Shown: piece by piece, positions 1 through 64,000 of the stretch
Layout: each line of letters opens with the position of its first letter
Position numbering within the stretch: position 1 is the stretch's first letter
Assembly: GCA_934095865.1 (NCBI GenBank)
Contig: CAKOKU010000006.1
Location: forward strand, 175-64,174
Direction of reading: 5' to 3'
Length of the DNA: 64,000 nucleotides
DNA from: an uncultured Bacilli bacterium
Lineage (GTDB): Bacteria; Bacillota_I; Bacilli_A; RF39; UBA660
Program-made: the position numbers and the translations under genes
The notes under the pieces: model-generated
What the model was told of the DNA's origin: nothing
Seen by the model: only the letters and a program-made list of their open reading frames with translations
Databases searched by the model: none

Positions 1-111
1 AAATATTAAAAAAAGAAGGAAATCTACAACAAAAACGTAATATATATAAATAGGTACCTAAAAATGACAAAATATTAATTTTAATTGTTATACCATAAAA
101 GTGGTGATTTC

Positions 112-552
112 ATGAAAAAAATGTTAATAAGTATAATATTGGCGATTACGTGCGGATTTATTTTTGGTATGTTTTTTTTGAAAAAATTTGATCAGCAATC
201 ACAAATAGCTGTAAGCAATATAAATACACAAGCTTATGCTTTTCAAATTGGTGTTTTTAAAAATAAAGAGAACGCTCTAAATTTTGCCGCGTCTAATTCT
301 GGCATGGTCGTTAATGATGAAGATTTATACCGTGTATATACAGTAATTTTGAATAATGAAGGTATAATAAATCGGGTTAAAAATTATTATCAGACAAACA
401 ATATTAATTTTTACTTAAAAGCCATCAATATTTCAAATGACGCAACAAATACTATTAACAATTATGAAATGTTATTAGAAAAAACGGAAGATAGCAATTT
501 TGAATTAATTTTGAAAAAATTAACGGAGGAACTAAGTAGTGGAAAAATATAA
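112..552 (+). CDS. Membrane-anchored SPOR-domain-like protein
   Basis: ORF 85..552. The likely start is ATG 112 (MKKMLISIIL), preceded by an AGTGGTGA RBS-like site. One N-terminal TM helix is followed by AYAFQIGVFKNKENALNFA...LYRVYTVIL, which resembles a SPOR peptidoglycan-binding repeat. Confidence 0.5.
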   Translation: MKKMLISIILAITCGFIFGMFFLKKFDQQSQIAVSNINTQAYAFQIGVFKNKENALNFAASNSGMVVNDEDLYRVYTVILNNEGIINRVKNYYQTNNINFYLKAINISNDATNTINNYEMLLEKTEDSNFELILKKLTEELSSGKI

Positions 553-1225
553 AATCAAAGAATTAGATGAAGAATTAAGGCCTAGAACCCGCGCAAAAAA
601 ATATGGCTTTCAATCATTGAGTGATGATGAATTACTTGCTATTATTTTAAGATGCGGTACCAAAAATCATAACGTTAAAGAAATTGCTGCAAATATTTTA
701 AGTGATGCTGGCGGATTAACCGAACTTGCAAATAAAAGTGTTGAAGAATTAAAAACCACACCAGGCGTTGGAGAGGTTGGTGCTCTTAGCATAATGGCAG
801 CTATTGAATTAGGTAAACGTTGCTTATCTACAAAGAAGGAAAAAACTAAATTAACAAATGCAAAAATAGTATACGATTCATTTAAATATGATTTTAAGGG
901 GTTAACCCAAGAAAAAGTAGTTGGTGTATTTTTAGATAATGCCAGTCAGTTAATAAGCTACAAAACTATCTTTTGTGGTACGGTTAATAAATCATTAGTT
1001 CATCCAAGAGAAATATTTAAAGAAGCCATAAGATCATCGGCCAGTTCTATTATTTTGCTTCATAATCATCCATCGGGAAATCTAAATCCAAGTCCTCAAG
1101 ATAGAGAATTAACTAAAAACTTGATAGCAATTGGTAAAACTATGTCCATTCCAATTTTAGATCATATAATTATTAGTGATAATGGTTATTATAGTTTCAA
1201 TGAAAAAATGATAATAGAAGAGTAA
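539..1225 (+). CDS. radC: RadC-family JAB/MPN domain protein
   Basis: GTG start 9 nt after GGAGGA. The N-terminus has LSDDELLAIILRCGT and a helix-hairpin-helix GVGEVGA. The C-terminus has the JAB motif LLHNHPSGNLNPSPQD. Confidence 0.9.
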   Translation: MEKYKIKELDEELRPRTRAKKYGFQSLSDDELLAIILRCGTKNHNVKEIAANILSDAGGLTELANKSVEELKTTPGVGEVGALSIMAAIELGKRCLSTKKEKTKLTNAKIVYDSFKYDFKGLTQEKVVGVFLDNASQLISYKTIFCGTVNKSLVHPREIFKEAIRSSASSIILLHNHPSGNLNPSPQDRELTKNLIAIGKTMSIPILDHIIISDNGYYSFNEKMIIEE

Positions 1226-1299
1226 TAAAGAACTATTAAACATTATATTTTTTGACCATACTAGTCTTATTTTTAATGTTTACCCATACAATTTATTAG

Positions 1300-1899
1300 G
1301 TGATAAAGTTGGAAAATGCTCTAATAAAAGAATATTGTGAGTCAAAGAAAAATTGTCCTAAATTCAATAAAAATTTAAGTATTTATTTATCAAAATTTTT
1401 ATTAAGTATTATTTTTTTAATGCTGAGTATTATATTAATTAGAAGCAACCAAGAATGTCGAAATTTCTTTACAAATGAAGTATTAACCAGGCAATTTAGT
1501 TTTGCTAAAATAAATGACATATATAATAAATATTTTGGCGATGTTTTACCTAAAATAAATCTTGATACAACACCGGTTTTTAATGAAACTTTAGCATACC
1601 AAACTGAAGAATCTTATCTAAATGGCAAAAAGATGCAAGTAGGTGCAAATTATATTGTACCCGTTATTACTAGTGGAGTTATAGTTTTCTTAGGAGAAAA
1701 AGATGATTTAGGTCCAACATGCATAGTCCAAGGAGTAGATGGTGTTGACATTTGGTACTCCAATATTGATATAAGTACTTTAAATTTATATGATTATGTC
1801 GAAGAACATAAAAGCCTTGCCCCAACGCTTAGTGAGTTTTTATATTTAACAATTGATAAAGATGGTACATATCTAGACTATGAAACTTATAAAGCTTGA
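1300..1899 (+). CDS. SpoIVFA-like membrane protein with degenerate LytM/M23-like C-terminal domain
   Basis: One TM helix, then GANYIVPVITSGVIVFLGEKDDLGPTCIVQGVDGVDIWYSNI, an M23-like fold pattern without HxxxD/HxH. It overlaps the downstream M50 protease gene by 20 nt, as spoIVFA-spoIVFB do in Bacillus. Confidence 0.45.
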   Translation: MIKLENALIKEYCESKKNCPKFNKNLSIYLSKFLLSIIFLMLSIILIRSNQECRNFFTNEVLTRQFSFAKINDIYNKYFGDVLPKINLDTTPVFNETLAYQTEESYLNGKKMQVGANYIVPVITSGVIVFLGEKDDLGPTCIVQGVDGVDIWYSNIDISTLNLYDYVEEHKSLAPTLSEFLYLTIDKDGTYLDYETYKA

Positions 1900-2626
1900 T
1901 ACCACAACATATATTTTAATTTTCTTACTATGTTTAGCTGGCGCCTACAAACAGGTTATTATTACTGCTATCATCATAATTTTTCATGAATTAGGTCATT
2001 TGTTTTGGCTATTAAAATTCAATGTCAGCATTACTAGCATTAAAATATTTCCTTTTGGTGGCATAATAAAGACGAACAAGCTTTTAAATTTTGATCCTAA
2101 AAAAGAAATACTTATTAGCAGTGCCGGTATAATTAATCAATTGTTATTATTCATCATCTTTTTTGCTTTATTTAAAAAAAATATAATCAATAATTACAGT
2201 TATGAAATGTTTAAAAATTTAAATTTAAGTATTATTATTTTTAATATTATGCCTATTTATCCTCTAGATGGTTATAATTTTTTTAAAAATATATTATATG
2301 TTTTTTTCCCATATTTAAAGGTAAATCAAATTTTCTTATACATTTCCATATTAAGTCTTATTTTATTTACTATGTATAGTTTTACCAGCAAAATAAACAG
2401 CTTGTTTGTTATCACTTTTTTATTTGTAAAATTAATTAATTTAATAAAATCAAAGAAATATTTAGAAAATAAATTTTTATTAGAAAGAAATATATATGAT
2501 TTGCCATACAATAAGATTAAGTATGATGATGATTTTCAAAAAAACAAATTACAGCTAAACGTTTTGCATTACTTTAATTATATTTCAGAAAAAGAGTACT
2601 TAAATAAGTTATATCAAGGTTATTAA
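1880..2626 (+). CDS. spoIVFB: Site-2 (M50) intramembrane metalloprotease, SpoIVFB-like
   Basis: HELGH zinc motif in TM1 and NIMPIYPLDGYNFF (NxxPxxPLDG) in a later TM. The protein is polytopic and hydrophobic. The position after radC matches the Bacillus maf-radC...spoIVFA-spoIVFB neighbourhood. Confidence 0.75.
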   Translation: MKLIKLDTTTYILIFLLCLAGAYKQVIITAIIIIFHELGHLFWLLKFNVSITSIKIFPFGGIIKTNKLLNFDPKKEILISSAGIINQLLLFIIFFALFKKNIINNYSYEMFKNLNLSIIIFNIMPIYPLDGYNFFKNILYVFFPYLKVNQIFLYISILSLILFTMYSFTSKINSLFVITFLFVKLINLIKSKKYLENKFLLERNIYDLPYNKIKYDDDFQKNKLQLNVLHYFNYISEKEYLNKLYQGY

Positions 2627-2770
2627 AATTGGCATTTTTAGAAAAATAAATTTGCTCGCGTTTATTTATAGTAAACGACAATTTTGGAAAATTATGTTAT
2701 AGGCCTTGCTTTTTTCTTATTTTTATAAGATAATTAATGAGTATAGATAAAGATAGTAAGGAGTGCTTGT

Positions 2771-5287
2771 ATGGTAAATGCGGTAGAATTTGGCACACAA
2801 TTAGAGGATAGTTTTCAAACTTTGATGGAATACTCTATTGAAGAAATAAATAATATGCTAAAAGATGCTCCTTTAGCTAGCATTCTAGCCATAATTGAGC
2901 GTGTATCTTCACAAGATATAATGGATGATACTTCAATTGTTAGAATAGATGAAATTAATAAAAAAATCAAAAAATTAAATGAATGGTTAAAAGTATGCCA
3001 AAATAAAATTGATTTTGCAAAAATGACAAATGCTCCAAGAAGTGAACTTGATCAATTATGGCAAGATTATGCTAATATTGATATGGAAATTGATAACTTA
3101 TCTGGTCAAGCTGAAAGCATTTATCAAGCTTTTGATGATAAAAAACAAGCCATTAAATCAGCTTGCTGTAATGCCATCTCGTCATCTCCGTTAAGTTCGT
3201 TTGAAGATTACCGTGCTTCTTTAATAAAGTGGTTAGAAGATCAAATAGTTAGAATTGAAGCTAAAAAAAGAGATCAAGAAACTACTAAAAACACTTTAGA
3301 ATCAGACCGTGATTATACTGCTGAAGATGAAGAAGTAAAGAAAATTGAAAGAGAAATAAATAAAATACGTGCTTCTGTTTTAGAAGGAAAAGTAGTTTTA
3401 AACGGACCTGTTATTGAAAAAATTAAAGGCTTGAGAGCTAAAAAAAGCTCTCTAGAACATGAAACTTTTACGTTTGTCTGCACAGAAAAAATCAAAAAAA
3501 CATTAAAGAGAATAAGTAATGATATTACTAAACTTCAAATGGAGTTATATAACTTAATGCGTATGGATATCTCCGAATTAAAAAATATGATATTAGGAGA
3601 GTATACAGATACAAAAGTTTCTATAACATATGCCAATTTAGTTAGAATTTACCGCAGTTATGTTGCTAATGTAGTTAATGTTCCATTAGATTTAAAAGAA
3701 GAATACCGAAAAAATTGTGATAGATATAGTAAAATCCTAGATTCAATTGAAGAACCAACTGTTGATAATGAACCACTTGAGCCAATCGAAAACGAATTAA
3801 AGGAATTATATAATTATAGAAAATCACTTCTAAATTATAAGCAAAAACCACTAGATTATGAAAAAGAAAATAAATTTCTATATACAAGCATCAGAAATGC
3901 CGGTTTAATGGAATTGCCATTTGATGAAACAGCATGGCATACGTATTTTGGTGAATATTACGACACATTAGCCAATTCTATTTCTAGATTAAAAGATATA
4001 AATGGTAAATATAGTGCTTTAATCAGTAATAGTTTACGCAGTAAGAAAGATGATAAAAAGATAGAAGGTTATAGAGAAGAATTAGAGTATTTATTAGATG
4101 AACTATACAATAAAGTATTGTCATTATATCTAAAAACTAATTGTTATATCAACGTTAATATCTACGATTACCGTGATAATGAAACTTTGAGTAAATATAT
4201 TGAATATTTAGGAGCAAGTATTGACGAAGAAGTAGCCAATGTTGATACAAAAATAGAAACTCTAAATCAAAAGAAACAAAATATTATTACTTTTGTTAAT
4301 GAAAAGTATAGTGAAATTGAACACATTAAGCATGAATTAAATAGTATTTTAAAAGGAGAACATCACCAAGAACTATCAACACCAAAACAAGTAGCACAAG
4401 AAAAAGAGAGTGTACCAACAATGCCAACTTATTCTACATTCGCCTTTGATACACCAAACACCCAAGCTGCTGAACCAGAGAGAAATTCATCTTTCTTTGA
4501 TAATGCAATTGGTCTTGATTTTGAAAATGTTTCTAAAGAAGCTGCCATTCCAAGTAGAGCAAATAATCATCCATCTAAAGATACAACAATAGATTTTGAT
4601 CCAACAAATATTTTCGGCATTGAAAATAATGATGATGAGTCTGTTGAACCAGATATCAATACCAAACAATCATCATCATCAAAACTTGACTCTATAACTC
4701 AAAGTAAAGAAACATCAACCAATGAAATAAATTTTGATGATATTTTTGCATCAAGCCAAGATAATATTATAGATTTTGAAACGAAAGAAGAACAACAATC
4801 TCATCAAGAGACAATTCCTAATGCTATTGAGGAAGCTGAATTTAAAGATTTGCTAGAACCTAAAGCTATTCAAGAACCAAACAATATTGTTTCTACTAAA
4901 CCAAAAAGAGGTTTACTTGTTAAAAAGATAGAACCGGTAATAGAAACAGCTGGCGTATCTCAAAAAGAGCCAGTAATCAGTGATGCTGAAGCCATAAAAG
5001 AACGTATAATTAATGGCCAAGCTGAGAAAAAAGAAAAAATCACAAAGCCAGTATTAGCAAGTGAAGTAGGAGAGGAATATAACGAATCAACAGCTCCTAT
5101 AAATTTAAGTGACTTCTTAAACGGAACCCTTAGAACAGAAGCTCCAGCAAGTCCGAACGAAATAAAAGAACCAGAAGAAAAATTATCTCAAAAGGATAAT
5201 GATGACTTGGCAGCTTTCTTAATGCAAATTACTGCTAATGACAAGAACCAAGATAAACAAATAAAACCAATGGATTATGTTGGATAA
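2771..5287 (+). CDS. Large acidic coiled-coil protein with disordered E/P/S/N-rich C-terminal half, function unknown
   Basis: 838-aa uninterrupted ORF with a good RBS (AAGGAG). Heptad-like K/E-rich N-terminal half and low-complexity acidic C-terminal half. No catalytic motif recognised. Confidence 0.6.
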   Translation: MVNAVEFGTQLEDSFQTLMEYSIEEINNMLKDAPLASILAIIERVSSQDIMDDTSIVRIDEINKKIKKLNEWLKVCQNKIDFAKMTNAPRSELDQLWQDYANIDMEIDNLSGQAESIYQAFDDKKQAIKSACCNAISSSPLSSFEDYRASLIKWLEDQIVRIEAKKRDQETTKNTLESDRDYTAEDEEVKKIEREINKIRASVLEGKVVLNGPVIEKIKGLRAKKSSLEHETFTFVCTEKIKKTLKRISNDITKLQMELYNLMRMDISELKNMILGEYTDTKVSITYANLVRIYRSYVANVVNVPLDLKEEYRKNCDRYSKILDSIEEPTVDNEPLEPIENELKELYNYRKSLLNYKQKPLDYEKENKFLYTSIRNAGLMELPFDETAWHTYFGEYYDTLANSISRLKDINGKYSALISNSLRSKKDDKKIEGYREELEYLLDELYNKVLSLYLKTNCYINVNIYDYRDNETLSKYIEYLGASIDEEVANVDTKIETLNQKKQNIITFVNEKYSEIEHIKHELNSILKGEHHQELSTPKQVAQEKESVPTMPTYSTFAFDTPNTQAAEPERNSSFFDNAIGLDFENVSKEAAIPSRANNHPSKDTTIDFDPTNIFGIENNDDESVEPDINTKQSSSSKLDSITQSKETSTNEINFDDIFASSQDNIIDFETKEEQQSHQETIPNAIEEAEFKDLLEPKAIQEPNNIVSTKPKRGLLVKKIEPVIETAGVSQKEPVISDAEAIKERIINGQAEKKEKITKPVLASEVGEEYNESTAPINLSDFLNGTLRTEAPASPNEIKEPEEKLSQKDNDDLAAFLMQITANDKNQDKQIKPMDYVG

Positions 5288-5309
5288 CAAGTAGCAATAC
5301 TTGTTTTTT
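5288..5309 (+). terminator. Rho-independent terminator after the 838-aa gene
   Basis: Stem CAAGTA/TACTTG with loop GCAA, followed by TTTTTT. Confidence 0.55.
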
Positions 5310-5356
5310 CTTGACTTTATTTTAATTAATATGATAATTTGAAAGCAGGTGATACC

Positions 5357-6124
5357 ATGAAAATAGTAAAGTATCAAAAATGTGGAAAAAATACTTATAA
5401 AATATATTTAGAAGATGGGCGTGTACTGCTACTTTATGACAATATAATTTTAAAATATAATCTTTTGTTAACCAAAAAAATAACCAAGACAGTGGAAGAA
5501 AGTATTTTAATGGATAATCAAAAAGAAGAGGCCTATTATAAAGCGCTACTATTTTTAAGTAAAAAATATCATAGTATTCAAGAAACCCAAAGATATTTAG
5601 CAACCTATTCTTTAAATATTCAAACGGAAATAATTGAACGTTTAAAAAAAGAAGGGTATTTGGATGATTATAAATACGCCAGCGCTTTTATAAATGATAA
5701 AATTAATCTAAGCTTAGATGGATTTAATAAGATTAAAAATGCTTTAATAGAAAAAGGCGTTGCTGAAAATATTGTTTTGTCATCATTAGAAGCCATACCA
5801 GAAAAAACGTGGTATGAACGTAGCCAGAAAGCAATTAATAAAAAAGCTAGCAACTATGAAAAATACAGCAGTAAAGTTAAAAAATCTAAGTTTTATAGTT
5901 ATTTAATAAATTTGGGATATACGAGTAATCAGATAAACTCTTGTATAAACCGATTTGATTTCAGTGATGATACACAAGCCTTAGAAAAAGATTATCTTAA
6001 AGTCAAAAAAGCCTTAGTTGCCAAATATAGTGGTCCTAAATTTAACTATATGTTAAAAAGCAAACTTTATGCTAAAGGATATAATATGGAATCTATTAAT
6101 AAATTAATCGAACAAGATAATTGA
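5357..6124 (+). CDS. recX: RecX-like regulatory protein
   Basis: Likely start ATG 5357 after AGGTGA. The N-terminus MKIVKYQKCGKNTYKIYLEDG...LLLYDNIILKYNL, followed by repeated three-helix modules (EEAYYKALLFLSKKYHS, YKYASAFINDKI, LINLGY), is typical of RecX. Confidence 0.7.
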   Translation: MKIVKYQKCGKNTYKIYLEDGRVLLLYDNIILKYNLLLTKKITKTVEESILMDNQKEEAYYKALLFLSKKYHSIQETQRYLATYSLNIQTEIIERLKKEGYLDDYKYASAFINDKINLSLDGFNKIKNALIEKGVAENIVLSSLEAIPEKTWYERSQKAINKKASNYEKYSSKVKKSKFYSYLINLGYTSNQINSCINRFDFSDDTQALEKDYLKVKKALVAKYSGPKFNYMLKSKLYAKGYNMESINKLIEQDN

Positions 6125-6283
6125 GATAAAAGTTTTAACGGTAATAATAAATTAATATGTTTAAAGCTAGAAGATATTAAAACTAAGTTTTAACTATATA
6201 AAATAGATTTGGTAGAAATTTTTCACATATAGTAGATTCCATTTATAATAGAATTTTTTACACACTCATTAATACAATGCAAA

Positions 6284-6316
6284 TAAAAAATGTTACATCA
6301 TCGGTAACATTTTTTA
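6284..6316. terminator. Bidirectional terminator between convergent recX and prsA
   Basis: AAAAAATGTTAC-ATCATCG-GTAACATTTTTT hairpin flanked by an A-run and a T-run. Confidence 0.7.
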
Positions 6317-6320
6317 ATTA

Positions 6321-7364
6321 CTAATTGCTTGAAGAATTATTTTTACTTTCTTGAATTTGTAGTAATGAATTTTGAATATAATTTGTATATTTTTTAGCTA
6401 AATCATCATCAATAATATCCATACCATATTCTTTTCTAACTTCTTGCATTGATTTAATATAAGCTTCTTGGTTTTCACTTAAGTAATCACTAACTAAAGC
6501 ATCAACAATTGTATCCTTAACTGAATCTAATGAAGCTTTTTCTTTAGTTTCAGCGCGGTAAATTAAATGATAACCTAATTCAGTTTCAACAATTGTTGCT
6601 GAGTAAGCACCATCTTTCAATTTATATGCTTCATCAACTAAGTTTTTATAAGTTGAATCCAACGTATCAGTGTTAATCCAACCTAAATCGCCGCCGTTGT
6701 CTTTTGTAGCATCATCATTTGAATATTCTTTAGCAAGTTCACTAAATTTAGTAGCAATATCATCATTGCCAGCAGCCTTTAATTTATCAAGAGCTTCTTG
6801 AGCTTTGGCTTTAGCTTCATTTTTAGCAGTAGTTTTTTCATCAGTAGTAGCATTAGAATCATATTCTACACTAAACAAAATATGAGAAACTTTAATATCA
6901 GGTTTAATTTCATCATCATAGTATTTTTTAATTTGCTTATCAGTAATTTTACCTTTAGCATAATCTTCAGCTGCATTATTTTGAAGTTTACTTAAATATA
7001 CATAGTCAGTATAATCTTCAATTGAATCAAAATTAGCTTGACTTAAGATACTATCTAAATTATCACCATAATAATCTTTTACTTGTTTTGCTAAATTTTC
7101 AGCATAGCTTTTTGCCTCTTCTAGATTATCAGCATATTTTTTCTCTAAAATGGTTTTATCTATTAAATTTAAAACTACACTAATACCATACTTATCTTTC
7201 ATTGAATTGTAAAAATCATTTACGCTTATTTTTACATCATCATTAAATGTTACTATGGCTTGTTCACCATTTTCTAAAGTTGGTATTGTTTTTGCGCCAC
7301 ATCCACTAAGCAAAGTTACACTTACTAAACCAAGAGCAATACTTTTTTGCAATTTTCTATTCAT
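6321..7364 (-). CDS. prsA: Foldase lipoprotein PrsA (parvulin-type PPIase)
   Basis: Lipobox LLSGC|G, parvulin core VSHILF...GGDLGWI...GYHLIY, strong RBS GGGAGGAG. Confidence 0.85.
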   Translation of the reverse strand: MNRKLQKSIALGLVSVTLLSGCGAKTIPTLENGEQAIVTFNDDVKISVNDFYNSMKDKYGISVVLNLIDKTILEKKYADNLEEAKSYAENLAKQVKDYYGDNLDSILSQANFDSIEDYTDYVYLSKLQNNAAEDYAKGKITDKQIKKYYDDEIKPDIKVSHILFSVEYDSNATTDEKTTAKNEAKAKAQEALDKLKAAGNDDIATKFSELAKEYSNDDATKDNGGDLGWINTDTLDSTYKNLVDEAYKLKDGAYSATIVETELGYHLIYRAETKEKASLDSVKDTIVDALVSDYLSENQEAYIKSMQEVRKEYGMDIIDDDLAKKYTNYIQNSLLQIQESKNNSSSN

Positions 7365-7759
7365 CTTTTATCTCTCCTCCCAATTATTATAGCATATTAT
7401 CATATTGTGGTACTACAACTTTACGTTTTATTAACGAATTTTTTGCCTATAAAGTAGGGTATTTAGCTGATTATTTAATACTTTTCTTAATTATAATAAT
7501 AGATATTAAAAATTTAAGAGCCGAACTTATAGAATTTTTTTAGTAAGATCATAAGTCATATGATTTACAAATAAATAAAGAATCAAATTTAATTGTATAA
7601 ACCAATTGAGTTTACTATAAAAAAGCAATTACTTAATCTTAACTTTCCCATTTTACTATTAATTAAGAAGCCTTCTCTAAAATTTTTAACTATGCTTTAA
7701 TAAAATCATCAAACTAATAAAAAAACAAGAACTAAAACTAATTCTTGCTATTCTTAAAT

Positions 7760-8263
7760 TTATTTTATATAAAAGTAATATGAGTTACCATTGGAGTTAT
7801 CATCATAAACTTCACCATAATAAATGGCATAAGGTTTAACAATATTACTTTTTAATTCATACTTAATAGTAATGTCCTTTGTTTCATTAATATTAAAAGT
7901 ATATAATGTATTTTTTTCTTCTTCTTCAATTGGATAAGTATAAGATGAAGTTTCTTTATCTAAATTCCACATAAGTGGGAAATCACGATTACTTAATGCT
8001 TGCTTTTTATTAGTTGTATTTTCAATTTTTAAAGTAATAATTAATTGATTATCTTCGGTTTTAACTTCTTCTAATGTGATGTTAAATTCGCTCGTTTTAG
8101 CTGTATCCCCAACGTATAATCCCATATATCCTTTTGAACCATCTGTACTTTCTATTAAGCCATTGGTTTTCCAAGCTGGATAATCACTACTTTGAAATGG
8201 TAAACTGCATCCTGATAGCAAAATTAATCCAATTAATAAAGTAAAAACTTTTAATTTCTTCAT
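7760..8263 (-). CDS. Lipoprotein, function unknown (beta-sandwich-like)
   Basis: Lipobox LLSGC|S with RBS TAGGAG. The rest is beta-rich with no recognised motif. Confidence 0.55.
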   Translation of the reverse strand: MKKLKVFTLLIGLILLSGCSLPFQSSDYPAWKTNGLIESTDGSKGYMGLYVGDTAKTSEFNITLEEVKTEDNQLIITLKIENTTNKKQALSNRDFPLMWNLDKETSSYTYPIEEEEKNTLYTFNINETKDITIKYELKSNIVKPYAIYYGEVYDDNSNGNSYYFYIK

Positions 8264-8264
8264 T

Positions 8265-9182
8265 TTAATCTCCTATTTTTTTAATTTCATAAGTATTAGC
8301 ATTTTGTCTTTGTAAACTATAAGATGTGAATATACCGATTACTGATAAAATATAACCACTAATTAAGCCACTAGTAAATAATTTTGGGAAGTCTTTAATA
8401 GTCTTCAAATAATAAGGAATAGCTTTATAAGCATCAAATAAGCTAATTATGTATTCGTCTTTATATAGATTATAAATGTATATGGCACTGTTAAGTTCAT
8501 GAGCAACAAAAACCATAAATAAACCAATAACAGTTGAAATAATAATACCTGGCAATTTTATGTTATGAGCAAATTTCTTATAGAATACTGCACTACCCAT
8601 TGTAATAGCAATGCCAGCAATTCCTGACTCTATTCCAATAAAGCCAAACAATATCCAAAGTAGAACACCTGGAATACAACCTATTACAGAACCAATAATA
8701 CCTAAGAATATATTTTCCTTTAGCTTATTATATTTCTCCTTTTTGTAATTAATTGATTTTTTAATTTCATTGTAACAATCATCACAGAAAAAGCTTATTT
8801 CACAATCATTATTTACTAGAAAAGTTTCTTTAACTTCTTTACAATGACGACAAACTTCCTTAGCCTCAACGTTATCAAGATACTTCTTTGTAACTTCTAG
8901 TAGAGGATTTATTATTTCTGGTAAGAATTTTTTATTAGTAACTGAGCCAACAATTTGCAAATTTTTATTATTGTAACTTATGATCGCATCTTTATTTATT
9001 TTTTTAATATTATCAGCCAATTTCTTAATATCCTTTTTGACATCTATACTAAAGCTCAAAGTATAAACGCTAGATTGATAATCATATTTAATTAAAAAAT
9101 GATACTTATCAAGATTTCCTGCAAAGATGTTACTTCCACAATAAACAGTATTACTTCCGATTTTATTTGCTATTTTTTTCAT
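8265..9182 (-). CDS. Membrane protein with internal CxxC...CxxC zinc-ribbon and C-terminal polytopic region
   Basis: CRHCKE...CDDCYNE motif followed by 4-5 hydrophobic helices. Translationally coupled to its neighbours. Confidence 0.5.
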   Translation of the reverse strand: MKKIANKIGSNTVYCGSNIFAGNLDKYHFLIKYDYQSSVYTLSFSIDVKKDIKKLADNIKKINKDAIISYNNKNLQIVGSVTNKKFLPEIINPLLEVTKKYLDNVEAKEVCRHCKEVKETFLVNNDCEISFFCDDCYNEIKKSINYKKEKYNKLKENIFLGIIGSVIGCIPGVLLWILFGFIGIESGIAGIAITMGSAVFYKKFAHNIKLPGIIISTVIGLFMVFVAHELNSAIYIYNLYKDEYIISLFDAYKAIPYYLKTIKDFPKLFTSGLISGYILSVIGIFTSYSLQRQNANTYEIKKIGD

Positions 9183-9750
9183 TTTTATCTTCCTTTTCTA
9201 TTTTTTTCTTTGTATGCTTTTCATAAACACTTTTTAAATATTTAGAATTAATTGTTTCTTTTTCACCATTTGCCCCTAAGTATTCTAATACTTCAGTAAT
9301 AAACCCTTGAATTTTGCGATTCACCATGGCTGCATCTCTTGTTTTATTCCAATAATAATATGCTGACATATTTGTATATTTTTTCCCTTGATAAGTTTTT
9401 GACGCTGCAATCATATCACAAATCATCTCAACTGCATATTTATAAGGAATAACGGGAGCCTTTAGGGGAGCTGCATAATCGAACCAATATTCATGATGGT
9501 GCTTATTTCTTCCTTTATGATGCAACCACGCCATCGAATAACCTTTATCTTTTTTTGCATTGATTATTGGTGAATACTTTCCCTTAGCATAATACTTAAC
9601 TCCTTCAAAAAATTCAACAGGACTATATTTGGATAAATCATGTACAAACCCTTGCCACGGAATACCAGCCTTACAACATAAAATAAAAACTTTAAAGCGA
9701 TGAAGATTAACTGTGTGTAAATGTCCAAAGAAATTTAAAAAGTATTTCAT
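9163..9750 (-). CDS. Conserved hypothetical protein with His-rich, HD-like motifs
   Basis: HDLSKYSPVEF and WLHHKGRNKHHHEYW motifs, RBS GAAAGGA. Function not recognised with confidence. Confidence 0.45.
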   Translation of the reverse strand: MKYFLNFFGHLHTVNLHRFKVFILCCKAGIPWQGFVHDLSKYSPVEFFEGVKYYAKGKYSPIINAKKDKGYSMAWLHHKGRNKHHHEYWFDYAAPLKAPVIPYKYAVEMICDMIAASKTYQGKKYTNMSAYYYWNKTRDAAMVNRKIQGFITEVLEYLGANGEKETINSKYLKSVYEKHTKKKIEKEDKNEKNSK

Positions 9751-9938
9751 GCGCTAATTCCTTTCAATATCTTTATTATAGCATTTCTGTTTTAAAGTGT
9801 AAATTAATGATGAAATATAACTTAGGAAAGTTTTTTAGACGATTTACATATAAATGTATAAATTCACATAAATTTCATATAATAAAAAGGAAAATATAGT
9901 ATAATTAAATTATATTAATAGAAAAGAGGATATTAATT

Positions 9939-10343
9939 ATGAAGAAAAAAACTGTTGCCACTTTAGTTGGCGGTATGGCTGCCGGTGCTGCCCTTGGTGT
10001 ATTACTTGCTCCTAAATCAGGAAAAGAAACTAGAGCTGATTTAATGGCAGCCTTTGATGATTTTATGAAGAAAGTAAAAGATATTGATTCTGATGATGTA
10101 AAGAAATATGTTGATAAAAATATCAAAAAAATCAAAAAAGAACTTGACGATTTAAGTATGGAAAAAGTCGGTAAAATTGCCAAAAAGAAAGCTAATGAAA
10201 TTGAACGTTCTATGGCGGACTTGGTAGACTATGTTAAAGAAAAGGGGACTCCAGTTTTAGAAGAAGCTGTTGAATCTTTAAGACAAAAGGCTATTGAAGT
10301 AACAAATATGGCTATTAATAAATTAGAACAAAAAGAAGACTAA
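9939..10343 (+). CDS. YtxH-domain general-stress-like protein
   Basis: N-terminal GGMAAGAALGVLLAPKSGKETRADL is the YtxH signature. The rest is a charged helix. Confidence 0.75.
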   Translation: MKKKTVATLVGGMAAGAALGVLLAPKSGKETRADLMAAFDDFMKKVKDIDSDDVKKYVDKNIKKIKKELDDLSMEKVGKIAKKKANEIERSMADLVDYVKEKGTPVLEEAVESLRQKAIEVTNMAINKLEQKED

Positions 10344-10586
10344 AATAATTACTTTAAAAATATTAATTAAAAAATCCCAGTTGGATAATTTAAGATGCAA
10401 TCGTTATTAGTAGGCATCGAACTTCCAATTGGGTTTTATTTTTGGCAAAAATCACTTAAAGATCTAGAAAGCTATGTCCATGATTACTTTTCTTAATAAA
10501 AAATTGTCAGAGAGAATCAAAAATAATAGCTTAGAAACATTAAAATATAAAAATATAATACTTTAAAAGTGAAGATTAAAAAGAAA

Positions 10587-10608
10587 AAAACTTCGCCAAG
10601 GAAGTTTT
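10587..10608 (-). terminator. Weak terminator downstream of rbr
   Basis: AAAACTTC-GCCAAG-GAAGTTTT hairpin. On the minus strand it is followed by a T-run (plus-strand A-run 10581-10590). Confidence 0.45.
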
Positions 10609-10614
10609 AAAATC

Positions 10615-11154
10615 TTAATAATTTTCTTTTTTAATTTCAAAGAAACTTTGTGGATGATTACATACTGGGCATACTTCTGGAGCATATTTACCAATTACAA
10701 TATGTCCACAGTTACGACATTGCCAAATTCTATCACCATCACTAGAGAATACAACGCCGCCTTCAATATTAGCAATAAGTTTACGGTATCTTTCTTCATG
10801 ATGACGTTCGATTTCCCCAACGGCTTCAAATTTTTTAGCTAATTCTAAAAAACCTTCTTCGCGAGCTGTTTGGGCAAATTCTTGGTACATATCAGTCCAT
10901 TCATAATTTTCTCCATTAGCAGCATCTTCTAAATTTTCTAAAGTTGTTGGAATCTTACCATCGTGTAGTTCTTTAAACCACATTTTAGCATGTTCTTTTT
11001 CATTATTAGCAGTTTCTTCAAAGATTTCAGCGTATTGTTCATATCCTTCTTTTTTAGCTTTTGAAGCATAGAAAGTATATTTATTTCTTGCTTGTGATTC
11101 GCCAGCAAATGCTTTAAGTAAATTTTGTTCAGTTTTACTTCCTTTTAGTTCCAT
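10615..11154 (-). CDS. rbr: Rubrerythrin
   Basis: Likely start ATG 11154 after AAGAGGAG. Has the ferritin-like di-iron motifs [11 protein letters not shown] and EKEHAKMW plus a C-terminal rubredoxin-like CRNCGH...CPVCNHP. Confidence 0.9.
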
Positions 11155-11172
11155 GTTAACTCCTCTTTTCAA

Positions 11173-11190
11173 GTAATCGTTTTTGATTAC
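11173..11190. promoter_or_regulatory. Palindrome GTAATC-N6-GATTAC in the rbr 5' leader (candidate repressor operator)
   Basis: Perfect 6-bp arms lying between the predicted rbr promoter and the RBS. Confidence 0.3.
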
Positions 11191-11196
11191 AAAATT

Positions 11197-11224
11197 AGTA
11201 TATCAAAATAAAAAAAATATTCAA
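11197..11224 (-). promoter_or_regulatory. Sigma-A-like promoter of rbr
   Basis: Minus strand reads TTGAAT-N16-TATACT. Confidence 0.5.
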
Positions 11225-11575
11225 GAATTTTAGCCATTCTATAAATTTCTTATAAAAAAAGAGCCAAAAGCTCTTAAATTCACTAAGGCGCAAGGAAATG
11301 GTTCAAAAGATAAATAGTTAGGTGTTCTTTTGAATCAAGATTTCGGAATTTTCCTTGCTCTTATAATCTATCATATTAATATATAAATTACAATAGCTTA
11401 TGTATAAATTCTTTGTAAATATTTACTAAACTTTTAATTTTTATAAAAAATAATTTTAAATTTTCATTTTTTTAAGCTTTCCGTGGCTTTTTCCTTTTTT
11501 TATTAAATATTTACAAAAAAGATAATTAGCTTTTCATTTTTAAGAAAATACCTTATAATGAAGACGGTGATATTA

Positions 11576-12502
11576 ATGAAAGACTTACGCGTTATATTTA
11601 TGGGAACTCCTGATTTTGCAGTTCCCGTTTTAGAAAGTTTAATTAAAAATACTAATGTTATAATGGTTGTTTCTCAACCTAATAAACAAGTAGGGCGTCA
11701 TAAAATTTTAACAGATACTCCCGTTGCGGCGACCGCCAAAAAGTACAATATTCCTATTTTTCAACCTGTTAAAATAAGAAATGATTATGAAGAAATAATT
11801 AAAGCTAATCCAGATATTATTATTACTTGTGCCTATGGGCAAATTATCCCTAAAATTCTTTTAGACACACCACGTCTTGGCTGTATCAATGTTCATGCCT
11901 CTCTTTTACCATATCTTCGTGGTGGAGCACCTCTTCATCATGCTATTATAGATGGTTATCAAAAAACTGGTGTAACTATTATGTATATGGATGAAAAAAT
12001 GGATACTGGTGATATCATTAGCGCGGTAGAGTACCAAATTAAACCTAGTGATACTGTTGGTGATATTCATGATAATCTAATGACATTAGCCCCCAAACTT
12101 CTAATTGAAACTTTACCAAGTATTATAGAAGGAACAAATAATCGTCAAAAACAAGATAATACCATTGCAACTTATGCCTATAACGTCACAAGAGAAGATG
12201 AGCATCTTGATTTTACTAAATCTGGTGTCGAACTAGAGCGTCAAGTTCGAGGCTTAAATCCATGGCCTCTTGCTAACTTTAAATTAAATGGCGAAGAAAT
12301 AAAAGTTTTAGCCGGTTACTTTGTAAAGGGAAACTCAAAAATAAAACAAATTGAAGTGACTAAAAATACATTAGCAATCGGTTGTCAAGATGGTTGGTAC
12401 TATATAATTGAATTAAAACCAAGTGGTAAAAAAGCTATGCCAGTCAAGGCTTATTTAAATGGGGTATCAAAAGATCAAATAATAAAGATGCAAGTAGAGT
12501 AG
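11576..12502 (+). CDS. fmt: Methionyl-tRNA formyltransferase
   Basis: Starts MKDLRVIFMGTPDFAVPVLESL. Has the motifs NVHASLLPYLRGGAPLHHAI and the C-terminal domain. The ORF track start at 11558 is probably an upstream extension. Confidence 0.92.
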   Translation: MKDLRVIFMGTPDFAVPVLESLIKNTNVIMVVSQPNKQVGRHKILTDTPVAATAKKYNIPIFQPVKIRNDYEEIIKANPDIIITCAYGQIIPKILLDTPRLGCINVHASLLPYLRGGAPLHHAIIDGYQKTGVTIMYMDEKMDTGDIISAVEYQIKPSDTVGDIHDNLMTLAPKLLIETLPSIIEGTNNRQKQDNTIATYAYNVTREDEHLDFTKSGVELERQVRGLNPWPLANFKLNGEEIKVLAGYFVKGNSKIKQIEVTKNTLAIGCQDGWYYIIELKPSGKKAMPVKAYLNGVSKDQIIKMQVE

Positions 12503-12515
12503 GAGGGCCTTTAAA

Positions 12516-13361
12516 ATGACAGGAATGATAATAATTAATTATAATGATTTTATAACCACTAAACGCCTTTTAGATAACGTCAAAAACTATAAATGTTTAA
12601 CAGAAATTGTTGTCGTTGATAATAAAAGTACTGACGATTCTTTACATCAGTTACAAAAATTAGCTAGTAAGAAGATAACAATCATTGATAGTGGCGCTAA
12701 TAAAGGGTATAGTTACGCTCTAAACGTTGGGTGTAAATATTTAATCGAAAAATACCAAGAACTTAATATCATTATTTCCAATAGTGACATCATAATTGAT
12801 AGTGAAGAAGATATTAAAGAACTTGTAAGCCATCTAAACAGTAAGTGTGTTGTTGTTGGGCCAACTATCATTCAAAATAATGAAGTTAGCCGTGGTTTTA
12901 AAGTACCAACTGTCTGGCAAGATATTAAACAAAATATTGTTTATTTTGGCAAAAAGGTTTTGGCAAGAGAATTAAGCTATCCTAATGAATATTATCATAA
13001 AGACATAAGTAAAGTAGATACTGTTTCTGGATGCTTCTTTCTAATTAGCAGTAAACACGTTGTTGATATGGGATATTTTGATGAAAATGTCTTTTTGTAC
13101 TATGAAGAAAATATCATGGGAGTTAAAACTAAAAGATTGAATAAAAATATTATTGTTTGCAATAACGTCGACGTCGTTCATGACCATTCAGTATCAATAG
13201 ATAAAAGTCTTAAACGTATTAAAAAATATGATGCCCTAAAAAGAAGCCAAGCCTACTTTGAAAAAACTTATAATAAAGCTGGCAAATTTAGCATGTTCCT
13301 GTTATACCTAACTAGATATCTTACTAGAATACTTTTATTGATAAAATACAGTATTGACTAA
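12516..13361 (+). CDS. Family 2 glycosyltransferase
   Basis: IINYNDF...VVVDNKSTDDS...GANKGYSYALN pattern (GT-A fold, DxD-like region). Confidence 0.7.
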   Translation: MTGMIIINYNDFITTKRLLDNVKNYKCLTEIVVVDNKSTDDSLHQLQKLASKKITIIDSGANKGYSYALNVGCKYLIEKYQELNIIISNSDIIIDSEEDIKELVSHLNSKCVVVGPTIIQNNEVSRGFKVPTVWQDIKQNIVYFGKKVLARELSYPNEYYHKDISKVDTVSGCFFLISSKHVVDMGYFDENVFLYYEENIMGVKTKRLNKNIIVCNNVDVVHDHSVSIDKSLKRIKKYDALKRSQAYFEKTYNKAGKFSMFLLYLTRYLTRILLLIKYSID

Positions 13362-13420
13362 AAATAATATAAATACATTACAAAAGAAAAAAATAATAAA
13401 TTTAGAAAGGACTCTCTAAT

Positions 13421-14551
13421 ATGAAAGAAGAAATATTAAAAAATATCAAAGAAACAATGTACTTTGACTCTAACTTAGGACCAAACGCTTGTAAAAATAA
13501 AGAGGCTATAAGATTAAAAGAAGAAAAAGAATATTACCGTCCTCCTTTTTTTCACGATGCTGACCGTATCATTTATTCACTTGCCTATACAAGATACATG
13601 AATAAAACGCAAGTATTTACCTCATCAGGTAATGATAATGTTGCAACGCGAGCTGTTCATGTTCAATTAACTAGCAAAATCGGGCGAACAATTGGTCGAG
13701 CTTTGGGTTTAAACGAAGATTTAATCGAAGCCGCCAGCCTCGGTCATGATATTGGTCATACGCCTTTCGGTCATGTTGGGGAATCAATCTTAAATGATAT
13801 CTCTTTAAAAGTAGGAGAAGGTTATTTTAATCATAATATTCAAAGCGTTCGGAAATTAGAATTTATTGAAAATCATGGTGTTGGCCTTAACCTAACCATG
13901 CAAGTTGTTGACGCTATAATGTGCCACAACGGCGAATTAGAGCTAGAGTGCTACCGACCTAAGAAAAAAACTTATGAAGAAGTTTTAGAAGAATATAAAA
14001 GTACATATCAAGATAAAAATGCTAATACCAGCCTTATTCCCTGTACTTTAGAAGGGTGTGTAGTAAGAATTAGTGACATAATTTCCTACCTTGGCCGTGA
14101 TATTGAAGATGCCTTAAGACTACATATTCTATCTAAAGAAGAATTAGATATTGATGTTTTTAGAAAAGTAGGCAAAACCAATCGTGAGATAGTAAATTAC
14201 TTTATTGAAGATATCATCTTAAACAGTTATGGCAAAGACTATATTAAAATGAGTAAAGAAGCTTTTAATAACCTTAGTCAAATTAAAAAATTTAATTATG
14301 AACATATTTATGCTAAAGCTAGTACTAAAGAAGAAAGACAAATCTGGAAACACATGATAGAAACAGTTTTTGCTAAATGTTTAGAAGACTTAAAACAAAA
14401 TGGAGAAGAAAGCCATGTCTACATTTATTTTTATAAGTACATGAATGAAGAATATAAGAAAAACACTTCTAAAGAACGAGTTGTAATCGATTATATTTCA
14501 GGGATGACAGATAATTTTCTAATAAAAGAATACGAATTTTTTAATAAATAA
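13421..14551 (+). CDS. dGTP triphosphohydrolase-like HD-domain protein
   Basis: RAVHVQLTSKIGRTIG...ASLGHDIGHTPFGHVGE (HD...GHxPFGH) and C-terminal DYISGMTDNF, typical of the dGTPase family. Confidence 0.8.
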   Translation: MKEEILKNIKETMYFDSNLGPNACKNKEAIRLKEEKEYYRPPFFHDADRIIYSLAYTRYMNKTQVFTSSGNDNVATRAVHVQLTSKIGRTIGRALGLNEDLIEAASLGHDIGHTPFGHVGESILNDISLKVGEGYFNHNIQSVRKLEFIENHGVGLNLTMQVVDAIMCHNGELELECYRPKKKTYEEVLEEYKSTYQDKNANTSLIPCTLEGCVVRISDIISYLGRDIEDALRLHILSKEELDIDVFRKVGKTNREIVNYFIEDIILNSYGKDYIKMSKEAFNNLSQIKKFNYEHIYAKASTKEERQIWKHMIETVFAKCLEDLKQNGEESHVYIYFYKYMNEEYKKNTSKERVVIDYISGMTDNFLIKEYEFFNK

Positions 14552-14646
14552 TTAATCATTATATAATAAAGGAAATTTACAAGAAATTTATTATTAATTT
14601 GACTTTTATTATATTTAATAAGATAATATAAACAGAGGTGTAAAAC

Positions 14647-16404
14647 GTGAAAAAGAAAGAAAAAAATTTAACGATAACCCAAGAAGAAATAGAAAGTAAT
14701 CACTTAATAAAATCAACTAAATCATATTTAATTGTATTTAGTATCTTATTTTTATCAATATTTTTGCTTTTAATTGGTAGTTTATTTAGAACTAATGTTA
14801 ATCCTGACTATCCAATTGTATTTAGAGATGCCAACAACCATCTTTTAGTAATAACTAAGAATCGCGATTTAAATAACATTGATAAAATTGATGATGCTGA
14901 TATAGTGTATGCTAACGAAGATATTAGATATATTCTGTATACTGATAATAAGAATCTTTATTTACTAGATACAACTAGTACTGATAATAAGAAAATATTA
15001 ACTAATAATGCTAAGACTTATGGCTTTAGTAGTGATGATAAATATGTTTATTATATAGAAAATAATAATGATTTATACGTTTATAATCGTAAAAGTTCCT
15101 CATCATATTTAATTGATAGTAACGTTACTAAATTACTAGATGTATCTTTAAGTTATGTTATCTATGAAAAAGACAATGCGCTTTTAGTAAAAGACATTGA
15201 TTCAGGCAGTGTTGATACCGTAAGTAAATCATATGAAGACATCATTTTGAGTAAAGATGGTAAAAAAATGCTTTATTCTACTTTAAATAATGATGAAACC
15301 TTAAATTATTATGTTTATAATTTTAATACTTTTGCCAATGATAGAATATTATTAAATATTGTTGAACTATTAACTTATAATGCTAACTTTACAAAGTTCA
15401 TGTATACCACTAAAACCGAAGATACCATAAATATTTATAATAATATTAAAGATAGCTTAGCTACCAGTGATAAAAAATTTAGTCCCTTATCAGAAGATAC
15501 TCCTGGTGTAACCGCTGAAGAATTAAAAGCTAATCAAGAAGAAGCCAAATTAGTAGAAATCCGTAACGCTATGCGTGATTATGCTAAAAACTATACTGTA
15601 TCTGCTTATGATATTTACTATCAAAATAATCAAACCAAAACCTTGTTAGCAAGTAGTTTAAATCAAGTATACTTAAATGACATAACTGATCATAAATTAA
15701 TTTATACAAAGATGAATTGGGATAACACCTTTGACTTAGCAAGCTATACTTCTTTAGACCAATTCAAAGAAGACATAGAAAAAAATAAAGAAAATGGCCT
15801 ATATTTCCAAGTAGATACCAACACTCCTTCATTAATTAAAGATAGTGTAAAAGATGATATTGAAGTAACATTCTTAAGTGGAGATGGCATTTACTTTAAA
15901 GAAGATACTAATCTTTACTTTGCGAAAGTAAGTTCTAAAACGGCCGCTGAAGCTAAATTGGTTAAAGAAAACGTTAATAGTAGTATTAAAAAGTCTAGTG
16001 CAGAAGTTGGTCTTGTTTATCTAGTAAAAGAAAATGATAGTAACACTCTAGAATATGTTAAAAATGGTAAAAGTTCAGTTATAAGTAATAATGTCAATGA
16101 AGACTCTTTAGTAATTAGTGAAAATAAAGATAGCATTTATTACATAAAAGACTATGAAAATTATCAAGGCAAATTAATGATATACAATGGTATTATCAAC
16201 ATGACTATATCAGAAGGTGTTAACTCATTCCTTTATATAAATGATAGCTTAATGTATGCCACTAAAAATTATGATGAAAATAGTAAAACTTGTGATTTAT
16301 ACCGTTTAAATAATAATAAATTAGTTCTAGTCTATAAAGGACTACTTAAATGGTATAATCCCGTTGAAACAGAAAAACTTCAGGAAAGAAATAAAAACTC
16401 CTAG
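14647..16404 (+). CDS. Membrane-anchored protein with repeated Y/N/D-rich beta-propeller-like repeats
   Basis: GTG start after AGAGGTG and one TM helix. Repeated units of the form DDKYVYYIENNNDLYVY and KDSIYYIKD resemble DUF5050/TolB-like blades. Confidence 0.5.
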   Translation: MKKKEKNLTITQEEIESNHLIKSTKSYLIVFSILFLSIFLLLIGSLFRTNVNPDYPIVFRDANNHLLVITKNRDLNNIDKIDDADIVYANEDIRYILYTDNKNLYLLDTTSTDNKKILTNNAKTYGFSSDDKYVYYIENNNDLYVYNRKSSSSYLIDSNVTKLLDVSLSYVIYEKDNALLVKDIDSGSVDTVSKSYEDIILSKDGKKMLYSTLNNDETLNYYVYNFNTFANDRILLNIVELLTYNANFTKFMYTTKTEDTINIYNNIKDSLATSDKKFSPLSEDTPGVTAEELKANQEEAKLVEIRNAMRDYAKNYTVSAYDIYYQNNQTKTLLASSLNQVYLNDITDHKLIYTKMNWDNTFDLASYTSLDQFKEDIEKNKENGLYFQVDTNTPSLIKDSVKDDIEVTFLSGDGIYFKEDTNLYFAKVSSKTAAEAKLVKENVNSSIKKSSAEVGLVYLVKENDSNTLEYVKNGKSSVISNNVNEDSLVISENKDSIYYIKDYENYQGKLMIYNGIINMTISEGVNSFLYINDSLMYATKNYDENSKTCDLYRLNNNKLVLVYKGLLKWYNPVETEKLQERNKNS

Positions 16405-16459
16405 TTTTAAAGTTTAATAATTAAAAAAACAACCATAATACTTATTAGGAGGCTAATCT

Positions 16460-17731
16460 ATGGAATACAAAAATTTTAAACATCAATCATATAATTTATA
16501 TACAATAAAAACTGACAAGTTTCGTACTTGCCACATGGAAGTTATTTTTCGTCATAAATTAGAAAAAGAAGAAGTAACCATTGCCAACGTTTTACGTCGT
16601 TACTTGGGCTATACTTCCAAAAAATACAATAAACGTAAATTAGTAGTAGAAGCATTAGAAGACTTATATGATGCTTCCTTTTATACCGCCTCATCAAGAG
16701 TAGGCAACAGCATTTTTATTAGCTTTATTTTAGACATATTAGACCCTGTATTCTGTGATAAAGGATACTTAGATCAAGCTTTAAAATTACCATTTGAATT
16801 TATTTTTAACCCTAATTTTACTAACGAAGCTGCCGATGAAAAATTATTTAGTGTTATCACTAATCTAACAAAAAGAGATATAAAAAGTTTAAAAGAACGT
16901 CCAGCTAGTTATGCTTTTAAAAGAGCTTTTCAAACAATGGATGAAAATAGTCCTTGTAGTATAAACATAAATGGTGATTTAAAAGACTTAGCGCTTATAA
17001 CCAAAGAAGATATTTACAAATACTACAATAGATTATTAAAAGATTACGTTTGTGATATCTATGTTATTGGTAATCTTGATATGGATAATGTAGATAAGAT
17101 TATAGCAAAAGAATATATTAATGATTCAAAAGCTAAAGATAACTGCTCATTCGAAGTAAAGAATAAGAATGTTCGTAAGGCAACAGATATAGAGGAAGAC
17201 GGTGAATATGAACAATCATCATTAATAATGTTATTTAATGCAGATACCTTTACAGATAAAGAAAAGAATTATACAATTCATTACTTCAATTCTATTTTCG
17301 GTAATGGGTCTTTATCTAATAAATTAAATCAATATTTACGCGAAGAAAACGGTATGTGCTATTCGACATATAGTATGTATCAAAAATTAGATAATACTTT
17401 AGCAGTTTATGCGGGTATTGACCGTGAAAATAAAGATAAATGTGTAGAATTAGTCAAAAAAGCCTTAAAGGAAATGCAAAAAGGTGAATTTAAAGAAGAA
17501 GAAATTGATTATGCTAGAGAAACATTAACTAATCAGTTAAAATCAAGTTTAGATATTCAAACTAGTGTTTTAGATAATTATGTATTCCATAATCTAATTG
17601 ATGCACCAACCCTACAAACTCGCCTACAAAACATCGGCGATGTTACCAAAGAAGAAATAGTAGCTTTAGCTAAAAAAATTAATCTAAGTACTGTTTACTT
17701 ATTAGGAGGCATTAATGCTAAAGAAAATTGA
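16460..17731 (+). CDS. M16-family peptidase-like protein, probable non-catalytic subunit
   Basis: Insulinase-like length and pattern, but I saw no HxxEH. Overlaps its partner gene by 17 nt. Confidence 0.7.
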   Translation: MEYKNFKHQSYNLYTIKTDKFRTCHMEVIFRHKLEKEEVTIANVLRRYLGYTSKKYNKRKLVVEALEDLYDASFYTASSRVGNSIFISFILDILDPVFCDKGYLDQALKLPFEFIFNPNFTNEAADEKLFSVITNLTKRDIKSLKERPASYAFKRAFQTMDENSPCSININGDLKDLALITKEDIYKYYNRLLKDYVCDIYVIGNLDMDNVDKIIAKEYINDSKAKDNCSFEVKNKNVRKATDIEEDGEYEQSSLIMLFNADTFTDKEKNYTIHYFNSIFGNGSLSNKLNQYLREENGMCYSTYSMYQKLDNTLAVYAGIDRENKDKCVELVKKALKEMQKGEFKEEEIDYARETLTNQLKSSLDIQTSVLDNYVFHNLIDAPTLQTRLQNIGDVTKEEIVALAKKINLSTVYLLGGINAKEN

Positions 17732-18995
17732 ACTATTAAAATATAATGAGGCTATTTATTTTGATAAGCTTGACAATGGTTTAGAAGTATATTTATGGCC
17801 CAATAATAAAGTTAGTAACTACTATGCAACTTTTTCTGCTAAATATGGTAGTGTTGATACAAAATTTAAGGTTGGTTCTAAAACTATTGAAGTACCAAAA
17901 GGCTTAGCTCACTTTCTTGAACACATTAAATTTAACGAAGGCCCTAATAAAACAGCCCATGATTTTTATAATAAACTAGGGACATCAATCAATGCCTTTA
18001 CTACTTTTGATTTTACTTCTTATGAAGTATTTGGTTCAGATAAAATCGAAGAAAACATTACCCATCTTTTAGATTATGTTCAAAATCCTTATTTTACTAA
18101 AGAATTAATTGAAAAAGAAAAGAAAATAATCTTAAACGAAGTAAAAATGGGGAAGAATAATCCTTACAAAGTCCTTTATTACGCCTTAAATAATGCTTTG
18201 TATACCCATGATCAAAGAAAGTATTTTGTTACTGGTGATGAAGAAGATGTTAAAAGTATTACAATCGATGACGTTCATGCAGCATATGATAACTTTTATC
18301 ATCCTAGCAATATGTTTTTAGTAGTAACAGGAAATTTTAATCCTGAATACTTAGCTACTGTGATTAGAGAAAATCAAAATAATAAGACATTTGCTAAATA
18401 TACTAATCCTATTAAAATAAAAACAAATGAAGGCTTAAAGGTTGCTGAGTCAGAAAAAGAAATATATGGTAATGTTTCAGCACCAAAAGTAAAAATTGCG
18501 TATAAAATTAAGAAAAGTGAACTTGTTTTCTTAAATGATGTTGAAAAGTTAATTTATCCAAGAATAATCTTAAATGCCAACTTTGGTTCAACCAGTGAAG
18601 TTAGAGAATACTTACTAGAAAATAATTTAGTTACTAAATTAGGTTGCAATGCTAGCCTTTGTGAGGATTATTTAATAATCGTATTAAGTGCCGAAACAAA
18701 ATGCCCAAAAGAAATAGTGAAAATTTTAGATGAAACATTTAAGAAAATGACTTTAAATAAAGAGCGTTTAGAACGCCGTATTCGTTGTAACATTGCCTCG
18801 GTAATTTATGGCTTTGATGACATCGAATATATGAACGCACATATTCAAGATAACATTATGACATATAATAAGATAATTGATAATGAATATGATATTTATA
18901 AATCTTTAAATGTTACTACTGCTAAAAAAGTAATTGATAAAATGGTTACTGATAATAAAACCGTAGTTACGATGCTTCCAAAAGAAGAAAAATAG
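17715..18995 (+). CDS. M16-family zinc peptidase (catalytic subunit)
   Basis: Inverted zinc motif GLAHFLEHIKF (HxxEH) near the N-terminus. Confidence 0.8.
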   Translation: MLKKIELLKYNEAIYFDKLDNGLEVYLWPNNKVSNYYATFSAKYGSVDTKFKVGSKTIEVPKGLAHFLEHIKFNEGPNKTAHDFYNKLGTSINAFTTFDFTSYEVFGSDKIEENITHLLDYVQNPYFTKELIEKEKKIILNEVKMGKNNPYKVLYYALNNALYTHDQRKYFVTGDEEDVKSITIDDVHAAYDNFYHPSNMFLVVTGNFNPEYLATVIRENQNNKTFAKYTNPIKIKTNEGLKVAESEKEIYGNVSAPKVKIAYKIKKSELVFLNDVEKLIYPRIILNANFGSTSEVREYLLENNLVTKLGCNASLCEDYLIIVLSAETKCPKEIVKILDETFKKMTLNKERLERRIRCNIASVIYGFDDIEYMNAHIQDNIMTYNKIIDNEYDIYKSLNVTTAKKVIDKMVTDNKTVVTMLPKEEK

Positions 18996-19025
18996 AGACT
19001 GCTTTCTAAAACAGCCTCTTTTTTT
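18994..19025 (+). terminator. Terminator after the M16 pair
   Basis: AGAGACTG...CAGCCTCT hairpin (one mismatch) followed by a T-run. Confidence 0.55.
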
Positions 19026-19029
19026 AATC

Positions 19030-19060
19030 AAAAAAGAGAAAACCATATTTGATTTTCTCT
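19030..19060 (-). terminator. Terminator of rpsD
   Basis: AGAGAAAA-loop-TTTTCTCT hairpin. The plus-strand A-run at 19030-19034 is the T-tract on the minus strand. Confidence 0.6.
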
Positions 19061-19066
19061 TTACTA

Positions 19067-19669
19067 CTATCTATTATAGTATTCAACGATTAATGCTTCA
19101 TTAATTTCTGGATTTAATTCGCTTCTATCTGGATAACGAACATAAGTACCAGATAATTTATTAGCGTCAAATTCAACATAAGCAGGTCTATTTAAAGTAG
19201 CCTCAACAGCAGCTTTAATAGCTGGATGATCTAAAGATTGTTCTTTAACAGCAATTACATCGCCAGGTTTAACAGTGTAAGATGGAATGTTAACTTTAAT
19301 ACCATTAACAGTAATATGTCCATGATTTACAACTTGTCTAGCAGCACGACGAGTAGTTGCAAGACCCATACGGTAAACTACGTTATCTAATCTAGTTTCT
19401 AATAAACGAAGTAGATTTTCACCAGTAATACCATTCATCTTAGTAGCACGTTTAAATGTTTTAGCAAATTGTTTTTCATTTAAACCATACATGAATCTAA
19501 CCTTTTGTTTTTCTTGTAACTGAACACCATATTCACTTAATTTTCTTTTACGATCTTGTCCGTGAATACCAGGACCATAAGGTCTTTTTGCTAATTCCTT
19601 ACCATTTTCTAAAGTAGAAAAACCAAGATGACGTGATTTTTTGTATTGAGCACCAGTATATCTTGCCAT
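19067..19669 (-). CDS. rpsD: 30S ribosomal protein S4
   Basis: [16 protein letters not shown]...[31 protein letters not shown] (S4 RNA-binding domain). Confidence 0.97.
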
Positions 19670-19836
19670 AATTATTCTCCTTTCCTTATATTAATGCTAT
19701 TAGTTAGTATGTTCCATATTTTAATAGGGGAGTCTATCTAGATATGTTCTCTTTTGGCAGTCATAAGATACTTATAACCGACATTCGTGATAGACACGTC
19801 TACAAAAATGAAACTCTGCCAATTAATTGCACATAT
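19670..19836 (-). promoter_or_regulatory. Long structured 5' leader of rpsD (possible S4 autoregulatory site)
   Basis: About 165 nt lie between the predicted promoter and the start codon. The leader has complementary segments such as GTCTATC (19731-19737) and GATAGAC (19790-19796). Confidence 0.35.
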
Positions 19837-19865
19837 AATTTACCATAAGATAGAACTAGTGTCAA
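19837..19865 (-). promoter_or_regulatory. Sigma-A promoter of rpsD
   Basis: Minus strand reads TTGACA-N17-TAAATT with a TGg extended -10. Confidence 0.6.
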
Positions 19866-20041
19866 ATTTATTTTACTAAAATCGCTAATAACCGCTAAAT
19901 TGTGTTCAGATTTTTTATCTTTTCTTAAAATAAATAGAATAATTTTTCTTAATATATAATTTTATAAAATTTATAAATATTAAATTGTTTTTTCTTGTAA
20001 AAAATGGTATTCTTATGTTAGTAATGATAAAGAGGTATGAT

Positions 20042-20899
20042 ATGAAAAGTAAAACTAAAATTGACTTTAAGAATAAGAAAACTATTATAATAACTGCCAT
20101 AATAGCTATCATAGTAGTTGGTCTTATTATATTTTTATGTACAAAACTATTTTCTAAAAAACCAGAACTAACACCAGACAATCCAACTACCAGTGAATTT
20201 GAAAATTACCTAAAAGATAGTATCAAAGGGTTTGATGCAGATTCTATAAATGATTTTATTGAAAGTACAGATAACCTTGCTACTATTAATGAGGTATATT
20301 GGGGAGCAATGTATTCAGGAGATGTTCACAAAAACATAAAAATTCTATATGCTTTAAGTAGACTTTTCTATAATGATTCTACATTAATAGATTATATGAC
20401 TGGTGCCAGTATGTTTGATCTTGATACCGACTTAGGCGATGTAAAGTTATCTATTAAATTTATTAATAAAGTATTAGATGCTAAATTCAAAGATACAACA
20501 ATAGATAAAAATACCGTGATAACTGATGGCTTCTTCTATGGTATTAACGCAATAATTTGTGATGATACATATTGTATTATTCCAATTTCTAGAACAACAG
20601 ATAGCGGTAATGAATCCGATGGTTTATATGCTAGTAGAAAAGGTGATTTAACTAAAGTATCTGGTGGCTATGAAATGACTGTCGAAGATTATTATTATGA
20701 GTTATCATTTGAAGGTATTATGAAAATGGGAATTTATAGCAACGCAGCTAAGGATGTTACTTTTTGCGAAACGAGCTTAACAGAAATGTATTTAGGCGAT
20801 TTCAAAAATACTGATATCTGCAAAGGCGAAGCTACATATGATAAAGTCAAATATAAATTTGATAAAAACTATAAATTTGTAAGTGCAGAAACAGTATAA
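20042..20899 (+). CDS. Single-pass membrane protein, first gene of the Tad-like cluster, function unknown
   Basis: Likely start ATG 20042 (MKSKTKIDFKNKK) after AAAGAGGT. It has a TM helix IIITAIIAIIVVGLIIFLC and then an extracytoplasmic domain of about 240 aa with several Cys. Confidence 0.55.
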   Translation: MKSKTKIDFKNKKTIIITAIIAIIVVGLIIFLCTKLFSKKPELTPDNPTTSEFENYLKDSIKGFDADSINDFIESTDNLATINEVYWGAMYSGDVHKNIKILYALSRLFYNDSTLIDYMTGASMFDLDTDLGDVKLSIKFINKVLDAKFKDTTIDKNTVITDGFFYGINAIICDDTYCIIPISRTTDSGNESDGLYASRKGDLTKVSGGYEMTVEDYYYELSFEGIMKMGIYSNAAKDVTFCETSLTEMYLGDFKNTDICKGEATYDKVKYKFDKNYKFVSAETV

Positions 20900-20912
20900 G
20901 GAAGTGGTTTAT

Positions 20913-21632
20913 ATGAAAAAAAATTATCTTTTATTTGCAATATTTGCGGGCCTGTTATCTAGTACGGTAGTTCATGCGGAAACGTGCCCATTAGAAAAAC
21001 AAGTTGAAGTAAATAATGCTGCCGGTGCCGTAAGTGCTAGTGCTTCTCCCTTAGATTATGAATACGTATATGAAAACGAAGAAACTGGCGAAGAGGCCAT
21101 TGAAACCGCTTATATTGGTGATATTGGCGTATACAACTTAACTGAAGATATTTATGTAGTCGTAAGTGATGGTAAAAACAAAACAACTTTAACTTATAAT
21201 GATTCAAATGATGGTGAAGCTCATGTATCAACTGGAGATATGTATTCAGTAAAAAATTATAAAGTTTCTGTTTATCCAGTAAATGAAAGATGTGGCAAAT
21301 CAGCCATTAAAGAATTAAATGTTACAGTTCCAAGACAAAATAGATTTTATACTAAACAGGGCTGTCAGGAAAACCCAGATTACTTCTATTGTTCACAATT
21401 TATAACGTTAGATGATATATCAAATGAAGAATTTACATTAGGATTAAATGCATATATATCTCAAAATACTAAAAAAGATGAAGATAATAGAAAGCAGGGA
21501 ATAATAGCTGAGACTGCTAATTTTATAAAAAAACATTGGCTTGTAATAACAGTCATCATTTTAATAATAGGTGGCGGTGTAGGAAGTTATATATATATTA
21601 AAAATAAAAAGAGAAAGGAGAGTATAGTTTAA
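20913..21632 (+). CDS. Cys-containing type I membrane protein (signal peptide plus C-terminal TM anchor), function unknown
   Basis: Likely start ATG 20913. Signal peptide ends ...STVVHA|ETCP. C-terminal TM HWLVITVIILIIGGGVGSYIYI is followed by KNKKRK. Confidence 0.55.
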   Translation: MKKNYLLFAIFAGLLSSTVVHAETCPLEKQVEVNNAAGAVSASASPLDYEYVYENEETGEEAIETAYIGDIGVYNLTEDIYVVVSDGKNKTTLTYNDSNDGEAHVSTGDMYSVKNYKVSVYPVNERCGKSAIKELNVTVPRQNRFYTKQGCQENPDYFYCSQFITLDDISNEEFTLGLNAYISQNTKKDEDNRKQGIIAETANFIKKHWLVITVIILIIGGGVGSYIYIKNKKRKESIV

Positions 21633-21633
21633 T

Positions 21634-24600
21634 ATGAAGAATAAAAGTTATAAATATTTTCTTTTACTTTTTACAATCGTTTACATTTTGATTCCTAATC
21701 AAGTAAAGGCTGTAACTGAACGAAGTTGTACAGTATCAGTTGATGTAAGTAATTATGCCACTGACGAGAAAAATAGCAAATATTTTTACGGAAATATTTT
21801 AAAAAATTGTCCAGGTAGTAAAGATAGCAGTTCATATAGCAATCCAAAAGCTACGGTAACAAGTAATACTAGTGGTGTAAACATGAATTTTAGCTATGCT
21901 AGAACCAATGGCGTTTTTAAATTTAATAATTTAACATCTTTAAAAAACAATACTTCTATGACTGTTAAGCTAACATACAAAGACGCAAATGGTACTGACC
22001 AAGTTACAAATTTACGCTTTATGTTTGTTGTGAAAGCTAACACTACAACAACGAATGTGTGTTGTTATAATAAAGCAAGAGGTACATATTATACGTCTAC
22101 ATCTTGTTATGGAAAAGACCTAGAACCTCAAGCAGACCGAAGCAAATGTAATGCACAACAAGATGGCTCCTCTTCCGAAGAACAAGTATCAGCATGCTAC
22201 CGTGTATCAAAGGATAATAAAACATGGCTATATAAATACGATAAAGAAAATAATTTGTTAAAAAATTATGTTTATGTAAACAAAATGGAAAAAGATAAGG
22301 ACGGTAATCCATATACTCAAAAAACTTGCGCATCAGAAAATAATACTTTAAAAGATACAACGGATCAAAATAGTTCATCTAGCTCAAATACTTCAGGGGC
22401 AGGAACTTCATCTAGCACAGGAGGCAATACATCAATAAGTGATACTTCATCAGCTAGTACTGGTGAAAACGTTTGCAAAAATTACAGAATAGAAAGAGTT
22501 CGTTCATATAACTGTACAGGAGATAAGGCATGTAAGAAATTAAAAGCCGCAAATTTAAATTACAAAAATGAAGGATATTTTTACAGTGCAGTTAGCAATA
22601 TGGACAACTATTACTATGTTTATAAAACATATTACGATTGTGAAGGTATTGACAAGACAGAAGCCATGACTTCATTTTGTATAGATCCAGGTCTAGAGGG
22701 ACCAAGAATCAGCGCTGAAAATGGTAACAAATATGAGGGAACGTCAATTGGTGTTACCACAGATTTTGGTAAAGGTTTATACAGATTGTATACATACTGG
22801 TATCTTGAAAAAGGTAATGAAATTAGAAGTATGTATCAAGGTGCTAGTCCAACGGGTAGCGAGGATTTCTTAGATTACGTAATGGATAATGTTGCTAGAA
22901 AATTAAGATTGGTATATGACAGAGAAACTTCTGATTACATTGCTAGTTTGCAAAAAGAATGGAAAGCATACGCAGACCATGATTTAGGTACAGGAACTAG
23001 TTTAGCTAGTAATAAATTAAAAGAAATTTGGCAAGACGTTAGTAATTTTGTTAAAAATGGTAGCGTTACCACAACATCTGATGTTGATAAATGGATAATG
23101 CCAGTAAAAAAATACGAGAAATTAGTTGGCGACTTTAAAGACGGCACAACTGGTTATTATTGCAATGTTCAAGCAGGAGACGGCACTTACAGTGAGTCAG
23201 CATGGAATGAGAACAAAAATAATAATAAAAATACTCATAGCGGCATTGATTTTACAATTAATTCAGAAGATATTGGTAAAGTACCAGTTTATGCTGCTCA
23301 AAGTGGCGTTATTAAATTTAGATGGGATAATAATAAAACTGCTGGCAATGCTATTGGTATTGTTGTAACGCTTTCTGATGGTACTGAATTATTAACTAGG
23401 TATTTGCATTTGGCATCATTCGCTTCTGGCATAAAAACCGGTGCAACAGTCCAAAAAGGGCAAATAATTGGTTATGTAGGAAATACTGGTAAATCTAGTG
23501 GTCCACACTTACATTTTGACATTTCTATTAATAATAGTAACAACGGTTCAAAAGCTCCTCATATTAGTCCAAGAAAATATTTGCCAATGGACAATATCGG
23601 TATTTGTTCTCAAGAACAATTTGAACAAAGTGAACCAACTGTATCAGAATCCACCGAAAATTCAACATTAACAAGCGTAAAATTTGATATTGATGAAACG
23701 GTAAGCAGTCAGAAAAAGAATGGCAATAAAGGCTTTGAGACAGAATTTAAGGTAACAATTAGTTCTGAAAATATTAATGTAATAAATGAAATTATAAATT
23801 CTAAAAAATATAAAATTTTAGTAAAAACAAGTGAAGGTGAAGAAATAAATAGTGAAAATTTACAAGTAACAACAGTAAATGACTGGAGCATTGATCCAGT
23901 TAACGTTGTTGCAACAGCAACGTATAAGGTTAGTTGTGATAATATTTACAATTATGTGTCTGGCGATTCCTTGGAATATATTAGAGTTGGTATGCAAATA
24001 AGTTATACAGAGCCAAAATCCGCAGACAATGTTGTTATATTAAGTTCAACAGAAACAAATAATGATAGGAAAACAACTAAAGGAAGTCCAAAAAATTTAC
24101 AGGATTTTGTAGTTTTTCTAAATGGTACTTTAAATAAATATGCTGGTATAACCATAACGTTTGATAAAGATAAAGAAAACGTATGTAAGCCAACGTTTGC
24201 ACTTCCATGTACTGGACCAGAGACGGTAGTTTACTTAATAGAAGGAACTCAATCAGGTGCTTTATTTAATACGGTTATGAATGGTATTAAATCGGTTGAT
24301 GATCTAAGAAATGTTATTTCCAGTGCTAATGAAATGGTTCAAAATCTTATCAATGGTAATTTTACTAATCTTCTAGATAAAGATAATTTACAAGTAATTA
24401 GTGGGTTACTATATAACTTTGTCGACAAAGCTTCTATTGTAAGAAATATAAAAAATGAGCTTAGCTTCTTAAATACTTTAGGAAATAATGGCAATAAAAC
24501 AGCAGCAGCCTTATATAAGGAAATAAATGCCTCATCATTTAGTACTAACTCCGCTGAAAATTTTAAAACCTTATCAAGAATAATCTCTAGAACATTAGTC

Positions 24601-27600
24601 AATGTTGCTCTAAATGGTTATGATAAAGTATCTAGTGAGTGGCAAGAAATAGTAGAGGCGGCTCAAGCCAATGCAGAAAGTAAATTAACGTCTAATTCGC
24701 TAGTGGAACTTTTAGAGAATATTGGAAATGCGATCACCAGTTCAAAAGAAAATTTGAAAAATGTCTTTAGTGCCGTTGAAAATCTAACTGATTATTTAAG
24801 CAAATTTACAAACATTACGGACATAGAAAGTGCAGTTACTTCATTCAGTGCAACAATTAAAAGCGTTATTACTGATGGCCTAAGCAAGTTATCAGGAATA
24901 AAAGATGGATTAACAAGTATGTTGAATCAATTGGGCAGTGGTGTAACTAGCTTATCACAAGTTAGCAATATATTTGATTCTATAACTAATGCCCTAATCG
25001 TAGATTGGGATAAATGTATAATAGGAGAAAATGGTGTGGAAGCTACTGACCCAGGTGGAAATTCATATACAATTCAGGAAAGTAATGATGATGGAAGTAA
25101 TATATTCTGTACAATAGTTTGTAAAGAAGATTATGCTGTAAAGTCTCCAGGTAGTTTAGGCACAGTATATGCGGGTAGATATATTTCTACTAATCTAGAT
25201 AATGTTTATCATGCAACTTTAGGTATGGCTGGTCAAAGAACTTGTGCTACGACTGAAATAAAAAATGATAAATATGTGGAAACCGCTACGGCAAAAAAAG
25301 ATGAAATGTTAGCAACTTATAATGAATTCTATGAATCATATGCCAAATATAAAGCCTTAAAAACATATGAGAAAACAGCTAATCAAAAAGAAAGTGGAAC
25401 ATCACATCCTGCTTATACAACTTTTGATAAATTAAATACAGATAAAATATTTGATAAATTACAGTTGGAACTAGAGAGCGTCATAAAAAATTCATTTAAT
25501 ACATTTTTTGTAAGTATTTTTGGTAATGAAGCCGCTGAAGAAGTGATGACAAATTTTGCCCAAGATGCCCTAGAAATGGCAGCTAAAATGGGTGCTTTAG
25601 CTCTTAGTGGCGATTTAAATGCTGATAATGTAAAATCTTTAGCAACAAGCTATGTAAAACAAAAGGTAGATCAAACGATTCAAAATTTAGAAGGCGCTGT
25701 CCAAAATTTACTATCAAGTTTGACAAATAATTGTATCAGTGCTGCTGAAGACGTGTTGAAAACAGCTGGTGTAAACCTATTATCTGGTGGTGGACAATTA
25801 ATTATAGAAGCAGCGTGTAATTATGGACCCGGTTTATTAGATACTTTATTTGGTATAGGTGAAGTATTACGAGCAGCCTGTGCGGCATATTCAGGTTTCT
25901 CTATGGCATTAAGTACAGGAATTACAAGTGTTAATGCTTCAACTGGTTATAAGATCTTCCAAATTGAAGATGGAATACCATATACTTATAGTTATTATCC
26001 ATATGTCTATGAAAATAGTGAAACACTTCAAAAGAAGCTAGCAGCAAATTTTGTTGAAGCAGAAAATGTTGCGAAAAATTTAATTACAAAAAATGCTTCA
26101 TCAAGTGGAAATAGAGCGCAACTTTGGGTTATGAAATACGAAGGTACATTTAAAATGGGATCGCTAAATTATGGTAGTATCATTTTTAGGACTGCTAAAC
26201 AAATATATTATTTAACTCAAGATATTCAAAGATTCGGTAACTTAGACATATTAGATTCAGGTGCCTTAGAAAATCAGCTTAACAGTTTTATAAATAGCAT
26301 TCAAGGATTAAGTGGTGGTTTTAAATTAAGCTGGTTGAAGAAAAATTACGATTCTTTATCAACTGATGGCTTTGACGGACTATCTGGCATGATAAGTAAC
26401 GTAATGAGTATATTTTCTGATATTAGCGGTGCAACAGACAATGTTTTAACTGGTATAACAGACTTAGTAGATTCAGCACTTTTAGTTTATTACGATTTTT
26501 TAGGTATATTTAACCCATTCTATTCTTCATTAGCTGAAATAAGAAGAGAGATGGAAGGATATAAAGAAGAATACAATGCTCTTCAAGAAGATTTGACTGA
26601 TTTAGCTGATCGTATGAATGCTTGTACAGAATGGACAAATACTTATCAATTTAATCCACAAATTGAGTTTACATATGGATATTCAAATAATAATTTGTTA
26701 GACTATATTACTAACAAAAAGAGCATAACAACAGATAAAATTACCCTTAAAGCAATCAATAAAAATGAAGAACCAGAACAAATTACATATTACTGCCAAC
26801 AAGGCGTTGATATTAAAGATGTTCAAAACTGGGATGTAATAACATCCGGTAAATGTACTACTGATGATGGAATTTTTGGTTCAGTATTATCTTCATTACT
26901 TGGTGATGATAATGCAATGAGTTCTATATTAAATGTCTTCAGAGAAAATTCAGCTGGTTTAAAGAAAATCCTTAACAGTTCAAAAGTAAAAGAATATATT
27001 TCAAGTACTGGTTATGCTGATAAGATAAGTAATTTCTTATGTAGTGGTTTAGGCGAAGCTTTCTGTGGCATCTTTGGCGATGAAAATGAAGATGGCAGTT
27101 TAGTAACTTTAGTACCAGGTTCTATTGTTTATAAATTAAAAACATCGACTAATTCATCATCAAGCAATGGTATTCAAAGTTGGACTGGACTATTAAGCGC
27201 TATTGGTGGCGGTGGTTCATTAGATTCAATTCTATCCGGAATCACTAGAAACTTGACTTACAGCACAGGTATTCCAAATGATGTAAAATATCATGATGTT
27301 GGTCGCGTCGTTAGTATTTCTAGATACGGTAATCCAGGTGTCTCAGTATCCGGTTTAAGTTGGACTAGTATTCTATCTAACATAGCTTCTTATGTTACTG
27401 ATAAAACTGGTATTAATGCTCTTGACAAAATAAATGATACATTAATGTCTGTTACTGGCCAAGGAGCTCAACAATTCATTTATTATAAATCAAGTAAACC
27501 ATATTGGACTTATTCAAATAAAGGTATTTATATAATCAATCCAGATGTAGTTGATCCAGTTGATGCTCCAGTTTTAGTAGATAATGGTGATCCTGCTTTA

Positions 27601-28593
27601 ACAGATGATTCAATTAAATCAGGTACCGATGCTGAAAAGCAACCAGAAGGTTTAGTTTATCCAATTGCTTTATCAACTGCTGAAGGTAAATATCATTATC
27701 AAATTAAAATCAATAATGTTGGTCAATATTATGATAATGTTAATAATTTAGGTCGTATTATAGATGATACTGGTTATGTAAGCGGATTATACGCTAACAA
27801 ATATGTTTGTGATTATGAAGTTAAAAAAGAACCTGAACATGAAGAAACCTGTGAAACAATTATTGCTTCTAGCGATTGTACTTCTCAAGAAGAACCAAAA
27901 ACTCTATACTTTAAACAGTACAAAGCAAATTACAATGATAAAACTTTAGAAAATCAAGTAAATACGTGTGTAACCAAGTTGCTTTCTGAAGGAGACACTT
28001 GTTGTAGTTATGTAGAAAACTATGAAGATAGTTTACCAGACAGTAGTAAAGAATTGTATAGAAAAATGTGTAAGTGTAATGGAACTAAAGTAATTGGCAC
28101 TATTAATGACACGACTGATGGTTCAAGTTCATCTAGTTCATCTGCTTTAATAACTAAGACCGGCACATTACAGTTCTACACAAAAGTTGTATCAAATTAT
28201 GACTTATTCCCTAATGCAAATAGTTCAAAAGGTTATAACTGGAGTGGTCAGACATCTGGTTATGAGAATGCCACTGATACAAACAAAACACCATCAAAAG
28301 AAAACTTATCAGATATAATTGATGAAATAGAAAAAATTGGTGATGGTATTTATGATGAAGATAATGCAGATAAATATTTAGAGTATTCTATAACTTTAAA
28401 TGGTGCATGTATGTCAAAAATCAAAGAATACAATGATCAAAAAGAAGTTTTAGGTTTAGGCTTTGGCGATTATACAGCTGGTTCAATAAGTCAAGAAACA
28501 AGAGATTATACATCAAAATTCTTACAAGAAATAGAAGAAAATAATGAGTACTCATCTTGTAAAATATCAAATTACTTAAATAGAAACAAATAG
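21634..28593 (+). CDS. Giant (2319 aa) secreted Cys-rich protein with M23 (LytM-type) peptidoglycan endopeptidase domain
   Basis: Uninterrupted 6.96-kb ORF starting 1 nt after the upstream stop. Signal peptide ends ...IPNQVKA|VTE. Contains Ser-rich linkers, M23 motifs HSGIDF and GNTGKSSGPHLHFDI, and a long central region of short amphipathic L/I/N/S-rich helices. Both termini are Cys-rich. Confidence 0.85.
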   Translation: MKNKSYKYFLLLFTIVYILIPNQVKAVTERSCTVSVDVSNYATDEKNSKYFYGNILKNCPGSKDSSSYSNPKATVTSNTSGVNMNFSYARTNGVFKFNNLTSLKNNTSMTVKLTYKDANGTDQVTNLRFMFVVKANTTTTNVCCYNKARGTYYTSTSCYGKDLEPQADRSKCNAQQDGSSSEEQVSACYRVSKDNKTWLYKYDKENNLLKNYVYVNKMEKDKDGNPYTQKTCASENNTLKDTTDQNSSSSSNTSGAGTSSSTGGNTSISDTSSASTGENVCKNYRIERVRSYNCTGDKACKKLKAANLNYKNEGYFYSAVSNMDNYYYVYKTYYDCEGIDKTEAMTSFCIDPGLEGPRISAENGNKYEGTSIGVTTDFGKGLYRLYTYWYLEKGNEIRSMYQGASPTGSEDFLDYVMDNVARKLRLVYDRETSDYIASLQKEWKAYADHDLGTGTSLASNKLKEIWQDVSNFVKNGSVTTTSDVDKWIMPVKKYEKLVGDFKDGTTGYYCNVQAGDGTYSESAWNENKNNNKNTHSGIDFTINSEDIGKVPVYAAQSGVIKFRWDNNKTAGNAIGIVVTLSDGTELLTRYLHLASFASGIKTGATVQKGQIIGYVGNTGKSSGPHLHFDISINNSNNGSKAPHISPRKYLPMDNIGICSQEQFEQSEPTVSESTENSTLTSVKFDIDETVSSQKKNGNKGFETEFKVTISSENINVINEIINSKKYKILVKTSEGEEINSENLQVTTVNDWSIDPVNVVATATYKVSCDNIYNYVSGDSLEYIRVGMQISYTEPKSADNVVILSSTETNNDRKTTKGSPKNLQDFVVFLNGTLNKYAGITITFDKDKENVCKPTFALPCTGPETVVYLIEGTQSGALFNTVMNGIKSVDDLRNVISSANEMVQNLINGNFTNLLDKDNLQVISGLLYNFVDKASIVRNIKNELSFLNTLGNNGNKTAAALYKEINASSFSTNSAENFKTLSRIISRTLVNVALNGYDKVSSEWQEIVEAAQANAESKLTSNSLVELLENIGNAITSSKENLKNVFSAVENLTDYLSKFTNITDIESAVTSFSATIKSVITDGLSKLSGIKDGLTSMLNQLGSGVTSLSQVSNIFDSITNALIVDWDKCIIGENGVEATDPGGNSYTIQESNDDGSNIFCTIVCKEDYAVKSPGSLGTVYAGRYISTNLDNVYHATLGMAGQRTCATTEIKNDKYVETATAKKDEMLATYNEFYESYAKYKALKTYEKTANQKESGTSHPAYTTFDKLNTDKIFDKLQLELESVIKNSFNTFFVSIFGNEAAEEVMTNFAQDALEMAAKMGALALSGDLNADNVKSLATSYVKQKVDQTIQNLEGAVQNLLSSLTNNCISAAEDVLKTAGVNLLSGGGQLIIEAACNYGPGLLDTLFGIGEVLRAACAAYSGFSMALSTGITSVNASTGYKIFQIEDGIPYTYSYYPYVYENSETLQKKLAANFVEAENVAKNLITKNASSSGNRAQLWVMKYEGTFKMGSLNYGSIIFRTAKQIYYLTQDIQRFGNLDILDSGALENQLNSFINSIQGLSGGFKLSWLKKNYDSLSTDGFDGLSGMISNVMSIFSDISGATDNVLTGITDLVDSALLVYYDFLGIFNPFYSSLAEIRREMEGYKEEYNALQEDLTDLADRMNACTEWTNTYQFNPQIEFTYGYSNNNLLDYITNKKSITTDKITLKAINKNEEPEQITYYCQQGVDIKDVQNWDVITSGKCTTDDGIFGSVLSSLLGDDNAMSSILNVFRENSAGLKKILNSSKVKEYISSTGYADKISNFLCSGLGEAFCGIFGDENEDGSLVTLVPGSIVYKLKTSTNSSSSNGIQSWTGLLSAIGGGGSLDSILSGITRNLTYSTGIPNDVKYHDVGRVVSISRYGNPGVSVSGLSWTSILSNIASYVTDKTGINALDKINDTLMSVTGQGAQQFIYYKSSKPYWTYSNKGIYIINPDVVDPVDAPVLVDNGDPALTDDSIKSGTDAEKQPEGLVYPIALSTAEGKYHYQIKINNVGQYYDNVNNLGRIIDDTGYVSGLYANKYVCDYEVKKEPEHEETCETIIASSDCTSQEEPKTLYFKQYKANYNDKTLENQVNTCVTKLLSEGDTCCSYVENYEDSLPDSSKELYRKMCKCNGTKVIGTINDTTDGSSSSSSSALITKTGTLQFYTKVVSNYDLFPNANSSKGYNWSGQTSGYENATDTNKTPSKENLSDIIDEIEKIGDGIYDEDNADKYLEYSITLNGACMSKIKEYNDQKEVLGLGFGDYTAGSISQETRDYTSKFLQEIEENNEYSSCKISNYLNRNK
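23236..23514 (+). other. M23 catalytic core within the giant protein
   Basis: HxxxD (H-S-G-I-D, codons from 23236) and HxH (H-L-H, 23506-23514) zinc ligands are both intact, with the conserved GxxGxSxGPHLH context. Confidence 0.8.
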
Positions 28594-28607
28594 GTAGGTG
28601 AAGAATA

Positions 28608-29408
28608 GTGAAAGAATCTTATTGGGGTTACTGGTTAGTAATGCTTGGTATTTTGGTAATAGGCGTTATGCTTCTTATCAACAGTACTACTAACGGTACA
28701 ACCCATGATTATTATGAATTAAAAGAAACAACATCGGCTGCCGTTATAGATGCAGTAGACTACTCTTACTACCGTCTATATGGTGATTTGAAAATATCAA
28801 AAGAAAAATTTATAGAGAACTTCATCCGTAGATTTTCTGAGTCAGCAACTATGACTAAAGAATATAACGTATCATTTTATGATATTCATGAAGTTCCTCC
28901 TAAAGTAAGTGTTAAAATATCTACTGTTAGTAACGCTGTAAACGTTGCTAACAGTAGTAACTCTTTCGATTTAGTTAATAAAATAGATATTATATTAGTT
29001 GGAGGCTCAAAAGATAATAATAAAACACCAGGTAAAACTGAGCCAACAACTCCAGAAACATGCTATATCTTAAATACGACACAAACATTTATGAAGATTA
29101 TTAAGGAAATCTTAGTTGATGGTACTAGTACTTATGGTGTAGATACCGCATTAGTTCAAAGAATAAGACATGCTGGCTTTACTAATTTAAATTCATGGTC
29201 AAAAACTGATTGTAATATATCAAGTGATGATTGTGTAAGTAAATTTAATTCAGCATTAAACTTAGATTTCAGTGGTGCTTTACAACTTGCTGATACTAGA
29301 GAGCTTTTAATAACCAACGACCCAACTTATGTCAAGGATTCAAATGATGAAACTAGTGGCATCTTAGGTTATGCGTTAAATAAAGGCTATATAACCCTAA
29401 CTAAATAA
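28608..29408 (+). CDS. Single-pass membrane protein of the Tad-like cluster, function unknown
   Basis: GTG start after AGGTGA. The N-terminal hydrophobic helix WGYWLVMLGILVIGVMLLI is followed by a domain of about 230 aa. No prepilin cleavage motif. Confidence 0.55.
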   Translation: MKESYWGYWLVMLGILVIGVMLLINSTTNGTTHDYYELKETTSAAVIDAVDYSYYRLYGDLKISKEKFIENFIRRFSESATMTKEYNVSFYDIHEVPPKVSVKISTVSNAVNVANSSNSFDLVNKIDIILVGGSKDNNKTPGKTEPTTPETCYILNTTQTFMKIIKEILVDGTSTYGVDTALVQRIRHAGFTNLNSWSKTDCNISSDDCVSKFNSALNLDFSGALQLADTRELLITNDPTYVKDSNDETSGILGYALNKGYITLTK

Positions 29409-29427
29409 GAGTAGAAAGAGGATAAAA

Positions 29428-30249
29428 ATGGATAAAATTAAAGAAGAACTAAAAAAAGTTCTCGCTAATAAAAATACACTTACTATTATTATTGTAATTA
29501 TTGGTATTATTGGTTTATATGCAATTTATAACTGGCGTGTAAATCAAGCCGTAACAACAATAAGGGTACCATACGCAAAAAAAGAATTAACTAGTCGTAC
29601 TCAAATAACTAGTGATGCCATTGGTACCACAGAGCTACCAAAAAGAATAGCTCGCAATTTAGGAATTTTAACATCTACAAGTAACATAACTAATAATTAT
29701 GTAAAATATGGTGAAACAATTCCTGCTAATAGCTTCTTTTATAAAGATTATATTGTTTCCTTTGAAGAAGCTACTACTAATGAATTTAGTGATATCCCAG
29801 ATGGTTATACAGCATACAACCTAGCAGTTGATATAAACTCAACATACGGTAACTCAATATACACTGGCAATTACGTAGACCTTTATGTAAAAGCAACCAG
29901 TGCTAGTAGTAAAGTAATCTTTGGTCGCTTAATAAAAAGTATCAAAGTATTAGCCGTATTAGACTCATCAGGCAATGATGTCTTTGAATCATCAACTGAA
30001 GCTAGAACCCCAACTCAAATGTGGTTCGCTGTACCAGATGAACTATATACATTATTAAAGAAAACCGAATATATTGGTGGCATCAGCGTTATGCCAATTC
30101 CAAGAAATGCAAGTTATACAGCAACACCTAGTGATACAACTATTGACTCACAATATATTCAAAACTTTATCTTATCTAAATCAATAACAGTTAGTCAAAA
30201 TTTCAATAGTAATACCAATACGGGTACTGAAACAGAAAATCAAGAATAG
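29428..30249 (+). CDS. cpaB: CpaB/RcpC-like pilus assembly protein, paralogue 1
   Basis: TM helix, then a SAF-like segment IRVPYAKKELTSRTQITSDAI. DGYTAYNLAVDINSTYGNSIYTGNYVDLYV matches the recalled CpaB core (g.rAvsv.vd...G.i.PGD.VDv). Confidence 0.6.
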   Translation: MDKIKEELKKVLANKNTLTIIIVIIGIIGLYAIYNWRVNQAVTTIRVPYAKKELTSRTQITSDAIGTTELPKRIARNLGILTSTSNITNNYVKYGETIPANSFFYKDYIVSFEEATTNEFSDIPDGYTAYNLAVDINSTYGNSIYTGNYVDLYVKATSASSKVIFGRLIKSIKVLAVLDSSGNDVFESSTEARTPTQMWFAVPDELYTLLKKTEYIGGISVMPIPRNASYTATPSDTTIDSQYIQNFILSKSITVSQNFNSNTNTGTETENQE

Positions 30250-30266
30250 AAAGTGAGTTATAAAAG

Positions 30267-31040
30267 ATGAAAAACGCTCTTGCACCTTTAAAAAGGTTCA
30301 TTCAAAATAAAAATACTGTTACTATCCTTTGTATAGTAGCTGGTATCTTAACTTTAGTAATAGGGTATAACTACCGAGTTAATAAATCAATTGACTTGGT
30401 TTCTATTCCCTATGCTCTAAAGGAAATTCCAAGAAAAACCCAAATAACAAAAGATATGATAGGACACGTTAAAGTACCACGTTCCTTAATTAAAAATGCT
30501 AAAAATATCATAACGACAGACAAAGAATTAATAAATTATTATTCTAGTTATTCTACTGATATCCCAGCTAAAAGTTTATTTTATACTGACACAATCCTAA
30601 AAGAAGAACAAATGCCAGATTATGCTTTTACAAATATGCAAGATGGTTATACCGTATATTCTCTTAAAGTAAATAACAAATCAACGTATTCAAATCGTTT
30701 CCGTCCAGGTGATTATATTGACCTTTATATTGAAGCAAAAGATCAAAATCGTGTCATGATGGCAATCTTAGTTAAATCTATTAAAATTAAAGCCATTAAA
30801 GATTCAGCCGGAAATTCTATTCTAGAAAATACACTATCTGGTGGTACTCCAGCTGCACTTCTATTTGAAGTAGAAGATAAACTATTTGATTTACTTAAAA
30901 AAAGTGAATATGTTACTAATGTTGAAATAATTCCTGTACCAAGAAACTCTAACTATACTAAAGAAGAGGGTGCAACTACGGTCTCAACAGAAGAAATAAC
31001 TAACTATATTTATAATAAAACTGAAGTTATAACTAATTAG
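30267..31040 (+). CDS. cpaB: CpaB/RcpC-like pilus assembly protein, paralogue 2
   Basis: Same architecture and collinear with paralogue 1: VSIPYALKEIPRKTQITKDMI, DGYTVYSLKVNNKSTYSNRFRPGDYIDLYI, LLKKSEYV...PVPRNSNYT. Confidence 0.6.
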   Translation: MKNALAPLKRFIQNKNTVTILCIVAGILTLVIGYNYRVNKSIDLVSIPYALKEIPRKTQITKDMIGHVKVPRSLIKNAKNIITTDKELINYYSSYSTDIPAKSLFYTDTILKEEQMPDYAFTNMQDGYTVYSLKVNNKSTYSNRFRPGDYIDLYIEAKDQNRVMMAILVKSIKIKAIKDSAGNSILENTLSGGTPAALLFEVEDKLFDLLKKSEYVTNVEIIPVPRNSNYTKEEGATTVSTEEITNYIYNKTEVITN

Positions 31041-31051
31041 AAAGGATTAAT

Positions 31052-32455
31052 ATGAACGAGGCAATATTTGAGCAAATGGACTTTGGTCCGCTATCTGAAT
31101 TTCTAGCTGATGATGATATTACCGATATATCTTATTCTAATAATGGTCAAGTTTGGTTAAAAACCTTATCTAAAGGTGTTTATCAAGTAGAAAGACCTGA
31201 TATAAATAATACATTTATGGAAAAGTTAGCATTCCAATGTTCAAACGTCATGGGTAAAACATTTAATATGGCTCATCCCTTATTAGATGCTGAATCAGCC
31301 GAATTACGTATGAACTTCATTCATGAATCAATTGCTACTAATGGTATTGCCTGCTTAATCCGTAAAACCCCGGCTAAAATTCGTCTTAATAAACAAAAAT
31401 TATTAAATGAAGAATATATAACAGAAACCCTACACGATTTTTTAATGAATTGTGTAGCAGGTCACTGCAATATTATTGTTGCCGGTGAAACTGGTTCTGG
31501 TAAAACCGAGCTATTAAAATATTTAGCAAGTCATATCAAAGAAAATGAAAAAATTATTACTATTGAAGATACTTTAGAACTTCACTTAGATAGAATTTTC
31601 CCTCATCGTGATATTGTTGCTATGAAAACTAATAATATTTGTAGTTATACTGATGTTCTAGTAGCCTGTATGCGTCAAAACCCAATTTGGATTTTACTTT
31701 CCGAAGTTCGTTCTGGTGAGGCCGTTATGTCTGTACGTAATGCCATATCATCAGGCCACAATATCTTATCAACAATCCACGCTGATAAAGCAAGATCAAT
31801 CCCATTGCGTATGTATTCCTTAATGGAATCAAGTCAAGATGTTCAACAATTTCTAACAACAATTCATAGATATGTTCAAATAGGTATTTATGTTAAAGGT
31901 TATTTTAGTAAAAAATTTAATCGTTTTCAAAGAGAAATTATTGAAGTTTGTGAATTTTACGTTGATGAAAACAATCAACCATGTACTAATGAAATATATA
32001 AAAAATCATTAGATGGCCAATATGTATTAAAAAATCCAACTCAGCAGTTACTAGATTATTTAAGTATTCAAAATGTTATGTTAGAAAAAGATACCTTCCA
32101 TTTGGGAGATAAAGAAGAATATGATGGTAATGTTGAAGATGATTTAAAGAAAAGTCAGAGTAATGGCGAAGTAAGTAGTAATGTAAATACGGCACCGGTT
32201 GAAAGTGTTAATACACCTAGTCAAAGCAATCAACCATCAGAAACATTAAATATTCCAAATCAAAATCTTACTGCTTCTACTAACCAAAGTAATATTCCTA
32301 ATAATTTAAACAATCCTAACAATAATCAAAGTCCAAATAATACGCCAATCAATAATAATCCGTTACCAAATGGCGTACCAGTAAATAGTTTCTTTAGTAA
32401 TAATACTACACTAAATAACAATATAACTACTTCTAATAGTGAAGAAGTATTATAG
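31052..32455 (+). CDS. tadA: CpaF/TadA-type secretion ATPase with N/P/S-rich C-terminal tail
   Basis: Walker A GETGSGKTE (31484-31510), Asp box ITIEDTLEL, Walker B RQNPIWILLSEVR, His box LSTIHA. The size and the following TadB/TadC-like genes fit the Tad subfamily. Confidence 0.8.
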   Translation: MNEAIFEQMDFGPLSEFLADDDITDISYSNNGQVWLKTLSKGVYQVERPDINNTFMEKLAFQCSNVMGKTFNMAHPLLDAESAELRMNFIHESIATNGIACLIRKTPAKIRLNKQKLLNEEYITETLHDFLMNCVAGHCNIIVAGETGSGKTELLKYLASHIKENEKIITIEDTLELHLDRIFPHRDIVAMKTNNICSYTDVLVACMRQNPIWILLSEVRSGEAVMSVRNAISSGHNILSTIHADKARSIPLRMYSLMESSQDVQQFLTTIHRYVQIGIYVKGYFSKKFNRFQREIIEVCEFYVDENNQPCTNEIYKKSLDGQYVLKNPTQQLLDYLSIQNVMLEKDTFHLGDKEEYDGNVEDDLKKSQSNGEVSSNVNTAPVESVNTPSQSNQPSETLNIPNQNLTASTNQSNIPNNLNNPNNNQSPNNTPINNNPLPNGVPVNSFFSNNTTLNNNITTSNSEEVL

Positions 32456-32464
32456 GAGGATAAA

Positions 32465-33367
32465 ATGGAGTTAATAATTTTAATTGCACTTGCACTATTT
32501 GCCTTTTCCTACCGTAATAGTGCTAATGCCTCAATCGATGGAGCTTTCAAATTCATTCAAAATGGTGTAACCAACCTTTATGATAGATATGCTCCATATA
32601 GTTTTAAACAAGTAAGAGAAAAAACCAAAGAATTAGGTGAGGAATATACTGTAAGACAATATTTAAGTCAAGTTGCCTTGTTTGGCATCGTTGCTGGTGG
32701 CATCGCATATCTTTACTTTTATAATTTATTTATAACTATAATTTATGCAGCCATCGCCATTGCTTTTATTCCATATCTATCATATCTAAGAACTCAACGA
32801 ATTTATTCTGAATATATATTCGAGCAAATTCAAACTTATACTACTAACGTTATCATGGAATTTAATACGACTCAGAGTTTTGTTAAATCTCTAGAAGGTG
32901 TAGTTGAATCTGGTATCTTAGAAAAACCCGTTGTTGATGATGTTAAAACGATGATTAATATGGCTTATGCTAATGGTACTATTGACCAATCAATTGCTTA
33001 CTTTAATGAAAAATATCCATATTATATGGTCAAGAATATGCACCAATTATTTTATCAAATTACTAAGGAAGGTTCTAAAGACTCTGGTGAATCCCTAGAA
33101 AATATGTCATTAGACATCGATGCTTTAGTAGAAGGTGTTTATCGTGATAGAATGGATAGAGCTAACTTCCACAAAAAGTTCTTAACTTTCGGTATGGCCT
33201 TATTCTTATTAGCAGCCGTTATGCAATTCTTATTAGGTCGTGATTCATATATTAAACTACTAGAAATGTGGTATGTTAAACTAATCTTACATTTAATAAT
33301 CATAATAAACTGCTATTTCTTATTAACTGGTGAGAAATATTATAATGAAGATGTGGGGGTAGAGTAA
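32465..33367 (+). CDS. tadB: TadB-like platform protein (single T2SSF domain)
   Basis: N-terminal TM helices, a central cytoplasmic helical domain and C-terminal TM helices. It is about 300 aa and lies immediately after the ATPase gene. Confidence 0.6.
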   Translation: MELIILIALALFAFSYRNSANASIDGAFKFIQNGVTNLYDRYAPYSFKQVREKTKELGEEYTVRQYLSQVALFGIVAGGIAYLYFYNLFITIIYAAIAIAFIPYLSYLRTQRIYSEYIFEQIQTYTTNVIMEFNTTQSFVKSLEGVVESGILEKPVVDDVKTMINMAYANGTIDQSIAYFNEKYPYYMVKNMHQLFYQITKEGSKDSGESLENMSLDIDALVEGVYRDRMDRANFHKKFLTFGMALFLLAAVMQFLLGRDSYIKLLEMWYVKLILHLIIIINCYFLLTGEKYYNEDVGVE

Positions 33368-33368
33368 T

Positions 33369-34157
33369 ATGTATTTTGAAATTCTTGGCTTATCAGCCCT
33401 ATACTTATTTGTCTTAAATAAAACTAAAGTTATTGATGTCAAAAAATGTATAAATGATAACGTTGGCTATTTCCTACGTTTTAAAGAATCTGATTATGAT
33501 TTTCTAGTGCGTACTCGTTATGGTGAAGGCGTTGACCCCGATTATTTATTCGGTAAAAGAATTACTCAGGGACTAGTAGTAGGGCTATTAGTAATCTGCT
33601 TCTTCATTAATAAATTCAGTTATATTTATGTTATTTTGGCTATTGTTGCTGGTATTTTCATGTTTAAATCAAGTTATAACAGCTTGAAAAATTATTATAA
33701 AAACAATTTGCACACCATTGATGCCATGTTGCCACATTACTTAAAAGGCTTAGAAATCTTAATTCAACACTATACCGTACCAGTTGCCATTGCTAAAAGT
33801 GTCGACACGGCCCCAGAAATCTTTAAAAAAGGCTTATTAGAAATGATTGCCAAGATAAATTCTGGTGATAGTTCAATTGAACCTTATATGGACTTTGCTC
33901 GTACTTATCCAGTTCGTGATTCTATGCGTATGATGCGTTTACTATACCGTCTAGGTTTAGGGCGTCAAGATAGAAAACAAGAACAATTATTAAATTTCTC
34001 TCGTTCAATTTCAAGCTTACAACAAAAAGCGCGTGATACTAAATATAAAGAACGTCTAGATAAAATGGAAAATAAGACTATGAGTATGCTTATTTCTACT
34101 GGCTTAGGTGTTATGATATTACTAATTTTAGCAGTAATGCAAATGATGAATGGTTAG
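33369..34157 (+). CDS. tadC: TadC-like platform protein (single T2SSF domain)
   Basis: Starts 1 nt after the tadB-like stop. Topology is TM, helical domain (YMDFARTYPVRDSMRMMRLLYRLGLG), then a C-terminal TM. Confidence 0.6.
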   Translation: MYFEILGLSALYLFVLNKTKVIDVKKCINDNVGYFLRFKESDYDFLVRTRYGEGVDPDYLFGKRITQGLVVGLLVICFFINKFSYIYVILAIVAGIFMFKSSYNSLKNYYKNNLHTIDAMLPHYLKGLEILIQHYTVPVAIAKSVDTAPEIFKKGLLEMIAKINSGDSSIEPYMDFARTYPVRDSMRMMRLLYRLGLGRQDRKQEQLLNFSRSISSLQQKARDTKYKERLDKMENKTMSMLISTGLGVMILLILAVMQMMNG

Positions 34158-34264
34158 ACAATTAATTATTTTACAAATCCATTTCTTGAATAGGGGAATG
34201 GTTTTTTTATTTTTCAAATTTATCAATGATAATACAACAATATTACCAAAACTTAAAATTAATA

Positions 34265-34273
34265 TGCTATACT
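34265..34273 (+). promoter_or_regulatory. Extended -10 element (TGcTATACT) upstream of the pilin gene
   Basis: Lies in the only sizeable gap of the cluster (162 nt), after a weak hairpin and T-run at about 34181-34215. Confidence 0.4.
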
Positions 34274-34319
34274 AATAGTATCATAGATAATAATAAAAAC
34301 GAGATTTAAGAGGTTTAAT

Positions 34320-36059
34320 ATGAAAAGAAAAAAGGGATTTACAATACCAGAACTTCTAGCTGTAATTGTTATAATAGGAGTTCTAACTGTCATGTCAGTA
34401 GGTACCTACACATCGATTAGTAAAAGTGTAAAAGAAGCTGAATTAAAAGAAAAGATAGAATATTTAAAGTCAAAAGTAATGGAATATGCTAGTGACAATA
34501 ATATAGAAAGAGATACTATTACAGTTAGTACTTTAATTGATTTAGGTTACATCGAAATGGATCACCCTGAAAACGCCAAACAAGAAAAGATTGATAATCC
34601 TGTAACTGGTGGTTATTTAGATTGTACTAACTTTACTATTGTTAGAGATTTAGATGATTATAATATAACATATGACTTAGAAGGCAGCTGCTTAACTGCT
34701 GATGTAGAATCAAAATCAGGTGAAATAAAAACAAGTCTTTATGTTTTAACTAATAATGGCTTAAAATCTTTAGATGAATTTAAATTATCAGACAAAGATA
34801 TCATTATAGATAATAATAAGGAAAATAATGACAATAAAAATAATAACAGTGGCAGTAGTATAATTGGCGGCTTATTTGGTGGCCTACTAGAAGGGATTTT
34901 AGGCAATAATGCAAATTCAATTCTAGGTGGTATCTTTGGCGGTTTAAAAAATATTTTTAGTTGGTTATTTCCTAATGCTTTTGCAACTCCCGTAAATTCT
35001 ATATATGATATTCATCCTTGGGCGGGTAGTGATGTATACTTATTTGTTGATTTTAGTGATGTCAGTTTTAATATTAAAGATAATAGTGTAACTTATGACA
35101 TCGGTGGTTTAAGTACAAGTACGAAAGAAGGAAACATTTGTTCAAAATCTAATGTTAATGTAGATTGTGCCAATGTTATAAGAGTTGAATCCGTACTGTT
35201 GTTTAACAGCTTAGTTAGTGCTACCGTCAATACTGATTACGGTTATGTTACGAAAAAAGCTTTGGTTAGAATTGATAAAGAAAATCCTACCATAAAAATA
35301 GATTATGATCAAAGTTATACTAGTAATAGTGTTCCTGTTTATTTGACTGGTGAAGATGGAGCGGGAAGTGGAATCGCTGGTTATTACTTTGGTAAAAAAG
35401 CTAGTCCAACTATTGATGATTTTACTACAACAAGTACCTATCATGTTAACGAAAATGGTAAATATTATGCGGCGACAATTGATAACGTAGGGAATATGTC
35501 AGAAATAAAAACAATCAATATTAGTTCGATTGATAAAGATGCGCCAATTGGTTTTATAAATCCTAGTGGCCGTGATGATTGGTCAACCTCAGATTTTACT
35601 TTCAACTTTGGTTGCAGTAGTGATACAAAAGCCGGCTGTGCAAATAAGATTGTTTATTCAATTTACAATAATGATACTAGTTCTTATATTGTTCAAAATG
35701 TAACTGTTGATGAAGCCTCTACTTCTTACACTGTAACGACACCAAATAATACTAGTCTTTCATCTATTACCTTAACTTATACAATATATGATAATGTTGG
35801 AAACTCAAGTACCAAGGTAGAAACTATTCATACCAGAATTGATAAAGTAGACCATTCATCTAATAATAATTCTGGTGGCGGTAATCCAGGTCCAAATGAT
35901 GAAAATCATGCCTGTAAAGGCTGGGAAGGCTTGGCTTGTGTCTTAGCTGGAGCCGCTGCTGGTGGTTTAGGTGGTGCTCAATTAGGTGGCGGCATCGGTG
36001 CTGCGATTGGGGCTGCGGCCGGAGCTCTTGGCGGCTTACTATGTGTAATTTTCTGTTAA
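34320..36059 (+). CDS. Large modular type IV prepilin (class III signal peptide) with Ig-like modules and glycine-zipper segments
   Basis: N-terminus MKRKKG|FTIPELLAVIVIIGVLTVMSV has a short basic leader, Gly-1, Phe+1, Glu+5 and a hydrophobic helix. Boundaries IDKENPT, IDKDAPI and IDKVDHS suggest Ig-like modules. GxxxG-rich segments sit at about 34851-34975 and 35921-36056. Confidence 0.8.
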   Translation: MKRKKGFTIPELLAVIVIIGVLTVMSVGTYTSISKSVKEAELKEKIEYLKSKVMEYASDNNIERDTITVSTLIDLGYIEMDHPENAKQEKIDNPVTGGYLDCTNFTIVRDLDDYNITYDLEGSCLTADVESKSGEIKTSLYVLTNNGLKSLDEFKLSDKDIIIDNNKENNDNKNNNSGSSIIGGLFGGLLEGILGNNANSILGGIFGGLKNIFSWLFPNAFATPVNSIYDIHPWAGSDVYLFVDFSDVSFNIKDNSVTYDIGGLSTSTKEGNICSKSNVNVDCANVIRVESVLLFNSLVSATVNTDYGYVTKKALVRIDKENPTIKIDYDQSYTSNSVPVYLTGEDGAGSGIAGYYFGKKASPTIDDFTTTSTYHVNENGKYYAATIDNVGNMSEIKTINISSIDKDAPIGFINPSGRDDWSTSDFTFNFGCSSDTKAGCANKIVYSIYNNDTSSYIVQNVTVDEASTSYTVTTPNNTSLSSITLTYTIYDNVGNSSTKVETIHTRIDKVDHSSNNNSGGGNPGPNDENHACKGWEGLACVLAGAAAGGLGGAQLGGGIGAAIGAAAGALGGLLCVIFC

Positions 36060-36075
36060 AAAGGATGGATTAAAA

Positions 36076-37392
36076 ATGAATAATGAAGAAATAAAGAAAA
36101 AACTAAGTAAAAAGCAAATGTTATTTATCATAATTGCCGCTATAATTGTAATTGTCGGTATTATCTTTCTAATTATTAAGATTACGGATAAGACTGTGTA
36201 TTATAAAAATGTCATAAATACTTCTTTTAATAAAATAACTACTAGTATTAATGAATTAGATAAAATAACGGGAAATAACACTTCTTTTTCTGATTCTATT
36301 ATCGTAAATGGTGATATACAAGATAATACTAGTAAAGTAGGGATAGAATTAAAGACTAATCTTAAAGATAAAATTCTTCGAGGAAAAATTAATTACAATA
36401 CATATGATTTAAACTATATCTATCAAGACAATAAATCATATATAAGTTCTGATAGTATATTTAATAATACCTACCAGATTGATGGTAAACTAGGCAGTAT
36501 AGATTTAGATGGTATCTTAAGCAACATAACCATTGAAAGCAGCGCTGATACTGCTGAATTAATAAATACTATAAATAGTCTAAAAGCTATAATCACATCT
36601 TCTTTAGAAAACAAATATATCTCCAAGAAAACAACTAAGACAATAATAGATAAAACCGAAGAAAGTGTTACTAGATATTCTTATACTTTAAACAAAGAAT
36701 CATTAAAAAAGTTCTTAGATAAATTAAATAAAAATAATAATTTGAAGAAAAGAATTATTAACTTAGTCAACACCATTGCTAAAGATGAAGTATTAACAGA
36801 AAGTAATTTTAGAAGTGAGCTTGAAAATAAAATAATCAATGGTACTTTTAATATCTATACCCAGGGTAGCAAAGTTAGAAAAGTAAGTATTTATTTAGTT
36901 GATTTTCTTAATGTTGATTTTACCTCTAATAACGGTTATGATAGGGTAGAATTTACTAATGAAAAGAAATCTAACAATATAATTATTAATTACAATACTA
37001 ATACTAAAGAATATACCATATCTTTATTTCAAAAATCTAGCAAGCGTTTTGATATTATTTTTATGATGGATAATGATATAAATGCTAGTTACAGTGTATA
37101 TACAAATAATGATAAAATAACGGGAACTATTACCGTAACTGATGTTATGAATATTAAAAATCGTAAAATAAAAGCTACAATTAATTATAATAATAAAACT
37201 TTTACAATTAGCTGTACTATAAATAAGAATGATTCAGTATCTAAAATGGATGTTAGTAATGCTATAACCAATGGTACTCCTAGCGAAGAAGAACAGTTGA
37301 AATTTAAAAATGCAATTAGTGAATTTACTAATAGTTCATTATTTAAGGATTTATCTTCTTTAGTTTTAAATTTAATAGGCAATAATAATTAA
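36076..37392 (+). CDS. Single-pass membrane protein, N/I/K/T-rich ectodomain, function unknown
   Basis: RBS AAAGGA, TM helix MLFIIIAAIIVIVGIIFLII, no recognised motif. Confidence 0.5.
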   Translation: MNNEEIKKKLSKKQMLFIIIAAIIVIVGIIFLIIKITDKTVYYKNVINTSFNKITTSINELDKITGNNTSFSDSIIVNGDIQDNTSKVGIELKTNLKDKILRGKINYNTYDLNYIYQDNKSYISSDSIFNNTYQIDGKLGSIDLDGILSNITIESSADTAELINTINSLKAIITSSLENKYISKKTTKTIIDKTEESVTRYSYTLNKESLKKFLDKLNKNNNLKKRIINLVNTIAKDEVLTESNFRSELENKIINGTFNIYTQGSKVRKVSIYLVDFLNVDFTSNNGYDRVEFTNEKKSNNIIINYNTNTKEYTISLFQKSSKRFDIIFMMDNDINASYSVYTNNDKITGTITVTDVMNIKNRKIKATINYNNKTFTISCTINKNDSVSKMDVSNAITNGTPSEEEQLKFKNAISEFTNSSLFKDLSSLVLNLIGNNN

Positions 37393-37429
37393 AAGAACTC
37401 TTTTCCTCATAGTAGGAGAAGAGTTCTTT
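37392..37429. terminator. Bidirectional terminator between convergent genes
   Basis: AAAGAACTCTTTTCCT-CATAGT-AGGAGAAGAGTTCTTT, a 16-bp stem with one mismatch and A/T flanks. Confidence 0.75.
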
Positions 37430-37434
37430 AAATA

Positions 37435-39468
37435 TTAATTAGTTTCAACTATAAATGGATCATTAGAAGTACCAATGCCACTAGTTATCTTAACATCAGA
37501 CTTCAAATTGATAACTGGGCGGGCACCATAGCTGTTGTTAACCCACGTGTAGTTAAGCCAGCCGTAGCTATACTGAAACCACTCATGAGCGTGGCCGTAC
37601 CAAGCGCTGAAATTAGAAGGCGACATTGTCCAGTAATGATTCGTAGAGTATGCCCAACTTAATTTATTTAAGTGTTTAACATCCATTCCGGCAAATACCA
37701 ACTCATCATACGTTATTAGACCAACTGGATAAGTTAAAGCTTGATTGCCATCTACTTTTCTTGTTTCTCCATCACTCTTAGCAACTGTATACATATCTCT
37801 ATCTGTGTTGGCACAGTTGAATGTTGCTGTATCACTTGCATATCTTCCATATGGAGCAAATCTTGTATCTTTATCTGTTTGAATTCCGTTGCCACCACTA
37901 TTACTATATAGACTACGGTCTCCACAGAAGCCTACGGCAGTTGAAATATAACTTGAATATCCTTTATCTGCTATATTTGTCTTGTACCATGAATCTACGG
38001 CTGTTTTGATTGTTGAATTATTTGTATTAGCGTGTACTTCATCAAATGTTTCTGTATCGGCATCACCATACATATAACCAACATATGTTGGGTCATTATA
38101 TTTACTATTGAATTGATAATTTTTAGTATTTATTGATTGAGCTGTGCCAGTAGCATTGGCTTTGGAACCATTATAGATAAGTCTTATAGAGCCATCGCCA
38201 TTAATACGAACTATCTGCCAATAATAACCGGCAAATAAAACATTATTATTCTTTACATTACCTCTGTAATAATAGGTTGTACCATAATCATCTGTTCCAG
38301 CGTATAAACCTTTATCAGATTTATCACTCTCTAATTCAGTTTCTGTTAAGGTATTAGCAGTTAAAGTATAAGTATTACTTGCATACTCAACACCATTCCA
38401 CTTTGTTTTTGTACTTGTTGTTATGGCACCAGTTATTTCATAAACAGTTATATCCCCACTGTTAGTTGACGTATACAATTTTTTAGTAGCAGTATTATAC
38501 CCAATACTTTCTGTTGAATAATAGTAATGTGTATCTCCTCCGAAAGTTAACGTAGAAGGATCAACATATTGCATATTACTTAATACATATCTACCAGTTT
38601 CACTATTGAATGTTTTTGTTGTATAAACACGCATCTTCGTATCATTTACTGTCAAATTACTAGTGGCGTCATCAGTTTTTATTGCAGATTCCGCTATTTT
38701 TACAACAGTTCTTGTTTGACCAGTCGTACCAGTTTTTTCTAACCATTTAATTACTGGAGCTGTATTAGTTACTTTAATACCACTATCAGTTGTTGTTATA
38801 TTAGCACTTTGTTTTGCCTTGATTTTTTCAATTGCAATCTCTGGTGTTGTTTGATATTCATTAGCCAAAATAGCATCATGTAAGGTGTTATATCCAGAAT
38901 CAACAGGTGAATAACTGCTAGGTTCTGAAGTTACAACAATCTTTGTTTTAAAGATTTTATTCATGGCAGCCGTATCATTAATAGTAACACTTTCATCTAT
39001 CCAAAAAGACACATTATAATCAATCGAATCCCCAGCACCTAAATATCCAGTAACTAAAGTCCTAGCTTCTGTACTAGTAGATAAATTTTTGTTAGAATCT
39101 TCCTCAAATTCACTTAATAATTTAATATCTTCATTATTAACTCTAACAGCAATATATTTACTATTCATAGTAGTACCTTCAAGCATTTCTAAATTAACAT
39201 AATATTTAGCAAAAATACTACAAGTATTAGTAATAGTAAAATTATATGGCTTTAATTTCTTACCATCTTCATCACTAATTGGATAGGCATTTTCTAAGGT
39301 AAAAGTATTGGCTTCATTAGAAATTGAAACATCAAAGCAACCGGATAATGCTTTATTATTATTATCACTTATTTTAACAAAGCGCCAATAAGCATAAGAA
39401 GAACCAATGATAGCCACCAGTATTAATAAAACGCCACTACCAATTAACCACATTTTTTTGTTTTTCAT
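37435..39468 (-). CDS. Secreted or surface protein (677 aa) with a SipW-type-like signal, TasA-like N-domain and conserved C-terminal ...RPVINL domain
   Basis: Likely start ATG 39468 (MKNKKMWLIGSG) after AAAGGGA. The signal ends ...IIGSSYAYWRF, resembling the TasA/CalY class. The C-terminal blocks YYYRGNVKNNNVLFAGYYWQIVRINGDGSIRLI, HYWTMSP and GARPVINL are shared with the ORF at 46644..47948. Confidence 0.7.
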   Translation of the reverse strand: MKNKKMWLIGSGVLLILVAIIGSSYAYWRFVKISDNNNKALSGCFDVSISNEANTFTLENAYPISDEDGKKLKPYNFTITNTCSIFAKYYVNLEMLEGTTMNSKYIAVRVNNEDIKLLSEFEEDSNKNLSTSTEARTLVTGYLGAGDSIDYNVSFWIDESVTINDTAAMNKIFKTKIVVTSEPSSYSPVDSGYNTLHDAILANEYQTTPEIAIEKIKAKQSANITTTDSGIKVTNTAPVIKWLEKTGTTGQTRTVVKIAESAIKTDDATSNLTVNDTKMRVYTTKTFNSETGRYVLSNMQYVDPSTLTFGGDTHYYYSTESIGYNTATKKLYTSTNSGDITVYEITGAITTSTKTKWNGVEYASNTYTLTANTLTETELESDKSDKGLYAGTDDYGTTYYYRGNVKNNNVLFAGYYWQIVRINGDGSIRLIYNGSKANATGTAQSINTKNYQFNSKYNDPTYVGYMYGDADTETFDEVHANTNNSTIKTAVDSWYKTNIADKGYSSYISTAVGFCGDRSLYSNSGGNGIQTDKDTRFAPYGRYASDTATFNCANTDRDMYTVAKSDGETRKVDGNQALTYPVGLITYDELVFAGMDVKHLNKLSWAYSTNHYWTMSPSNFSAWYGHAHEWFQYSYGWLNYTWVNNSYGARPVINLKSDVKITSGIGTSNDPFIVETN

Positions 39469-39541
39469 AATAATCCCTTTCATATTTATTATTCCATAAA
39501 TTAAGAAATCTATGCTTAATATTTGTTTTCTTAAAGTGTAC

Positions 39542-39568
39542 TTTTCGTAGAGTTGCATACTCTATGAA
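39542..39568. repeat. Left inverted repeat (IRL) of the candidate invertible element
   Basis: TTTTCGTAGAGTTGCATACTCTATGAA. Its reverse complement occurs at 39807-39833 with one mismatch. Confidence 0.9.
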
Positions 39569-39596
39569 ATTATCTGATTTTGCTTAATAAAATCCT

Positions 39597-39626
39597 TATT
39601 TGACTAAAATCTTGACTATAAATTTT
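39597..39626 (+). repeat. Direct repeat 1 inside the switch core
   Basis: TATTTGACTAAAATCTTGACTATAAATTTT matches 39688-39717 at 25/30 positions. It contains two TTGAC motifs. Confidence 0.8.
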
Positions 39627-39687
39627 AATTTGAAAAAATATTACAAACTCCAGAAAACTAAGGTGAATACTGACTATATTTAGTTTT

Positions 39688-39717
39688 TATTTGACCATGA
39701 ATTTGACTATAAATTTT
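39688..39717 (+). repeat. Direct repeat 2 inside the switch core
   Basis: TATTTGACCATGAATTTGACTATAAATTTT starts 91 bp after repeat 1. Confidence 0.8.
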
Positions 39718-39738
39718 TAAAATAAAGTTATTAAAATA

Positions 39739-39768
39739 CTAACAATAATGCTTATTTTATGGTAAAAT
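39739..39768 (+). promoter_or_regulatory. Promoter-like element inside the switch core, currently pointing towards hrcA
   Basis: CTAACA-N18-TGgTAAAAT, an extended -10. Confidence 0.35.
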
Positions 39769-39806
39769 TATATTAGAAATTAAGAATAGATGCACGTAAT
39801 TACGTA

Positions 39807-39833
39807 TTCATAGAGTATGCAACTCTATGAAAA
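39807..39833. repeat. Right inverted repeat (IRR) of the candidate invertible element
   Basis: TTCATAGAGTATGCAACTCTATGAAAA is the reverse complement of IRL at 26/27 positions. Confidence 0.9.
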
Positions 39834-39948
39834 AAATTAAAGTAATAGTTTACCCTTATTAAAAAGATTTATACATAATAATTAGAAATTTACCATTAAA
39901 AAGTAAAAATTCTTAGAAATAAAACTAGAATCAAAAAAATTTATAAAA

Positions 39949-39976
39949 TTAGCACTCATATATTGACAAGTGCTAA
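39949..39976. promoter_or_regulatory. CIRCE-like operator 1 (HrcA binding site)
   Basis: TTAGCACT-N12-AGTGCTAA has perfect 8-bp arms with a spacer 1 nt longer than canonical CIRCE. It overlaps the -35 of the hrcA promoter. Confidence 0.65.
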
Positions 39977-39991
39977 CATATAAATTATAAT
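39963..39991 (+). promoter_or_regulatory. Consensus sigma-A promoter of the hrcA operon
   Basis: TTGACA-N17-TATAAT, perfect hexamers. Confidence 0.8.
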
Positions 39992-39995
39992 GTAT

Positions 39996-40022
39996 TTAGC
40001 ATTTTGAGATTGGAAGTGCTAA
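39996..40022. promoter_or_regulatory. CIRCE-like operator 2
   Basis: TTAGCATTT-N9-AAGTGCTAA has canonical 9-N9-9 spacing with 3 arm mismatches against TTAGCACTC-N9-GAGTGCTAA. Confidence 0.65.
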
Positions 40023-40048
40023 ATATAAATAAAAGAGGTGATACTATT

Positions 40049-41056
40049 TTGAGTGACAGACAACAATTACTATTAAAAGAAATAGTTGAAAACTACATAT
40101 CACACGCAAAACCTGTCGGTAGTAAATCGCTGTGTAAGAAATTTAAATGTTCATCAGCAACGATTAGAAACGAGATGGCGTATTTAGAAGAATTAGGATA
40201 TATTGAAAAAAACCACATCTCCAGTGGTCGTGTACCATCAGAGAAGGGTTATAAATATTATGTAGAAAACCTAATGCGCCCAAAAGAATTAACTGGTGAA
40301 GATATGCTAAAATTACAAACAATCTTTCAAAATCAGAATTTAGTTGTATCTGATGCCGTTAACAAGTGTGTTGATATTATTAGTGAAATAACCAATTATA
40401 CCTCAGTAATATTAGGTAGCAGCTCTAAAGATAATGCCTTGCAACAAATAAACATTATTCCCTTAGCGGATAATAAAATAGTTGCACTGGTATGTACAGA
40501 TAAAGGCATAGTTGAAAATAAACAATTTGTCCTATCAGCTGATACCGACATAACAGAAGTAGTAAAAACCTGTGAAATAATAAATAAAATGTTAGTAGGT
40601 ACCCCAATTGATGAAGTATCTACTAGATTAGAATTTGAAATCAAACCAATTCTTGCTAAAAAGTTAGCGCAATATGAACAAGTATACAACATATTCTATG
40701 ATGCATTTAGTAACTTTGCCAATAATACCGCAAATATTCACTTTAGTGGCAAATCAAACTTATTTAATCAGCCAGAATATGACAATACCGAAAGTCTAAA
40801 AAGAATAGCTAATAAATTAGAAGATAAAGATTTGGTTAAAAATATATACTCTAATGAATCAGGCATTAAAGTATATATAGGTGATGAAAATGAATTTGAT
40901 AAAGATGTAACAATTATTAAAACTAAATATCACCGAAATGGCGAAGAAGGCACTATTGCCGTAGTCGGACCTAAAAGAATGGAATATGACAAAGTAGTAG
41001 GCTTACTTCAATATATAAGTGAAAATATAAATGATAATGAGGAAAATGATGACTGA
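40049..41056 (+). CDS. hrcA: Heat-inducible transcription repressor HrcA
   Basis: Likely TTG start at 40049 after AAGAGGTGA, giving (M)SDRQQLLLKEIVENYISHAKPVGSKSL. The winged-helix N-terminus and position before grpE-dnaK fit HrcA. The ORF track start at 40004 lies inside CIRCE 2. Confidence 0.9.
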   Translation: MSDRQQLLLKEIVENYISHAKPVGSKSLCKKFKCSSATIRNEMAYLEELGYIEKNHISSGRVPSEKGYKYYVENLMRPKELTGEDMLKLQTIFQNQNLVVSDAVNKCVDIISEITNYTSVILGSSSKDNALQQINIIPLADNKIVALVCTDKGIVENKQFVLSADTDITEVVKTCEIINKMLVGTPIDEVSTRLEFEIKPILAKKLAQYEQVYNIFYDAFSNFANNTANIHFSGKSNLFNQPEYDNTESLKRIANKLEDKDLVKNIYSNESGIKVYIGDENEFDKDVTIIKTKYHRNGEEGTIAVVGPKRMEYDKVVGLLQYISENINDNEENDD

Positions 41057-41618
41057 AGAAGAAAAGAAAAAAGACCAAGAAAAACAAGTAACACCAAAAG
41101 AAGAAACAAAAGAAACTAAACCTGAAGAGAAAAAAGAAGAAAAGAAAAAGTCGTTTTTCAAGGAAAATAAACAAACTAAAGAAATAGAAGAATTAAAGGG
41201 AAAATTAAAAGATTCTAGTGATAAGGTGATACGTCTTTCCGCAGAATTACAAAATATGCGTCGAAGATATGAAGATGAGCTTTCCAAGCGAGCTATGTAT
41301 GAAGGTAGCGATTTAATTAAATCGTTACTACCAATCATAGACAACTTTGAACGTGCTATTGCTATGGATACTAGCGAAAATGATAAATATTTAGAAGGAT
41401 ATAAAATGATTTATACCAATATGCTTAGTGTTTTAAAAAATATTGGTGTAACCGAAATAGATTGTTTACATAAACCTTTTGATCCTAAGTTTATGGATGC
41501 TGTTCTTACGGAAAGTATAATAGAAGAAGAACAAGGCGTAGTTTTGGATGTTTTACAAAAAGGTTATATGTATAAAGATAAATTATTAAGACCAGCGATG
41601 GTTAAAGTTAATGAATAG
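41049..41618 (+). CDS. grpE: Nucleotide exchange factor GrpE
   Basis: Lys/Glu-rich N-terminus, then [12 protein letters not shown] and [11 protein letters not shown] motifs. The start is ambiguous (41031, 41046 or 41049). 41049 has the best spacing from GAGGA. Confidence 0.88.
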
Positions 41619-41629
41619 GAGAGATTAAT

Positions 41630-43459
41630 ATGAGTAAAATTATAGGTATAGATTTAGGTACAACAAATTCATGTGTTGCTGTATTAGAGGGTGGAGTTCC
41701 TCATGTTATTACCAATCCAGAAGGTAATAGAACAACTCCAAGTGTTTTCGCTATTAAAGGCGATGAAGAATTAGTTGGTGAAACTGCCAAACGTCAAGCT
41801 GTAACAAATGTTAAAAATACAGTTTCAAGTATTAAGAGAAAAATGGGTACTAATGAAAAAGTTGAGATTAATGGCCGTAAATATTCACCAGAAGAGATAT
41901 CAGCTAAAATCTTAATGAAACTTAAGAGTGATGCTGAATCTTACTTAGGTGAAAAAGTTACTAAAGCTGTTATTACAGTTCCTGCATACTTTAATGATGC
42001 CCAAAGACAAGCTACTAAAAATGCTGGTAAAATTGCTGGCTTAGACGTAGAAAGAATTATCAACGAACCAACTGCTGCTGCTCTTGCTTATGGTATTGAT
42101 AAACAAGAAAAAACACATACAGTTCTTGTATATGATTTAGGTGGTGGTACATTCGATGTATCAATCTTAGATTTAGGCGATGGTGTCTTTGAAGTTAAGT
42201 CAACTGCTGGTAATAACCATTTAGGTGGCGATGATTTTGACCAAAGAATTATGGATTACTTAGTATCTGAATTTAAGAAAGAAAATGGTATTGACTTATC
42301 AAATGATAAGATGGCAATGCAACGTATTAAGGATGCTGCTGAAAAAGCTAAGAAAGATTTGTCTGGTATGATGAGCGCTGAAATTTCAATTCCATTTATT
42401 GCTCAAAGTGCTGAAGGACCATTACATTTAAATGTAACATTAAACCGTGCTAAATTTGAAGATCTAAATAAAGACTTATTCGATTCTACATTAGATGCTG
42501 TTAGAAAAGCTCTTAAAGATGCTAAACTTACTGCTAATGACATTGATAAAGTGTTACTAGTTGGTGGTTCAACAAGAATTCCATATATCCAAGAATTAGT
42601 TAAGAGAGAATTAGGCAAAGAACCTTCTAAAGAAGTTAACCCAGATGAAGTTGTTGCTATGGGTGCTGCTATTCAAGGTGGTGTCTTAACTGGTGAAGTT
42701 GATGACTTAGTATTGTTAGACGTAACTCCATTATCATTAGGTATTGAAACAATGGGCGATGTTATGACTGTCTTAATACCAAGAAATACAACTATCCCAA
42801 CAAGTAAATCACAAGTATTCTCAACTGCTGTTGATAACCAACCAGCCGTAGATATTCACGTACTACAAGGTGAAAGACCAATGGCTTCAGATAACAAGAC
42901 ATTAGGAAACTTCCGTCTAGATAGTATTCCAGCTGCTCCTCGTGGCGTTCCACAAATCGAAGTTAAATTTGATATTGATGCCAATGGTATTGTTAATGTA
43001 ACTGCTAAAGATTTAGGAACTAATAAGGAACAATCAATTACAATTACATCATCAACTAACTTAAGTGATGAAGAAATCGAGAAAATGAGAAAAGAAGCCG
43101 AAGCTAATAAAGAAGCTGATGATAAAAAGAAAGCATTAGCCGAAGCTAAGAACGAAGCTGATTCAGCAATCTTCCAAACTGAAAAATCATTAAAAGATTT
43201 AGAAGGAAAAGTATCTGATAGCGAAAAGAAAGAAGCCGAAGATAAAATCGCCGATTTACGAAACGTAATGAATTCAGATAATGTTGATGAGATCAAAGCA
43301 AAAACTAAAGAATTAACTGATGTTGCCATGAAATATGCTCAAAGAGTATATGAAGAAGCTGCTAAACAAAATCAAGCAGGAAGTGCAACAAGTAATGAAT
43401 CAACAGAAAACACTTCATCAAAAGATGATGTAAAAGAAGCAAAATACGAAGAAAAATAA
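41630..43459 (+). CDS. dnaK: Chaperone DnaK (Hsp70)
   Basis: [35 protein letters not shown] and other Hsp70 signatures. Confidence 0.98.
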
Positions 43460-43468
43460 AATTAAAAT

Positions 43469-43494
43469 AAAAGTTCTAGGCGACTAGAACTTTT
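43469..43494 (+). terminator. Hairpin after dnaK (terminator or attenuator)
   Basis: AAAAGTTCTAG-GCGA-CTAGAACTTTT. Confidence 0.7.
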
Positions 43495-43522
43495 ACTACT
43501 AATATAGAAGAAATGAGGATAT

Positions 43523-45328
43523 ATGGAAAGAAGTCAAATAGACGAAAAAGATACTTGGGATTTAACAAAATTATTTAAGAATCAAGAAGAGTATGAAACT
43601 TCTTATAAAGAAGTAGAAAACTTACTACAACAACTAATCGCTTGTAAAGGTCATATTTTAGATTCGGCCCAAACATTGTATGATTATTTAAGTATAAGTA
43701 CTAGTTTAAGTTTGCTTCTTGATAGACTTGCTGCTTATTCCTATTTTAATTTTTATCAAGACACAACATCAAAACTAGGCCAAGAATTAAAAGAACGCAT
43801 TGAGTCTCTCGGCAGTAAAATTACGGAAGCAACTAGTTTTACCAGAACCGAGTTATTAAGCAAACCATACGACGTAGTAAAAAAATATATTAAAGAAGAT
43901 CAAAGATTAAAAGACTATGCTTTTTACTTAGAAGAAGAGTTTAGACAAAAAGAACACACTCTATCGAAAACGGAAGAAGATATCATTGCTAAGTCCCTTA
44001 GTGCTCTTGGTAATTGTAGTGATGCTTTTCAAAGCTTAGATGATGCTGATGTTGATTTTAAATCAGTAAAAAAAGAAGGTCAAAAAGTAGCATTAAATCA
44101 CAGTAATTATTCTACTTTGATTGCGGATAAAGATAGAAGCATTCGTGCTGAAACCTTCAAAAATTACTATGCATTTTACGAAAAACATAAAAATACCTTA
44201 GCAAGTCTATATAAAGGCCAAGTTAAAGAAGATAACTATTTAGCTAAAGTTCATAAATTTTCATCAGCTGTGGAAGCTAGCTTGTTTGATGATGATATTT
44301 CCATAGACGTCTATGATTCTTTAATTAAAACGGTTCATGAAAACTTAGAACCTCTATATTCTTATTTAGATTTTCGTCGTCAATTTTTAGGCCTAGATGA
44401 ATTACATATGTATGATATTCATGCCGAACTGTGTGAGACCAAACTTCCAGAATATACTTTTGAAGAAGCTAAAGATACAATTTTAAAGGCTCTTGCTCCT
44501 TTAGGCGAAAAATATCTTAAAGATATATCAAAAAGTTTTACTGATCGTTGGATAGATAAATATCCATCCCGTGGTAAACGAAGTGGGGCTTTTGAATGGG
44601 GATGCTATGGCATTAGTCCTTATGTTTGCGTAAATTTTGAAGGCGATTATACTTCTGTATCTACCGTAATTCATGAATTAGGTCATGCTATGCACTCGTT
44701 CTATTCTGATGCAAATCAAAGTTATGTTAATAGCCATTACCCAATTGTTTTAGCTGAGATTGCCTCAACTGTCAATGAAGTTTTATTAAATGAATACATG
44801 ATAAAAAATGCTAAGACGAACACAGAGAAGCTATTCTATATCACTAAATTTCTTGATGAATTTAGAGCTACTGTTTACCGTCAAACCCAATTTGCTGAAT
44901 TTGAATATTTAACTCATAAGATGGATAATGACTGTGAAGCTCTAACCAGTGATTCCTTATATAATGTCTATTACAGTTTAAACAAATTATATTATGGACC
45001 TAATGTTATAAGTGATAAAGAAATCGGCTATGAATGGTCAAGAATCCCTCATTTTTATACACCATTCTATGTTTACAAATATGCCACTGGTTTTAGTTGC
45101 GCTATTAAAATAGCTAATGATATTTTAAATGGTAAAGAGAAGGCTTTAGGAAATTATTTACAATTTTTAAGTAGTGGTGGCTCTGATTATCCATTAAACA
45201 TTCTAAAGAAATGTGGTATTGACTTAACTACTGGTGAAGTAGTAAAAGATGCAATTAATATGTTTGCATCAAGATTAGACTTAGCTATAAATATTAGAAA
45301 GGAAATGATTGAAGATGGCAAAGAATAA
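43523..45328 (+). CDS. pepF: Oligoendopeptidase F (M3B)
   Basis: HELGHAMH zinc motif with a downstream EIAS Glu, and the typical length of about 600 aa. Confidence 0.85.
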
Positions 45329-46451
45329 AGATTATTATGAAACTCTTGGTGTTAGTAAAGATGCTACTCAAGATGAAATAAAATCAGCTTTCCGTAAACT
45401 TGCCAAAAAATACCACCCTGATATTAATAAAGAACCAGGGGCCGAAGAAAAGTTTAAAGAAATAGGAGAGGCATATTCTATTTTAGGCGATGCTGAAAAA
45501 CGTAAAACTTATGATCAATTTGGTTCTGCCGCATTTGAAAATGGTGGGGCTGGTGCCGGTGGAGCCGGTGGCTTTGGCGGCGGTTTTGGTGGCTTCTCAT
45601 TTGATACTGATGATATCTTCCGTGATTTATTTGGCAGTGCTTTTGGCGGCGGCTTCGGTAGTTCTCGAAGTAATCGCGCTAATCGCCCAACCAAAGGTGA
45701 AGATTCTTTAGTAAAAATAAACTTAACTTTTGAAGAAGCAGTTTTTGGCGCCAATAAGACTATCAATATAAGTCTTAATGAAAAGTGTAGTGAATGCAAC
45801 GGCGAAGGTGGTTTTGAATCACGTACTTGTAGTACCTGTAATGGCCGCGGTCGCATAGTTCAATCCCAAAGAACCATGTTTGGCACATTCCAAACGGAAA
45901 CAACTTGTCCCGACTGTGATGGCTCTGGTAAAACATTTGCTAGAGTATGTCCAAAATGTCACGGCGAAGGTAAGACTTTAAGCAAAAAAGATATATCTAT
46001 TGAAGTTCCTGCTGGCGTTGATAATGGCACACAACTTCGTATTACCGGTAAAGGTTCAAGCGGTACGAATGGCGGTCCAAATGGCGACATTTACATCGAA
46101 TTTAGTGTAAAAGAACATCCATTATTTAAGCGTGAAGGTAATGATATTTATTTAGATTTACCTATAACTATTCCAGAAGCGGTTTTAGGATGTAAAAAAG
46201 AAATTCCAACTATTTATGGTAACTTAGTTTTACAAATAGATGCTGGTACGCAAAGTGATACCAAAATGCGCATCAAAGGTAAGGGTGTTGCCAATCCTAA
46301 TACTGGCCGCAAAGGAGATATGTACGTCATTGTAAATGTTATGATTCCAACTAAACTAGATCGTAATCAAAAACAATTATTTAAAGATTTAGCCGAAACT
46401 GATTTAATGACTAATCCGGAATTTAAAAATATTAATAAATATTTAGATTAA
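45309..46451 (+). CDS. dnaJ: Co-chaperone DnaJ
   Basis: J domain DYYETLGV...KYHPDINK, a G/F-rich region and four CxxCxGxG zinc-finger repeats. The start is TTG 45309 or ATG 45315. It overlaps the pepF stop. Confidence 0.95.
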
Positions 46452-46587
46452 AATTAAAGTAACCAAATAATATAGTTTAACAATATGCTATTTTAATGGT
46501 TACTTTTTTCTCTTGATACATAATTTGTCACCTTTTAGTATAAAATATCTACAAGATGGAATATTGTTTAATATCCGTAAAATTCAA

Positions 46588-46616
46588 TTGATTTATTATA
46601 AGTAAATTGTTATACT
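46588..46616 (+). promoter_or_regulatory. Sigma-A-like promoter of the 434-aa paralogue gene
   Basis: TTGATT-N17-TATACT, about 28 nt upstream of the start codon. Confidence 0.5.
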
Positions 46617-46643
46617 GATAATATAGAAACGGTTGGGGTAAGT

Positions 46644-47948
46644 ATGAAGGGAAAATTCGGAAAAATTTGTTTAGTAGCTATTTTAACAATAATAGTTATT
46701 ACGAGTTTTTTCGCCTCCTATGCTTATCAAAATCAAACTAAAGAACCAGAAAATAAAAATGCTTCTCTTGTTTTAGCCGATGAAAACTTTAGTATTAACT
46801 ATAAAGATGGAAACTACTTTGAAGTTAATCAGTTAGCACATGACGAAACAATTATTAAACACTTAACAATAACCAATGTGCTAGATGCGCCTAACTATAT
46901 AAGTATTGCTCTTATGGATATCAACAAAAAAAGTGATAATATAAGTGTTAAACTACTAGATGTAGCTGGTAATGTTATTTATGAAGATACGCTCGGAAAC
47001 ATGGATACAGAACTTTTAAAAAATAAAGAGATAGCCCCAAGACAAACCCTTACCTTTGATATAGTTATAACTAATCAAGACGAAGATTTATTAACCGGCT
47101 TTAGTGCTAATATTATGGCGTATAAAAGTATAAACCTAAAAGAAGATAAAACTCTTAAAGATGTTATCCTAAGAGATAATGAGATTCAAAATATGGATAG
47201 TCATGAACTAGCAATTGATTATAGTACTAATGGACTTTTTACGGTTCTAGATGACAATGGGACTAACTATATTTTTAGAGGTAACGTCAGTAACAATTAC
47301 ATAGAATTAAATGGTATTTTATTTCGAATCTTAAGAATAAATAGTGATAATTCAGTAAGATTAATCACTGATAGTAGCATTCTAGAAAGCGCTTATATTA
47401 GTAAAATTAGTTATCAAAACTACGAACAAAATGTTCTTCTTAGTGCCAGTATTTTACCCGAAAAATTGCAAAGTTGGTATAATTCTAATTTACTAAGTCT
47501 TGATAATTTTATTGTTAACAGCACCTTTTGTAGCGAAAACGCCTTCTATTTAGAAAATAATGATGGTCGTTTCTTTAATGCTTATCAAAGAATTGTTAAC
47601 TCTATTACTCCAACTCTTAATTGCACGGGAACAGCTGAAAACGCCAAAATCGGAATTATAACTGCTGATGAAGCTCTTTTAGCAGGTGCAAACTTAAATG
47701 GTGATAACCTAGATTATTTTCTTTATAATCCAGAGGAAACTAAAGGCTTCTTCACATCTACTGGTAGTAAAGTAATCTATAACTATAATGTTGTAGACAA
47801 TTTTGCCGTAACTAATACAGGAAAATTGGATAGTGAAGCTAAAGTAACCACTTCTCTAGGAATAAGACCCGTAATTTCTTTAGATAAAAATGTTACTATA
47901 ACAGGTTTAGGTACAAATGCTAATCCTTATAAAATTAATAAACAATAG
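46644..47948 (+). CDS. Secreted protein (434 aa), shorter paralogue of the 677-aa surface protein
   Basis: The signal-like N-terminus ends FFASYAYQNQ. Shared blocks are NYIFRGNVSNNYIELNGILFRILRINSDNSVRLI, LQSWYNSNL, IGIITADEALLAG and GIRPVISLDKNVTITGLGTNANPY. Confidence 0.7.
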   Translation: MKGKFGKICLVAILTIIVITSFFASYAYQNQTKEPENKNASLVLADENFSINYKDGNYFEVNQLAHDETIIKHLTITNVLDAPNYISIALMDINKKSDNISVKLLDVAGNVIYEDTLGNMDTELLKNKEIAPRQTLTFDIVITNQDEDLLTGFSANIMAYKSINLKEDKTLKDVILRDNEIQNMDSHELAIDYSTNGLFTVLDDNGTNYIFRGNVSNNYIELNGILFRILRINSDNSVRLITDSSILESAYISKISYQNYEQNVLLSASILPEKLQSWYNSNLLSLDNFIVNSTFCSENAFYLENNDGRFFNAYQRIVNSITPTLNCTGTAENAKIGIITADEALLAGANLNGDNLDYFLYNPEETKGFFTSTGSKVIYNYNVVDNFAVTNTGKLDSEAKVTTSLGIRPVISLDKNVTITGLGTNANPYKINKQ

Positions 47949-48111
47949 CTTATAGATTAGATTTTATGCATCTATCATTTTAAAAATTGACTTAAAAAAA
48001 TTAAAAATTAGAAAATAATAATAATAAAACGTATCTTTTTACTAAAAGTTAGGATAAATATGCCAAAATATCTATCATCTTATGATATAATACCAAATAG
48101 GTGATAAGAAA

Positions 48112-49419
48112 ATGTTTGAATATATGGGCGACCGACTTACTAAAGCAATAAAAAACATTAGAGGCATGGGTCGTATTACAGAAGAAAATATTAACGAGGC
48201 AACAAGAGAAATTCGTATGGCCTTATTAGAAGCTGACGTTAACTATGTTGTTGTTAAAGAATTTATAAATGATGTTAAAGAAAAAGCCTTAGGTCAAGAA
48301 GTAGATAAATCTTTAAAACCGGATGAACTTTTTATTAAAATTGTTAAAGATGAATTAGTTGCCCTTTTAGGTGGCGAGGTAGCACCTCTTTTTGTTGACG
48401 GCAATCCAGCTATATTAATGTTAGTAGGCCTTCAAGGTAGTGGTAAAACAACCAGTGCCGGCAAATTAGCCAATTATTTAAGAAAAAGAAATGCTAAAAA
48501 ACCATTATTAGTAGCTTGTGATATTTATAGACCAGCTGCTGTTGAGCAGTTAAAAACTTTAGGCAAAGAATTAAATATACCTGTTTTCAGTAAAGATAAT
48601 GCTAAAGTTACAGATATAGTTAAAGAAGCCATAGATTTTGCTAAAGAAAATAATAATGATTATATAATCATAGATACAGCTGGTCGTCTTCATATTGACG
48701 AAGCTTTAATGGCTGAATTAAAAGAAGTCGAAAAATTATGCAATCCTGAAGAAGAAATTTTAGTCATTGACGCGATGATGGGCCAAGATGCCATTAATGT
48801 TATCAAAGGGTTTAATGAAAAGCTAAATTTAACCGGTTGTATACTAACTAAATTAGATGGTAATACTAAAGGCGGTGTTGCCCTATCTGTTAGACACTTA
48901 ACTAATATTCCTATTAAGTTTGTTGGTGACAGTGAAAAACTAGATGGCTTAACTGTATTTGACCCTGAACGTATGGCGGAACGAATCCTTGACATGGGTG
49001 ATATTATGGCTATTGCTCAAAAAGTTGAAGACGTTATTAGCGAAGATGAAGTATTAGCTCAAGCTGAAAAAATGAAAAAAGGCAAATATGATTTAGAAGA
49101 TTTTCTTTTAAATTTAAAACAAATAAAAAAGTTAGGACCTTTAGATAAATTTTTAAAACTATTACCCCAAGCAAGAGAAATCGGCTTAAATAATATTAAT
49201 ATTGATCCAAAAGATATGGCTCATATTGAGGCTATTGTCTTATCAATGACAAAAGAAGAAAGACAACACCCTGAAATATTAAAGGCTAGCCGTAAAATAA
49301 GAATAGCTAAAGGTAGCGGCCGTAGTGTTGAAGAAGTTAATAAACTTTTAAAACAATTTGAAACTATGCAAAAAATGATGAAACAATTTTCTAATGGTAA
49401 CTTTAAAATGCCATTTTAA
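48112..49419 (+). CDS. ffh: Signal recognition particle protein Ffh
   Basis: NG domain GLQGSGKTTSAGKLA, DTAGRL and TKLDG, plus a Met-rich M domain. Confidence 0.95.
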   Translation: MFEYMGDRLTKAIKNIRGMGRITEENINEATREIRMALLEADVNYVVVKEFINDVKEKALGQEVDKSLKPDELFIKIVKDELVALLGGEVAPLFVDGNPAILMLVGLQGSGKTTSAGKLANYLRKRNAKKPLLVACDIYRPAAVEQLKTLGKELNIPVFSKDNAKVTDIVKEAIDFAKENNNDYIIIDTAGRLHIDEALMAELKEVEKLCNPEEEILVIDAMMGQDAINVIKGFNEKLNLTGCILTKLDGNTKGGVALSVRHLTNIPIKFVGDSEKLDGLTVFDPERMAERILDMGDIMAIAQKVEDVISEDEVLAQAEKMKKGKYDLEDFLLNLKQIKKLGPLDKFLKLLPQAREIGLNNINIDPKDMAHIEAIVLSMTKEERQHPEILKASRKIRIAKGSGRSVEEVNKLLKQFETMQKMMKQFSNGNFKMPF

Positions 49420-49441
49420 CAAACAATTTTATATTTTTTCC

Positions 49442-49490
49442 AAGAACTGCAATGAAATTAATTAATTAATCTCCAACAGTTCTTTTTTTA
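49442..49490 (+). terminator. Terminator after ffh
   Basis: AAGAACTG...CAGTTCTT stem with a large loop, followed by a T-run. Confidence 0.5.
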
Positions 49491-49599
49491 TTATTTGAAC
49501 AAGTTCTTCCTTTCTTCTTTTATCTCCAAGTCTTATACGGACAATTGACCTATTTAGAATATAAAATAAGCATAAACTAAATTAGAAAGGATTGTTATT

Positions 49600-49908
49600 A
49601 TGATAAGAAACCGTTGTTTTGATATGGGGGCAATGAATTTTGATGCTACCCAAGCTAATATGAACAATACGCCAAATGACAAGATGAACATGGATAATAA
49701 CTTTACTGGTTGCAACATGGCCCCTATAATGGAATGCCCTCAAGAAAGATGCTGCCATCGTGAAATTCACCATGAAGTAAAACACGTAATTCCAGTAAAC
49801 ACAAGAATCTTAAATCATCATATTATTCACCATACTTACGTTCCTATGTATACATGCTGTGAAGAAAATGATTGTTGTGATGTTTATGATAATAAATGTT
49901 GTATGTAA
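49600..49908 (+). CDS. CotD-like Cys/His-rich spore coat protein
   Basis: CNMAPIMECPQERCCHREIHHEVKHVIPVNTRILNHHIIHHTYVPMYTCC resembles the Bacillus CotD pattern (His/Cys-rich, repeated V/IP..H..H). Confidence 0.5.
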   Translation: MIRNRCFDMGAMNFDATQANMNNTPNDKMNMDNNFTGCNMAPIMECPQERCCHREIHHEVKHVIPVNTRILNHHIIHHTYVPMYTCCEENDCCDVYDNKCCM

Positions 49909-50176
49909 TTTAAAAGAAAAGTTTTTTTCTACTATAAAGTGCATTAATTAATTTCGTAAAAAGGGATTAAGACTGCACTTTTTAATTGCTATAAAATAAT
50001 CTTGGCATAGTGAGACTTTAATTTCTACAAAATAGGGTAGTAATTACTGTTAAAAAAATTAATTTATGATAAAATAGAAAAGAATGTTCCCAATGAAACT
50101 AATTTATCAGTTTTTGAAGGAAATCAATAATTAATCTGTAATATATATAAATAGATATAATTATAAAGGAGTAAAT

Positions 50177-50734
50177 ATGTATAGTTATATAAAAGGAATT
50201 ATAACCGAAATTGCCACTAATTATGTTGTCATCGAAAATAATGAAATTGGCTATCAAATATTTATAGGAAACCCTTATGTTTACCGTGAAAATAAGGAAT
50301 ACACTATTTATTTATACAATTATATTCGCGAAGATGAACATAGTCTATATGGCTTTAAAAATATTCAGGAGCGTAACTTGTTTTTACGTTTAATTAATGT
50401 TAAAGGTCTTGGTCCTAAAATGGCTTTGCCAATGGTTTCAACTGGAAATACTAATGATGTCATAGAAGCTATTGAAAGAGAAAACTTGGTTTATTTAACT
50501 AAATTTCCTAAAGTTGGCGACAAAGTAGCCCGTCAAATAATTCTTGATTTAAAAGGAAAACTTGCCGACCACCAAGATTTATTTGCTGTCAAAGATTTAG
50601 ATGAATTAGTCGGAGTTTTAGAATCTCTTGGCTATAAGAAAAATGATATTAAGGCTATCTTACCTAAAGTTGATGCAACAAAAGATTTAGAATTACAAAT
50701 TAAAGATGCCCTTAAATTATTAATGAGTAGGTAG
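50177..50734 (+). CDS. ruvA: Holliday junction helicase subunit RuvA
   Basis: MYSYIKGIITEI..., helix-hairpin-helix LINVKGLGPKMAL and FPKVGDKVARQI, and the C-terminal domain III. Confidence 0.92.
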   Translation: MYSYIKGIITEIATNYVVIENNEIGYQIFIGNPYVYRENKEYTIYLYNYIREDEHSLYGFKNIQERNLFLRLINVKGLGPKMALPMVSTGNTNDVIEAIERENLVYLTKFPKVGDKVARQIILDLKGKLADHQDLFAVKDLDELVGVLESLGYKKNDIKAILPKVDATKDLELQIKDALKLLMSR

Positions 50735-50736
50735 TT

Positions 50737-51309
50737 ATGAAAAAAATAGGGATTGATATAGATGATACTGTAATGAATACAATAGATATCATTGACAAAG
50801 AAGCACTGTATTTTGATAAAAATTTTGTCCAAAATCGCGGCTATAAAGATAAAAATAAATATGAATTTAATGAAAGATTTTATTGGGACTCGGAAACCAA
50901 AAGAGCTTTCTTTAAATATTTTCGTCAAAACAAAAAATACTTAGAAGCTACCCCAAAAGAAGATGCTGTTTATTATCTGAATAAACTATATGACGAAGGA
51001 TATGAAATATATTTTATAACAAGACGAAGCGCTGATGCTGATTTTGATGTTCTTGAGTTAACTAAAAAAGACTTGACTACTAAGGGTTTTAAATATACTG
51101 ATGTTTATATTGGCGTTTCTAAAAAAGGCCAAAAGTGTCAAGAATTGGGTATAGACATTTTTATAGATGATTCACTTGAACAGATTTTGGATGTCGAAAG
51201 TTATGGCATTAAAACCATATTAATTGATAATTGGTATAATAAAGATTATCAAAAAGAAAAATATTCTAATTTCAAAGATATATATAATAAAATTAAAGAA
51301 TTAATCTAA
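50737..51309 (+). CDS. HAD-superfamily 5'(3')-deoxyribonucleotidase-like phosphatase
   Basis: N-terminal IGIDIDDTV (DxDxT) motif, a later ITRR segment and FIDDS. Confidence 0.55.
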
Positions 51310-51332
51310 AAAATAGTAAGGAGGATTTAACT

Positions 51333-52331
51333 ATGCAAGATGATATTTATAACTTAAATTTAAAAGAAGATGAGTTTGATAAAAATATAAGACCAGAAAC
51401 TTTAGATGAATATGTTGGTCAGACTGAAATTAAAGAAAACCTAAAGATTTTTATTAAAGCCTGTATGCTTCGAAATGAGGTTTTAGATCATGTTTTGTTG
51501 TATGGACCTCCTGGCCTTGGTAAAACAACTCTTGCTCATATCATTGCTAATGAATTAGGCGTTAATATCAAAACTGCATCAGGACCTTCTATTGAAAAGT
51601 CTGGTGACTTAGCGGCCATTTTATCAAGTCTTGAAGAAGGCGATGTCTTATTTATTGATGAAATTCATCGTATGCCAAGATTTATTGAAGAAATATTATA
51701 TCCTGCTATGGAAGATTTTGAATTAGATATTGTGGTTGGCCAAGAAGGCAATACTCGTAACATTAAAATAGATTTACCACCATTTACTTTAGTTGGAGCA
51801 ACCACTAGAGCCGGTGATATTTCCAGTCCACTACGTGATCGATTTGGCATTGTATCTAAATTGAATTACTATACCGATGAGGAATTAACTGATATTATTT
51901 TAAGAACATCAAAGGTCTTAAAAATGCCAATTGAAAAAGAAGCCGCCGTTGAATTAGCGAAAAGAAGTCGAAAAACACCACGTATTGCTAACCGTTTGTT
52001 TAAACGCGTAAGAGATTTTGCTCTTGTTGCTGGTGATAAAATAATTACTAAGGAACTAACCAAAAGCGCCTTAGCTCGTTTAAAAGTAGATAATTCTGGT
52101 CTTGATGCTATTGATATAGAATATTTAGAAGCTTTAATTTTAAAATTCAATGGTGGTCCCGTTGGTGCCGGTACAATAGCAACGTCAATTGGTGAAGAAG
52201 TTACAACAGTTGAAGATGTTGTTGAGCCTTTTCTTTTGCAAGAAGGTTTTGTAAAAAGAACCCAAAGAGGTCGTATAGCAACGGATAAAGCATATTTGCA
52301 CCTTGGCCTTGAAAAACAAAATAAAAAATAA
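51333..52331 (+). CDS. ruvB: Holliday junction helicase RuvB
   Basis: [11 protein letters not shown], Walker [10 protein letters not shown], Walker B LFIDEIHR, sensor ATTR. Confidence 0.97.
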
Positions 52332-52358
52332 TTTTTTCGCAAGGAAGATAAATTTTTA

Positions 52359-52384
52359 GCATCTAATTTTTGTTAGATGCTTTT
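52359..52384 (+). terminator. Terminator after ruvB
   Basis: GCATCTAA-TTTTTG-TTAGATGC followed by TTTT. Confidence 0.75.
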
Positions 52385-52550
52385 AAAATCTTATCCTAAT
52401 CAGCAATCCAAATTTTTTAAAAGACTGTTTAAATATACTATCTATTGAACTAAGTGTAGGTGATTTAAATTAAAAAATCTATAACAAAAATAATTTACAT
52501 TAAGTAGTGATTTTGCTATAATTATTTTAAGAATAAGGAGAGCTAGTGCG

Positions 52551-54638
52551 ATGAAAGACAGTCAAACTATATTAAAAAGATTAGAAAATTTATTACAACC
52601 TAAATCAGTAATTCTTACCTCTTTATATGAAAAAAGAGATAAAAATAATAATACTATTGCTAAGAAAAATAAAGCAATAGCCGAAAAACAAGAAAAGATA
52701 GCTAAACTTAATAAAGATATAGCTACTTTAAACGAAGAAAATGAAACGTTGGTATCAACTTTAACGCCAATAAAAGACAATGATTTTAAGTTAATTATAA
52801 GCACTTTAAAATTAAATATTAACATTAAAGAAACCTTAAATAAATTAACAAATCATTTGCCACTTCAAATTACCATTCGTCAAAATGATATCAAAGATAT
52901 TACTTCATCAATTGAAGAAGATAATGAAAAGGTAGCAGAATGCACTGAAGAAAATAATACTTTGGAAAAAGATATTACAGTGGCTTTGTTAAACCAAGAA
53001 AAATTAACATCTTTAGTTAAAGAAGCTCTTAGTGGTGATGTCAAGAGAAATAGAGATGAAGTAACTTCCATCTTAACTTCGGTTGAATTTACACCTGCCG
53101 AGGCTATAAGTGCTGCTAAATTGATAATGTTTCCAGAAGATGAATTAATACCATTCTTCAAAGACTTTACGTTCCCTGAAATCGAATCTAAAGAAGAAAG
53201 CAAAACTGATAGTAATGAACATAATTCTCTTTCTGATTTTAATATTTTTAATATAACTTTTGATAATGAAAAAGGGTCAGCTGACGAAGAAACGGGCAGC
53301 TCTTCTGTTGAAGTGCCAAATGAACAAGAAGGTGAACCAACTAAAACCGATGATGAACCAATAAGTCTTAACGAAGATAATGAAACCTTTGCTAATATTT
53401 TAGAAGATGAAACCCCAATCTCATTTGAGAAATTAAAACAAGCATTTATGAGTAGTGATGATGAGGCTGAAGAACCTGATAAAGAAATCGCTGATACTTT
53501 AGAAGATATTGCCCTAAATCTTGAAAACTTAACTTCTGCTACTGAAGAAAAAAACGAACCAATAGAAGAATCTAATGTTAATGATGATGCAGAAATTTCA
53601 GCGAATCCAGAAGAATCTGAAGCAGAACTAAATTCAGAACCCGAAAATACAGAACAAGAAACAAAAGATGAAACCCCAGCTTCTAAATTAGATTTAAGTT
53701 TTCTAGATAAATCTTTAGAAGACCTTGCTTTAGTTAATATCACTAGCGCTGATGTCGATGAAAATAAATTAAAAGAAACTATTAACTCAAACGCTATTGA
53801 CACTTCTAGTATATCATTAACTATTTATAAATATGGTTTAGATAATTATTTAGAAAATATCAATATCCTAAAAAATAATGGCTATAATCCAACGGCGATG
53901 GAATTAGATAAATTTGGCATTAGCCTTGCTTTAGTAACACCGACTGAACTTCAAGCAAAACTAAAAGTCTTAAATGATTACAAAATTGATTTAAAGATGC
54001 CAAACGGAAAACTTGCTTTAAAAGTATTATGCGTACCAACTGAAAAATTAGTAGATAAATTAGATGCCATCATTGAGTGTCAAGAAAATAATTTATTAAT
54101 TTACGATGTAAACGTATTAAGTAAAAATGTTACTAACATTATTGAATGTATTATGTTCTGTAAAAAATATGGAATACCTTATACCGAAGAGAAGAATAAC
54201 ATCTTAGTATACCGTCCTTATGTATATAGTGAATCTTCTCTAGAAAAATTAGTAGAAAAGAAAGTAGACTTAAATTTATTACCTACCAAAGAGGAAAGCA
54301 ATAAAAAACTAGTAGATTACTTAAATCAAGAAGTTCTATCATGTTTAACAGATGCCAACCAATCACTTTTAACTGTTAAATTAAATAATGCGACTGCTTT
54401 TGACAAATTTACAGCTCTAGAACAAAAATTAGAGAGTACTTTCATGGTAAAAGGAAATGCTTATATAATCAATGGTAGTGCTTTCTCAGTTCAAAATACA
54501 AAACGTAATTTAATTGTCTTAGCAAATAGTAATCTAACTGCCAGCACCTGTGAACTTCTTACTTCGGCTTTATTCTTTAACAGTGGCAAAGATGTTACAA
54601 ATATAGCTAAAGTAAAAGAAAGCATAGGGGAGGAATAA
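52551..54638 (+). CDS. Acidic coiled-coil protein with C-terminal helical-repeat region, function unknown
   Basis: 695-aa ORF with a coiled-coil N-terminus, an acidic low-complexity middle, and C-terminal repeats of about 30-35 aa of the type L..L...G(Y/I)...P.EL..KL. Confidence 0.6.
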   Translation: MKDSQTILKRLENLLQPKSVILTSLYEKRDKNNNTIAKKNKAIAEKQEKIAKLNKDIATLNEENETLVSTLTPIKDNDFKLIISTLKLNINIKETLNKLTNHLPLQITIRQNDIKDITSSIEEDNEKVAECTEENNTLEKDITVALLNQEKLTSLVKEALSGDVKRNRDEVTSILTSVEFTPAEAISAAKLIMFPEDELIPFFKDFTFPEIESKEESKTDSNEHNSLSDFNIFNITFDNEKGSADEETGSSSVEVPNEQEGEPTKTDDEPISLNEDNETFANILEDETPISFEKLKQAFMSSDDEAEEPDKEIADTLEDIALNLENLTSATEEKNEPIEESNVNDDAEISANPEESEAELNSEPENTEQETKDETPASKLDLSFLDKSLEDLALVNITSADVDENKLKETINSNAIDTSSISLTIYKYGLDNYLENINILKNNGYNPTAMELDKFGISLALVTPTELQAKLKVLNDYKIDLKMPNGKLALKVLCVPTEKLVDKLDAIIECQENNLLIYDVNVLSKNVTNIIECIMFCKKYGIPYTEEKNNILVYRPYVYSESSLEKLVEKKVDLNLLPTKEESNKKLVDYLNQEVLSCLTDANQSLLTVKLNNATAFDKFTALEQKLESTFMVKGNAYIINGSAFSVQNTKRNLIVLANSNLTASTCELLTSALFFNSGKDVTNIAKVKESIGEE

Positions 54639-54639
54639 A

Positions 54640-54927
54640 ATGAATTATTTAGAAAAACTTGGTTTCACTCAAGAAGAAATCATCGAATTTGCCCAAAATA
54701 TTCCGGAAAATTTAAAAAAGGTCTTAACCAAAGAAGAAGCGTTAGTAAGTGCAAATATTAATTTTTTACATGAACTTGGAATCAATAACTATAAAGAAAT
54801 ATTTATAACTTATTATGATATGTTTTTGATGGACAGTTCTAAATTTCAAGAAGTTTTTAATAAATACGATCAAGAAGATTTAATTGATAAATTAAATAAG
54901 AATATGACAATTATAGAATATCTATAA
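54640..54927 (+). CDS. Small helical-repeat protein, coupled to the upstream gene
   Basis: Starts 1 nt after the upstream stop. Two repeats, LEKLGFTQEEIIEFAQNIPENL and LHELGINNYKEIFITYYDMF. Confidence 0.55.
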   Translation: MNYLEKLGFTQEEIIEFAQNIPENLKKVLTKEEALVSANINFLHELGINNYKEIFITYYDMFLMDSSKFQEVFNKYDQEDLIDKLNKNMTIIEYL

Positions 54928-54941
54928 TTAGACTAAATAAT

Positions 54942-54980
54942 AAGGAGGTATCTTTATAAGAAAGGATACTTCCTTTTTTA
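54942..54980 (+). terminator. Rho-independent terminator
   Basis: 14-bp stem AAGGAGGTATCTTT/AAAGGATACTTCCTT (includes G-U pairs) followed by TTTTTT. Confidence 0.75.
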
Positions 54981-55221
54981 GTAACTTTAAATAATAAAAA
55001 TATCTTAAATTAATAAAAATAATGAATTTCCTAGGTAATTTAAAGTATTAAAAACATCATTAATTATCCAAATTTAAAAATAATTTCTAAATTATTAAGA
55101 AAGAATTAAGGCACAACATACGAATGACATCACATTTAGTTTCATATTAAACATTAAAATCTCACCTTTAATTTACTTATAATATCAACCATGCTATAAT
55201 ACTGTTATGAAAGAGGTTTAT

Positions 55222-57330
55222 ATGGACTATTTAAATGATTTAAATGAACAGCAAAGATTGGCCGTAACCCATATAAATGGTCCTTGTTTAGTCTTAGCTG
55301 GCGCCGGCTCTGGCAAAACTAGAGTTTTAACAACAAGAATTGCTTATTTAATTGCAAATGGCATTCCTTCCTATAATATTTTAGCCATAACTTTTACCAA
55401 TAAAGCGGCTAAAGAAATGAAAGAACGACTAGAGGCATTAGTTCCCAATAATTTTGCTTTTGTTGGAACCTTTCACTCTTTAGGTGTTCGCTTATTAAGA
55501 GAAAATGCTAATGTTTGTGGCTTGCAAAATAATTTTACAATTATTGACTCAGATGACGTTTTAAGTATAATTAAAAAAATTATGAAAGAAAAAGGTATTG
55601 ATCCTAAAGAGTTAGCGCCATCTTACGTTCGTAATAGAATAAGTTTTATAAAGAATGAGAATCTAAGTGAAGAAGCTATCAATAGACTATTTAATACCGA
55701 TGCCGAAAAGAAATGTTTAGAAATATATCGCGAATATCAAAGTATATTAAGAAAAAGTAACTCGGTTGACTTTGACGATTTACTAGTTCTACCTGTCAAA
55801 ATGTTTAAAGAATACCCTGAAATATTAGAAAAATATCAAGAAAAGTGTCAGTATATTTTAGTCGATGAATATCAGGACACTAACGAAGTTCAATATCAAT
55901 TTAATCGACTATTAGCGGCCAAATACCGTAATTTGTTTGTCGTTGGTGATGCCAATCAATCCATCTATGGCTTCCGTAATGCTAACTTTAGAAATATTTT
56001 GAATTTTGAAAAAGACTATAAGGATGCTTATGTTGTTACATTAGATAGTAATTACCGCAGTACCAATAACATATTAGAATGTGCTAACTGCGTTATTAGA
56101 AATAACAAAGAACGCAAAGAATTAAATTTAAAGGGTACTATTGGTGAAGGCGTTAAAACCAAATATATAACTTGTGAAAGTGGCCGCGATGAAGTAAATA
56201 CGGTATTAGAAGAAATCAAAAAGCTATATAATGAAGGTTATGATTATAAAGAAATTGGTATATTATACCGCACTAATGGTCAATCCCGTCTATTAGAAGA
56301 AGGGTTCTTAAAAGCCAATATTCCATATAATGTAGTTGGTGCTTATTACTTCTATCAAAGAAAAGAAATTAAAGATTTATTAAGTTACTTAAAACTTATA
56401 AGTAATCAAAATGATGACATTGCCTTAAGAAGAGTAATTAATGAACCAAAACGTAAAATTGGTGAATCAACCATAAATAGATTAGAATCAGAAGCTAAAA
56501 CTCAAGGAATAAGTATGTTTGATGCTATTACAGGAGGACGTGAATTAGGCTTTAAAGAAATCATTCTTGATATTAAAAAAGCCGCCGAAAACTTATCTTT
56601 AACCGAACTCGTTTCTTATGTTTTAGAAAAAAGTGGTATGCTTGCTGAATTACAAAGTGAAAAATCATTAGAAAATGAATTACGTCTAGAAAACCTTGAA
56701 GAATTTAAATCAGTAACAGCTTCTTTTGAAGAACGAACTGGCTCGGTAAATTTAAATGACTTTTTAGAAGAAATTTCTTTGGTAGCTGATATGTCTGAAC
56801 ATAAAGAAGAAAAAGATGCGGTAACTTTAATGACAATTCACAGCGCTAAAGGCCTAGAGTTTTCTTGCGTATTTCTAGTTGGGATGGAAGAAGGCATCTT
56901 TCCACATCAAAATTCATTATATAATGAAAAAGAAGTTGAAGAAGAGCGCCGATTATGTTATGTTGGTATCACCAGAGCAAAAAAACGACTATTTATCACC
57001 AACAGCCGCCGTCGAATCTTGTATGGCCATGAACAAATGAATCCGCCTTCAAGATTTATAAAAGAAATAAATCCAGAACTATTAGAAGTAATTGATAATC
57101 GTCTTAATATTAAAAATATGTTTCATCAATCTTCTAATTCATGGAGTAACAATGTTTCTAAATCTGGTGAGATTGCTACCTTCAAAGTAGGGGACCATCT
57201 AATGCATAGTTTATTTGGCCGTGGTACCGTAGTTAGTGTTGATGATACCTATTTAACAGTAGCTTTTAGTAGTCGCTTTGGAATTAAGAAAATAATGCGT
57301 AGTTTTAAAGGCATTAGAAAAATAGATTGA
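55222..57330 (+). CDS. pcrA: ATP-dependent DNA helicase PcrA/UvrD
   Basis: Likely start ATG 55222 after AAAGAGG. Has LNEQQRLAV, Walker A AGAGSGKT, DEYQDTN, helicase motifs VGDANQSIYGFR and TIHSAKGLEF, and VGITRAK. Confidence 0.93.
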   Translation: MDYLNDLNEQQRLAVTHINGPCLVLAGAGSGKTRVLTTRIAYLIANGIPSYNILAITFTNKAAKEMKERLEALVPNNFAFVGTFHSLGVRLLRENANVCGLQNNFTIIDSDDVLSIIKKIMKEKGIDPKELAPSYVRNRISFIKNENLSEEAINRLFNTDAEKKCLEIYREYQSILRKSNSVDFDDLLVLPVKMFKEYPEILEKYQEKCQYILVDEYQDTNEVQYQFNRLLAAKYRNLFVVGDANQSIYGFRNANFRNILNFEKDYKDAYVVTLDSNYRSTNNILECANCVIRNNKERKELNLKGTIGEGVKTKYITCESGRDEVNTVLEEIKKLYNEGYDYKEIGILYRTNGQSRLLEEGFLKANIPYNVVGAYYFYQRKEIKDLLSYLKLISNQNDDIALRRVINEPKRKIGESTINRLESEAKTQGISMFDAITGGRELGFKEIILDIKKAAENLSLTELVSYVLEKSGMLAELQSEKSLENELRLENLEEFKSVTASFEERTGSVNLNDFLEEISLVADMSEHKEEKDAVTLMTIHSAKGLEFSCVFLVGMEEGIFPHQNSLYNEKEVEEERRLCYVGITRAKKRLFITNSRRRILYGHEQMNPPSRFIKEINPELLEVIDNRLNIKNMFHQSSNSWSNNVSKSGEIATFKVGDHLMHSLFGRGTVVSVDDTYLTVAFSSRFGIKKIMRSFKGIRKID

Positions 57331-57357
57331 AATTATTAGAAAAGGAAGAAAAATTTT

Positions 57358-58251
57358 ATGGAATTAGTAATAATGGCCGCTGGAATGGGCTCAAGATTTG
57401 GGGGTTTAAAACAAATTGAACCAATGGGACCAAATGGAGAATTTATCATAGATTATTCTATTTATGATGCCATAAAAGCCGGCTTTAATCGAGTTATTTT
57501 TATAATTAAAAAGGAAAATGCTGAAGTATTTAAAGAAACTATTGGTAAAAGGGTAGAAGGACATATAGCTGTTAGCTATGTTTACCAAGATATGGATGAC
57601 ATTCCAAGTAAGTATATAGGAACTAATCGTGAGAAACCATGGGGGACAGCGCACGCAATTTATTGTTGCCGTAATATTGTAAAAGAACCATTTGCTATTA
57701 TAAATGCCGATGATTTCTACGGTGAAGATGCCTATAAGAAAGCCGCTGAGTTTCTAACTAAAGAAGCCAAAGGCACCAATTTTGGTATGGTTGGTTACCG
57801 TGTTGTTAATACTTTAACTGAAAATGGCTCTGTAAAAAGAGGAATTTGTAGCTCAGAAAATGGTTATTTAACCAGTTTAATTGAATCAAAAGTTGAAAGA
57901 AAAAACGGCGTAATCGAAGCTAGCCCATTGAGTGGAGCTGAAACTTTTACCGTTTCAGATAATGCTTTAGTTTCTATGAATATGTTTCTATTTACCCCAG
58001 ATATTTTTGGCATTTTAGAAAATGATATAGTAACATACTTTCAAAAACATGAAAGCAATTTAAATGAAGGTGAATTCCTAGTCCCTGATGTAGTTTTTGA
58101 TCATCTAGGAAAGAAAGATATAACTGTTAAAGTTTTAGATACTTCTAGTGTTTGGTATGGAGTAACATATAGAGAGGATGCTCTTTATGTTAAAAATTCA
58201 ATACAAAAATTAGTTAGTGACGGTAAGTATCCATTAAATTTATGGCAATAA
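57358..58251 (+). CDS. Sugar-phosphate nucleotidyltransferase family protein
   Basis: N-terminal MAAGMGSRFGGLKQ (GxGxR NTP-transferase signature). Confidence 0.65.
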   Translation: MELVIMAAGMGSRFGGLKQIEPMGPNGEFIIDYSIYDAIKAGFNRVIFIIKKENAEVFKETIGKRVEGHIAVSYVYQDMDDIPSKYIGTNREKPWGTAHAIYCCRNIVKEPFAIINADDFYGEDAYKKAAEFLTKEAKGTNFGMVGYRVVNTLTENGSVKRGICSSENGYLTSLIESKVERKNGVIEASPLSGAETFTVSDNALVSMNMFLFTPDIFGILENDIVTYFQKHESNLNEGEFLVPDVVFDHLGKKDITVKVLDTSSVWYGVTYREDALYVKNSIQKLVSDGKYPLNLWQ

Positions 58252-58282
58252 AAACTAGTCAATAATTTATTTTAATATAAGA

Positions 58283-58318
58283 ATTAGTATATTTCTATTT
58301 GAGTATACTAATTTTTTT
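58283..58318 (+). terminator. Rho-independent terminator
   Basis: ATTAGTATA-loop-TATACTAAT followed by TTTTTTT. Confidence 0.7.
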
Positions 58319-58555
58319 CTATTTAAATACCTTAAACTTTGTCTTAAGTTAGCAATTATCATCATATAATTTTTTTCTAAACTTTGAATTTAGCGTAAAT
58401 TTATACTTCAAAATACTAATTTAGTCTAAAATATTTGTTTTCAATAGCAAAATAAATTAGTTTAAAAGAATTTGTTAATCTAAAAATGAAAAATGGTAAT
58501 TTGCATTACCGAATAATTATAGTAAAATATAAAAAAGATTAAGGAGATATGTAAT

Positions 58556-59050
58556 ATGCAAAAATATAAAATAGATAAAGAAGTAGGCTATTTGGACAGA
58601 GATTTAACTTTAACACAATCAGATCTAAATTATTTACTAACTCATGAAATGGCCAAAAAGTTGAGCCTAACTAAACAAAAGAAGTATAATGCCACGTATT
58701 TAATACTAGAAACGGGATTTTTATTTTTAGAATTAAATGATTATAATACTAGATTTAATTTGCTCAAAAAATATTTACTTTTACGACAAAATATGAACTT
58801 TATGAATGAACAATATCTTAAAGATATAGATGCTATATATAAAATATCATCAGAAAAAATCTATCAAACAATTGTTTTCTATGATGGTCAAATATATGAT
58901 TTCAATACTATTTTAAAGAAGATTTTAACAACTCAAGAGTATAAATTAAAAGCAGAAAATAAAAATTACGTTGTTTGGTTTCAAAATAAAATAGTTTGGA
59001 AATTGATATATAATGAGGGGGTATATCTTTTAAAAAGAGTTAAAAGTTAA
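58556..59050 (+). CDS. Hypothetical protein
   Basis: Good RBS (AAGGAG). No motif recognised. Confidence 0.45.
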   Translation: MQKYKIDKEVGYLDRDLTLTQSDLNYLLTHEMAKKLSLTKQKKYNATYLILETGFLFLELNDYNTRFNLLKKYLLLRQNMNFMNEQYLKDIDAIYKISSEKIYQTIVFYDGQIYDFNTILKKILTTQEYKLKAENKNYVVWFQNKIVWKLIYNEGVYLLKRVKS

Positions 59051-59137
59051 AATTGCCCAAAGAAAAAGGATTGTGAACTTTAAATCATTTGCTCCAATCC
59101 CATCATAAAATTATTAATACCAAGATTCTCGTTAATT

Positions 59138-60763
59138 TTAGTTTGCTTCTAAATCTTTGGCTTGATATTCAATTGGTTCATAAACCGTACCAGTAAACCA
59201 AACCTCACCACTGTTTTTATCTCTAACAATAAACATATAAGGTTTGTCAAAAGTTAAATCAATTTTCTCGACCGGAACATCAAATAAATAATCAAAGCCA
59301 CAGTTACCAGCACCAGCACCATAAACACTAGTTGCAGCGCCTGCTTTAATTCCATCATTAGAAAACTCTATATTAGCCTTATGTGTAGCATCACTTATGT
59401 AAGCTTTATCATTTGTTAGATTAGATAAATCGGCTTTGCTTTCATCAAAAACATCAGTAATCCCTAATTTATTTAAATCAGAAACTAAATTTAATTTATA
59501 ATCAAATTTAAATAAAGGAATATAACCGTGAATTTCAGTAATAACGCCATCTTTAAAATTATTAAGGCTAACTGATTTTAAGCTTTTTATTAAACTATTA
59601 ACCTTTTTAGCATTGATATTTTTAATATAATCACTAAGCTTTTCATTCTTAGGCATAATACCTACATATTCTAAAGTTGTTCCGTTATAAGTTTTTAAAT
59701 CTTTGGCAAATACTTTAACATCATCATCAGAATAGAATGAAAAATCAGTTGAACTTTTAATAGTCATATAATTTTCATCAATTTCTTTAAGGTATTTATC
59801 AATATTTAATTTATCTGCTTCATCAGCATAACCATCAAAACCACAAGCATTTTCGCTTCCGTCTGCTACCCATTTATTATATTCATCAGTTACTGTTTTT
59901 TTAACGTTATCTTCTCCTAAAACATTTAAAATATCATATCTATTAACTACGGCCCCAATTTCAACAGCTTTAGCTTTTTTCGAATATCCTTCAAAATCTA
60001 ATCCATAAAAATCACTGAAATTTAAACCATGAATATACTTAGAATAATTTTCATGAGCAAAATCAACTACGTATGAATCATCCTCACTTTGAATTTTATT
60101 AATCCAATCCATATCAATTGCTAAAGCATTAGTTAAAATAAAATCGTTACTTGATATATCATCATATAAATTATCTATTAAATTAAAAGTTTTATTTTTA
60201 ACCCAATTATTAAGAACTGTTGGGGTTTGAAAACTATCATAAACAACATCTAAATTGTATTTTTTAAGACTATCTAAATAACTAGTTTGTATTGAACTTT
60301 TATAACTATTTTTAATAAACATTGCATTAGCAAAAGACATATTTCTACTATTAGTATATTTTTTGATATCATATTTTCCTAAAATGTTAGTTATTTGTTC
60401 TTTAGAAGTATTAGCACTTCCTTCGTTTAACATGGCTAAGGCATATTTTATTGAAAGGGGACTATATACTTCATTTTGTGAATTGTTTTCCAATTGTAAG
60501 AAATATAAATCAAAATCTGCTATGTCATTGTTTGTTAATGTATAAGCTGAATAGGGATTTTCTCTTTTTACTTCACCTTTGTTTGCATTATTGTCTTCAT
60601 TAGAATTAGCTTTTTTATTTGCATTAAAGTATAAAACTACACCGACTAGTCCAACTAAAAGTACGATGGTGATGGCAATAATGACTCCTTTCTTTTTCTT
60701 TGACTCATTACTTTTTGGCTCTTTAGTTACGTTTTCATCCAAACTTTTTTCACTATCTTCCAT
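59138..60763 (-). CDS. Membrane-anchored serpin (serine protease inhibitor family)
   Basis: Likely start ATG 60763 (MEDSEKS) after GGAGG. TM helix GVIIAITIVLLVGLVGVVLYF. Serpin blocks NWVKNKTFNLIDNL and LTNALAIDMDW, hinge HKANIEFSNDGIKAGAATSV, and C-terminal FDKPYMFIVRDKNSGEVWFTGTVYEP. Confidence 0.8.
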   Translation of the reverse strand: MEDSEKSLDENVTKEPKSNESKKKKGVIIAITIVLLVGLVGVVLYFNANKKANSNEDNNANKGEVKRENPYSAYTLTNNDIADFDLYFLQLENNSQNEVYSPLSIKYALAMLNEGSANTSKEQITNILGKYDIKKYTNSRNMSFANAMFIKNSYKSSIQTSYLDSLKKYNLDVVYDSFQTPTVLNNWVKNKTFNLIDNLYDDISSNDFILTNALAIDMDWINKIQSEDDSYVVDFAHENYSKYIHGLNFSDFYGLDFEGYSKKAKAVEIGAVVNRYDILNVLGEDNVKKTVTDEYNKWVADGSENACGFDGYADEADKLNIDKYLKEIDENYMTIKSSTDFSFYSDDDVKVFAKDLKTYNGTTLEYVGIMPKNEKLSDYIKNINAKKVNSLIKSLKSVSLNNFKDGVITEIHGYIPLFKFDYKLNLVSDLNKLGITDVFDESKADLSNLTNDKAYISDATHKANIEFSNDGIKAGAATSVYGAGAGNCGFDYLFDVPVEKIDLTFDKPYMFIVRDKNSGEVWFTGTVYEPIEYQAKDLEAN

Positions 60764-61033
60764 ATTATTCCTCCAATTATATTTTATCATAAATATTAAT
60801 AAAACAATATCTTATTTATTCTACACTACATCAATTAATTTTGACCTAAAAATGCTTTAATTATAAATGAAAAATAAGTAAGTTGATTATCTTAAAATGC
60901 TAAAATCACTTTTTAATAAAGTTCGTATCAGATAAAGAAATGCTTTTTTCTAATCTATTAATTTAAAGCTTTTAATTTTCAAATAATATGGTATAATTGG
61001 CAATGTTGCTTTATCCTTTAAAGGGAGTCTTTT

Positions 61034-62776
61034 ATGTTTGATGATAGAATTTATGAAATTATAGAAAAACATCCAAATTTAAACTTTTTTAATCAAATAT
61101 TAGATCGTAGTATTTTTGTTATTTCTCCAAATGCTGAACAGTATTTAAATGATTCTAACATGTTAGCCTTTTCTTATAATAGTTTAATCAGTCACCAGCT
61201 TATAATTGATTTATTATCTAATGCTGATTCTTATAATTTATTGCAAAAATTATTTGATGGTACATTGTTTGGAATTAATATTTTCTTTTTGGGCGAAGAT
61301 GGTAATTATATCAAACAATACTTACTTAGAAAACAAAATTTTGGCGAAGTTCTTAAACAGATAGATATAAATAAATACCCAGCTTTAGCTTCAAAATACA
61401 AAAATTTGCTATATAAGCTTTCACTGGCAAGTTATATTGAAGAACATAAAGATGATGTATACGAAATTAGCGTTGATAATATTAGCCATAAAATTAAAGT
61501 TGCTGATATTTTTGAATTTATTATTCAGGATGAAGAAACCCTTGCTGCCGTTTTAGATGCCAAACCAACCAAGTTGTTCAAAATTCCTGCCTCGCATTTT
61601 CTATATGCTGTAAATATATATTTTTTGAATAATGACTTATTACGAACATACCATACACCCACCAAAGTTCAAAATAGTTTGAAATTAATTTCTTCATCGA
61701 AAAAAGTAGATATTCAATCAATTAATAAGTACCTTGAAACTAAAGACTATATGCTCCCTAAAGTTCACGTGGATAAAAGCCTTGAAATGGCCATTATAGA
61801 GTATCTGCCATCAGAATTTAATTATTTAGAAAAAGCTATTTACATTTATATAATGATGTGTAAAGTTTTAACCTATGATGAAACTTTCTATGTCGTAAAC
61901 CAAAAAGGTCCTTTAGCCCAAGCTCATAAACAAATTGAAAATATAATAACTATAACGTTAACCAATAATAGAGTAGTATGTTATGAATTTAATGCTATGT
62001 ATGCCTATTTTTTAAATGGACTAGGAATTAACTATAAACATTTTGTTATGGTGACTAACAGTTTTGGCAAGCCATGCATTGAAGAATTTTTTGAAGGCTG
62101 CAATGTTTATGGAGAAGGGCATACTTTTTTAAGATTTCGTTTCGGTAAATTTTTAATAAATGCTGATAGTGTTAAGACAATATTACAAGGTGATATAATG
62201 CAAGCCAAGTTAAATCAACCGTTATCCGGTTTATTTTGCCTAAACACAAATGAACAAACCCAAAAAGAATTCCAAGAAACTTTGCAAAAAGTATATAACT
62301 ATATTGCTAAAATTACTCCCAATGTTTTAAGTACCAGTCCCAATAGTCAAGACCACTTCGAAAAAGCTTTAGCTATGTTTAATGCCTCAACAGATAAATT
62401 AAGACAAATCCCACTACAAGAAAGAATATCTATTTTAATTCGGAAAGTAAATGAATCGATTTTAGGTGGCATTGATGCTTACTCATATTTATTGCAACTA
62501 TCCAAAATTTTATTTACGGAACAAGAACGCAGAGAAAACGTAAATATAACTTTATTAAGAAATACTTCTTTAACTAATGATGGTCCAACAATATCTTTAA
62601 TTGCTGTAATATCATTAAAAATAAATGATAACTATCCAATGATATTAAGATTTGTTTATAAGCCAGGACAAGAGTTGATATCAATAACTGAAGAAGAACT
62701 TAAGACTAAATTTAGTAGTGATGAATTCGCTTACGTTGATAATGACTCTCCTAAAATTCCCGCTTTAAAAAGGTAA
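61034..62776 (+). CDS. Hypothetical protein with possible transglutaminase-like Cys-His-Asp core
   Basis: VVCYEFNAMYAYFLNGLGINYKHF (Cys), GEGHTFLRF (His) and LINADS (Asp), in the order and spacing typical of transglutaminase-like cysteine proteases. Confidence 0.45.
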   Translation: MFDDRIYEIIEKHPNLNFFNQILDRSIFVISPNAEQYLNDSNMLAFSYNSLISHQLIIDLLSNADSYNLLQKLFDGTLFGINIFFLGEDGNYIKQYLLRKQNFGEVLKQIDINKYPALASKYKNLLYKLSLASYIEEHKDDVYEISVDNISHKIKVADIFEFIIQDEETLAAVLDAKPTKLFKIPASHFLYAVNIYFLNNDLLRTYHTPTKVQNSLKLISSSKKVDIQSINKYLETKDYMLPKVHVDKSLEMAIIEYLPSEFNYLEKAIYIYIMMCKVLTYDETFYVVNQKGPLAQAHKQIENIITITLTNNRVVCYEFNAMYAYFLNGLGINYKHFVMVTNSFGKPCIEEFFEGCNVYGEGHTFLRFRFGKFLINADSVKTILQGDIMQAKLNQPLSGLFCLNTNEQTQKEFQETLQKVYNYIAKITPNVLSTSPNSQDHFEKALAMFNASTDKLRQIPLQERISILIRKVNESILGGIDAYSYLLQLSKILFTEQERRENVNITLLRNTSLTNDGPTISLIAVISLKINDNYPMILRFVYKPGQELISITEEELKTKFSSDEFAYVDNDSPKIPALKR

Positions 62777-62781
62777 TAACT

Positions 62782-63009
62782 ATGCAAGAAAAACTAAAAA
62801 AACTAAATATAGCTTTAATAAAAAAATATCCTGTTGATTCTGATGAATACAAAAAACAATTATTATTAAAAGAACTGTTAAATGATACCAAATGCTTCTT
62901 TAAAATTACTCCCGAAACGGCCTACGCCATTCTTCGAGAACTAGAGCTTGAAGAAGCTATTATTCCTAGAATATATTTAGAGTTAATCGATTCTAAAAAC
63001 TTTAATTAA
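62782..63009 (+). CDS. Small hypothetical protein coupled to the upstream gene
   Basis: 75 aa, starting 5 nt after the upstream stop. Confidence 0.4.
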   Translation: MQEKLKKLNIALIKKYPVDSDEYKKQLLLKELLNDTKCFFKITPETAYAILRELELEEAIIPRIYLELIDSKNFN

Positions 63010-63056
63010 CCTCAATTCCTAGATAAGCATATCTTATTAGATTAAATTTTATTATC

Positions 63057-63084
63057 AACCATCGTTTCTTACGGTGGTTTTTGC
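63057..63084 (+). terminator. Rho-independent terminator
   Basis: AACCATCG-TTTCTTA-CGGTGGTT followed by TTTT. Confidence 0.6.
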
Positions 63085-63249
63085 AACTATAAATATAATT
63101 TTCTTATTCAAAAGAAATTTGTTTTCTTATTATTTAGAGGGCTCTGCTATTTTATAAAAGCAAAAACAAATAAAATAAAAAAATTGTTTAGTTATATATT
63201 AAAATACTAAAAAAGATGATAAAATGAAATTACAATAGGAGGTGAGATT

Positions 63250-63798
63250 ATGTGGGTTTATGTTATCATAGCAATAGTGGCTTTAATTATTATTTATGTT
63301 TTTGCCTTATATAACAGCTTTATAAAATTAAATAATAAGGTCAAAGAAGCTTTTTCTACTATGGATGTCTATCTTAAAAAAAGATGGGATTTAATTCCTA
63401 ATCTTGTAGAAACAGTAAAAGCCTATGCAGAATATGAAAAAGATACATTAAAAGAAGTTGTAGAGTTAATAAACAGCACATATGATAAAATGTCTAATGA
63501 TGAAAAAATCAAAACTAATGAACAATTATCTAGCGGTATCAATAAAATAATGGCTTTAGCAGAAAATTATCCCGATTTAAAAGCTAATGAGAATTTTAAA
63601 GATTTAAGTATTCAATTAACAAAAGTTGAAGACGAAATAGCTAATTCTAGAAAATACTACAATGGTGTTGTAAGAATTTATAACAATAAAGTTGAAATGT
63701 TTCCAAGTAATATTGTTGCTAACTTATTCGGCTATAAATCAAAGACAATGTTTGCCGCAAATGCAAACGAAAGAGAAAATATAAAAGTTGAATTATAA
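63250..63798 (+). CDS. lemA: LemA family membrane protein
   Basis: N-terminal TM, then YNSFIKLNNKVKEAFSTMDVYLKKRWDLIPNLVETVK...NSRKYYNGVVRIYNNKVEMFPSNIVA, a typical LemA sequence. Confidence 0.88.
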   Translation: MWVYVIIAIVALIIIYVFALYNSFIKLNNKVKEAFSTMDVYLKKRWDLIPNLVETVKAYAEYEKDTLKEVVELINSTYDKMSNDEKIKTNEQLSSGINKIMALAENYPDLKANENFKDLSIQLTKVEDEIANSRKYYNGVVRIYNNKVEMFPSNIVANLFGYKSKTMFAANANERENIKVEL

Positions 63799-63811
63799 TT
63801 ATGGAGTAAAA

Positions 63812-64000
63812 ATGAAAAAAATTATTAAAGAAGTATCTTTATTCATTGTCATAGTATTGTCTTTATTATTTATTAATTCAGCAAATGTCCAAGCTATATC
63901 CAAACAAACTTCATATGTAAATATTAATGATATGAGTTCCCTAGAAGTTGGAAATTTATATTTTACGAATCTTTCGTTTAATGATTATTCTTCTACTTCT
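63812..64000 (+). CDS. Partial CDS (5' end only): secreted protein downstream of lemA
   Basis: ATG 63812 after GGAG. The signal peptide ends ...NSANVQA|IS. The ORF runs off the window end. Confidence 0.45.
   Translation, partial: MKKIIKEVSLFIVIVLSLLFINSANVQAISKQTSYVNINDMSSLEVGNLYFTNLSFNDYSSTS

Follow-up and report, generated by a model that had tools for sequence, protein, structure and literature searches.

Eleven co-directional open reading frames (g1–g11) occupy positions 19985/20042–37392 of the window, i.e., the whole 64-kb stretch of DNA that was analyzed, and all features of the locus described below lie on its plus strand. The first nine ORFs follow each other at intergenic distances of −17 to 19 nt, and a gap of 162 nt lies 5′ of g10. 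The g1–g9 series ends at a terminator-like hairpin with a T-run (34179–34210); 3′ of this hairpin, the 162-nt gap contains the extended −10 element reported in the initial annotation of this DNA (TGcTATACT, 34265–34273), and a ribosome-binding site (AAGAGG) stands ahead of g10. The ORFs, spacing, and motifs of what had been described as an 11-gene cluster were thus recovered, but the hairpin and the extended −10 set g10–g11 apart, and the functional unit is a single operon of nine genes (g1–g9, 20042–34157), not 11. All nine are intact ORFs, the flanks carry housekeeping genes, and the composition of the locus is native, with no compositional anomaly found. The placement of the cluster between rpsD and hrcA needs correction on the right-hand side, where the neighbor is a 707-aa minus-strand gene and hrcA is not directly adjacent.

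The Tad-like core and the DUF5411 protein

The description of the core as Tad-like was borne out by two CpaB-like proteins, an ATPase of the CpaF/VirB11 family, and two TadB/TadC-like paralogues. The CpaB/RcpC-like genes g5 (29428–30249) and g6 (30267–31040) are paralogues from the same homology cluster, and g5 combines an N-terminal membrane anchor with SAF-like and RcpC-like parts. While g5 scored 1.7e-6 against pilus_cpaB and 3.6e-6 against RcpC, the RcpC Pfam matches of the CpaB-like genes being below the cut-off, the g5/g6 family aligned with canonical CpaB over 232 columns (hhalign 99.7%, E 2e-26), which makes the CpaB assignment of both proteins solid at the level of sequence profiles.

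The secretion-superfamily ATPase g7 (31052–32455) ends in a low-complexity C-terminal tail of ~90 aa. Its reported motifs (GETGSGKTE, ITIEDTLEL, RQNPIWILLSEVR, and LSTIHA) were confirmed, and it matched T2SSE (1e-28); the best NCBIfam matches, VirB11 and a TadA-type conjugal ATPase, were all below cut-off, and matches among PDB entries were to CpaF (77 bits), FlaI (67), and VirB11 (67). The closest relatives are, however, “VirB11-like” ATPases of Firmicutes plasmids. In a neighbor-joining tree that contains no PilB, ComGA, or FlaI sequences, g7 joined the “VirB11-like” ATPases of the conjugative plasmids pLS20, pXO2, and those of Listeria (93% bootstrap), outside both the canonical proteobacterial CpaF clade (100%) and the canonical VirB11 clade (99%). 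In this tree, g7 appears to belong to a monoderm “CpaF/VirB11 family” clade rather than to canonical CpaF.

Next to the ATPase lie g8 (mem1, 32465–33367), a TadB/TadC-like single-domain T2SSF platform protein, and its paralogue g9 (mem2, 33369–34157), homologues of pLS20 genes 38 and 39, respectively. Profile–profile comparison aligned mem1 (hhalign 91.6%, E 8e-7) and mem2 (94.7%, E 6e-8) with canonical TadB/TadC, and mem2 with mem1 (97%, E 1e-10). Neither protein, nor any of 60 homologues, matched T2SSF in Pfam or NCBIfam, and the reading as two T2SSF proteins in TadB–TadC order holds only at the profile–profile level. The mem1 profile also matched a “T2SS F family” protein of Priestia (5.5e-14) and p38 (5e-3), and the mem2 profile matched p39 of Listeria (1e-6) and pLS20-type p39 (4e-4). 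For g8, AlphaFold gave a model of too low quality to be used.

Upstream of the CpaB-like pair, g4 (28608–29408) encodes a DUF5411 protein (PF17424, 5e-52) homologous to pLS20 gene 36; the profile of its family matches p36 of the pLS20 family and the equivalents from Listeria and Priestia, and p36 itself scores 6e-5 against DUF5411. Following a short N-terminus (MKESYWG), the structure predicted with AF2 (pLDDT 72.9) consists of a helix spanning residues 5–48 (44 residues) and three strands in a small beta-sheet. The N-terminal motif is common to four neighboring small proteins in relatives (families c8 and c11), of which those of c11 show no detectable likeness to Flp. No Foldseek match and no profile similarity to TadE or known pilins were found for g4, which by its predicted layout is a candidate pilin-like subunit.

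Other Tad components were sought among gap ORFs and by domain searches, which agreed with the initial annotation: the gaps and the rest of the 64-kb window hold no small ORF suitable as a Flp-type prepilin, and the window encodes no TadV-type/A24 prepilin peptidase, no ParA-like TadZ/CpaE (neither in the operon nor elsewhere), and no secretin. VirB4, VirD4, VirB6, VirB8, VirB1, and a relaxase are likewise absent from the window, so that in this genome the link to DNA transfer by a type IV secretion system (T4SS) is drawn by homology and from relatives only.

The giant surface protein and the g10–g11 unit

The operon opens with three genes for surface or membrane proteins. The lineage-specific g1 (20042–20899, with a possible TTG start at 19985) has an N-terminal membrane anchor, matches no Pfam or NCBIfam family, and has homologues in only the loci of the five closest species among 80 related loci. 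The secreted protein g2 (20883–21632), also without a family match, starts with a signal peptide that looks cleavable and is anchored in the membrane at its C-terminus, and its family occurs in 40 of the 80 loci, in each case immediately upstream of the giant gene. The latter, g3 (21634–28593), encodes a 2319-aa secreted modular surface protein with an ordinary Sec-type signal peptide. Its conserved regions lie at about aa 1120–1250 and aa 1900–2317, its homologues are between 960 and 2319 aa long, and variants of 2319, 2112, and 1770 aa exist within the species. The position of g3 in the operon is that of the Tie adhesin in pLS20, but the two proteins gave no match and are unrelated.

Profile searches recognized a single domain in g3, a Peptidase_M23 (23233–23535, aa 534–634; Pfam 1.6e-20, lysostaphin match 7e-12), and no “internalin-like” domain. 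The active site is intact, as had been stated, with the metal and catalytic motifs HSGID, YLHL, and HLH all present. M23 was found, however, in only 4 of ~48 g3 homologues. None of the five closest species has it, and the 2112-aa allele of a conspecific strain with an identical g8 lacks it. M23 is an accessory, sporadic, strain-variable insertion, and the suggestion that the machine displays or delivers a wall hydrolase is not supported by this distribution. In a comparison with Kil-like systems, no lytic effector was found to be conserved alongside the machine, M23 being variable even within the species.

The adjacent transcription unit g10–g11 (34320–37392) encodes a 579-aa protein with a Gly/Ala-rich hydrophobic C-terminal tail and a 438-aa membrane-anchored orphan. 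The reported prepilin N-terminus of g10 was confirmed (N_methyl 1e-5, IV_pilin_GFxxxE 1e-5, N-terminal matches to Geopilin and MshA): it shows a class-III signal (G|FTxxE) followed by a hydrophobic helix, as in type IVa or Com-type pilins. Both genes are present in conspecific contigs, and neither has a homologue in the 80 related species loci. Two of the conspecific contigs carry, ~4 kb beyond the locus, a Peptidase_A24 gene and a PilC-type T2SSF gene, which belong to another type IV filament system. The g10–g11 pair is a separate, species-specific unit that probably lies outside the machine, which speaks against g10 being its filament subunit. With M23 confined to 4 of ~48 homologues and g10–g11 without homologues in 80 loci, the cluster is not “built around” a giant M23 hydrolase and a giant class-III pilin.

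Conservation and T4SS linkage in related genomes

The invariant core of the locus consists of the CpaB-like protein (one or two copies per related locus), the CpaF/VirB11-family ATPase, and the two TadB/TadC-like paralogues, which together occur in 74–80 of the 80 species loci. Identity across species is 62–94% for the ATPase and 57–92% for mem1 (77 loci), with long runs of invariant positions. Among uncultured gut Bacilli, the core was counted, by its ATPase, in at least 582 species-representative genomes, and a metagenome protein set yielded more than 7,400 homologues of the ATPase and at least 8,000 of mem1. Conservation of the whole gene set was thus found for the core but not for g10–g11 (0 of 80 loci) or for g1, which is limited to the five closest species. 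The giant gene and g2 lie directly 5′ of the machine in 40–49 loci, and the core is equally conserved where the giant gene is not adjacent.

In ~19 of the 80 loci, mem2 is followed by genes for small hydrophobic proteins, T4SS_pilin-like, VirB6-like, and PrgI-like proteins, and the N-terminal part of VirB4, and in these species the module and VirB6/VirB3/VirB4 are contiguous, co-directional, and tightly packed. Related metagenome contigs continue with the ATPase part of VirB4, a hydrolase that combines SpoIID and M23, and VirD4. Inspection of 10 kb of T4SS sequence in relatives showed no relaxase. The SpoIID+M23 enzyme is a separate protein at the VirB1 position of the T4SS, which points to a role in wall remodeling. 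Some metagenome contigs carry the T4SS genes without the Tad-like core ahead of them, and in ~27 loci neither the adhesin nor the T4SS module adjoins the core; together, these arrangements suggest that the core can work independently.

Proposed function and relation to known systems

We interpret g1–g9 as a Tad-derived apparatus of the monoderm envelope that makes contacts and presents an adhesin, in association with a Gram-positive T4SS, and assign this reading a probability of roughly 0.5. Given the homology to pLS20 genes 36–39 and the continuity with T4SS genes of Gram-positive/mollicute type in relatives, its most likely role is cell-to-cell contact (adhesion of the mating-pair type), used together with or derived from a DNA-transfer T4SS. 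In such an apparatus, a hexameric g7 would energize the g8/g9 platform, and the membrane-anchored g5/g6 pair may provide a ring-like conduit outside the membrane, as RcpC forms a dodecameric conduit in Tad systems (PMC12307814). The DUF5411 protein g4 could be the subunit, pilin-like in character, from which a short filament or a pseudopilus is built, and g3 with its small partner g2 would act as an exchangeable surface contact factor that is placed or presented by the apparatus.

A possible, though doubtful, alternative is that the core builds a stand-alone adhesive pilus or fiber of Tad type for mucus, particles, or partner cells, and that the T4SS genes are mere neighbors. The ~27 loci without adjacent T4SS or adhesin genes, the several metagenome contigs in which the T4SS module lacks the core, the lack of T4SS genes in the window, and the Tad-like clusters of uncultured gut Clostridia, which were interpreted as pilus loci (PMC11680825), are all compatible with this, but the ATPase, mem1, mem2, and DUF5411 proteins are closest to those of plasmid conjugation operons, the operon contains no recognizable major pilin, and the tight co-directional arrangement with VirB6/VirB3/VirB4 recurs in ~19 species. 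The ordinary Sec-type signal peptide of the giant protein and the equal conservation of the core away from the giant gene make it unlikely that the apparatus is a type II secretion-like pseudopilus “piston” that moves this protein and others of its size across the wall, despite the pseudopilin-like layout of DUF5411, the placement of the giant gene and g2 directly before the machine in 40–49 loci, and the classification of DUF5411/CpaF/PilC operons as secretion-related by Miller et al. (2022; PMC9523054). Nine intact ORFs of native composition, the strong conservation of mem1 and the ATPase, including the long invariant runs, and the occurrence of the core in at least 582 species leave very little room for a decaying, non-functional remnant of an integrated conjugative element, even with the T4SS half missing and housekeeping genes on the flanks. 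A Kil-like contact-dependent weapon or wall-penetration device delivering the M23 hydrolase, as the initial annotation proposed after the Tad-like killing system known in Myxococcus, is highly improbable, since M23, intact as its active site is in this strain, occurs in few homologues, is lacking in the five closest species and a conspecific allele, and in relatives is found with SpoIID in a separate enzyme at the VirB1 position.

In the usual description, Gram-positive conjugation systems have no pilus or comparable structure and depend on adhesins instead (PMC11730352, PMC12102498). Extending the reading of a contact apparatus, we tentatively speculate that the Tad-derived machine might be the missing pilus-like, adhesin-presenting organelle of many Gram-positive T4SS (pLS20, pXO2, and Listeria plasmids), built from DUF5411-type subunits (minimal N-terminus MKExxxG), CpaB as the conduit, the VirB11-like ATPase, and TadB/TadC as the platform. 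Uncultured small-genome gut Bacilli would have made it a permanent chromosomal device for cell-to-cell contact and DNA exchange, with a giant contact protein that diversifies rapidly. By the homologies given above, the pLS20 genes 36–39 and the core of at least 582 gut Bacilli species are a cryptic Tad-type module, composed of CpaB, TadB/TadC paralogues, and an ATPase from a sister clade of CpaF/VirB11. This offers a hypothesis for donor contact in monoderms that can be tested with pLS20 in the tractable host Bacillus subtilis, and it draws attention to an abundant uncultured gut lineage in which a strongly conserved surface machine goes together with a giant protein that evolves fast.

Compared to the Tad/Flp (type IVc) systems of Caulobacter, Aggregatibacter, and Pseudomonas, the locus shares CpaB/RcpC, a related ATPase, and T2SSF paralogues in TadB–TadC order, but the window has no Flp, TadV, TadZ/CpaE, secretin, or recognizable TadE/F, its ATPase falls outside the proteobacterial CpaF clade, and the Pfam T2SSF model does not detect its platform proteins. 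The Tad-like clusters of the uncultured gut order TANB77 (Clostridia; PMC11680825) resemble it, by description, in their monoderm gut lineage, CpaB, TadA-type ATPase, TadB/TadC-like proteins, and orphan pilin-like proteins, whereas they contain TadZ/CpaE-like genes and a fused TadC–TadB. Chromosomal, relaxase-less MPF-FATA T4SS with pilin arrays are carried by Patescibacteria (PMC12102498); the relatives, not the window, share with them VirB4, VirB6, VirB3-like proteins, T4SS_pilin-like arrays, and VirD4 between housekeeping genes, and the Tad-like module of these relatives is not described for the patescibacterial systems.

The machine had initially been regarded as possibly undescribed, yet the same module exists under other names and has been flagged computationally in Clostridia, although the g1–g9 system itself is experimentally uncharacterized. 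The operons of Roseburia, Ruminococcus, and Eubacterium that Miller et al. (2022; PMC9523054) predicted to be secretion-related belong to another class, Clostridia, and are likewise uncharacterized. They combine DUF5411 with an ATPase of the CpaF type, a membrane protein resembling PilC/GspF, and a large surface or “invasion-like” protein, the likeness beyond DUF5411 being by description, and the window unites these four elements in one operon. The closest counterpart is the conjugation operon of pLS20, whose genes 34–40 include the Tie adhesin, p36, the “VirB11-like” p37, p38, p39, and the DUF4320 protein p40, and similar modules occur in pXO2, Listeria plasmids of the pLGUG1/pLM80 type, and a Priestia koreensis plasmid. 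The window locus is chromosomal. It has neither DUF4320 nor the small hydrophobic proteins nor any of the VirD4/VirB6/VirB4/VirB8/VirB1 set, and it carries two CpaB-like genes where pLS20 has none and Priestia and pXO1 have CpaB with a ParA-like gene. It nevertheless shares with pLS20 the order of a large surface protein, DUF5411, the ATPase, and two membrane proteins of ~250–300 aa, and the p36-p37-p38-p39 module is present in the window as DUF5411, ATPase, mem1, and mem2, with profile matches of DUF5411 to p36, mem1 to p38, and mem2 to p39 across pLS20-type, Listeria, pXO2, and Priestia plasmids. Genes 36–39 are listed as “Unknown” in PMC8557374, and in the same operon Tie is a surface adhesin required for pLS20 conjugation (PMC11730352).

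Gene order and limits of the locus

A monoderm, Tad-derived module occurs widely across Bacillota, embedded time and again in Gram-positive type IV secretion operons, and the present locus is one of its members, chromosomal and reduced. The eleven co-directional ORFs (g1–g11) of the locus lie on the + strand between positions 19985/20042 and 37392 of the window, in DNA of about 29% G+C that shows no compositional break at the locus. The minus-strand gene rpsD is its left neighbour, as the initial annotation had it, but on the right a 707-aa minus-strand orphan intervenes before hrcA-grpE-dnaK. The packing of g1–g9 is as tight as described, with spacings of −17 to 19 nt rather than 1–19 nt, and the reported 162-nt gap with its own extended −10 does separate g9 from g10. 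The g9 stop codon is followed 22 nt downstream by a hairpin (CCATTTCTTGAATAGGGGAATGG) that leads into a T-run, and between this hairpin and g10 lie TGcTATACT and an AAGAGG ribosome-binding site. Judged from these consensus matches, g1–g9 would be transcribed apart from g10–g11, as two distinct transcription units.

In family searches, Peptidase_M23 (aa 534–634) was the sole match of the giant secreted protein g3, g4 matched DUF5411 (5e-52), g5 and g6 gave RcpC/CpaB matches that were weak in plain searches, the ATPase g7 matched T2SSE (1e-28), and g10 carried a prepilin N_methyl motif, while g1, g2, g8, g9, and g11 had no match. The best NCBIfam models for g7 were VirB11, TadA-type conjugal ATPase, TrbB, and FlaI, every one below its cut-off. 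As first noted, neither an A24 peptidase nor a ParA-like protein nor a secretin was found within the 64-kb window, and none of the gaps can accommodate a small pilin ORF such as Flp. Neither an Rfam search of the whole window nor a tRNA scan gave a match. Elsewhere in the window of this small-genome gut bacterium, a 550-aa protein (59138–60790, minus strand) carries a serpin domain (1.4e-43).

The conserved Tad-like core

The Tad-like character of the core was upheld by profile comparisons. The CpaB assignment of the g5/g6 family is firm (hhalign 99.7%, E 2e-26), and the two T2SSF (TadB/TadC) platform proteins proposed initially were borne out for g8 (mem1) and g9 (mem2) by profile-profile comparison alone. 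Pfam and NCBIfam searches found no T2SSF in g8, g9, or 60 homologues, profiles of g8 and g9 had no match among PDB sequences, and the AlphaFold model of g8 built on a 35-sequence alignment was unusable (pLDDT 49). An exhaustive search of representative genomes with the g8 profile yielded only 306 matches, fragments for the most part, with a Pfam domain in none of ten distant full-length ones. When narrow g8 and g9 profiles were compared with each other by hhalign, the result was negative; distant members had to join the profiles before it turned positive (mem1 versus mem2, 97%). For the comparison with TadB/TadC, the profiles were enlarged with distant family members and a Priestia homologue, which NCBI names ‘type II secretion system F family’ and which scores 24.2 bits against the T2SSF cut-off of 25.2. 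Against eight canonical TadB/TadC proteins, mem1 then reached 91.6% (E 8e-7) and mem2 94.7% (E 6e-8), each over about 150 columns. Two distant mem1 homologues, P0491 (720 aa) and P0496 (754 aa), match only in an internal region of ~220 residues and may be fused TadB/TadC-type proteins, comparable to the fusion reported for TANB77.

Homologues of the g7 ATPase number more than 7,400 in a metagenome protein set, where the few named ones are called ‘CpaF family’, and the ATPase is encoded at at least 582 loci of species-representative genomes. The latter include Mycoplasma sp. CAG:956, Coprobacillus sp. CAG:605, uncultured Tenericutes/Bacilli, and Ca. Coprovivens, and the carriers are probably RF39-type gut Bacilli. 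From the cluster as initially delimited, the relatives conserve the core but not the ends: one or two CpaB-like genes, the ATPase, mem1, and mem2 form an invariant set in 74–80 of the 80 fetched loci, g1 is limited to the five closest species, and g10 and g11 have homologues in 0/80. The trio of g2, giant protein, and DUF5411 lies upstream of the core in about 40–49 loci, the core stands without other modules and with housekeeping genes on both sides in about 27, and a canonical prepilin occurs nearby in only one other locus.

Surface proteins and candidate pilin-like subunits

The earlier view of a cluster built around an M23 hydrolase was not upheld. M23 motifs occur in four of the ~48 g3 homologues (960–2319 aa), the segment equivalent to g3 aa 473–675 is missing from the five nearest species, and within the species the M23 domain is present in a 2319-aa allele and absent from a 2112-aa one, next to a third allele of 1770 aa. 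What is conserved in the family is about aa 1120–1250 and the last 400 residues, as in a surface protein that is modular and evolves fast, and not as in a machine defined by a hydrolase. Because the M23 domain varies, we reject the reading of the locus as a killing weapon. Most likely, the machine assembles a short filament or conduit by which a large, exchangeable contact protein is positioned for adhesion between cells. No match was found between g3 and plasmid adhesins.

In the type IV secretion system of the relatives, the VirB1 position is occupied by a hydrolase with both SpoIID and Peptidase_M23 domains (L128 12390–15053, L148 12397–15015), and the M23 insertion of g3 may derive from a gene of this kind. 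Large secreted proteins with a shared N-terminus, K..L.VIGILLA....SSSYA[LY]W, are encoded in the window at 37435–39558 (−) and 46644–47948 (+) and downstream of mem2 in L007, L017, L030, L071, and L074, often beside the Tad-like core. This N-terminus presumably resembles SipW/TasA-type signal peptides; a signal peptidase gene is not evident in the window.

In the AlphaFold model of the DUF5411 protein g4 (pLDDT 72.9), an N-terminal helix of 44 residues is accompanied by two short helices and a sheet of three strands, a predicted layout that is pilin-like. Foldseek found nothing for this model in the PDB (best E 0.49), and hhalign detected no relation to TadE-like proteins (0.45%). An M-K/R-E-A/S-x(1-2)-G start immediately ahead of a hydrophobic helix is common to DUF5411 and to c8 and c11, two protein clusters from loci of relatives, as would be expected from sequence for subunits of one filament system.

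Emphasis had also been placed on a giant class-III pilin, g10 (34320–36059), which did not hold, as g10 belongs to the putative separate unit and is absent from all 80 related loci; given operon structure and missing conservation, we reject it as a filament subunit of the g1–g9 machine. It combines a class-III prepilin N-terminus and an internal GGxFGG glycine-rich stretch with a Gly/Ala-rich hydrophobic C-terminal segment ending in cysteines, an odd topology for a pilin. The minus-strand orphan is present together with g10 and g11 in conspecific strains (g8 identical), and just past this orphan, to the right of 39558, their contigs diverge (L084, L087 versus L085, L086) at a rearrangement breakpoint. 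Some continue with hrcA-grpE-dnaK, as in the window, and two lead into SpoIVA, a prepilin peptidase (Peptidase_A24), and a T2SSF gene of PilC type. A prepilin peptidase is thus encoded in this species, as is a sporulation coat ATPase, and the peptidase and PilC-type gene indicate that the species has another type IV filament system, of which g10 is a plausible substrate.

Association with type IV secretion in relatives and plasmids

At about 19 of the 80 loci, a run of genes that includes type IV secretion components continues uninterrupted after mem2. It encodes two c11 proteins (73–100 aa, MKEATGELN start then a hydrophobic helix; not detectably Flp-like, hhalign 9%), two c8 proteins (150–200 aa, MKEAIGGTW start, weak DUF4320 match), an orphan of about 350 aa, T4SS_pilin-like proteins, a VirB6-like membrane protein of about 850 aa, a PrgI-like protein, and the N-terminal part of VirB4 (NF045975, 3e-14). 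The onward order, read from metagenome contigs retrieved with this VirB4 part, comprises a 594-aa VirB4 ATPase part, a SpoIID+M23 hydrolase of 873–888 aa, lipoproteins, a VirD4 coupling protein (T4SS-DNA_transf 7e-56), and housekeeping genes; a relaxase was absent from the stretch read. In L148 the ATPase, mem1, and mem2 lie immediately upstream of the secretion set, while other metagenome contigs have the set without an upstream core, so the two modules are often, not always, adjacent. For this genome, a role in DNA transfer would follow by analogy with relatives and plasmids.

VirB4 is split into two consecutive ORFs (about 190 aa and 594 aa) in every relative examined (L058 20079–20639, L128 9968–12318, L148 9959–12315), and likewise in the pLS20-family plasmid (L081 23047–25534; 192 aa and 631 aa). 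Upstream of the VirB6-like gene, L116, L132, and L138 have arrays of two to five T4SS_pilin-like (c10) genes of very different lengths (101–478 aa), reminiscent of the VirB2-like pilin arrays described for Patescibacteria. Cluster c14, considered as TadZ-like, had no match in Pfam or among the ParA-like proteins that Priestia and pXO1 encode, and we do not claim it as such.

The top match of g7 among annotated plasmids was a Priestia koreensis ‘CpaF/VirB11 family’ protein (186 bits), followed by pLS20-family ‘VirB11-like ATPase’ (144–153 bits), pXO2 (145 bits), Listeria plasmids (142 bits), and pXO1 (125 bits), compared with 90–112 bits for proteobacterial CpaF, at most 101 for VirB11, and at most 86 for TrbB. 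PilB, ComGA, and FlaI scored lower in NCBIfam and PDB searches and were left out of the neighbour-joining tree (303 columns, 200 bootstraps). There, the ATPase falls within neither the CpaF clade (100%), where it had been assigned, nor the VirB11 clade (99%), but joins the gut-Bacilli, Priestia, Listeria, pXO2, and pLS20-type proteins in one group (93%). Its C-terminus (32170–32455, aa ~375–467) is a ~90-residue Asn/Pro/Ser/Thr-rich low-complexity tail, unusual for a cytoplasmic secretion ATPase, and homologue lengths range from 365 to 646 aa because this tail varies.

A search of the lactococcal conjugation literature for a VirB11-like gene gave nothing relevant, and a review of T4SS nomenclature mentions neither pLS20 nor Tad. 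For pLS20, VirB11 has been noted as unusual in Gram-positive systems and genes 36 and 38–40 are listed as of unknown function (PMC8557374); its surface adhesin Tie is wall-located and required for conjugation (PMC11730352). In pBatNRS213 (pLS20 family), the genes run from Tie through two small ORFs including p36, VirB11-like p37, p38, p39, DUF4320 p40, and small hydrophobic proteins, followed by VirD4, an extended VirB6, two small proteins, VirB4, VirB8, and VirB1. By itself, p36 matches DUF5411 at 6e-5, and our own profiles of DUF5411, mem1, and mem2 retrieve p36, p38, and p39, respectively, with their Listeria and Priestia counterparts. The Priestia locus runs in the order Ig-like giant protein, DUF5411, SAF/CpaB, ParA-like protein, ATPase, T2SSF, mem2, and DUF4320, and pXO1 carries CpaB, a ParA-like ATPase, a secretion ATPase, and two Flp-like genes.

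Follow-up and report, generated by a model that had tools for sequence, protein, structure and literature searches.

The analyzed window, a 64,000-nucleotide stretch from an uncultured Bacilli bacterium of the RF39 lineage, contains a nine-gene operon on the + strand (19985–34157) whose third gene encodes a large secreted protein of 2319 aa. The ATG start of this gene has GGAGAG upstream. The chromosomal flanks of the locus are rpsD, M16 peptidases and hrcA-grpE-dnaK, and the locus is syntenic between species. Its features are given below, with frequencies among 90 related loci.

19985–20899, + strand: 304-aa protein with an N-terminal TM segment, in close relatives only (8 of 90 loci)
20883–21632, + strand: 249-aa protein with a signal peptide, Cys-containing ectodomain, C-terminal TM segment and basic tail (86 of 90 loci)
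21634–28593, + strand: whole ORF of 2319 aa, belonging to a family of large secreted proteins that lacks annotation
21634–21714, + strand: Sec-type signal peptide read from the sequence, aa 1–27, predicted cleavage after NQVKA
21715–22467, + strand: hypervariable Cys-rich N-terminal region and Ser/Thr linker, aa 28–278, variable in length and with a mean identity of 0.17 to homologues
22468–23067, + strand: TED-like N-lobe and helical lobe, aa 279–478, with FCID containing the invariant Cys349 (nt 22678–22680)
23068–23649, + strand: inserted M23 metallopeptidase module, aa 479–672, with all catalytic residues (H535, D539, H594, H625, H627)
23650–24228, + strand: TED-like beta-sandwich and hairpin, aa 673–865, with the invariant Gln823 in LQDFV (nt 24100–24102)
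24229–24990, + strand: helical stretch 1, aa 866–1119 (~50 aa in short family members)
24991–25263, + strand: four-Cys domain, the family signature, aa 1120–1210, most conserved part (0.75 identity)
25264–27273, + strand: helical stretch 2 and mixed region, aa 1211–1880, variable in length in the family, assigned by DSSP on a low-confidence model and read as a stalk
27274–28590, + strand: conserved C-terminal part, proposed to dock to the machine (identity 0.57–0.59; matched in most representatives)
28608–29408, + strand: DUF5411 protein with a conserved N-terminus, MKESYWGYWL plus a hydrophobic helix (Pfam E 5.2e-52; 85 of 90 loci)
29428–31040, + strand: two CpaB/RcpC-like proteins with N-terminal TM segments (84 of 90 loci)
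31052–32455, + strand: T2SSE-family ATPase, TadA/CpaF/VirB11-like (Pfam T2SSE E 1.3e-28; 80 of 90 loci)
32465–34157, + strand: two polytopic membrane proteins of 300 and 262 aa at the TadB/TadC position (79 of 90 loci)
34179–34211, + strand: terminator-like hairpin (34179–34201) and T-run at the end of the operon

The coordinates of the large ORF and every sequence feature listed for it in the original prediction were borne out. The signal peptide consists of MKNKSYK, a hydrophobic stretch (9–28) and the predicted junction between NQVKA and VTE, and a similar signal peptide is found at the N-terminus of all homologues. The protein contains 40 Cys, of which exactly 13 fall up to residue 349, matching the at least 13 claimed for the first ~350 residues, and 8 fall within 2059–2148; the motifs of the claimed C-terminal Cys cluster (CDYEV, ETCET, DTCCSY and KMCKCNG) are all located as described. 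A wall anchor had been ruled out, and in agreement Pfam detected no wall-anchor domain, the C-terminus is hydrophilic, and the one LPXTG-like string, LPCTG at aa 857, is internal and has no downstream TM segment or charged tail.

The M23 domain was likewise found with both zinc-ligand motifs exactly where predicted (HSGID from nt 23236; HLH at 23506–23514). Pfam PF01551 matched aa 534–634 with an E value of 1.6e-20 (73.5 bits, cut-off 28.7), and HxxxD, YLHL and PHLHF are each conserved in an alignment with lysostaphin. The emphasis placed on this domain did not hold. The family alignment shows M23 as a clean presence/absence indel: an orthologue with 86% identity (P0002) and most homologues lack it; in another relative (P0005) NSGID replaces HSGID, exchanging the zinc-ligand His for Asn, and a further family member carries M15, a second wall peptidase type, fused at a different place. 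M23 is an optional insert, not the organizing feature of the large protein. Because a hydrolase is lacking in most members, among them the 86%-identical orthologue, whose machine is the same, hydrolysis is not the conserved function. The earlier view that the protein is not a simple wall-remodelling enzyme is supported.

On sequence comparison, the conserved core of the large protein defines an unannotated and undescribed family. An exhaustive profile search yielded 163 family representatives (50% identity), and an HMM built from 64 distant members (A8) matched the window protein at E 6.8e-64. The four-Cys signature motif (C-I-I..D..GN.Y..C.I.CKEDY..PG..Y.G.Y...GQR.C.T.) retrieved at least 119 species-level gut MAGs; MAGs of the family are labelled as uncultured Bacilli, Tenericutes or Mycoplasma. 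Two members also bear Flg_new/InlB B-repeats. The tie between the large protein and the ATPase cluster was confirmed by synteny, module genes being present around the family gene in 79–86 of the 90 loci, in the order of a protein with a signal peptide and C-terminal TM segment (directly upstream of the large gene in 86), the large protein, DUF5411, CpaB-like, TadA/VirB11-like ATPase and two polytopic proteins. In relatives the DUF5411 protein is mostly 135–140 aa, the size of a pilin. The two CpaB/RcpC-like proteins matched Pfam RcpC at E values of 3.6e-6 and 1.2e-4, just below cut-off, and TIGR03177 weakly; against NCBIfam the ATPase scored 117 bits for VirB11 and 105 bits for the TadA family, both under cut-off. 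The two polytopic proteins, which contain TM pairs and are 66–92% identical between loci, had no match in Pfam or PDB. No Flp pilin, prepilin peptidase or Pfam-detectable TadB/C was recognized in the cluster, an absence that the earlier reading had not mentioned. Its description of the gene as embedded in a pilus operon stood only as regards the third position in a nine-gene, ATPase-containing operon: the sole recognizable type IV prepilin gene (34320–36059) lies downstream of the operon-ending hairpin and is kept with the cluster in only 2 of 90 loci.

In class II thioester domains (TEDs), an internal Cys-Gln thioester reacts with a target amine to form a covalent isopeptide link. The two bond-forming motifs of class II TEDs are ΦQζΦΦ and [YFL]CΦζ (PMC6194298). 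In our alignments, the Cys of [YF]C[LI]D (C349 in the window) is conserved in 19/19 sequences of the subfamily and 61/64 of the wider family, and the Gln of ΦQζΦΦ (Q823, where LQDFV fits the published motif) in 19/19 and 62/64. The helical lobe holds an invariant Arg422, in NVAR; TQXXΦW, the third motif of TEDs, is not retained, the window having DNVARK with Arg for Trp. P0090, a family member of 933 aa, was modelled with AlphaFold (pLDDT 77, pTM 0.59); the top PDB fold match of the model was the class II TED 6fwy (E 7.7e-4, prob 1.0, 271/280 columns), with a modest Foldseek TM-score of 0.33 on the target and an rmsd of 9.6. The order of strands and helices in the model is that of the published TED topology: Cys71 lies on strand three, Gln275 on a late strand of a hairpin, and the Cys-Gln spacing of 204 is that of EfmTIE86 (PMC6194298). 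The TED assignment of the window protein goes through P0090, to which it is 25% identical: hhalign matched the window N-lobe to the P0090-type N-lobe (prob 96%, E 2.6e-9) and paired NLQDFVVFLNG with the Gln275 strand (P 6.9e-5). Pfam TED_2 gave a weak independent sequence signal (E 0.045, under threshold), and the Cpa TED 4c0z was one of only two matches in a PDB profile search, itself weak (E 0.084); no Pfam TED model reached threshold, and the window-subfamily profile found no TED in PDB. The fold modelled in the homologue and the motifs in the sequence suggest that the window protein has a TED-like domain, which may form a thioester. M23 is inserted within this domain, between the helical lobe and the beta-sandwich. 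The TED-like domain did not figure in the original prediction.

The ~900 residues of amphipathic helices proposed to follow M23 were seen only in a low-confidence model of the C-terminal half of the window protein (pLDDT 38.8), mostly helical by DSSP over aa 1210–1660, and in weak helical-bundle matches. In short family members with the same machine the helical stretches shrink from ~660 aa to ~160–250 aa, which fits a stalk or spacer. The C-terminal part comprises a beta-rich domain (aa 1881–2060), a Cys-rich linker (2061–2160) and an alpha/beta end domain (2161–2319). The gradient from a variable N-terminus to a conserved C-terminus is as expected if the protein binds with its distal end and docks with its proximal end. 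Since the C-terminal half was modelled poorly, the stalk and docking roles are guesses.

With slightly better than even confidence, we interpret the large protein as a giant stalked adhesin, possibly covalent, displayed by a Tad-like apparatus, in which M23 serves as an accessory tool for cutting cell walls; the family would probably consist of large secreted thioester-type adhesins that bind covalently. The protein would be exported by Sec to the cell surface, where the Tad-like apparatus would hold its conserved C-terminal half; extended outward on the stalk, the TED-like head would attach the cell to a target surface. M23 (M15 in one relative) would cut peptidoglycan peptides locally, perhaps to let the protein cross the wall of its own cell or, of greater interest, to act on that of another bacterium. 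Of this reading, we infer that a thioester forms and that the apparatus displays the protein, and likewise how the protein is oriented and what its target is.

In type IV secretion, VirB1, PrgK and TcpG open the way through peptidoglycan, and the large protein could be a dedicated wall hydrolase and scaffold that opens and lines a channel for the Tad-like apparatus in the peptidoglycan of its own cell, its TED-like domain providing a covalent, sortase-independent anchor to that wall. This is consistent with the intact M23, the recurrence among members of wall peptidase domains from two different families, the lack of any other wall anchor, and the prediction that most RF39 retain a wall but have lost most lyt/cwl endopeptidases (PMC10868615); a cut cross-bridge would also yield a free amine that a thioester could capture. 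We nevertheless consider it unlikely, given that most members have no hydrolase domain and that the distal end is hypervariable, as is seen more often where foreign surfaces are bound than where the own wall is. Somewhat more doubtful again is a role as the cargo or effector, a toxin or enzyme against neighboring bacteria, of a type II-like secretion device. The strict co-occurrence with the ATPase module, the potential of M23 and M15 domains to be bacteriolytic, and the secretion-related label given to DUF5411/CpaF operons of Clostridia in an NLP screen (Miller et al. 2022; PMC9523054) would all suit such cargo, but the protein has its own Sec signal peptide, its C-terminus is the most conserved end rather than a variable toxin tip, no immunity-like small gene lies downstream, and most members lack lytic domains.

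A phage origin, as a tail tape-measure or tail-tip lysin left behind in the chromosome, is highly improbable and already contradicted by the data. M23 does match PHROG tape-measure and endolysin families and two PDB phage proteins, but these matches are restricted to aa 516–680; the 64 kb contain no phage genes, the flanks are chromosomal and the locus syntenic between species, and a viral fold search gave no meaningful match. The tape-measure or length-determining role once proposed found no support: the PHROG matches lie within the M23 stretch, the viral fold search was negative, and the helices shrink alongside an unchanged machine. From that proposal of a filament-associated effector, tip or length-determining component, the tip or surface role survives in the adhesin reading.

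With the Tad (type IVc) pilus, the window shares a CpaF/TadA-like ATPase, CpaB/RcpC-like proteins and, after the ATPase, two polytopic proteins of TadB/TadC-like size and topology. It differs in that Flp pilin, TadV, TadZ and TadE/F/G were not detected in the 64-kb window, the platform proteins do not match T2SSF, the ATPase scores no worse on VirB11 than on TadA, and the constant partner is a large Sec-dependent protein, not minor pilins. Among the lysostaphin/LytM-type M23 endopeptidases, residues 531–639 align with lysostaphin, all metal ligands and the catalytic His being conserved, but the M23 of the window protein has no SH3b or LysM targeting domain and is a dispensable insertion into a non-enzymatic protein of 250 kDa. 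The class II TEDs BaTIE, SaTIE and EfmTIE86 (PDB 6fwv/6fwx/6fwy) are matched by the fold of P0090, by [YFL]CΦζ and ΦQζΦΦ with near-invariant Cys and Gln (spacing 204 in P0090), and by a beta-sandwich inserted ahead of the Gln hairpin. Unlike them, the window protein lacks a sortase signal as well as isopeptide or ester stalk domains; TQXXΦW becomes xxxA[LI]R, Pfam TED models stay under threshold, and a 194-aa M23 enzyme sits inside the TED-like domain. Compared by description, an operon of Roseburia, Ruminococcus and Eubacterium likewise combines DUF5411, a CpaF-type ATPase, a PilC/GspF-like protein and a large surface protein with InlB-like repeats, as a computational prediction only and with no TED or M23 link described (PMC9523054).

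The adhesin TIE_pLS20 mediates cell-cell attachment and requires its TED Cys for function; it lacks a sortase signal, and how it is attached is posed as an open question (PMC8092201). On pLS20, a conjugative Bacillus plasmid, gene 34 encodes this adhesin (YCIDP), and the genes after it encode a DUF5411-like protein (Pfam E 1.4e-5), an ATPase (E 4e-52) and two membrane proteins. The gene order is identical on Listeria pLGUG1, where one protein matches the 262-aa membrane-protein family at E 3.2e-10. TIE_pLS20 resembles the window protein in being secreted, in having [YF]CIDP close to the N-terminus and in lacking LPXTG, and pLS20 genes 36–39 and the Listeria plasmids have, in the same order as the window, a DUF5411-like small membrane protein, a TadA/VirB11-like ATPase and two ~265-aa membrane proteins, though beyond the ATPase and one membrane protein the likeness is at the level of profiles and motifs only. 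The plasmid adhesin has 767 aa and CnaB-like or MucBP-like stalk domains, whereas the 2319-aa window protein has a helical stalk, the four-Cys signature domain, a different C-terminal part and the M23 insert. The window cluster additionally has two CpaB-like genes and the 249-aa gene and lies in the chromosome, flanked by rpsD and hrcA-dnaK; the 64 kb contain no VirB4, VirD4 or relaxase. The gut-Bacilli module has a miniature counterpart on these Gram-positive conjugative plasmids, pLS20 and the Listeria plasmid.

The 2319-aa open reading frame at 21634-28593 (+) is present as originally predicted, with a GGAGAG ribosome-binding site just 5', and it begins with the expected Sec signal peptide: a basic MKNKSYK start, a hydrophobic core at residues 9-28 and the junction NQVKA/VTE. 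This peptide is the sole strongly hydrophobic segment of the protein. The described cysteine richness also held, with the at least 13 Cys claimed for the N-terminus being exactly 13 up to residue 349, from a total of 40, and with 8 Cys between 2059 and 2148, within the strings from which a C-terminal cluster had been read. The reported absence of a wall anchor was borne out, as Pfam detects no wall-anchor domain in the protein. The C-terminus is hydrophilic and has no LPXTG sorting signal with transmembrane (TM) segment and charged tail. An internal LPCTG (aa 857-861, window 24202-24216) was considered as a sortase signal and judged improbable, being followed by neither a TM segment nor a charged tail; because relatives keep P-C-T only, it is probably coincidental. 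CnaA/CnaB isopeptide or ester stalk domains gave no Pfam match in the protein. The stalk region is helical in a low-confidence prediction, and the AlphaFold model of aa 1120-2319, built from six sequences, reached a pLDDT of 38.8 and was left out of the fold search.

The family to which this protein belongs was revealed by searching exhaustively with a profile of aa 1120-2319 (E <= 1e-3), word-index searches having been unhelpful. The 163 cluster representatives found are mostly signal-peptide proteins of 900-1800 aa. For none of the members checked was a database name found, and Pfam returned nothing for 36 representatives except one M15/VanY, two Flg_new repeats and one sub-threshold match to TED_2, a thioester domain (TED) family. 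As its signature the family has a domain with four Cys, C-I-I..D..GN.Y....YC.V.CKEDY.F.LPG...G.YF...G.R.C.T (window aa 1128-1207). Conservation is 0.17 at the N-terminus and climbs to 0.57-0.75 in this domain and the C-terminal ones. Length varies in two helical stretches, of 250 aa in the window protein versus ~50 aa in short members for one, and of 410 aa versus 107-195 aa for the other. With a single back-translated motif we recovered genomes of 119 GTDB species. Almost all are MAGs from the gut of human, rabbit, chicken, goat or mouse that are labelled uncultured Bacilli, Tenericutes or Mycoplasma (including Mycoplasma sp. CAG:956 and CAG:776), and such labels suggest RF39/RFN20-type orders. 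Two large-protein modules lie on separate contigs in Lapin-014__bin58 (L019/L023) and in Lapin-008__bin76 (L024/L028), which suggests paralogous adhesin systems within one cell. A signal-peptide ORF truncated by the window end (63809-64000, +; MKKIIKEVSLFIVIVLSLLFINSANVQA) matches the N-terminus of the family profile weakly (E 5e-4), a match that probably reflects signal-peptide similarity only.

The ORFs of 90 loci were then searched with the window's neighbouring proteins. Module gene order was constant across loci, and shortfalls occurred mostly where contig ends cut loci.

Matches to the window's neighbouring proteins among the ORFs of 90 loci
249-aa protein: 86 of 90 loci
DUF5411 protein: 85 of 90 loci
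CpaB-like protein: 84 of 90 loci
ATPase: 80 of 90 loci
300-aa membrane protein: 79 of 90 loci
262-aa membrane protein: 79 of 90 loci

A 304-aa gene is confined to close relatives (8 loci). We regard the existence of the family and its synteny as nearly certain. The large protein had been described as embedded in a pilus operon; the fixed synteny (79-86 of 90 loci) ties it to the ATPase module, but the prepilin gene lies outside the operon, beyond a terminator-like hairpin at 34179-34201, and accompanies the cluster at only 2 of 90 loci. The 579-aa product of this gene (34320-36059, +) starts as a canonical GFTxxE type IV prepilin (MKRKKG/FTIPELLAVIVIIG); unusually for a protein with such a start, its C-terminal segment (aa 557-579) is hydrophobic and rich in Gly and Ala. 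Beyond it, proteins of 438 aa (36076-37392, +) and 707 aa (37435-39558, -) carry N-terminal TM segments and have no match in Pfam, NCBIfam or PHROG. On either side of the cluster lie housekeeping genes (rpsD, M16 peptidases, hrcA-grpE-dnaK-dnaJ, ffh, ruvAB, pcrA) and the location adjoining rpsD is common to other MAGs; the cluster is therefore vertically inherited and chromosomal, neither a prophage nor a conjugative element. No VirB4, VirD4 or relaxase was found within the 64-kb window. Elsewhere in it, a 550-aa protein at 59138-60790 (-) has a serpin domain (Pfam E 1.4e-43), here in a reduced-genome gut bacterium.

Comparison of motifs and of a predicted structure makes it likely that the conserved N-terminal domain is TED-like, of class II. 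In class II TEDs the bond-forming Cys lies in [YFL]CΦζ on strand C, and the Gln belongs to ΦQζΦΦ, a weak motif carried by strand Q of a late hairpin, ahead of which a ~75-residue beta-sandwich is inserted; Cys and Gln are the sole universally conserved residues, and those of the TQXXΦW motif are dispensable for bond formation (PMC6194298). Using these criteria, we counted conservation over 64 wider-family and 19 subfamily sequences. The window Cys motif is F348-C349-I350-D351 (family consensus [YF]C[LI]D), with the Cys conserved in 19/19 subfamily and 61/64 wider-family sequences, and the Gln motif is L822-Q823-D824-F825-V826 (consensus [YL]Q[KDR][FYM][IVL]), with the Gln in 19/19 and 62/64. 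The TQXXΦW motif is not kept: the window reads D-N-V-A-R-K and the family xxxA[LI]R, with Gln in just 18/64 and an invariant Arg where TEDs have Trp. A Cys protease or transglutaminase was considered for the FCIDPG region and dropped, as no His there is invariant.

The structural comparison relied on P0090, a minimal family member of 933 aa, whose AlphaFold model from 64 sequences had a pLDDT of 77 and a pTM of 0.59. Its best PDB match was 6fwy, the TED of Enterococcus faecium TIE86 (E 7.7e-4, prob 1.0, 271/280 columns); the TM score was 0.33 on the target with an rmsd of 9.6, for a homologue and not the window protein. In the model, Cys71 ends the third strand and is followed by helices, a six- to seven-stranded sandwich and Gln275, which opens the hairpin strand 275-280; the Cys-Gln spacing of 204 equals that of EfmTIE86 (Cys88, Gln292). 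By hhalign, the window N-lobe aligned with the modelled N-lobe (probability 96%, E 2.6e-9), as did the Gln strands with each other (P 6.9e-5). Sequence searches gave weak echoes: the TED_2 match in one of 36 relatives (E 0.045), and the Cpa TED 4c0z as one of only two PDB matches of the family N-domain profile. Pfam TED/TED_2 had no match at threshold in the window protein, and PDB profile searches with the window-subfamily TED region or the whole family gave chance matches only, with no TED for the former. That such a head binds covalently is possible, and we propose it tentatively, with somewhat more doubt than confidence.

The M23 domain lies at aa 534-634 as claimed (Peptidase_M23, PF01551, E 1.6e-20, 73.5 bits vs a cut-off of 28.7), with HSGID from nt 23236 and HLH at 23506-23514. 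In an alignment with lysostaphin its zinc ligands and catalytic His are conserved, at H535/D539 (HSGID), H594 (YLHL) and H625/H627 (PHLHF); muralytic activity is predicted. Comparison with relatives argues against a big hydrolase defined by this domain. Once the identical database entry is excluded, the closest homologue (P0002) shares 86% identity over the last 1650 residues and lacks the entire aa 479-672, running from ...KEIWNDVKKYAE directly into ...SLNFSVDETV, and just five of ~17 close homologues carry M23 (the window protein, P0003, P0004, P0005 and L001), though it recurs in the wider family (P0018, P0019, P0057). M23 is very probably an accessory insert and not the family core. In P0005, an otherwise close M23-bearing relative, NSGID replaces HSGID, with Asn for the first zinc ligand, while its near-twin L001 retains the His; the insert is perhaps in decay in some lineages. 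A 1536-aa member (P0026) has an M15/VanX-like D-Ala-D-Ala peptidase domain at aa ~150-290, N-terminal to the YCxD motif, a second, independent fusion of a wall-peptide hydrolase in the family. In the window protein the insert (aa 479-672) sits at the junction of the helical lobe and the sandwich, and therefore inside the TED-like domain, a position that hints at peptidoglycan as a possible ligand. To our knowledge, no enzyme domain spliced within a thioester domain has been described.

The machinery encoded beside the large protein resembles Tad systems unevenly. Its ATPase belongs to the T2SSE family (E 1.3e-28), and in NCBIfam it scores similarly against VirB11 (117 bits) and the TadA family (105 bits), both below their cut-offs. 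Two CpaB/RcpC-like proteins reach 27.3 and 22.3 bits against RcpC (cut-off 28.8), with a weak match to TIGR03177. The 300- and 262-aa proteins resemble TadB/TadC in carrying TM segments in pairs, and agree with them in topology and gene position alone: T2SSF had no match in 58 homologues of these platform proteins even at E 10, and PDB profile searches gave chance matches only and no solved structure. Between loci the two proteins share 66-92% identity (the 300-aa protein, window 32465-33367, compared with L009-L090), while the large proteins at those same loci are barely alignable (~25-40%), a pattern that points to very strong constraint on the platform and fast diversification of the adhesin. 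DUF5411 proteins, usually 135-140 aa with a conserved MKESYWGYWL and a hydrophobic N-terminus, appear pilin-like in size and layout and have no recognisable prepilin cleavage motif. Neither a Flp pilin nor the prepilin peptidase TadV was found in the operon or the scanned window ORFs. We use 'Tad-like' for a resemblance, not for demonstrated membership.

A collinear counterpart exists on plasmids. In the Bacillus conjugative plasmid pLS20 (NC_015148), gene 34 encodes the adhesin TIE_pLS20, a 'thioester domain-containing protein' (...VYCIDPDKPAP..., Pfam TED_2 E 1.3e-6), followed by two small genes, a 126-aa protein matching DUF5411 (E 1.4e-5), an ATPase annotated tadA that matches the family ATPase profile (E 4e-52), and proteins of 267 and then 245 aa. 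By hhalign the 267-aa protein pairs with the 300-aa family and the 245-aa protein with the 262-aa family, never crosswise, and the 267-aa protein also matches T2SSF weakly over its full length. Gene order is the same on Listeria grayi pLGUG1, whose 262-aa protein matches the family (E 3.2e-10); the window ATPase matches 845 plasmid records, mostly from Bacillus, Listeria and Enterococcus. A tblastn search of plasmids with the DUF5411 protein found nothing, the link having come through Pfam and hhalign, and hhalign of the family TED profile with individual TED sequences from plasmids gave an alignment restricted to the Cys motif. The family C-terminal motif (V)S(L)N(N)LFPN...G.NW (window aa 2187-2203, nt ~28192-28242) has a faint echo in DDPFPNGTPDG at the extreme C-terminus of gene 34 (aa 736-756; hhalign E 0.19, not significant), and a docking motif could possibly be shared. 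The pLS20-type module sits in a conjugation operon, whereas the window cluster has housekeeping flanks. Conjugation in liquid is efficient only with TIE_pLS20, which requires its TED Cys, has no sorting signal and is sortase-independent; the mode of its retention on the donor cell was left open by the authors (PMC8092201). The pLS20 ATPase was read as a T4SS VirB11, with genes 36, 38 and 39 listed as unknown (PMC8557374). Since the window module has no T4SS genes around it, the comparison argues for an independent unit made up of adhesin and ATPase set.

Other origins fit the locus less well. The large protein had been suggested to measure length, as a tape-measure protein would, and PHROG does return endolysin and tape-measure matches, all confined to the M23 stretch (aa 516-680). 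No phage genes lie near the large-protein gene, and a search of the viral library BFVD with the P0090 model gave no match for a phage-derived fold; we rejected a tape-measure or prophage origin on these three counts. An ATPase beside a LytM-type domain also raised a spoIIIA-like sporulation channel. We dropped this reading on two grounds: the module has CpaB and DUF5411 and not SpoIIIA proteins, and plasmids of vegetative conjugation systems carry it too.

For an adhesin handled by the Tad-like module, the conserved C-terminal part would dock on the apparatus (DUF5411, CpaB-like and 249-aa proteins), and the stalk would project a variable, reactive head that attaches to a target, perhaps by a covalent bond. 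Whatever holds the adhesin would be assembled or energised by the ATPase and the platform proteins. Whether the apparatus displays the large protein in this way we consider evenly balanced. M23 and M15 would act on peptidoglycan peptides, either of the cell's own wall, for exit or anchoring of the 250-kDa protein, or of a neighbour's. Both are plausible because most RF39 are predicted to retain a wall yet to have lost most PBPs and lyt/cwl endopeptidases, and may need scavenged muropeptides (PMC10868615). A bolder reading, which we think improbable, is that TED-type adhesin, DUF5411, ATPase and two membrane proteins constitute an autonomous organelle of Gram-positive-type cells for 'covalent grappling', which conjugative plasmids would borrow to form mating pairs and of which walled, genome-reduced RF39-type gut Bacilli would keep a chromosomal copy to fasten to other bacteria; M23 could cut target cross-bridges and so expose the amine that the thioester captures. 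If true, it would mean covalent attachment to, and possibly muropeptide harvest from, a partner cell, and would account for retention of the anchor-less pLS20 adhesin on the donor.

What makes the locus interesting is its link between a Tad-like module and unannotated giant adhesins of TED-like type, and not M23 or length measuring. Members of RF39 and related orders abound in the gut, are uncultured and have reduced genomes, and this unannotated module is among their most widely shared surface systems. A thioester link offers testable chemistry, namely a -17 Da cross-link and amine capture, and pLS20 offers a genetically tractable model, with an adhesin of established importance beside an ATPase so far interpreted as a stray VirB11. 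TIE proteins are sortase-anchored adhesins with an LPXTG signal and CnaA/CnaB or ester stalks; the large protein has neither. Thioester adhesins and Tad-like machines were already known separately; what is new is that they are obligatorily coupled, along with the architecture, the insertion of an enzyme into a TED-like domain and the spread across uncultured gut Bacilli.

Follow-up and report, generated by a model that had tools for sequence, protein, structure and literature searches.

The locus described here raises the question of what a type IV pilin might gain from a hydrophobic, glycine-rich segment at its distal end and, if that segment enters a membrane, whether the membrane is the producer's own or that of a contacted cell. 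Both possibilities were left standing by an earlier note on this DNA, which had read the 579-aa product of one gene in the window (the whole 64,000-nucleotide stretch that was analysed; Table 1) as a giant modular prepilin. We favor, at a probability of roughly 0.4, a modular tip pilin whose C-terminus would form a glycine-zipper hairpin, stapled by disulfides, that inserts into a membrane from the outer side and is handled by the membrane protein encoded immediately downstream.

Table 1. Features of the pilin–partner locus (positions are those of the window; residues are those of the 579-aa protein).
Feature	Position	Strand	Basis
Terminator-like hairpin and T-run, 9-bp stem, TTTTTTTATT tail	34179..34201	+	Between last Tad-like gene and pilin
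Ribosome-binding site AAGAGG, 6 nt 5' of ATG	34308..34313	+	Read from sequence
Prepilin-like gene, 579 aa	34320-36059	+	ORF translation
Class III leader MKRKKG, predicted cleavage after Gly6	34320..34337	+	N_methyl HMMs; Gly6 near-invariant in alignment
Alpha-1 helix, residues 7-60, Phe+1 and Glu+5	34338..34499	+	N_methyl HMM; AF2 helix 9-60; PDB profile match
Small alpha/beta pilin head, residues 61-150, invariant Cys102-Cys124 pair	34500..34769	+	Alignment; AF2
Clade-specific disordered insert, residues 154-228	34779..35003	+	Alignment; AF2 pLDDT <50
Internal Gly-rich amphipathic stretch inside insert, residues 183-217	34866-34970	+	
WLFPNAFA motif inside insert	34962-34985	+	
Three tandem Ig/FN3-like beta-sandwich domains, residues 229-320, 324-403, 410-508	35004..35843	+	AF2, Foldseek, alignment
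Low-complexity Ser/Asn/Gly/Pro linker, residues 509-531	35844..35912	+	Sequence; AF2 disordered
Cys-bracketed Gly-zipper tail, residues 532-579 (core ACVLAG...CVIFC, 539-579 = 35934-36056)	35913..36056	+	Alignment, AF2
Partner gene, 438-aa bitopic membrane protein	36076-37392	+	Co-occurrence with tail-bearing pilins; TM Hessa sum
Hairpin, 15-bp stem	37393..37428	.	Read from sequence; automated scan did not flag

By sequence, the product of the gene is a type IV prepilin-like protein. Cleavage of its leader would leave a mature N-terminus of FTIPELLAVIVIIGVLTVMSV (34338-34400) with Glu at +5, and the N_methyl models of both Pfam (PF07963, 25.3 bits against a cut-off of 21.2) and NCBIfam (TIGR02532, 25.0 bits against 16.3) score it above threshold. 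Among 21 aligned relatives, residues F7, T8, I9, P10, E11, L12, and L13 are invariant. The class III signal with Glu at +5 that the earlier note had reported is thus borne out; the length that it gave is exact, and every peptide string that it quoted is present in the open reading frame. A profile search of the PDB matches the N-terminal 58 residues to solved pilins (E=1.3e-5), and AF2 predicts the lollipop fold (helix 9-60 and an alpha/beta head at 64-150; pLDDT ~55-80), the head being conserved at 49% mean pairwise identity across the family. This is the sole class III motif within the 64-kb window, and its form (G↓FTIPE) is that of T4a/Com/T2SS pilins rather than of Flp/Tad (type IVc) pilins. 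A Pfam scan of ORFs of at least 100 aa in the window found no A24 prepilin peptidase; related genomes carry other N_methyl pilins (e.g., L005), which implies a prepilin peptidase there.

Modular pilins, as defined by Raynaud et al. (2021; PMC8179133), consist of an N-terminal pilin module and at least one non-pilin module, and the protein studied here carries three beta-sandwich domains and a C-terminal tail beyond residue 150. The earlier note had counted “two or three” Ig-like modules; the modularity stands and AF2 and Foldseek fix the count at three, since IDKENPT (from residue 318), IDKDAPI (from 404), and IDKVDHS (from 507) fall at the borders of the three predicted domains. These domains are modeled at a pLDDT of about 80-95, the first and third hold invariant Cys pairs (274/283 and 432/440, respectively), and the whole pilin retrieves tandem Ig/FN3 proteins from the PDB by Foldseek at E down to 1e-9, though as generic arrays only; the extra modules matched no database family. 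In more distant paralogues, an extra ~100-aa domain takes the place of the Ser/Asn/Gly/Pro linker. Its alignment with homologues places the protein in a family of giant modular type IV pilins that is specific to its lineage; the hosts are uncultured, low-GC gut Bacilli that are walled and form spores (“Mycoplasma sp. CAG:956”-type MAGs). We also considered a phage origin and rejected it, as no relatives were found in IMG/VR.

The earlier note had proposed two hydrophobic glycine-zipper segments, one internal (about 34851-34975, here measured as 34866-34970) and one C-terminal (about 35921-36056, here 35934-36056), and only the second survives. The internal stretch is confined to the closest sequences, about five or six, in the alignment of pilin relatives, its best 19-residue window reaches a Kyte-Doolittle value of 1.2 and a Hessa sum of +6 kcal/mol, and AF2 predicts it to be disordered (pLDDT <50). 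We therefore rejected it as a second membrane segment: it is unconserved, too weakly hydrophobic, and predicted to be disordered.

The C-terminal tail follows a definite plan. In the window protein it reads C532-x7-C540, then 34 Gly/Ala-rich residues, then C575-VIF-C579; across the family it comprises a Cys, a glycine-zipper arm, a Pro or Gly turn, a second glycine-zipper arm, and a Cys followed by 0-3 residues. Of 47 homologues, 24 retain the tail, on bodies of 564-805 aa, so that non-conservation no longer stands as an objection to the earlier note. The tail and its flanking Cys are kept in the 21 aligned relatives at only ~40% overall identity, which is the main evidence against chance; within it C540, G548, G560, and G564 never vary and C579 rarely does, while the tails of P0004 and P0005 are without the distal Cys. 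GxxxG motifs number 15 in the pilin against 5.5 +/- 2.1 in 2000 shuffles (maximum 14), and the 40-residue tail alone holds seven of them and 13 small-xxx-small-xxx-small registers, a pattern kept across the family. Each tail has 0-2 charged residues. Among 1176 ORFs in 366 kb, C-terminal tails of this kind are limited to these pilins. That the tail is a non-functional low-complexity end or linker would fit its Gly/Ala content (56%) and its AF2 model, in which helices at 538-548 and 559-577 are predicted at low confidence (pLDDT <50). This explanation is barely credible given the invariant Cys and Gly positions across such divergent relatives, the occurrence of the tail on three different protein bodies, and its co-occurrence with a specific neighboring gene.

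Tail length falls into classes, with Cys-Cys spans of 25, 32-35, 38-45, or 47-49 residues. All tails with a span of at least 32 have a central Pro, except that of the window protein itself, and in the 25-residue class an 18-residue core is flanked by Trp on both sides. As tails of this class are too short for a membrane-spanning hairpin and are better read as a single helix, one topology for all tails is an assumption. The tail has glycine zippers in the pattern sense, i.e., (G/A/S)xxxGxxxG repeats on a hydrophobic helix, while falling below the Pfam gathering cut-offs of PF13441, PF13488, PF05433, and PF13436. It weakly resembles Gly-zipper_YMGG (19.2 bits against 28.9, its best glycine-zipper score), Gly-zipper_Omp, the 2TM glycine zipper (12.6-13.8 bits against 24-27 for models other than YMGG), and Bacteriocin_IIc, all below threshold. 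Pfam and NCBIfam searches for known domains, relaxed to E = 10 and covering the tail, the partner, and the internal segment, returned these sub-threshold tail matches and nothing recurrent in the partner.

The neighboring gene encodes a protein with a strong N-terminal transmembrane segment (Hessa sum -7.4) and a large beta-rich ectodomain, and has its own ribosome-binding site, 9-16 nt past the pilin stop codon. In the first 17 related loci, a homologue lies at most 20 nt downstream of, or overlaps, 17 of 18 tail-bearing pilins (the exception being L008 16126-17889, which has no adjacent partner) and stands next to none of six tail-less paralogues. The pairing recurs in two more distant cases, L023 and L103 (106 bits). 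We conclude from this co-occurrence that the pilin and the downstream bitopic protein are a two-gene cassette, close homologues of the partner being found only with tail-bearing pilins. Partner homologues are 400-470 aa long and bitopic; the remoter members of the partner family are found on their own, with no pilin, in housekeeping contexts. The partner matched no Pfam or NCBIfam family. Its structural model, built from a shallow alignment, has a pLDDT of 46.8, and the best Foldseek matches of that model (RseB at E=0.01, LolA, LprG, and OspA) are not significant; a LolA-like binder of hydrophobic cargo may be taken from them as a lead only. We regard this obligatory downstream partner as the strongest clue at the locus; the earlier note did not mention it.

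Such a gene pair invites the explanation that the pilin bears a polymorphic toxin, in which the tail would be a contact-delivered, pore-forming glycine-zipper toxin and the downstream gene would encode its immunity protein. The architecture is of that kind (a conserved trafficking module at the N-terminus, then repeats, then a variable module at the C-terminus, with a closely coupled downstream gene specific to that module), tandem divergent cassettes occur within one genome, and the tail of P0002 weakly matches Bacteriocin_IIc (PF10439; 16.8 bits against a cut-off of 27.1, E=0.007). Precedents for glycine-zipper toxins exist in TelE of Firmicutes, whose C-terminal glycine zipper is needed for membrane damage that a downstream protein neutralises (PMC10434224), and in CdzC/D (PMC5380434). 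Yet a search for an arms-race signature between strains turned up a conserved gene pair of the ordinary sort: in an allele 98% identical overall the tail is unchanged, and there is no hypervariability at the tail module boundary. No orphan immunity genes were seen in the loci compared, while one tail-bearing pilin is without a partner; the partner is large and bitopic where the immunity proteins of known glycine-zipper toxins are small or multipass; and its distant relatives keep to housekeeping contexts. The HMM scores, too, lie under their cut-offs, with no match of PF10439 to the window tail and no double-glycine leader on the window pilin. On this balance we consider a pilin-borne toxin quite unlikely.

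The same conserved pairing would suit a protein that stays at home. As a second anchor, the tail would be held permanently in the producer's membrane. The pilin would then be an adhesin displayed on the cell surface by its Ig stalk, or else a stopper or base subunit, and it would be held at both ends or, once processed, through its C-terminus. The partner would be a co-anchored accessory or co-receptor, with no insertion into another cell. The last 19-23 residues of the tails reach Kyte-Doolittle values of 1.6-2.4, in the transmembrane range; the Trp residues of the 25-residue tails flank their core as in a single-span helix; and the partner is firmly membrane-anchored, so that any interaction would most simply take place at the producer's membrane. 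On the biological scale, however, the tail is only marginally hydrophobic, with Hessa sums of -0.5 to +3.2 kcal/mol, far from the value of the partner's own transmembrane segment. With 0-3 residues past the last Cys there is no positive-inside flank, in contrast to the product of gene 20883-21632, whose C-terminal transmembrane segment precedes KNKKRKESIV. The conserved paired Cys on either side speak for both ends being exposed to the oxidising exterior, and a fixed topology sits oddly with spans that range from 25 to 49 residues. Extrusion into a filament, moreover, would be barred to a doubly fixed pilin, and the perfectly conserved class III signal would then have no purpose. For these reasons we hold a second anchor to be possible but rather unlikely.

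The tail might instead be a C-terminal sorting or processing signal, analogous to LPXTG/sortase, PEP-CTERM, or GlyGly-CTERM systems, its motif and C-x-x-x end being removed or modified by a dedicated enzyme so that the mature protein would be without it. Suggestive of this are the signature G-x-G-C-T-[NDE]-[YF] directly before the hydrophobic C-terminal stretch in the family and the C-a-a-X-like ends of many members (CAAN, CALS, CAAS). Nonetheless, no basic cluster follows the hydrophobic stretch, and no sorting-signal model of NCBIfam or Pfam (LPXTG, PEP-CTERM, GlyGly-CTERM, MYXO-CTERM, and others) matched the tail even at E<=10. The conserved neighbor is single-pass, unlike the polytopic sortase, exosortase, rhombosortase, or CPBP-type enzymes, and the flank in the window clade deviates (CKGWEGLAC ... 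CVIFC), making a sorting signal very unlikely.

A filament also needs a machine, and the operon that ends at 34157, upstream of the pilin, resembles one. It encodes two CpaB/RcpC-like proteins, a CpaF-like ATPase (nearest solved structure, CpaF at E=1e-20), and, in TadB/TadC position, a pair of polytopic proteins; a scan of the 64-kb window found no small class III ORF in the Tad-like cluster. The hairpin between the last Tad-like gene and the pilin suggests that the cassette is a separate transcription unit, and the one at its other end, which separates the partner gene from a convergent 707-aa gene, is likely a bidirectional terminator that closes it. Among 79 metagenomic loci with the same Tad-like cluster, the closest (TadC-like protein 94-95% identical) have no pilin at this position, and elsewhere the cassettes are scattered and tandemly duplicated, with several divergent paralogues per genome. 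This lack of conserved adjacency had escaped the earlier note. Membership of the pilin in the Tad-like operon is thereby weakened; we do not reject it fully because of two other settings: a tail-bearing pilin with its partner comes after an unrelated TadZ-TadA-TadB-TadC-like cluster in L103, and tadC is followed, 6 kb downstream, by an N_methyl pilin in L051-53.

Returning to the modular tip pilin, a membrane-inserting role of its tail is plausible from the sequence features above, and we propose the following course. After Sec export and processing by a prepilin peptidase, the pilin would join a type IV filament as a scarce subunit, probably at the tip, a Tad-like machine being a candidate for the assembly. 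The tail would fold into a helical hairpin stapled by disulfides, its two ends lying on the exterior, and, being marginally hydrophobic, would partition into a lipid bilayer from the outer face instead of acting as a classical stop-transfer anchor; tails may self-associate via their glycine zippers. During biogenesis, the membrane-anchored partner might bind or shield the hairpin at the producer surface, as a holdase or protector. As the Ig stalk is pushed outward, the hairpin would come to lie at the distal end, from where it could sink into a contacted cell's membrane, anchoring to it or perturbing it. The most specific form of this proposal, in which the hairpin at a filament tip is driven into another cell's membrane as an anchor or pore and the partner serves as holdase or immunity protein, we judge unlikely; if true, reduced-genome gut Bacilli would possess a delivery system akin to polymorphic toxins but carried on a pilin. 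The carriers are abundant, uncultured human-gut and rumen Bacilli with reduced genomes, and a contact device, if real, would bear on their dependence on or competition with neighbors. With only two genes and a tail of 48 residues, the cassette lends itself to direct tests of the hypothesis, and it defines two unannotated protein families even if the tail should prove a second anchor and no more.

Glycine-zipper hairpins of the 2TM, Omp, and YMGG kinds oligomerise in or on membranes, as in SlyB/Pcp-type lipoproteins, and belong mainly to outer-membrane lipoproteins of diderm bacteria. The pilin tail shares with these families (PF05433, PF13488, PF13441) two short (G/A/S)xxxG-rich helices joined by a turn, but it scores 13-19 bits against cut-offs of 24-29, and its hairpin, which we propose to be Cys-stapled, forms the C-terminal end of a pilin from a monoderm bacterium. 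With TelE (LXG/T7SSb), CdzC/CdzD (T1SS), Tse4 (T6SS), and class IIb/IIc bacteriocins it has in common a C-terminal glycine-zipper segment, a functionally linked downstream gene, and a weak Bacteriocin_IIc resemblance. Unlike in those toxins, the delivery module is a pilin and not an LXG domain, a T1SS, or a double-glycine leader; the partner is dissimilar to known immunity proteins, and strain hypervariability is lacking.

Flp pilins are small (about 50-80 aa) and carry a G↓xxxxEY-type motif. The neighboring operon is Tad/Flp-like (type IVc) in its CpaB/RcpC-like, CpaF-like, and TadB/TadC-position proteins, whereas the 579-aa pilin with its G↓FTIPE motif, the lack of a TadV/A24 peptidase in the cluster, and the unconserved adjacency set the locus apart. 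In TANB77, an uncultured, reduced-genome order of gut Firmicutes, a CpaF-family cluster is likewise followed by lineage-specific pilin-like genes, although their products are 143-236 aa long and no Ig stalk, glycine-zipper tail, or partner is described for them (PMC11680825). We found no sequence relationship between those proteins and the 579-aa pilin.

Modular pilins are the accepted route by which simple type IV filaments gain functions, and, to our knowledge, all characterised pilin modules are soluble binding or enzymatic domains. Like Streptococcus sanguinis PilB/PilC, ETEC CofB, V. cholerae TcpB, and GspK, the protein described here has a class III signal, a small pilin module, and bulky C-terminal modules grafted on via a linker, for which a tip location is expected; CofB also has beta-sandwich modules (PMC8179133). 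It differs from them in a hydrophobic, Cys-bracketed terminal module that would be a glycine-zipper hairpin rather than a soluble binding domain such as a vWA or lectin module, in its dedicated downstream membrane protein, in the presence of several paralogous cassettes per genome away from pilus machinery, and in modules without a database family. We found no description in the literature of a giant pilin with a Cys-bracketed, Gly-rich tail and a paired membrane-protein gene. If our preferred reading is true, a membrane-active hairpin with its handling protein would represent a new functional class of pilin, through which a pilus engages a bilayer directly.

The 579-aa protein of ORF 34320-36059 (+), here called the giant pilin, is a modular class III signal protein that carries a conserved, Cys-bracketed Gly-zipper tail and is coupled to a partner, i.e., the 438-aa product of the next gene (together, the cassette). 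The ORF is real and matches the earlier transcription exactly, and the class III signal described in the earlier note holds: MKRKKG runs into FTIPELLAVIVIIGVLTVMSV, where Glu occupies position +5, HMM scores exceed their cut-offs (Pfam N_methyl, 25.3 bits, cut-off 21.2; NCBIfam TIGR02532, 25.0 bits, cut-off 16.3), the motif is the only one of its class in the 64-kb window, and the first 58 residues of the family profile match solved pilins. In an AlphaFold2 model built with 21 family members as input (mean pLDDT 70.8), the IDK motifs proposed to delimit Ig-like modules coincide with three predicted domain boundaries, and Foldseek searches of the PDB with this model returned tandem Ig/FN3 arrays only. 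GxxxG motifs number 15, against 5.5 ± 2.1 expected from shuffles. Ten Cys fall into five sequential pairs (102/124, 274/283, 432/440, 532/540, 575/579); the family alignment keeps C540 and the first three of these pairs without exception, so that the protein is probably built with extracytoplasmic disulfides.

Features of the giant pilin and its surroundings, with mean pairwise identities within the family
Feature	Nucleotides	Strand	Residues	Remark
Large ORFs without Pfam match	2771-5287, 14647-16404, 46644-47948, 52551-54638, 61034-62776
Tad-like operon	19985-34157	+		upstream of giant pilin
Terminator-like hairpin	34179-34201			5' of pilin gene
Leader MKRKKG	34320-34337	+		read from translation
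Leader plus alpha-1N				identity 68%
N-terminal helix			9-60	AlphaFold2
Small alpha/beta head			64-150	AlphaFold2; pilin head identity 49%
Disordered stretch			154-228	AlphaFold2
Internal insert				identity 3%
Internal Gly-rich stretch	34866-34970	+	183-217	read from translation
Three beta-sandwich domains			229-320, 324-403, 410-508	AlphaFold2, pLDDT about 80-95; Ig domain identity 34-44%
Disordered linker				AlphaFold2; after third beta-sandwich domain
Two helices in tail			538-548, 559-577	AlphaFold2, low confidence
Tail ACVLAG...CVIFC	35934-36056	+	539-579	read from translation; identity 32%
15-bp-stem hairpin	37393-37428			3' of partner gene

Homology searches with the giant pilin found 47 relatives, all metagenomic proteins, and the Gly-zipper tail is kept in 24 of them (bodies of 564-805 aa). 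Its layout is constant across these tail-bearers—Cys, Gly-zipper arm, central Pro/Gly turn, second Gly-zipper arm, Cys, and 0-3 residues—with the first Cys often inside G-x-G-C-T-[NDE]-[YF] and Cys–Cys spans of 25, 32-35, 38-45 or 47-49 residues. This conservation contradicts the idea that the tail is meaningless low-complexity sequence, which we regard as extremely improbable; among 1176 ORFs (366 kb, window plus related loci), only these pilins have a Gly-rich hydrophobic C-terminal tail. Each tail holds 0-2 charged residues and none of the tail-bearing homologues has a basic cluster C-terminal to it, in contrast to the conventional C-terminal anchor of a nearby gene (20883-21632, ending KNKKRKESIV). 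The tails are TM-like on the Kyte-Doolittle scale (1.6-2.4) and marginal on the Hessa scale (-0.5 to +3.2 kcal/mol, compared with -0.2 to -3.1 for alpha-1N segments and -7.4 for the partner TM). We infer that the tail forms a helical hairpin, stapled by disulfides and with its two ends outside the cell, that can partition into a bilayer from that side and is not a classical stop-transfer anchor; a permanent role as an additional anchor in the producer's own membrane is possible, if doubtful. Alone, the tail gave sub-threshold Pfam matches to Gly-zipper_YMGG, Gly-zipper_Omp, 2TM glycine zipper and Bacteriocin_IIc and no match to sorting-signal models, and a cleaved C-terminal sorting signal is very unlikely. 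On the same scaffold, nine of the 47 homologues (P0023-P0034; loci L011, L013, L105) have a different C-terminal module, which is Cys-rich, acidic, about 70 residues long, and ends in [NY]KW[RK], mostly NKWR.

The most informative new result on the giant pilin is its linkage to the partner gene (36076-37392, +), which starts 16 nt past the pilin stop with its own RBS; its product combines a beta-rich ectodomain with one N-terminal TM, which is strongly hydrophobic. Of 18 tail-bearing pilins in the first 17 related loci, 17 have a partner homologue immediately 3', often overlapping, and it follows none of the six paralogues that lack the tail. The rule also holds for two more remotely related tail-bearing pilins, in L023 and in L103 (106 bits with the partner profile). 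The NKWR-type module is never found with the partner, and these paralogues are followed by a different protein of 378-384 aa, whose C-terminus resembles that of a 707-aa gene product (37435-39558, -). No Pfam or NCBIfam family was found for the partner, its profile matched only 70 clusters among 1.84 billion representatives, and its structure model is poor (fold matches to RseB, LolA, LprG and OspA were not significant). Distant relatives are longer, with a cytoplasmic N-terminal extension and, in 4 of 26, a zinc ribbon, and stand alone among housekeeping genes.

Our main reading, held at a probability of roughly 0.4, is that the giant pilin is a tip-type modular pilin whose tail hairpin would enter the bilayer from the outer side and self-associate; the partner would handle the hairpin at the producer's surface, and the Ig stalk would then present it distally. 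A pilus tip that inserts into membranes on contact, accompanied by a cognate protector, is unlikely. The architecture would also fit a pilin-borne Gly-zipper toxin with its immunity protein, for which precedents exist, yet the tail is invariant between strains, one tail-bearing pilin lacks a partner, and the partner is atypical, so that we consider this unlikely.

The internal Gly-rich segment, by contrast, is not supported as the membrane segment envisaged in the earlier note, because the insert is confined to the giant pilin's closest clade and is insufficiently hydrophobic for a membrane span (Kyte-Doolittle maximum 1.2; Hessa sum +6 kcal/mol). The insert's only conserved part (34962-34985), [FL]-x-W-L-F-P-[NK]-A-x-A (WLFPNAFA|TP in the window; IPVVNA|ES in relatives), resembles a signal-peptidase-I-type AxA site following a short hydrophobic stretch, and processing at this internal position could separate pilin module and Ig stalk.

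The Tad-like operon encodes two small membrane/secreted proteins, a 2319-aa secreted protein with Peptidase_M23, a DUF5411 protein, two CpaB/RcpC-like proteins, an ATPase (closest solved relative, CpaF) and two polytopic proteins at the TadB/TadC position; no Flp pilin or A24 peptidase was recognisable in it, and no prepilin peptidase was found in the window. The DUF5411 protein (28608-29408, +) and two small L051 paralogues (16401-17374) start with M-[KR]-[EQ]-[SA]-x-(G/W)-G-x-W and a hydrophobic helix, and could be the real filament/pseudopilin subunits of the machine. The cluster is kept in 79 metagenomic loci from human gut and rumen (M23 protein, about 1200 to 2470 aa), and the closest of these (TadC-like protein 94-95% identical) lack the pilin cassette at this position. 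In L028 (13021-13664; 94%) ruvA, an NT5C-family gene and ruvB come directly after the TadC-like gene; the two are rearranged relative to each other, and in the window ~16 kb intervene (34157-50177), holding the cassette, the 707-aa gene, hrcA-grpE-dnaK, pepF, dnaJ and ffh. In other loci, cassettes are dispersed among housekeeping genes, often as tandem duplicates. A link between such pilins and Tad-type machines nevertheless persists in two cases: in L103 a tail-bearing pilin and partner lie directly 3' of a cluster unrelated to the window's, whose order resembles TadZ-TadA-TadB-TadC (ParA-family ATPase, T2SSE ATPase, then proteins without Pfam match), and in L051-53 an N_methyl pilin lies 6 kb 3' of tadC. 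Three paralogues directly after the L103 cassette (13879-16340) encode Tim44-like domains (PF04280), and two of them also signal peptides and Ser-rich low-complexity regions.

Genomic relatives include 'Mycoplasma sp. CAG:956', 'uncultured Tenericutes UMGS735' and Hadza 'uncultured Bacilli' MAGs, and the window's G+C is 29%. The carriers are walled and form spores: immediately 5' of one cassette are MraY and a PBP2B-like gene, and SpoIVA, SpoVAD and CoatF adjoin others. Searches of viral contigs found no relatives. Identity within the family declines along the proteins. The 707-aa protein belongs to no family, has an N-terminal TM ending GSSYAYWRF and a C-terminus GARPVINLK...GIGTSNDPF; its homologues adjoin cassettes in L008 and, in L087 and L097, occur close to Tad-like clusters, and in L013 and L105 shorter relatives (378-384 aa) run into the 3' end of NKWR-tailed paralogues. 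A 550-aa protein (59138-60790, -) of this reduced-genome gut bacterium has a Serpin domain (E=1e-43), and five large ORFs (434-838 aa) lacked Pfam hits at a threshold of E<=1e-5 (E<=0.01 for 14647-16404).

In being giant and modular, the protein adds a member to a known kind of pilin. In our literature searches we met no pilin described as ending in a hydrophobic, Cys-stapled Gly-zipper module, nor any module-specific partner gene, and neither tail (sub-threshold matches aside) nor partner matched curated families. For a toxin-like tail, the glycine-zipper toxins TelE and CdzC/D are the precedents.

Follow-up and report, generated by a model that had tools for sequence, protein, structure and literature searches.

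What does the 292-bp element lying between an unannotated 677-aa protein gene and hrcA do? Inverted repeats close off both of its ends within the window (the whole 64,000-nt stretch of DNA analysed here), and the original prediction took it for an invertible promoter that would switch the 677-aa protein on and off. Comparing the element with its relatives in gut genomes, we find that it is one member of a large, undescribed family of promoter switches of uncultured gut bacteria.

Two lox-like sites bound the element

The two arms of 27 nt each, at 39542-39568 (TTTTCGTAGAGTTGCATACTCTATGAA) and 39807-39833 (TTCATAGAGTATGCAACTCTATGAAAA), are complementary at 26/27 positions (96%), and the core of 238 nt that separates them is non-coding, as had been described, with no open reading frame of 30 aa or more. 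The 21-mer TAGAGTTGCATACTCTATGAA occurs in two exact copies in the 64-kb window, one per strand, and was found in none of 100 dinucleotide-preserving shuffles, with 3 mismatches tolerated. Overlooked in the original prediction was that each arm is a near-perfect palindrome in its own right, with a stem of 10-11 bp around a centre of 5 nt and fold z-scores of -5.7 and -8.7 for the two arms. Because the arms are individually palindromic, the two 'inverted repeats' amount to a pair of complete, oppositely oriented lox-like sites, each built of palindromic half-sites, TTTCATAGAG and CTCTATGAAA, flanking an asymmetric 7-nt spacer (TTTCATAGAG-N7-CTCTATGAAA).

Delimited by palindrome and alignment, the gene-proximal site (39542-39569, unstranded; the left repeat, IRL, of the prediction) consists of an outer half-site TTTTCGTAGAG (39542-39552), the spacer TTGCATA (39553-39559) and an inner half-site CTCTATGAAA (39560-39569), and the distal site (39805-39833, unstranded; IRR) of an inner half-site TATTCATAGAG on the inward side of the spacer, the spacer TATGCAA (39816-39822) and an outer half-site CTCTATGAAAA (39823-39833). 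The distal spacer is the exact reverse complement of the proximal one, the overlap region matching at 7/7 positions between the window's two sites, and TTGCATA is not self-complementary. In an alignment of 114 elements the half-sites are at least 90% conserved; the proximal outer half-site departs from the family consensus by a G where ~99% of sites have A (TCGTAGAG), a variant seen also in several other family elements with matched spacers. No Rfam family matched within 39200-40200.

A family with shared half-sites and private spacers

At least 199 near-identically built modules are present in related gut MAGs and metagenomes. A first set of 274 sites, from ~12 related MAGs, yielded 116 pairs, a number that rose to 199 when metagenomes were added, and one MAG contains at least 29 elements. 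The carriers are relatives of 'Mycoplasma sp. CAG:956' and UMGS735, including Hadza gut MAGs. The distance within site pairs is tight (252-255 or 262-268 nt). Identity between the element copies is 70-90%, and their divergence keeps pace with that of the flanking DNA. Partner spacers, of which there are 42 types among the 199 elements, are perfectly reverse-complementary in 191/199 pairs, whereas partner-shuffled controls averaged 8.6 such pairs and never exceeded 18, and one strain carries the same one-base spacer change in both sites of an element. Paralogues of the 677-aa protein lie directly downstream of 103/115 elements, almost always at a distance of 13-100 nt, with the promoter directed away from the gene (OFF) in 93 cases and towards it (ON) in 10.

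Among the unpaired sites, at least 20 are no more than 250 nt away from a true contig end, 8 of them within 5 nt, and the 77-nt overlap of two contigs in a K77 assembly spans a site; since MAGs are fragmented anyway, contig breaks at sites are suggestive only. In the literature search, no paper connected invertible promoters with RF39 or Tenericutes-type gut bacteria, the site sequence appeared in no paper, and the DeepInverton text is silent on the lineage.

An outward promoter in the core and the genes on either side

The core (39570-39804, + strand) aligns with those of other elements and has the consensus architecture of the family. Two tandem pairs of TTGACyA direct repeats lie on its + strand, one at 39596-39626 (TTATTTGACTAAAATCTTGACTATAAATTTT) and the other 91 nt downstream at 39687-39717 (TTATTTGACCATGAATTTGACTATAAATTTT), together with CTAAGGTGAATACTGAC (39658-39674, + strand), which by alignment corresponds to the motif CTAGGTAAATACTGG shared by the family. 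Conservation of the TTTGAC motifs reaches at least 90% across the aligned elements, and comparable TTGAC pairs are present in a Lachnospiraceae element; judged by sequence, the TTGACyA pairs may be bound by the recombinase as arm-type sites, or may instead serve an activator.

The outward promoter is where it had been predicted, at 39739-39768 on the + strand, and comprises a -35-like CTAACA, an 18-nt spacer with TG at 39760-39761 and a -10 element TAAAAT at 39763-39768, with an A-rich tract upstream; in this assembly it heads for hrcA. A TGnTAnnnT motif reading outward ~47 nt from one site recurs in 115/115 elements of the first set (family consensus of the extended -10, TATGgTATATT), and the promoter originally picked proves to be the one feature common to all 115 copies.

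The gene for the 677-aa protein, defined by ORF translation, occupies 37435-39468 on the - strand. Its apparent 707-aa reading frame opens with MQLYEKY inside the left arm, an extension rightly regarded as spurious; the likely true start is the ATG at 39468 (MKNKK...), preceded by AAAGGGA and lying 73 nt beyond the arm. The mini-ORF ATGCAACTCTATGAAAAAAATTAA (MQLYEKN and a stop) at the right arm is likewise confirmed. The 73-nt leader (39469-39541, - strand) has AAAGGGA as its ribosome-binding site and, in agreement with the earlier reading, no convincing promoter. That genes adjoining the elements would have no promoter of their own is supported at sequence level across the family, in which 35/86 leaders are <45 nt long, too short for a promoter, and an extended -10 motif appears in only 3/86, which is the background level.

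The 677-aa protein has no Pfam, NCBIfam or PDB sequence match and belongs to a very large family without annotation (>2293 homologues). Its AlphaFold model predicts a helix at residues 4-31, a putative N-terminal membrane anchor, followed by beta strands in a beta-rich N-terminal half, at a pLDDT of 55 overall and below 50 in the C-terminal 275 residues, a part that is in effect unmodelled; Foldseek with this model returned only meaningless matches with a TM of ~0.1. The protein has no lipobox, as its first Cys is residue 44. We infer that it is surface-exposed and has an antigenic role.

On the opposite side, outside the switch, lies hrcA, identified by an HrcA domain match. Its own promoter, TTGACA-17-TATAAT (39963-39991, + strand), scores a perfect 12/12 and is situated in a region (39949-40022) that also holds two CIRCE operators on the + strand, the first (39949-39976) overlapping the promoter and the second (39996-40022) following it. 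The stretch from the distal site to hrcA has no predicted terminator.

Both orientations occur in nature across the family

Evidence for inversion comes from pairs of equivalent loci. Between the orthologues L056 and L085 the flanks are 94/94% identical and the core 93%, the latter only as the reverse complement, and between L001 and L086 the corresponding values are 91/98% and 92%, again only as the reverse complement; in these flipped orthologues the spacer polarity and the asymmetric outer half-site stay with the flanks. Within a species, L209 and L237 have flanks 99.6/98.4% identical and cores that agree over all 241 nt (100%), but only when one of them is reverse-complemented; of the 17 same-locus comparisons in which flank identity reached at least 97%, 3 were flipped. 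These alignments show both orientations occurring naturally at orthologous and same-species loci, and place the crossover inside the sites.

The invertible-promoter reading of the window's element is thus supported by comparison with its family, but not by a flipped copy at its own locus. An exact HrcA look-up recovered 10 independent assemblies, which come from 9 or more samples, none in the flipped orientation; the promoter points to hrcA and away from the 677-aa gene (OFF) in 10/10, and the orthologue L126, 86% identical, has the same orientation. The exact 677-aa protein was found on the window's own contig only, and a window-specific flank pattern gave no match in the metagenome collection. 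Given that assemblies record majority orientations only and that ~10% of the family is ON, a count of 10/10 OFF is expected ~35% of the time and is weak evidence either way. Strains at this locus have diverged cores (scores 220-238) with matched spacers and half-sites otherwise intact, and this copy probably still flips; the flipped junctions diagnostic for it would be GTACTTTTCGTAGAGTTGCATACTCTATGAATACGTAATTACG and its partner CAGATAATTTCATAGAGTATGCAACTCTATGAAAAAAATTAAAG.

A candidate recombinase acting in trans

The candidate flipping enzyme is a single-copy tyrosine recombinase of 355 aa (L017, 1224-2291) resembling Tn1549 and lambda Int. It contains PF00589 (7e-24) and PF14659 (4e-13) domains, with the catalytic R, H-x-x-R and Y residues readable in IRIGE, HALRHT and LYVH. 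In its structural model (pLDDT 87.5), residues 9-57 form an N-terminal unit of three strands and a helix, and the best structural match by Foldseek is Tn1549 Int (TM 0.62-0.71), while the N-terminal domain matches the Tn916 Int DNA-binding domain weakly (PF02920, E 0.077; 1b69, E 0.3). No NCBIfam model reached its cut-off for this protein, FimB/E-type invertases falling far below. The gene is single-copy in 8 related MAGs, stands beside an element in 5/8 and is insulated by a terminator. Clostridial homologues adjoin, or are encoded within, segments that have this type of site at their ends; more distant homologues (74% and 51% identity), with no such sites within 10 kb, are uninformative either way.

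The prediction had also held that no recombinase is encoded in the window and that the enzyme would have to act in trans. Consistent with this, tblastn with the candidate found no homologue in the window, and no recombinase family is among the 25 of 47 Pfam families listed for the window's ORFs; action in trans is supported by the linkage of the recombinase to this site type in related genomes, together with its absence from the window. A serine-recombinase inverton of the Hin/Gin/Mpi type does not fit, as the linked enzyme is a tyrosine recombinase and the site anatomy differs.

Proposed mechanism and alternative explanations

Taking these observations together, the element is probably an inverton, a cassette whose promoter can be inverted. 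Its 238-nt core, with the outward extended -10 promoter, is bracketed by a pair of inverted lox-like sites, in which the half-sites TTTCATAGAG and CTCTATGAAA would bind the recombinase and the asymmetric 7-nt spacer would serve as the crossover region. A tyrosine recombinase of the lambda-Int or Tn916-Tn1549-Int type, encoded elsewhere in the genome, would synapse both sites, and strand exchange inside the identical spacers would flip the core. In the orientation seen, the promoter would read towards hrcA and the gene for the putatively membrane-anchored 677-aa protein would be OFF; after inversion, transcription from the promoter would cross the proximal site, continue along the 73-nt leader and enter the 677-aa gene, turning it ON. 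Because one set of half-sites is combined with many spacers, each switch should recombine only with its own partner, and dozens of paralogous genes should therefore be switchable independently.

The fuller reading, to which we give about even chances with all its components taken jointly, is a genome-wide 'address-coded' system of phase variation. One domesticated Int-type tyrosine recombinase would serve dozens of promoter invertons with identical binding arms, each inverton having a private crossover spacer of 5-7 nt, a naturally occurring equivalent of the heterospecific lox sites known from engineering; private spacers would let the switches flip independently and leave the chromosome unscrambled. 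The spacers at both ends of a switch would evolve in concert, the TTGAC repeat pairs would act as arm-type sites assembling the inversion complex, and the OFF orientation would provide a second output at some loci, possibly hrcA here.

Two alternatives accept the inverton ancestry or the flipping and differ in what the element does now. A descendant that no longer inverts, with its promoter frozen towards hrcA and the 677-aa gene silent or expressed by other means, would fit the single orientation of all ten assemblies and of the 86%-identical orthologue, as well as the half-site that is off consensus, and the 8/199 family members with mismatched spacers, which may be locked, indicate that locking does occur. 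Against this, the spacers here still match perfectly and the half-sites are otherwise intact despite diverged cores, TCGTAGAG recurs in elements with matched spacers, and ~90% of the family is OFF anyway, making a locked relic unlikely. The element might instead be a toggle selected to alternate between the 677-aa gene one way and extra, CIRCE-independent transcription of hrcA-grpE-dnaK the other way, an idea favoured by the lack of a predicted terminator before hrcA and by the 22 other loci at which the OFF side faces a divergent gene 70-290 nt off, in arrangements kept across species for a membrane serpin (3 loci) and a T2SSE ATPase (2 loci). The OFF-side genes are, however, functionally unrelated (serpin, pilus ATPase, GerA, hydrolase and the recombinase itself), at 71/115 loci the OFF side has nothing suitably placed, the recombinase gene is shielded by its terminator, and hrcA has a perfect promoter and two operators of its own; we consider a selected toggle quite improbable. 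The original prediction was right that the present orientation heads for hrcA, but its view of this as unusual is not borne out, given the many unrelated OFF-side genes elsewhere; transcription from the element into hrcA is possible and probably incidental.

The remaining alternatives dispense with inversion, and we give each of them very little credence. In its size of 292 bp, its terminal inverted repeats, its multiple occurrence within a genome and the contig breaks at its repeats, the element resembles a MITE or another mobile repeat lying upstream of the gene by chance. This reading is contradicted by the absence of a target-site duplication around the element and by copies that are not near-identical, diverging instead with their flanks; moreover, the copies sit almost exclusively ahead of genes from a single family, the middle of the 'terminal repeat' varies between copies and always matches within a copy, and only the interior flips while the repeats retain their polarity. 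The palindromic nature of each arm could equally point to a pair of operators bound by a dimeric repressor with DNA looping, or to a long-range RNA or DNA hairpin between the arms, and arms that covary would also remain able to pair with each other. Near-identical loci with exactly inverted interiors are predicted by neither model and contradict both, and the linkage to a tyrosine recombinase would go unexplained; the non-contacted centre of an operator need not be the reverse complement of its partner's, and Rfam gave no match.

Significance and comparison with known systems

Understood as an inverton, the element shows how a group of bacteria abundant in the human gut, but uncultured, probably varies its surface: each small genome would have 29 or more independent ON/OFF switches, placed ahead of genes for an unannotated protein family of thousands. 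Inverted pairs of TTTCATAGAG-N7-CTCTATGAAA spaced 252-268 bp apart provide an annotation rule that finds such switches in MAGs and that can also explain contig breaks and aid PhaseFinder-style quantification in existing metagenomes. The design of shared arms and private spacers offers a natural test bed for spacer insulation and paired spacer change, and the compact cassette with its recombinase could become a multiplexable genetic switch.

In Cre/loxP, lox511, lox2272 and FLP/FRT, inverted recombinase-binding arms surround a short asymmetric spacer, and the lox-type spacer sets orientation and must match that of its partner, so that sites with different spacers do not cross-react. The arms described here measure 10-11 bp and the spacer 5-7 nt, compared with 13 bp and 8 bp in loxP; the recombinase is modelled as a three-domain Int type and not as Cre-like, and, unlike in engineered lox sites, spacer heterospecificity would here be natural and genome-wide. 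Among the heterobivalent recombinases, lambda Int and Tn916-Tn1549 Int, lambda has a similar overlap to the 7 nt seen here, and the predicted N-terminal domain of three strands and a helix resembles arm-binding domains. Whereas those enzymes integrate and excise mobile elements, the candidate here appears to be a domesticated chromosomal invertase with dozens of targets.

Among promoter switches, E. coli fimS is a ~300-bp cassette flipped by tyrosine recombinases, of which FimB and FimE are short two-domain enzymes encoded beside that single switch. Bacteroides fragilis Mpi is a master serine recombinase for many capsule promoter cassettes that share a repeat consensus and are mostly OFF, but its sites, unlike those here, are not lox-like. 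In C. difficile, a low-GC gut Firmicute, one tyrosine recombinase, RecV, acts in trans on several intergenic invertible segments of ~150-300 bp, and the RecV-dependent switches (cwpV, flgB, cmrRST and others) control surface and motility genes (PMC5903667, PMC5386303); their inverted repeats are mostly unrelated to one another (PMC5903667). The likeness to RecV switches drawn in the original prediction stands for size and logic, but does not extend to the arms, which are conserved lox-like sites with locus-specific spacers. C. difficile has only ~7 switches, several acting after transcription initiation, whereas here the half-sites are shared, the spacer alone differs and at least 29 switches occur per genome.

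A close parallel is the mpl system of Mycoplasma penetrans, in which repeats of ~12 bp are used and flipping is carried out by tyrosine recombinases encoded elsewhere in the genome. As summarised in PMC10502178 (citing Horino 2003), mpl (the P35 family) comprises dozens of paralogous surface protein genes, each with a small invertible promoter cassette, giving independent ON/OFF switching. The likeness extends to the organism, which is small-genomed, of a wall-less type and related to Bacilli, and to the many paralogues with a cassette of their own. The proteins controlled here are, by contrast, unrelated to the P35 lipoproteins, without a lipobox or Pfam match, and the cassettes differ in their 27-nt lox-like palindromes, locus-specific spacers and ~240-nt core with TTGAC repeat pairs; in its workings the system parallels mpl without belonging to it.

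Two inverted lox-like sites bound the window element

The candidate invertible promoter switch occupies 39542-39833, between a minus-strand 677-aa ORF on its left (37435-39468), which has a hydrophobic anchor at the N-terminus and matched no Pfam family, and hrcA-grpE-dnaK on its right, in a window of ~29% G+C. As originally predicted, its arms (39542-39568 and 39807-39833) are 27 nt each, complementary at 26/27 positions and separated by 238 nt, and the 21-mer arm core occurred twice in the 64-kb window, both times in the arms, with 0/100 shuffles giving a match even at three mismatches. The promoter-like CTAACA-18-TAAAAT with its upstream TG was found again at 39739-39768, and the ORF features ascribed to the repeats proved correct, with the 707-aa ORF (MQLYEK) starting inside the left arm and a 7-codon mini-ORF located in the right arm.

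Each arm is palindromic, comprising TTTCATAGAG, seven central bases and CTCTATGAAA, and the arms as single strands gave fold z-scores of −5.7 and −8.7. The central seven bases, TTGCATA, are asymmetric and are exact reverse complements between the two arms. The core site of a tyrosine recombinase, as in loxP, FRT and the lambda att core, consists of an overlap region between two inverted binding arms, and judged from its sequence the window element is a set of two complete sites of this type, inverted to each other. The outer half-site next to the 677-aa gene carries G instead of A, as it does in other elements of the family.

The element belongs to a family with locus-specific spacers

Further copies of the 21-bp core, for which the original prediction had proposed a genome search, were present at 14 loci by exact match in one genome per species, and a scan with TTTCATAGAG-N7-CTCTATGAAA returned at least 118 tiles, the matches listed coming nearly all from a dozen or so related MAGs that carry the labels 'uncultured Bacilli' (Hadza samples), 'Mycoplasma sp. 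CAG:956' and 'Tenericutes UMGS735'. At least 274 sites in those loci formed at least 116 pairs, with spacers perfectly reverse-complementary in 113/116 pairs and 36 spacer types. A metagenome scan added 84 elements, bringing the totals to at least 199 elements with a site spacing of 252-255 or 262-268 nt, 42 spacer types and matched spacers in 191/199, compared with 8.6 on average and at most 18 after partner shuffling. At least 29 elements and 21 spacer types were present in one MAG alone, and at least 20 and 14 in a second.

The cores could be aligned between loci and follow one layout, in which a CTAGGTAAATACTGG motif comes first, followed by two tandem TTTGACyAyAAT repeat pairs and a tract rich in A; then come an extended −10 (TATGgTATATT), the initial transcribed region, which is conserved, and the second site. 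TGnTAnnnT lay ~47 nt from one site in 115/115 elements, identifying the promoter picked out in the window as the family-conserved core promoter.

Partner spacers were mismatched in 8/199 elements (L117:157-443, L165:1228, L175:4974, L024:6158, L081:1559, L229:2789, L241:14 and L255:2367, all loci from related MAGs or metagenomes); such switches may be locked, or may have arisen when different elements recombined with each other. Both spacers of L117 are identical and directly repeated, an arrangement that would favour excision over inversion, while L165 and L175 have a hybrid spacer pair in common (TATCTAA/TTTGCAA).

Orthologous cores occur in both orientations

Promoter inversion, the central claim of the original prediction, was seen in family members. 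The orthologous loci L056 and L085, from different species-level MAGs, have flanks 94% and 94% identical and a core that aligns only as the reverse complement (93%). The same held for the orthologues L001 and L086 (flanks 91% and 98%, core 92%) and for L209 and L237 from the same species (flanks 99.6% and 98.4%, core 100.0% over 241 nt), and 3/17 same-locus comparisons with both flanks ≥97% identical were flipped. In every flipped pair, spacer polarity was constant relative to the flanks and the asymmetric outer half-site remained with its own flank, which is the pattern that strand exchange inside the sites would predict and which contradicts an inversion with breakpoints outside them.

The spacers of L209:3422 and L237:1215 differ by one base, changed in both sites of one strain (TATCTAA/TTAGATA versus TATCCAA/TTGGATA), so that the two switch ends have changed together, a concerted spacer change across a very short evolutionary distance. 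Many contigs, judged from coordinates, end in or at a site, which is consistent with assembly-graph branching, if only suggestive. The end of L021 and the start of L001, two contigs of one MAG (CAKOMH, K77 assembly), share exactly 77 identical bases across a site, which looks as if the de Bruijn graph had branched at a switch, as expected if the sample held both orientations.

At the window locus itself, no flipped copy was found: 10 independent assemblies encoding the identical HrcA, drawn from nine or more samples, all share the window orientation, as does an orthologue with an 86%-identical 677-aa protein. This uniformity would also fit a relic locked in its present orientation. However, assemblies report the majority orientation only and ~90% of family members point away from the controlled gene (OFF), so that 10/10 OFF is unremarkable (probability ~0.35), and the sites have stayed intact, their spacers matched, in strains that have diverged. 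We therefore regard a locked relic as a minor rival to a working switch.

Controlled genes

The gene immediately downstream of the element encodes a paralogue of the 677-aa protein in 103/115 cases, of which 93 have the promoter directed away from that gene and 10 towards it (ON). The distance from proximal site to start codon was 13-45 nt in 35/86 leaders and 76-99 nt in most others, and an extended −10 motif was found in the gene direction in 3/86, a background level given four on the opposite strand, so that family genes rely on a promoter inside the element or beyond it.

The 677-aa family has more than 2293 homologues with uninformative annotation (in one source a member is called a 'hypothetical protein'), and Pfam, NCBIfam and PDB searches returned no relatives. 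The predicted structure contained an N-terminal transmembrane helix and beta-rich domains, with an unreliable C-terminal 275 residues, and a fold search with it gave no useful match; given this model and annotation, a surface protein is a reasonable inference. A second, shorter paralogue of 434 aa (46644-47948, plus strand), with 27% identity across the C-terminal domain, has no switch; upstream of it lie the terminator that follows dnaJ and a TTGATT-17-TATACT promoter of the ordinary kind. A long same-strand run upstream of the controlled gene (21634-37392, plus strand) includes a 2319-aa ORF, a 579-aa protein bearing a prepilin N-methylation motif, a 438-aa protein that matched nothing and several further ORFs; at L005, a related locus, genes homologous to those for the 579-aa and 438-aa proteins are found on an element's OFF side. 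One window ORF matched a T2SSE ATPase in a bulk domain scan.

The hrcA side

The hrcA promoter is a perfect TTGACA-17-TATAAT with two CIRCE operators, and no terminator was predicted between the element and hrcA, making read-through from the element possible, as the original prediction had it. Across the family, however, the OFF side had nothing in position at 71 loci and unrelated genes at 22, including a membrane serpin, a pilus ATPase, a pseudopilin, GerA, a hydrolase and the recombinase (behind a terminator), and we read the relation to the heat-shock operon as incidental. A reciprocal second output is possible at some loci: divergent genes for a membrane-anchored serpin (three orthologous loci, L010:4821-6470, L043:2764-4434 and L082:3622-5280) and a T2SSE pilus ATPase (two, L027:1384-3054 and L095:3426-5003) lie 100-190 nt from the element in several species, an arrangement that could represent reciprocal control.

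Within 40004-40051, the gene-caller start of hrcA (GTG 40016, 346 aa) falls inside the second CIRCE operator, and the real start looks like TTG 40049, after AAAGAGGTGA, with the protein beginning MSDRQQLLLKEIV.... An M3-family oligoendopeptidase F gene (43523-45328, plus strand) between dnaK and dnaJ breaks the usual hrcA-grpE-dnaK-dnaJ order.

A candidate Int-type invertase

A 355-aa tyrosine recombinase (PF00589 and PF14659), with readable R, H-x-x-R and Y residues, adjoins elements in two MAGs. It is single-copy in each of eight MAGs, within ~200 bp of an element in 5/8, and is preceded by a terminator and a TGcTATAAT promoter of its own. A homologue search of the 64-kb window was empty, as the original prediction had stated, in line with action in trans. 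The predicted structure (pLDDT 87.5) comprised an N-terminal three-strand-plus-helix domain, a linker, and core-binding and catalytic domains; it best matched Tn1549 Int (TM 0.62-0.71) and could also be aligned with full-length lambda Int, while the N-terminal 60 residues gave two weak matches, both to the Tn916 Int DNA-binding domain. Taking the domain layout and these matches together, we propose that the candidate enzyme is a heterobivalent Int-type invertase, of which the TTGACyA repeats may be the arm-type sites.

In MAGs of Clostridia and Lachnospiraceae, homologues with 32-39% identity adjoin sites of the same type, so the recombinase-site system is broader than the Bacilli lineage. In L031, a locus carrying this site type, the recombinase gene lies inside a 1466-bp segment between two sites with matching spacers, and a 571-bp Lachnospiraceae element carries paired TTGAC repeats together with an outward-facing TTGACA-17-TATCAT promoter. 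In these MAGs, sites bound segments of 220-1466 bp (L031:3907-5395, L067:5126-6343, L093:6654-7247, L042:4251-5393 and L060:4025-4267), and single sites adjoin polysaccharide-synthesis genes for a glycosyltransferase (L020) and a GDP-mannose dehydratase (L030).

Comparison with known systems

A literature search returned no description of this switch system or its site sequence. In Mycoplasma penetrans, many mpl surface-protein genes each have their own invertible promoter (PMC10502178), the same logic as here, but the present family is not a member, and the proteins it controls are unrelated and lack a lipobox. It likewise resembles, without belonging to, the Clostridioides difficile RecV regulon, in which one tyrosine recombinase acts in trans on switches whose repeats are mostly unrelated (PMC5903667), whereas the switches described here all have their arms in common and vary in the spacer alone. 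We describe them as a promoter-inverton family of an uncultured gut lineage, with lox-like sites, locus-specific spacers and a candidate Int-type recombinase.
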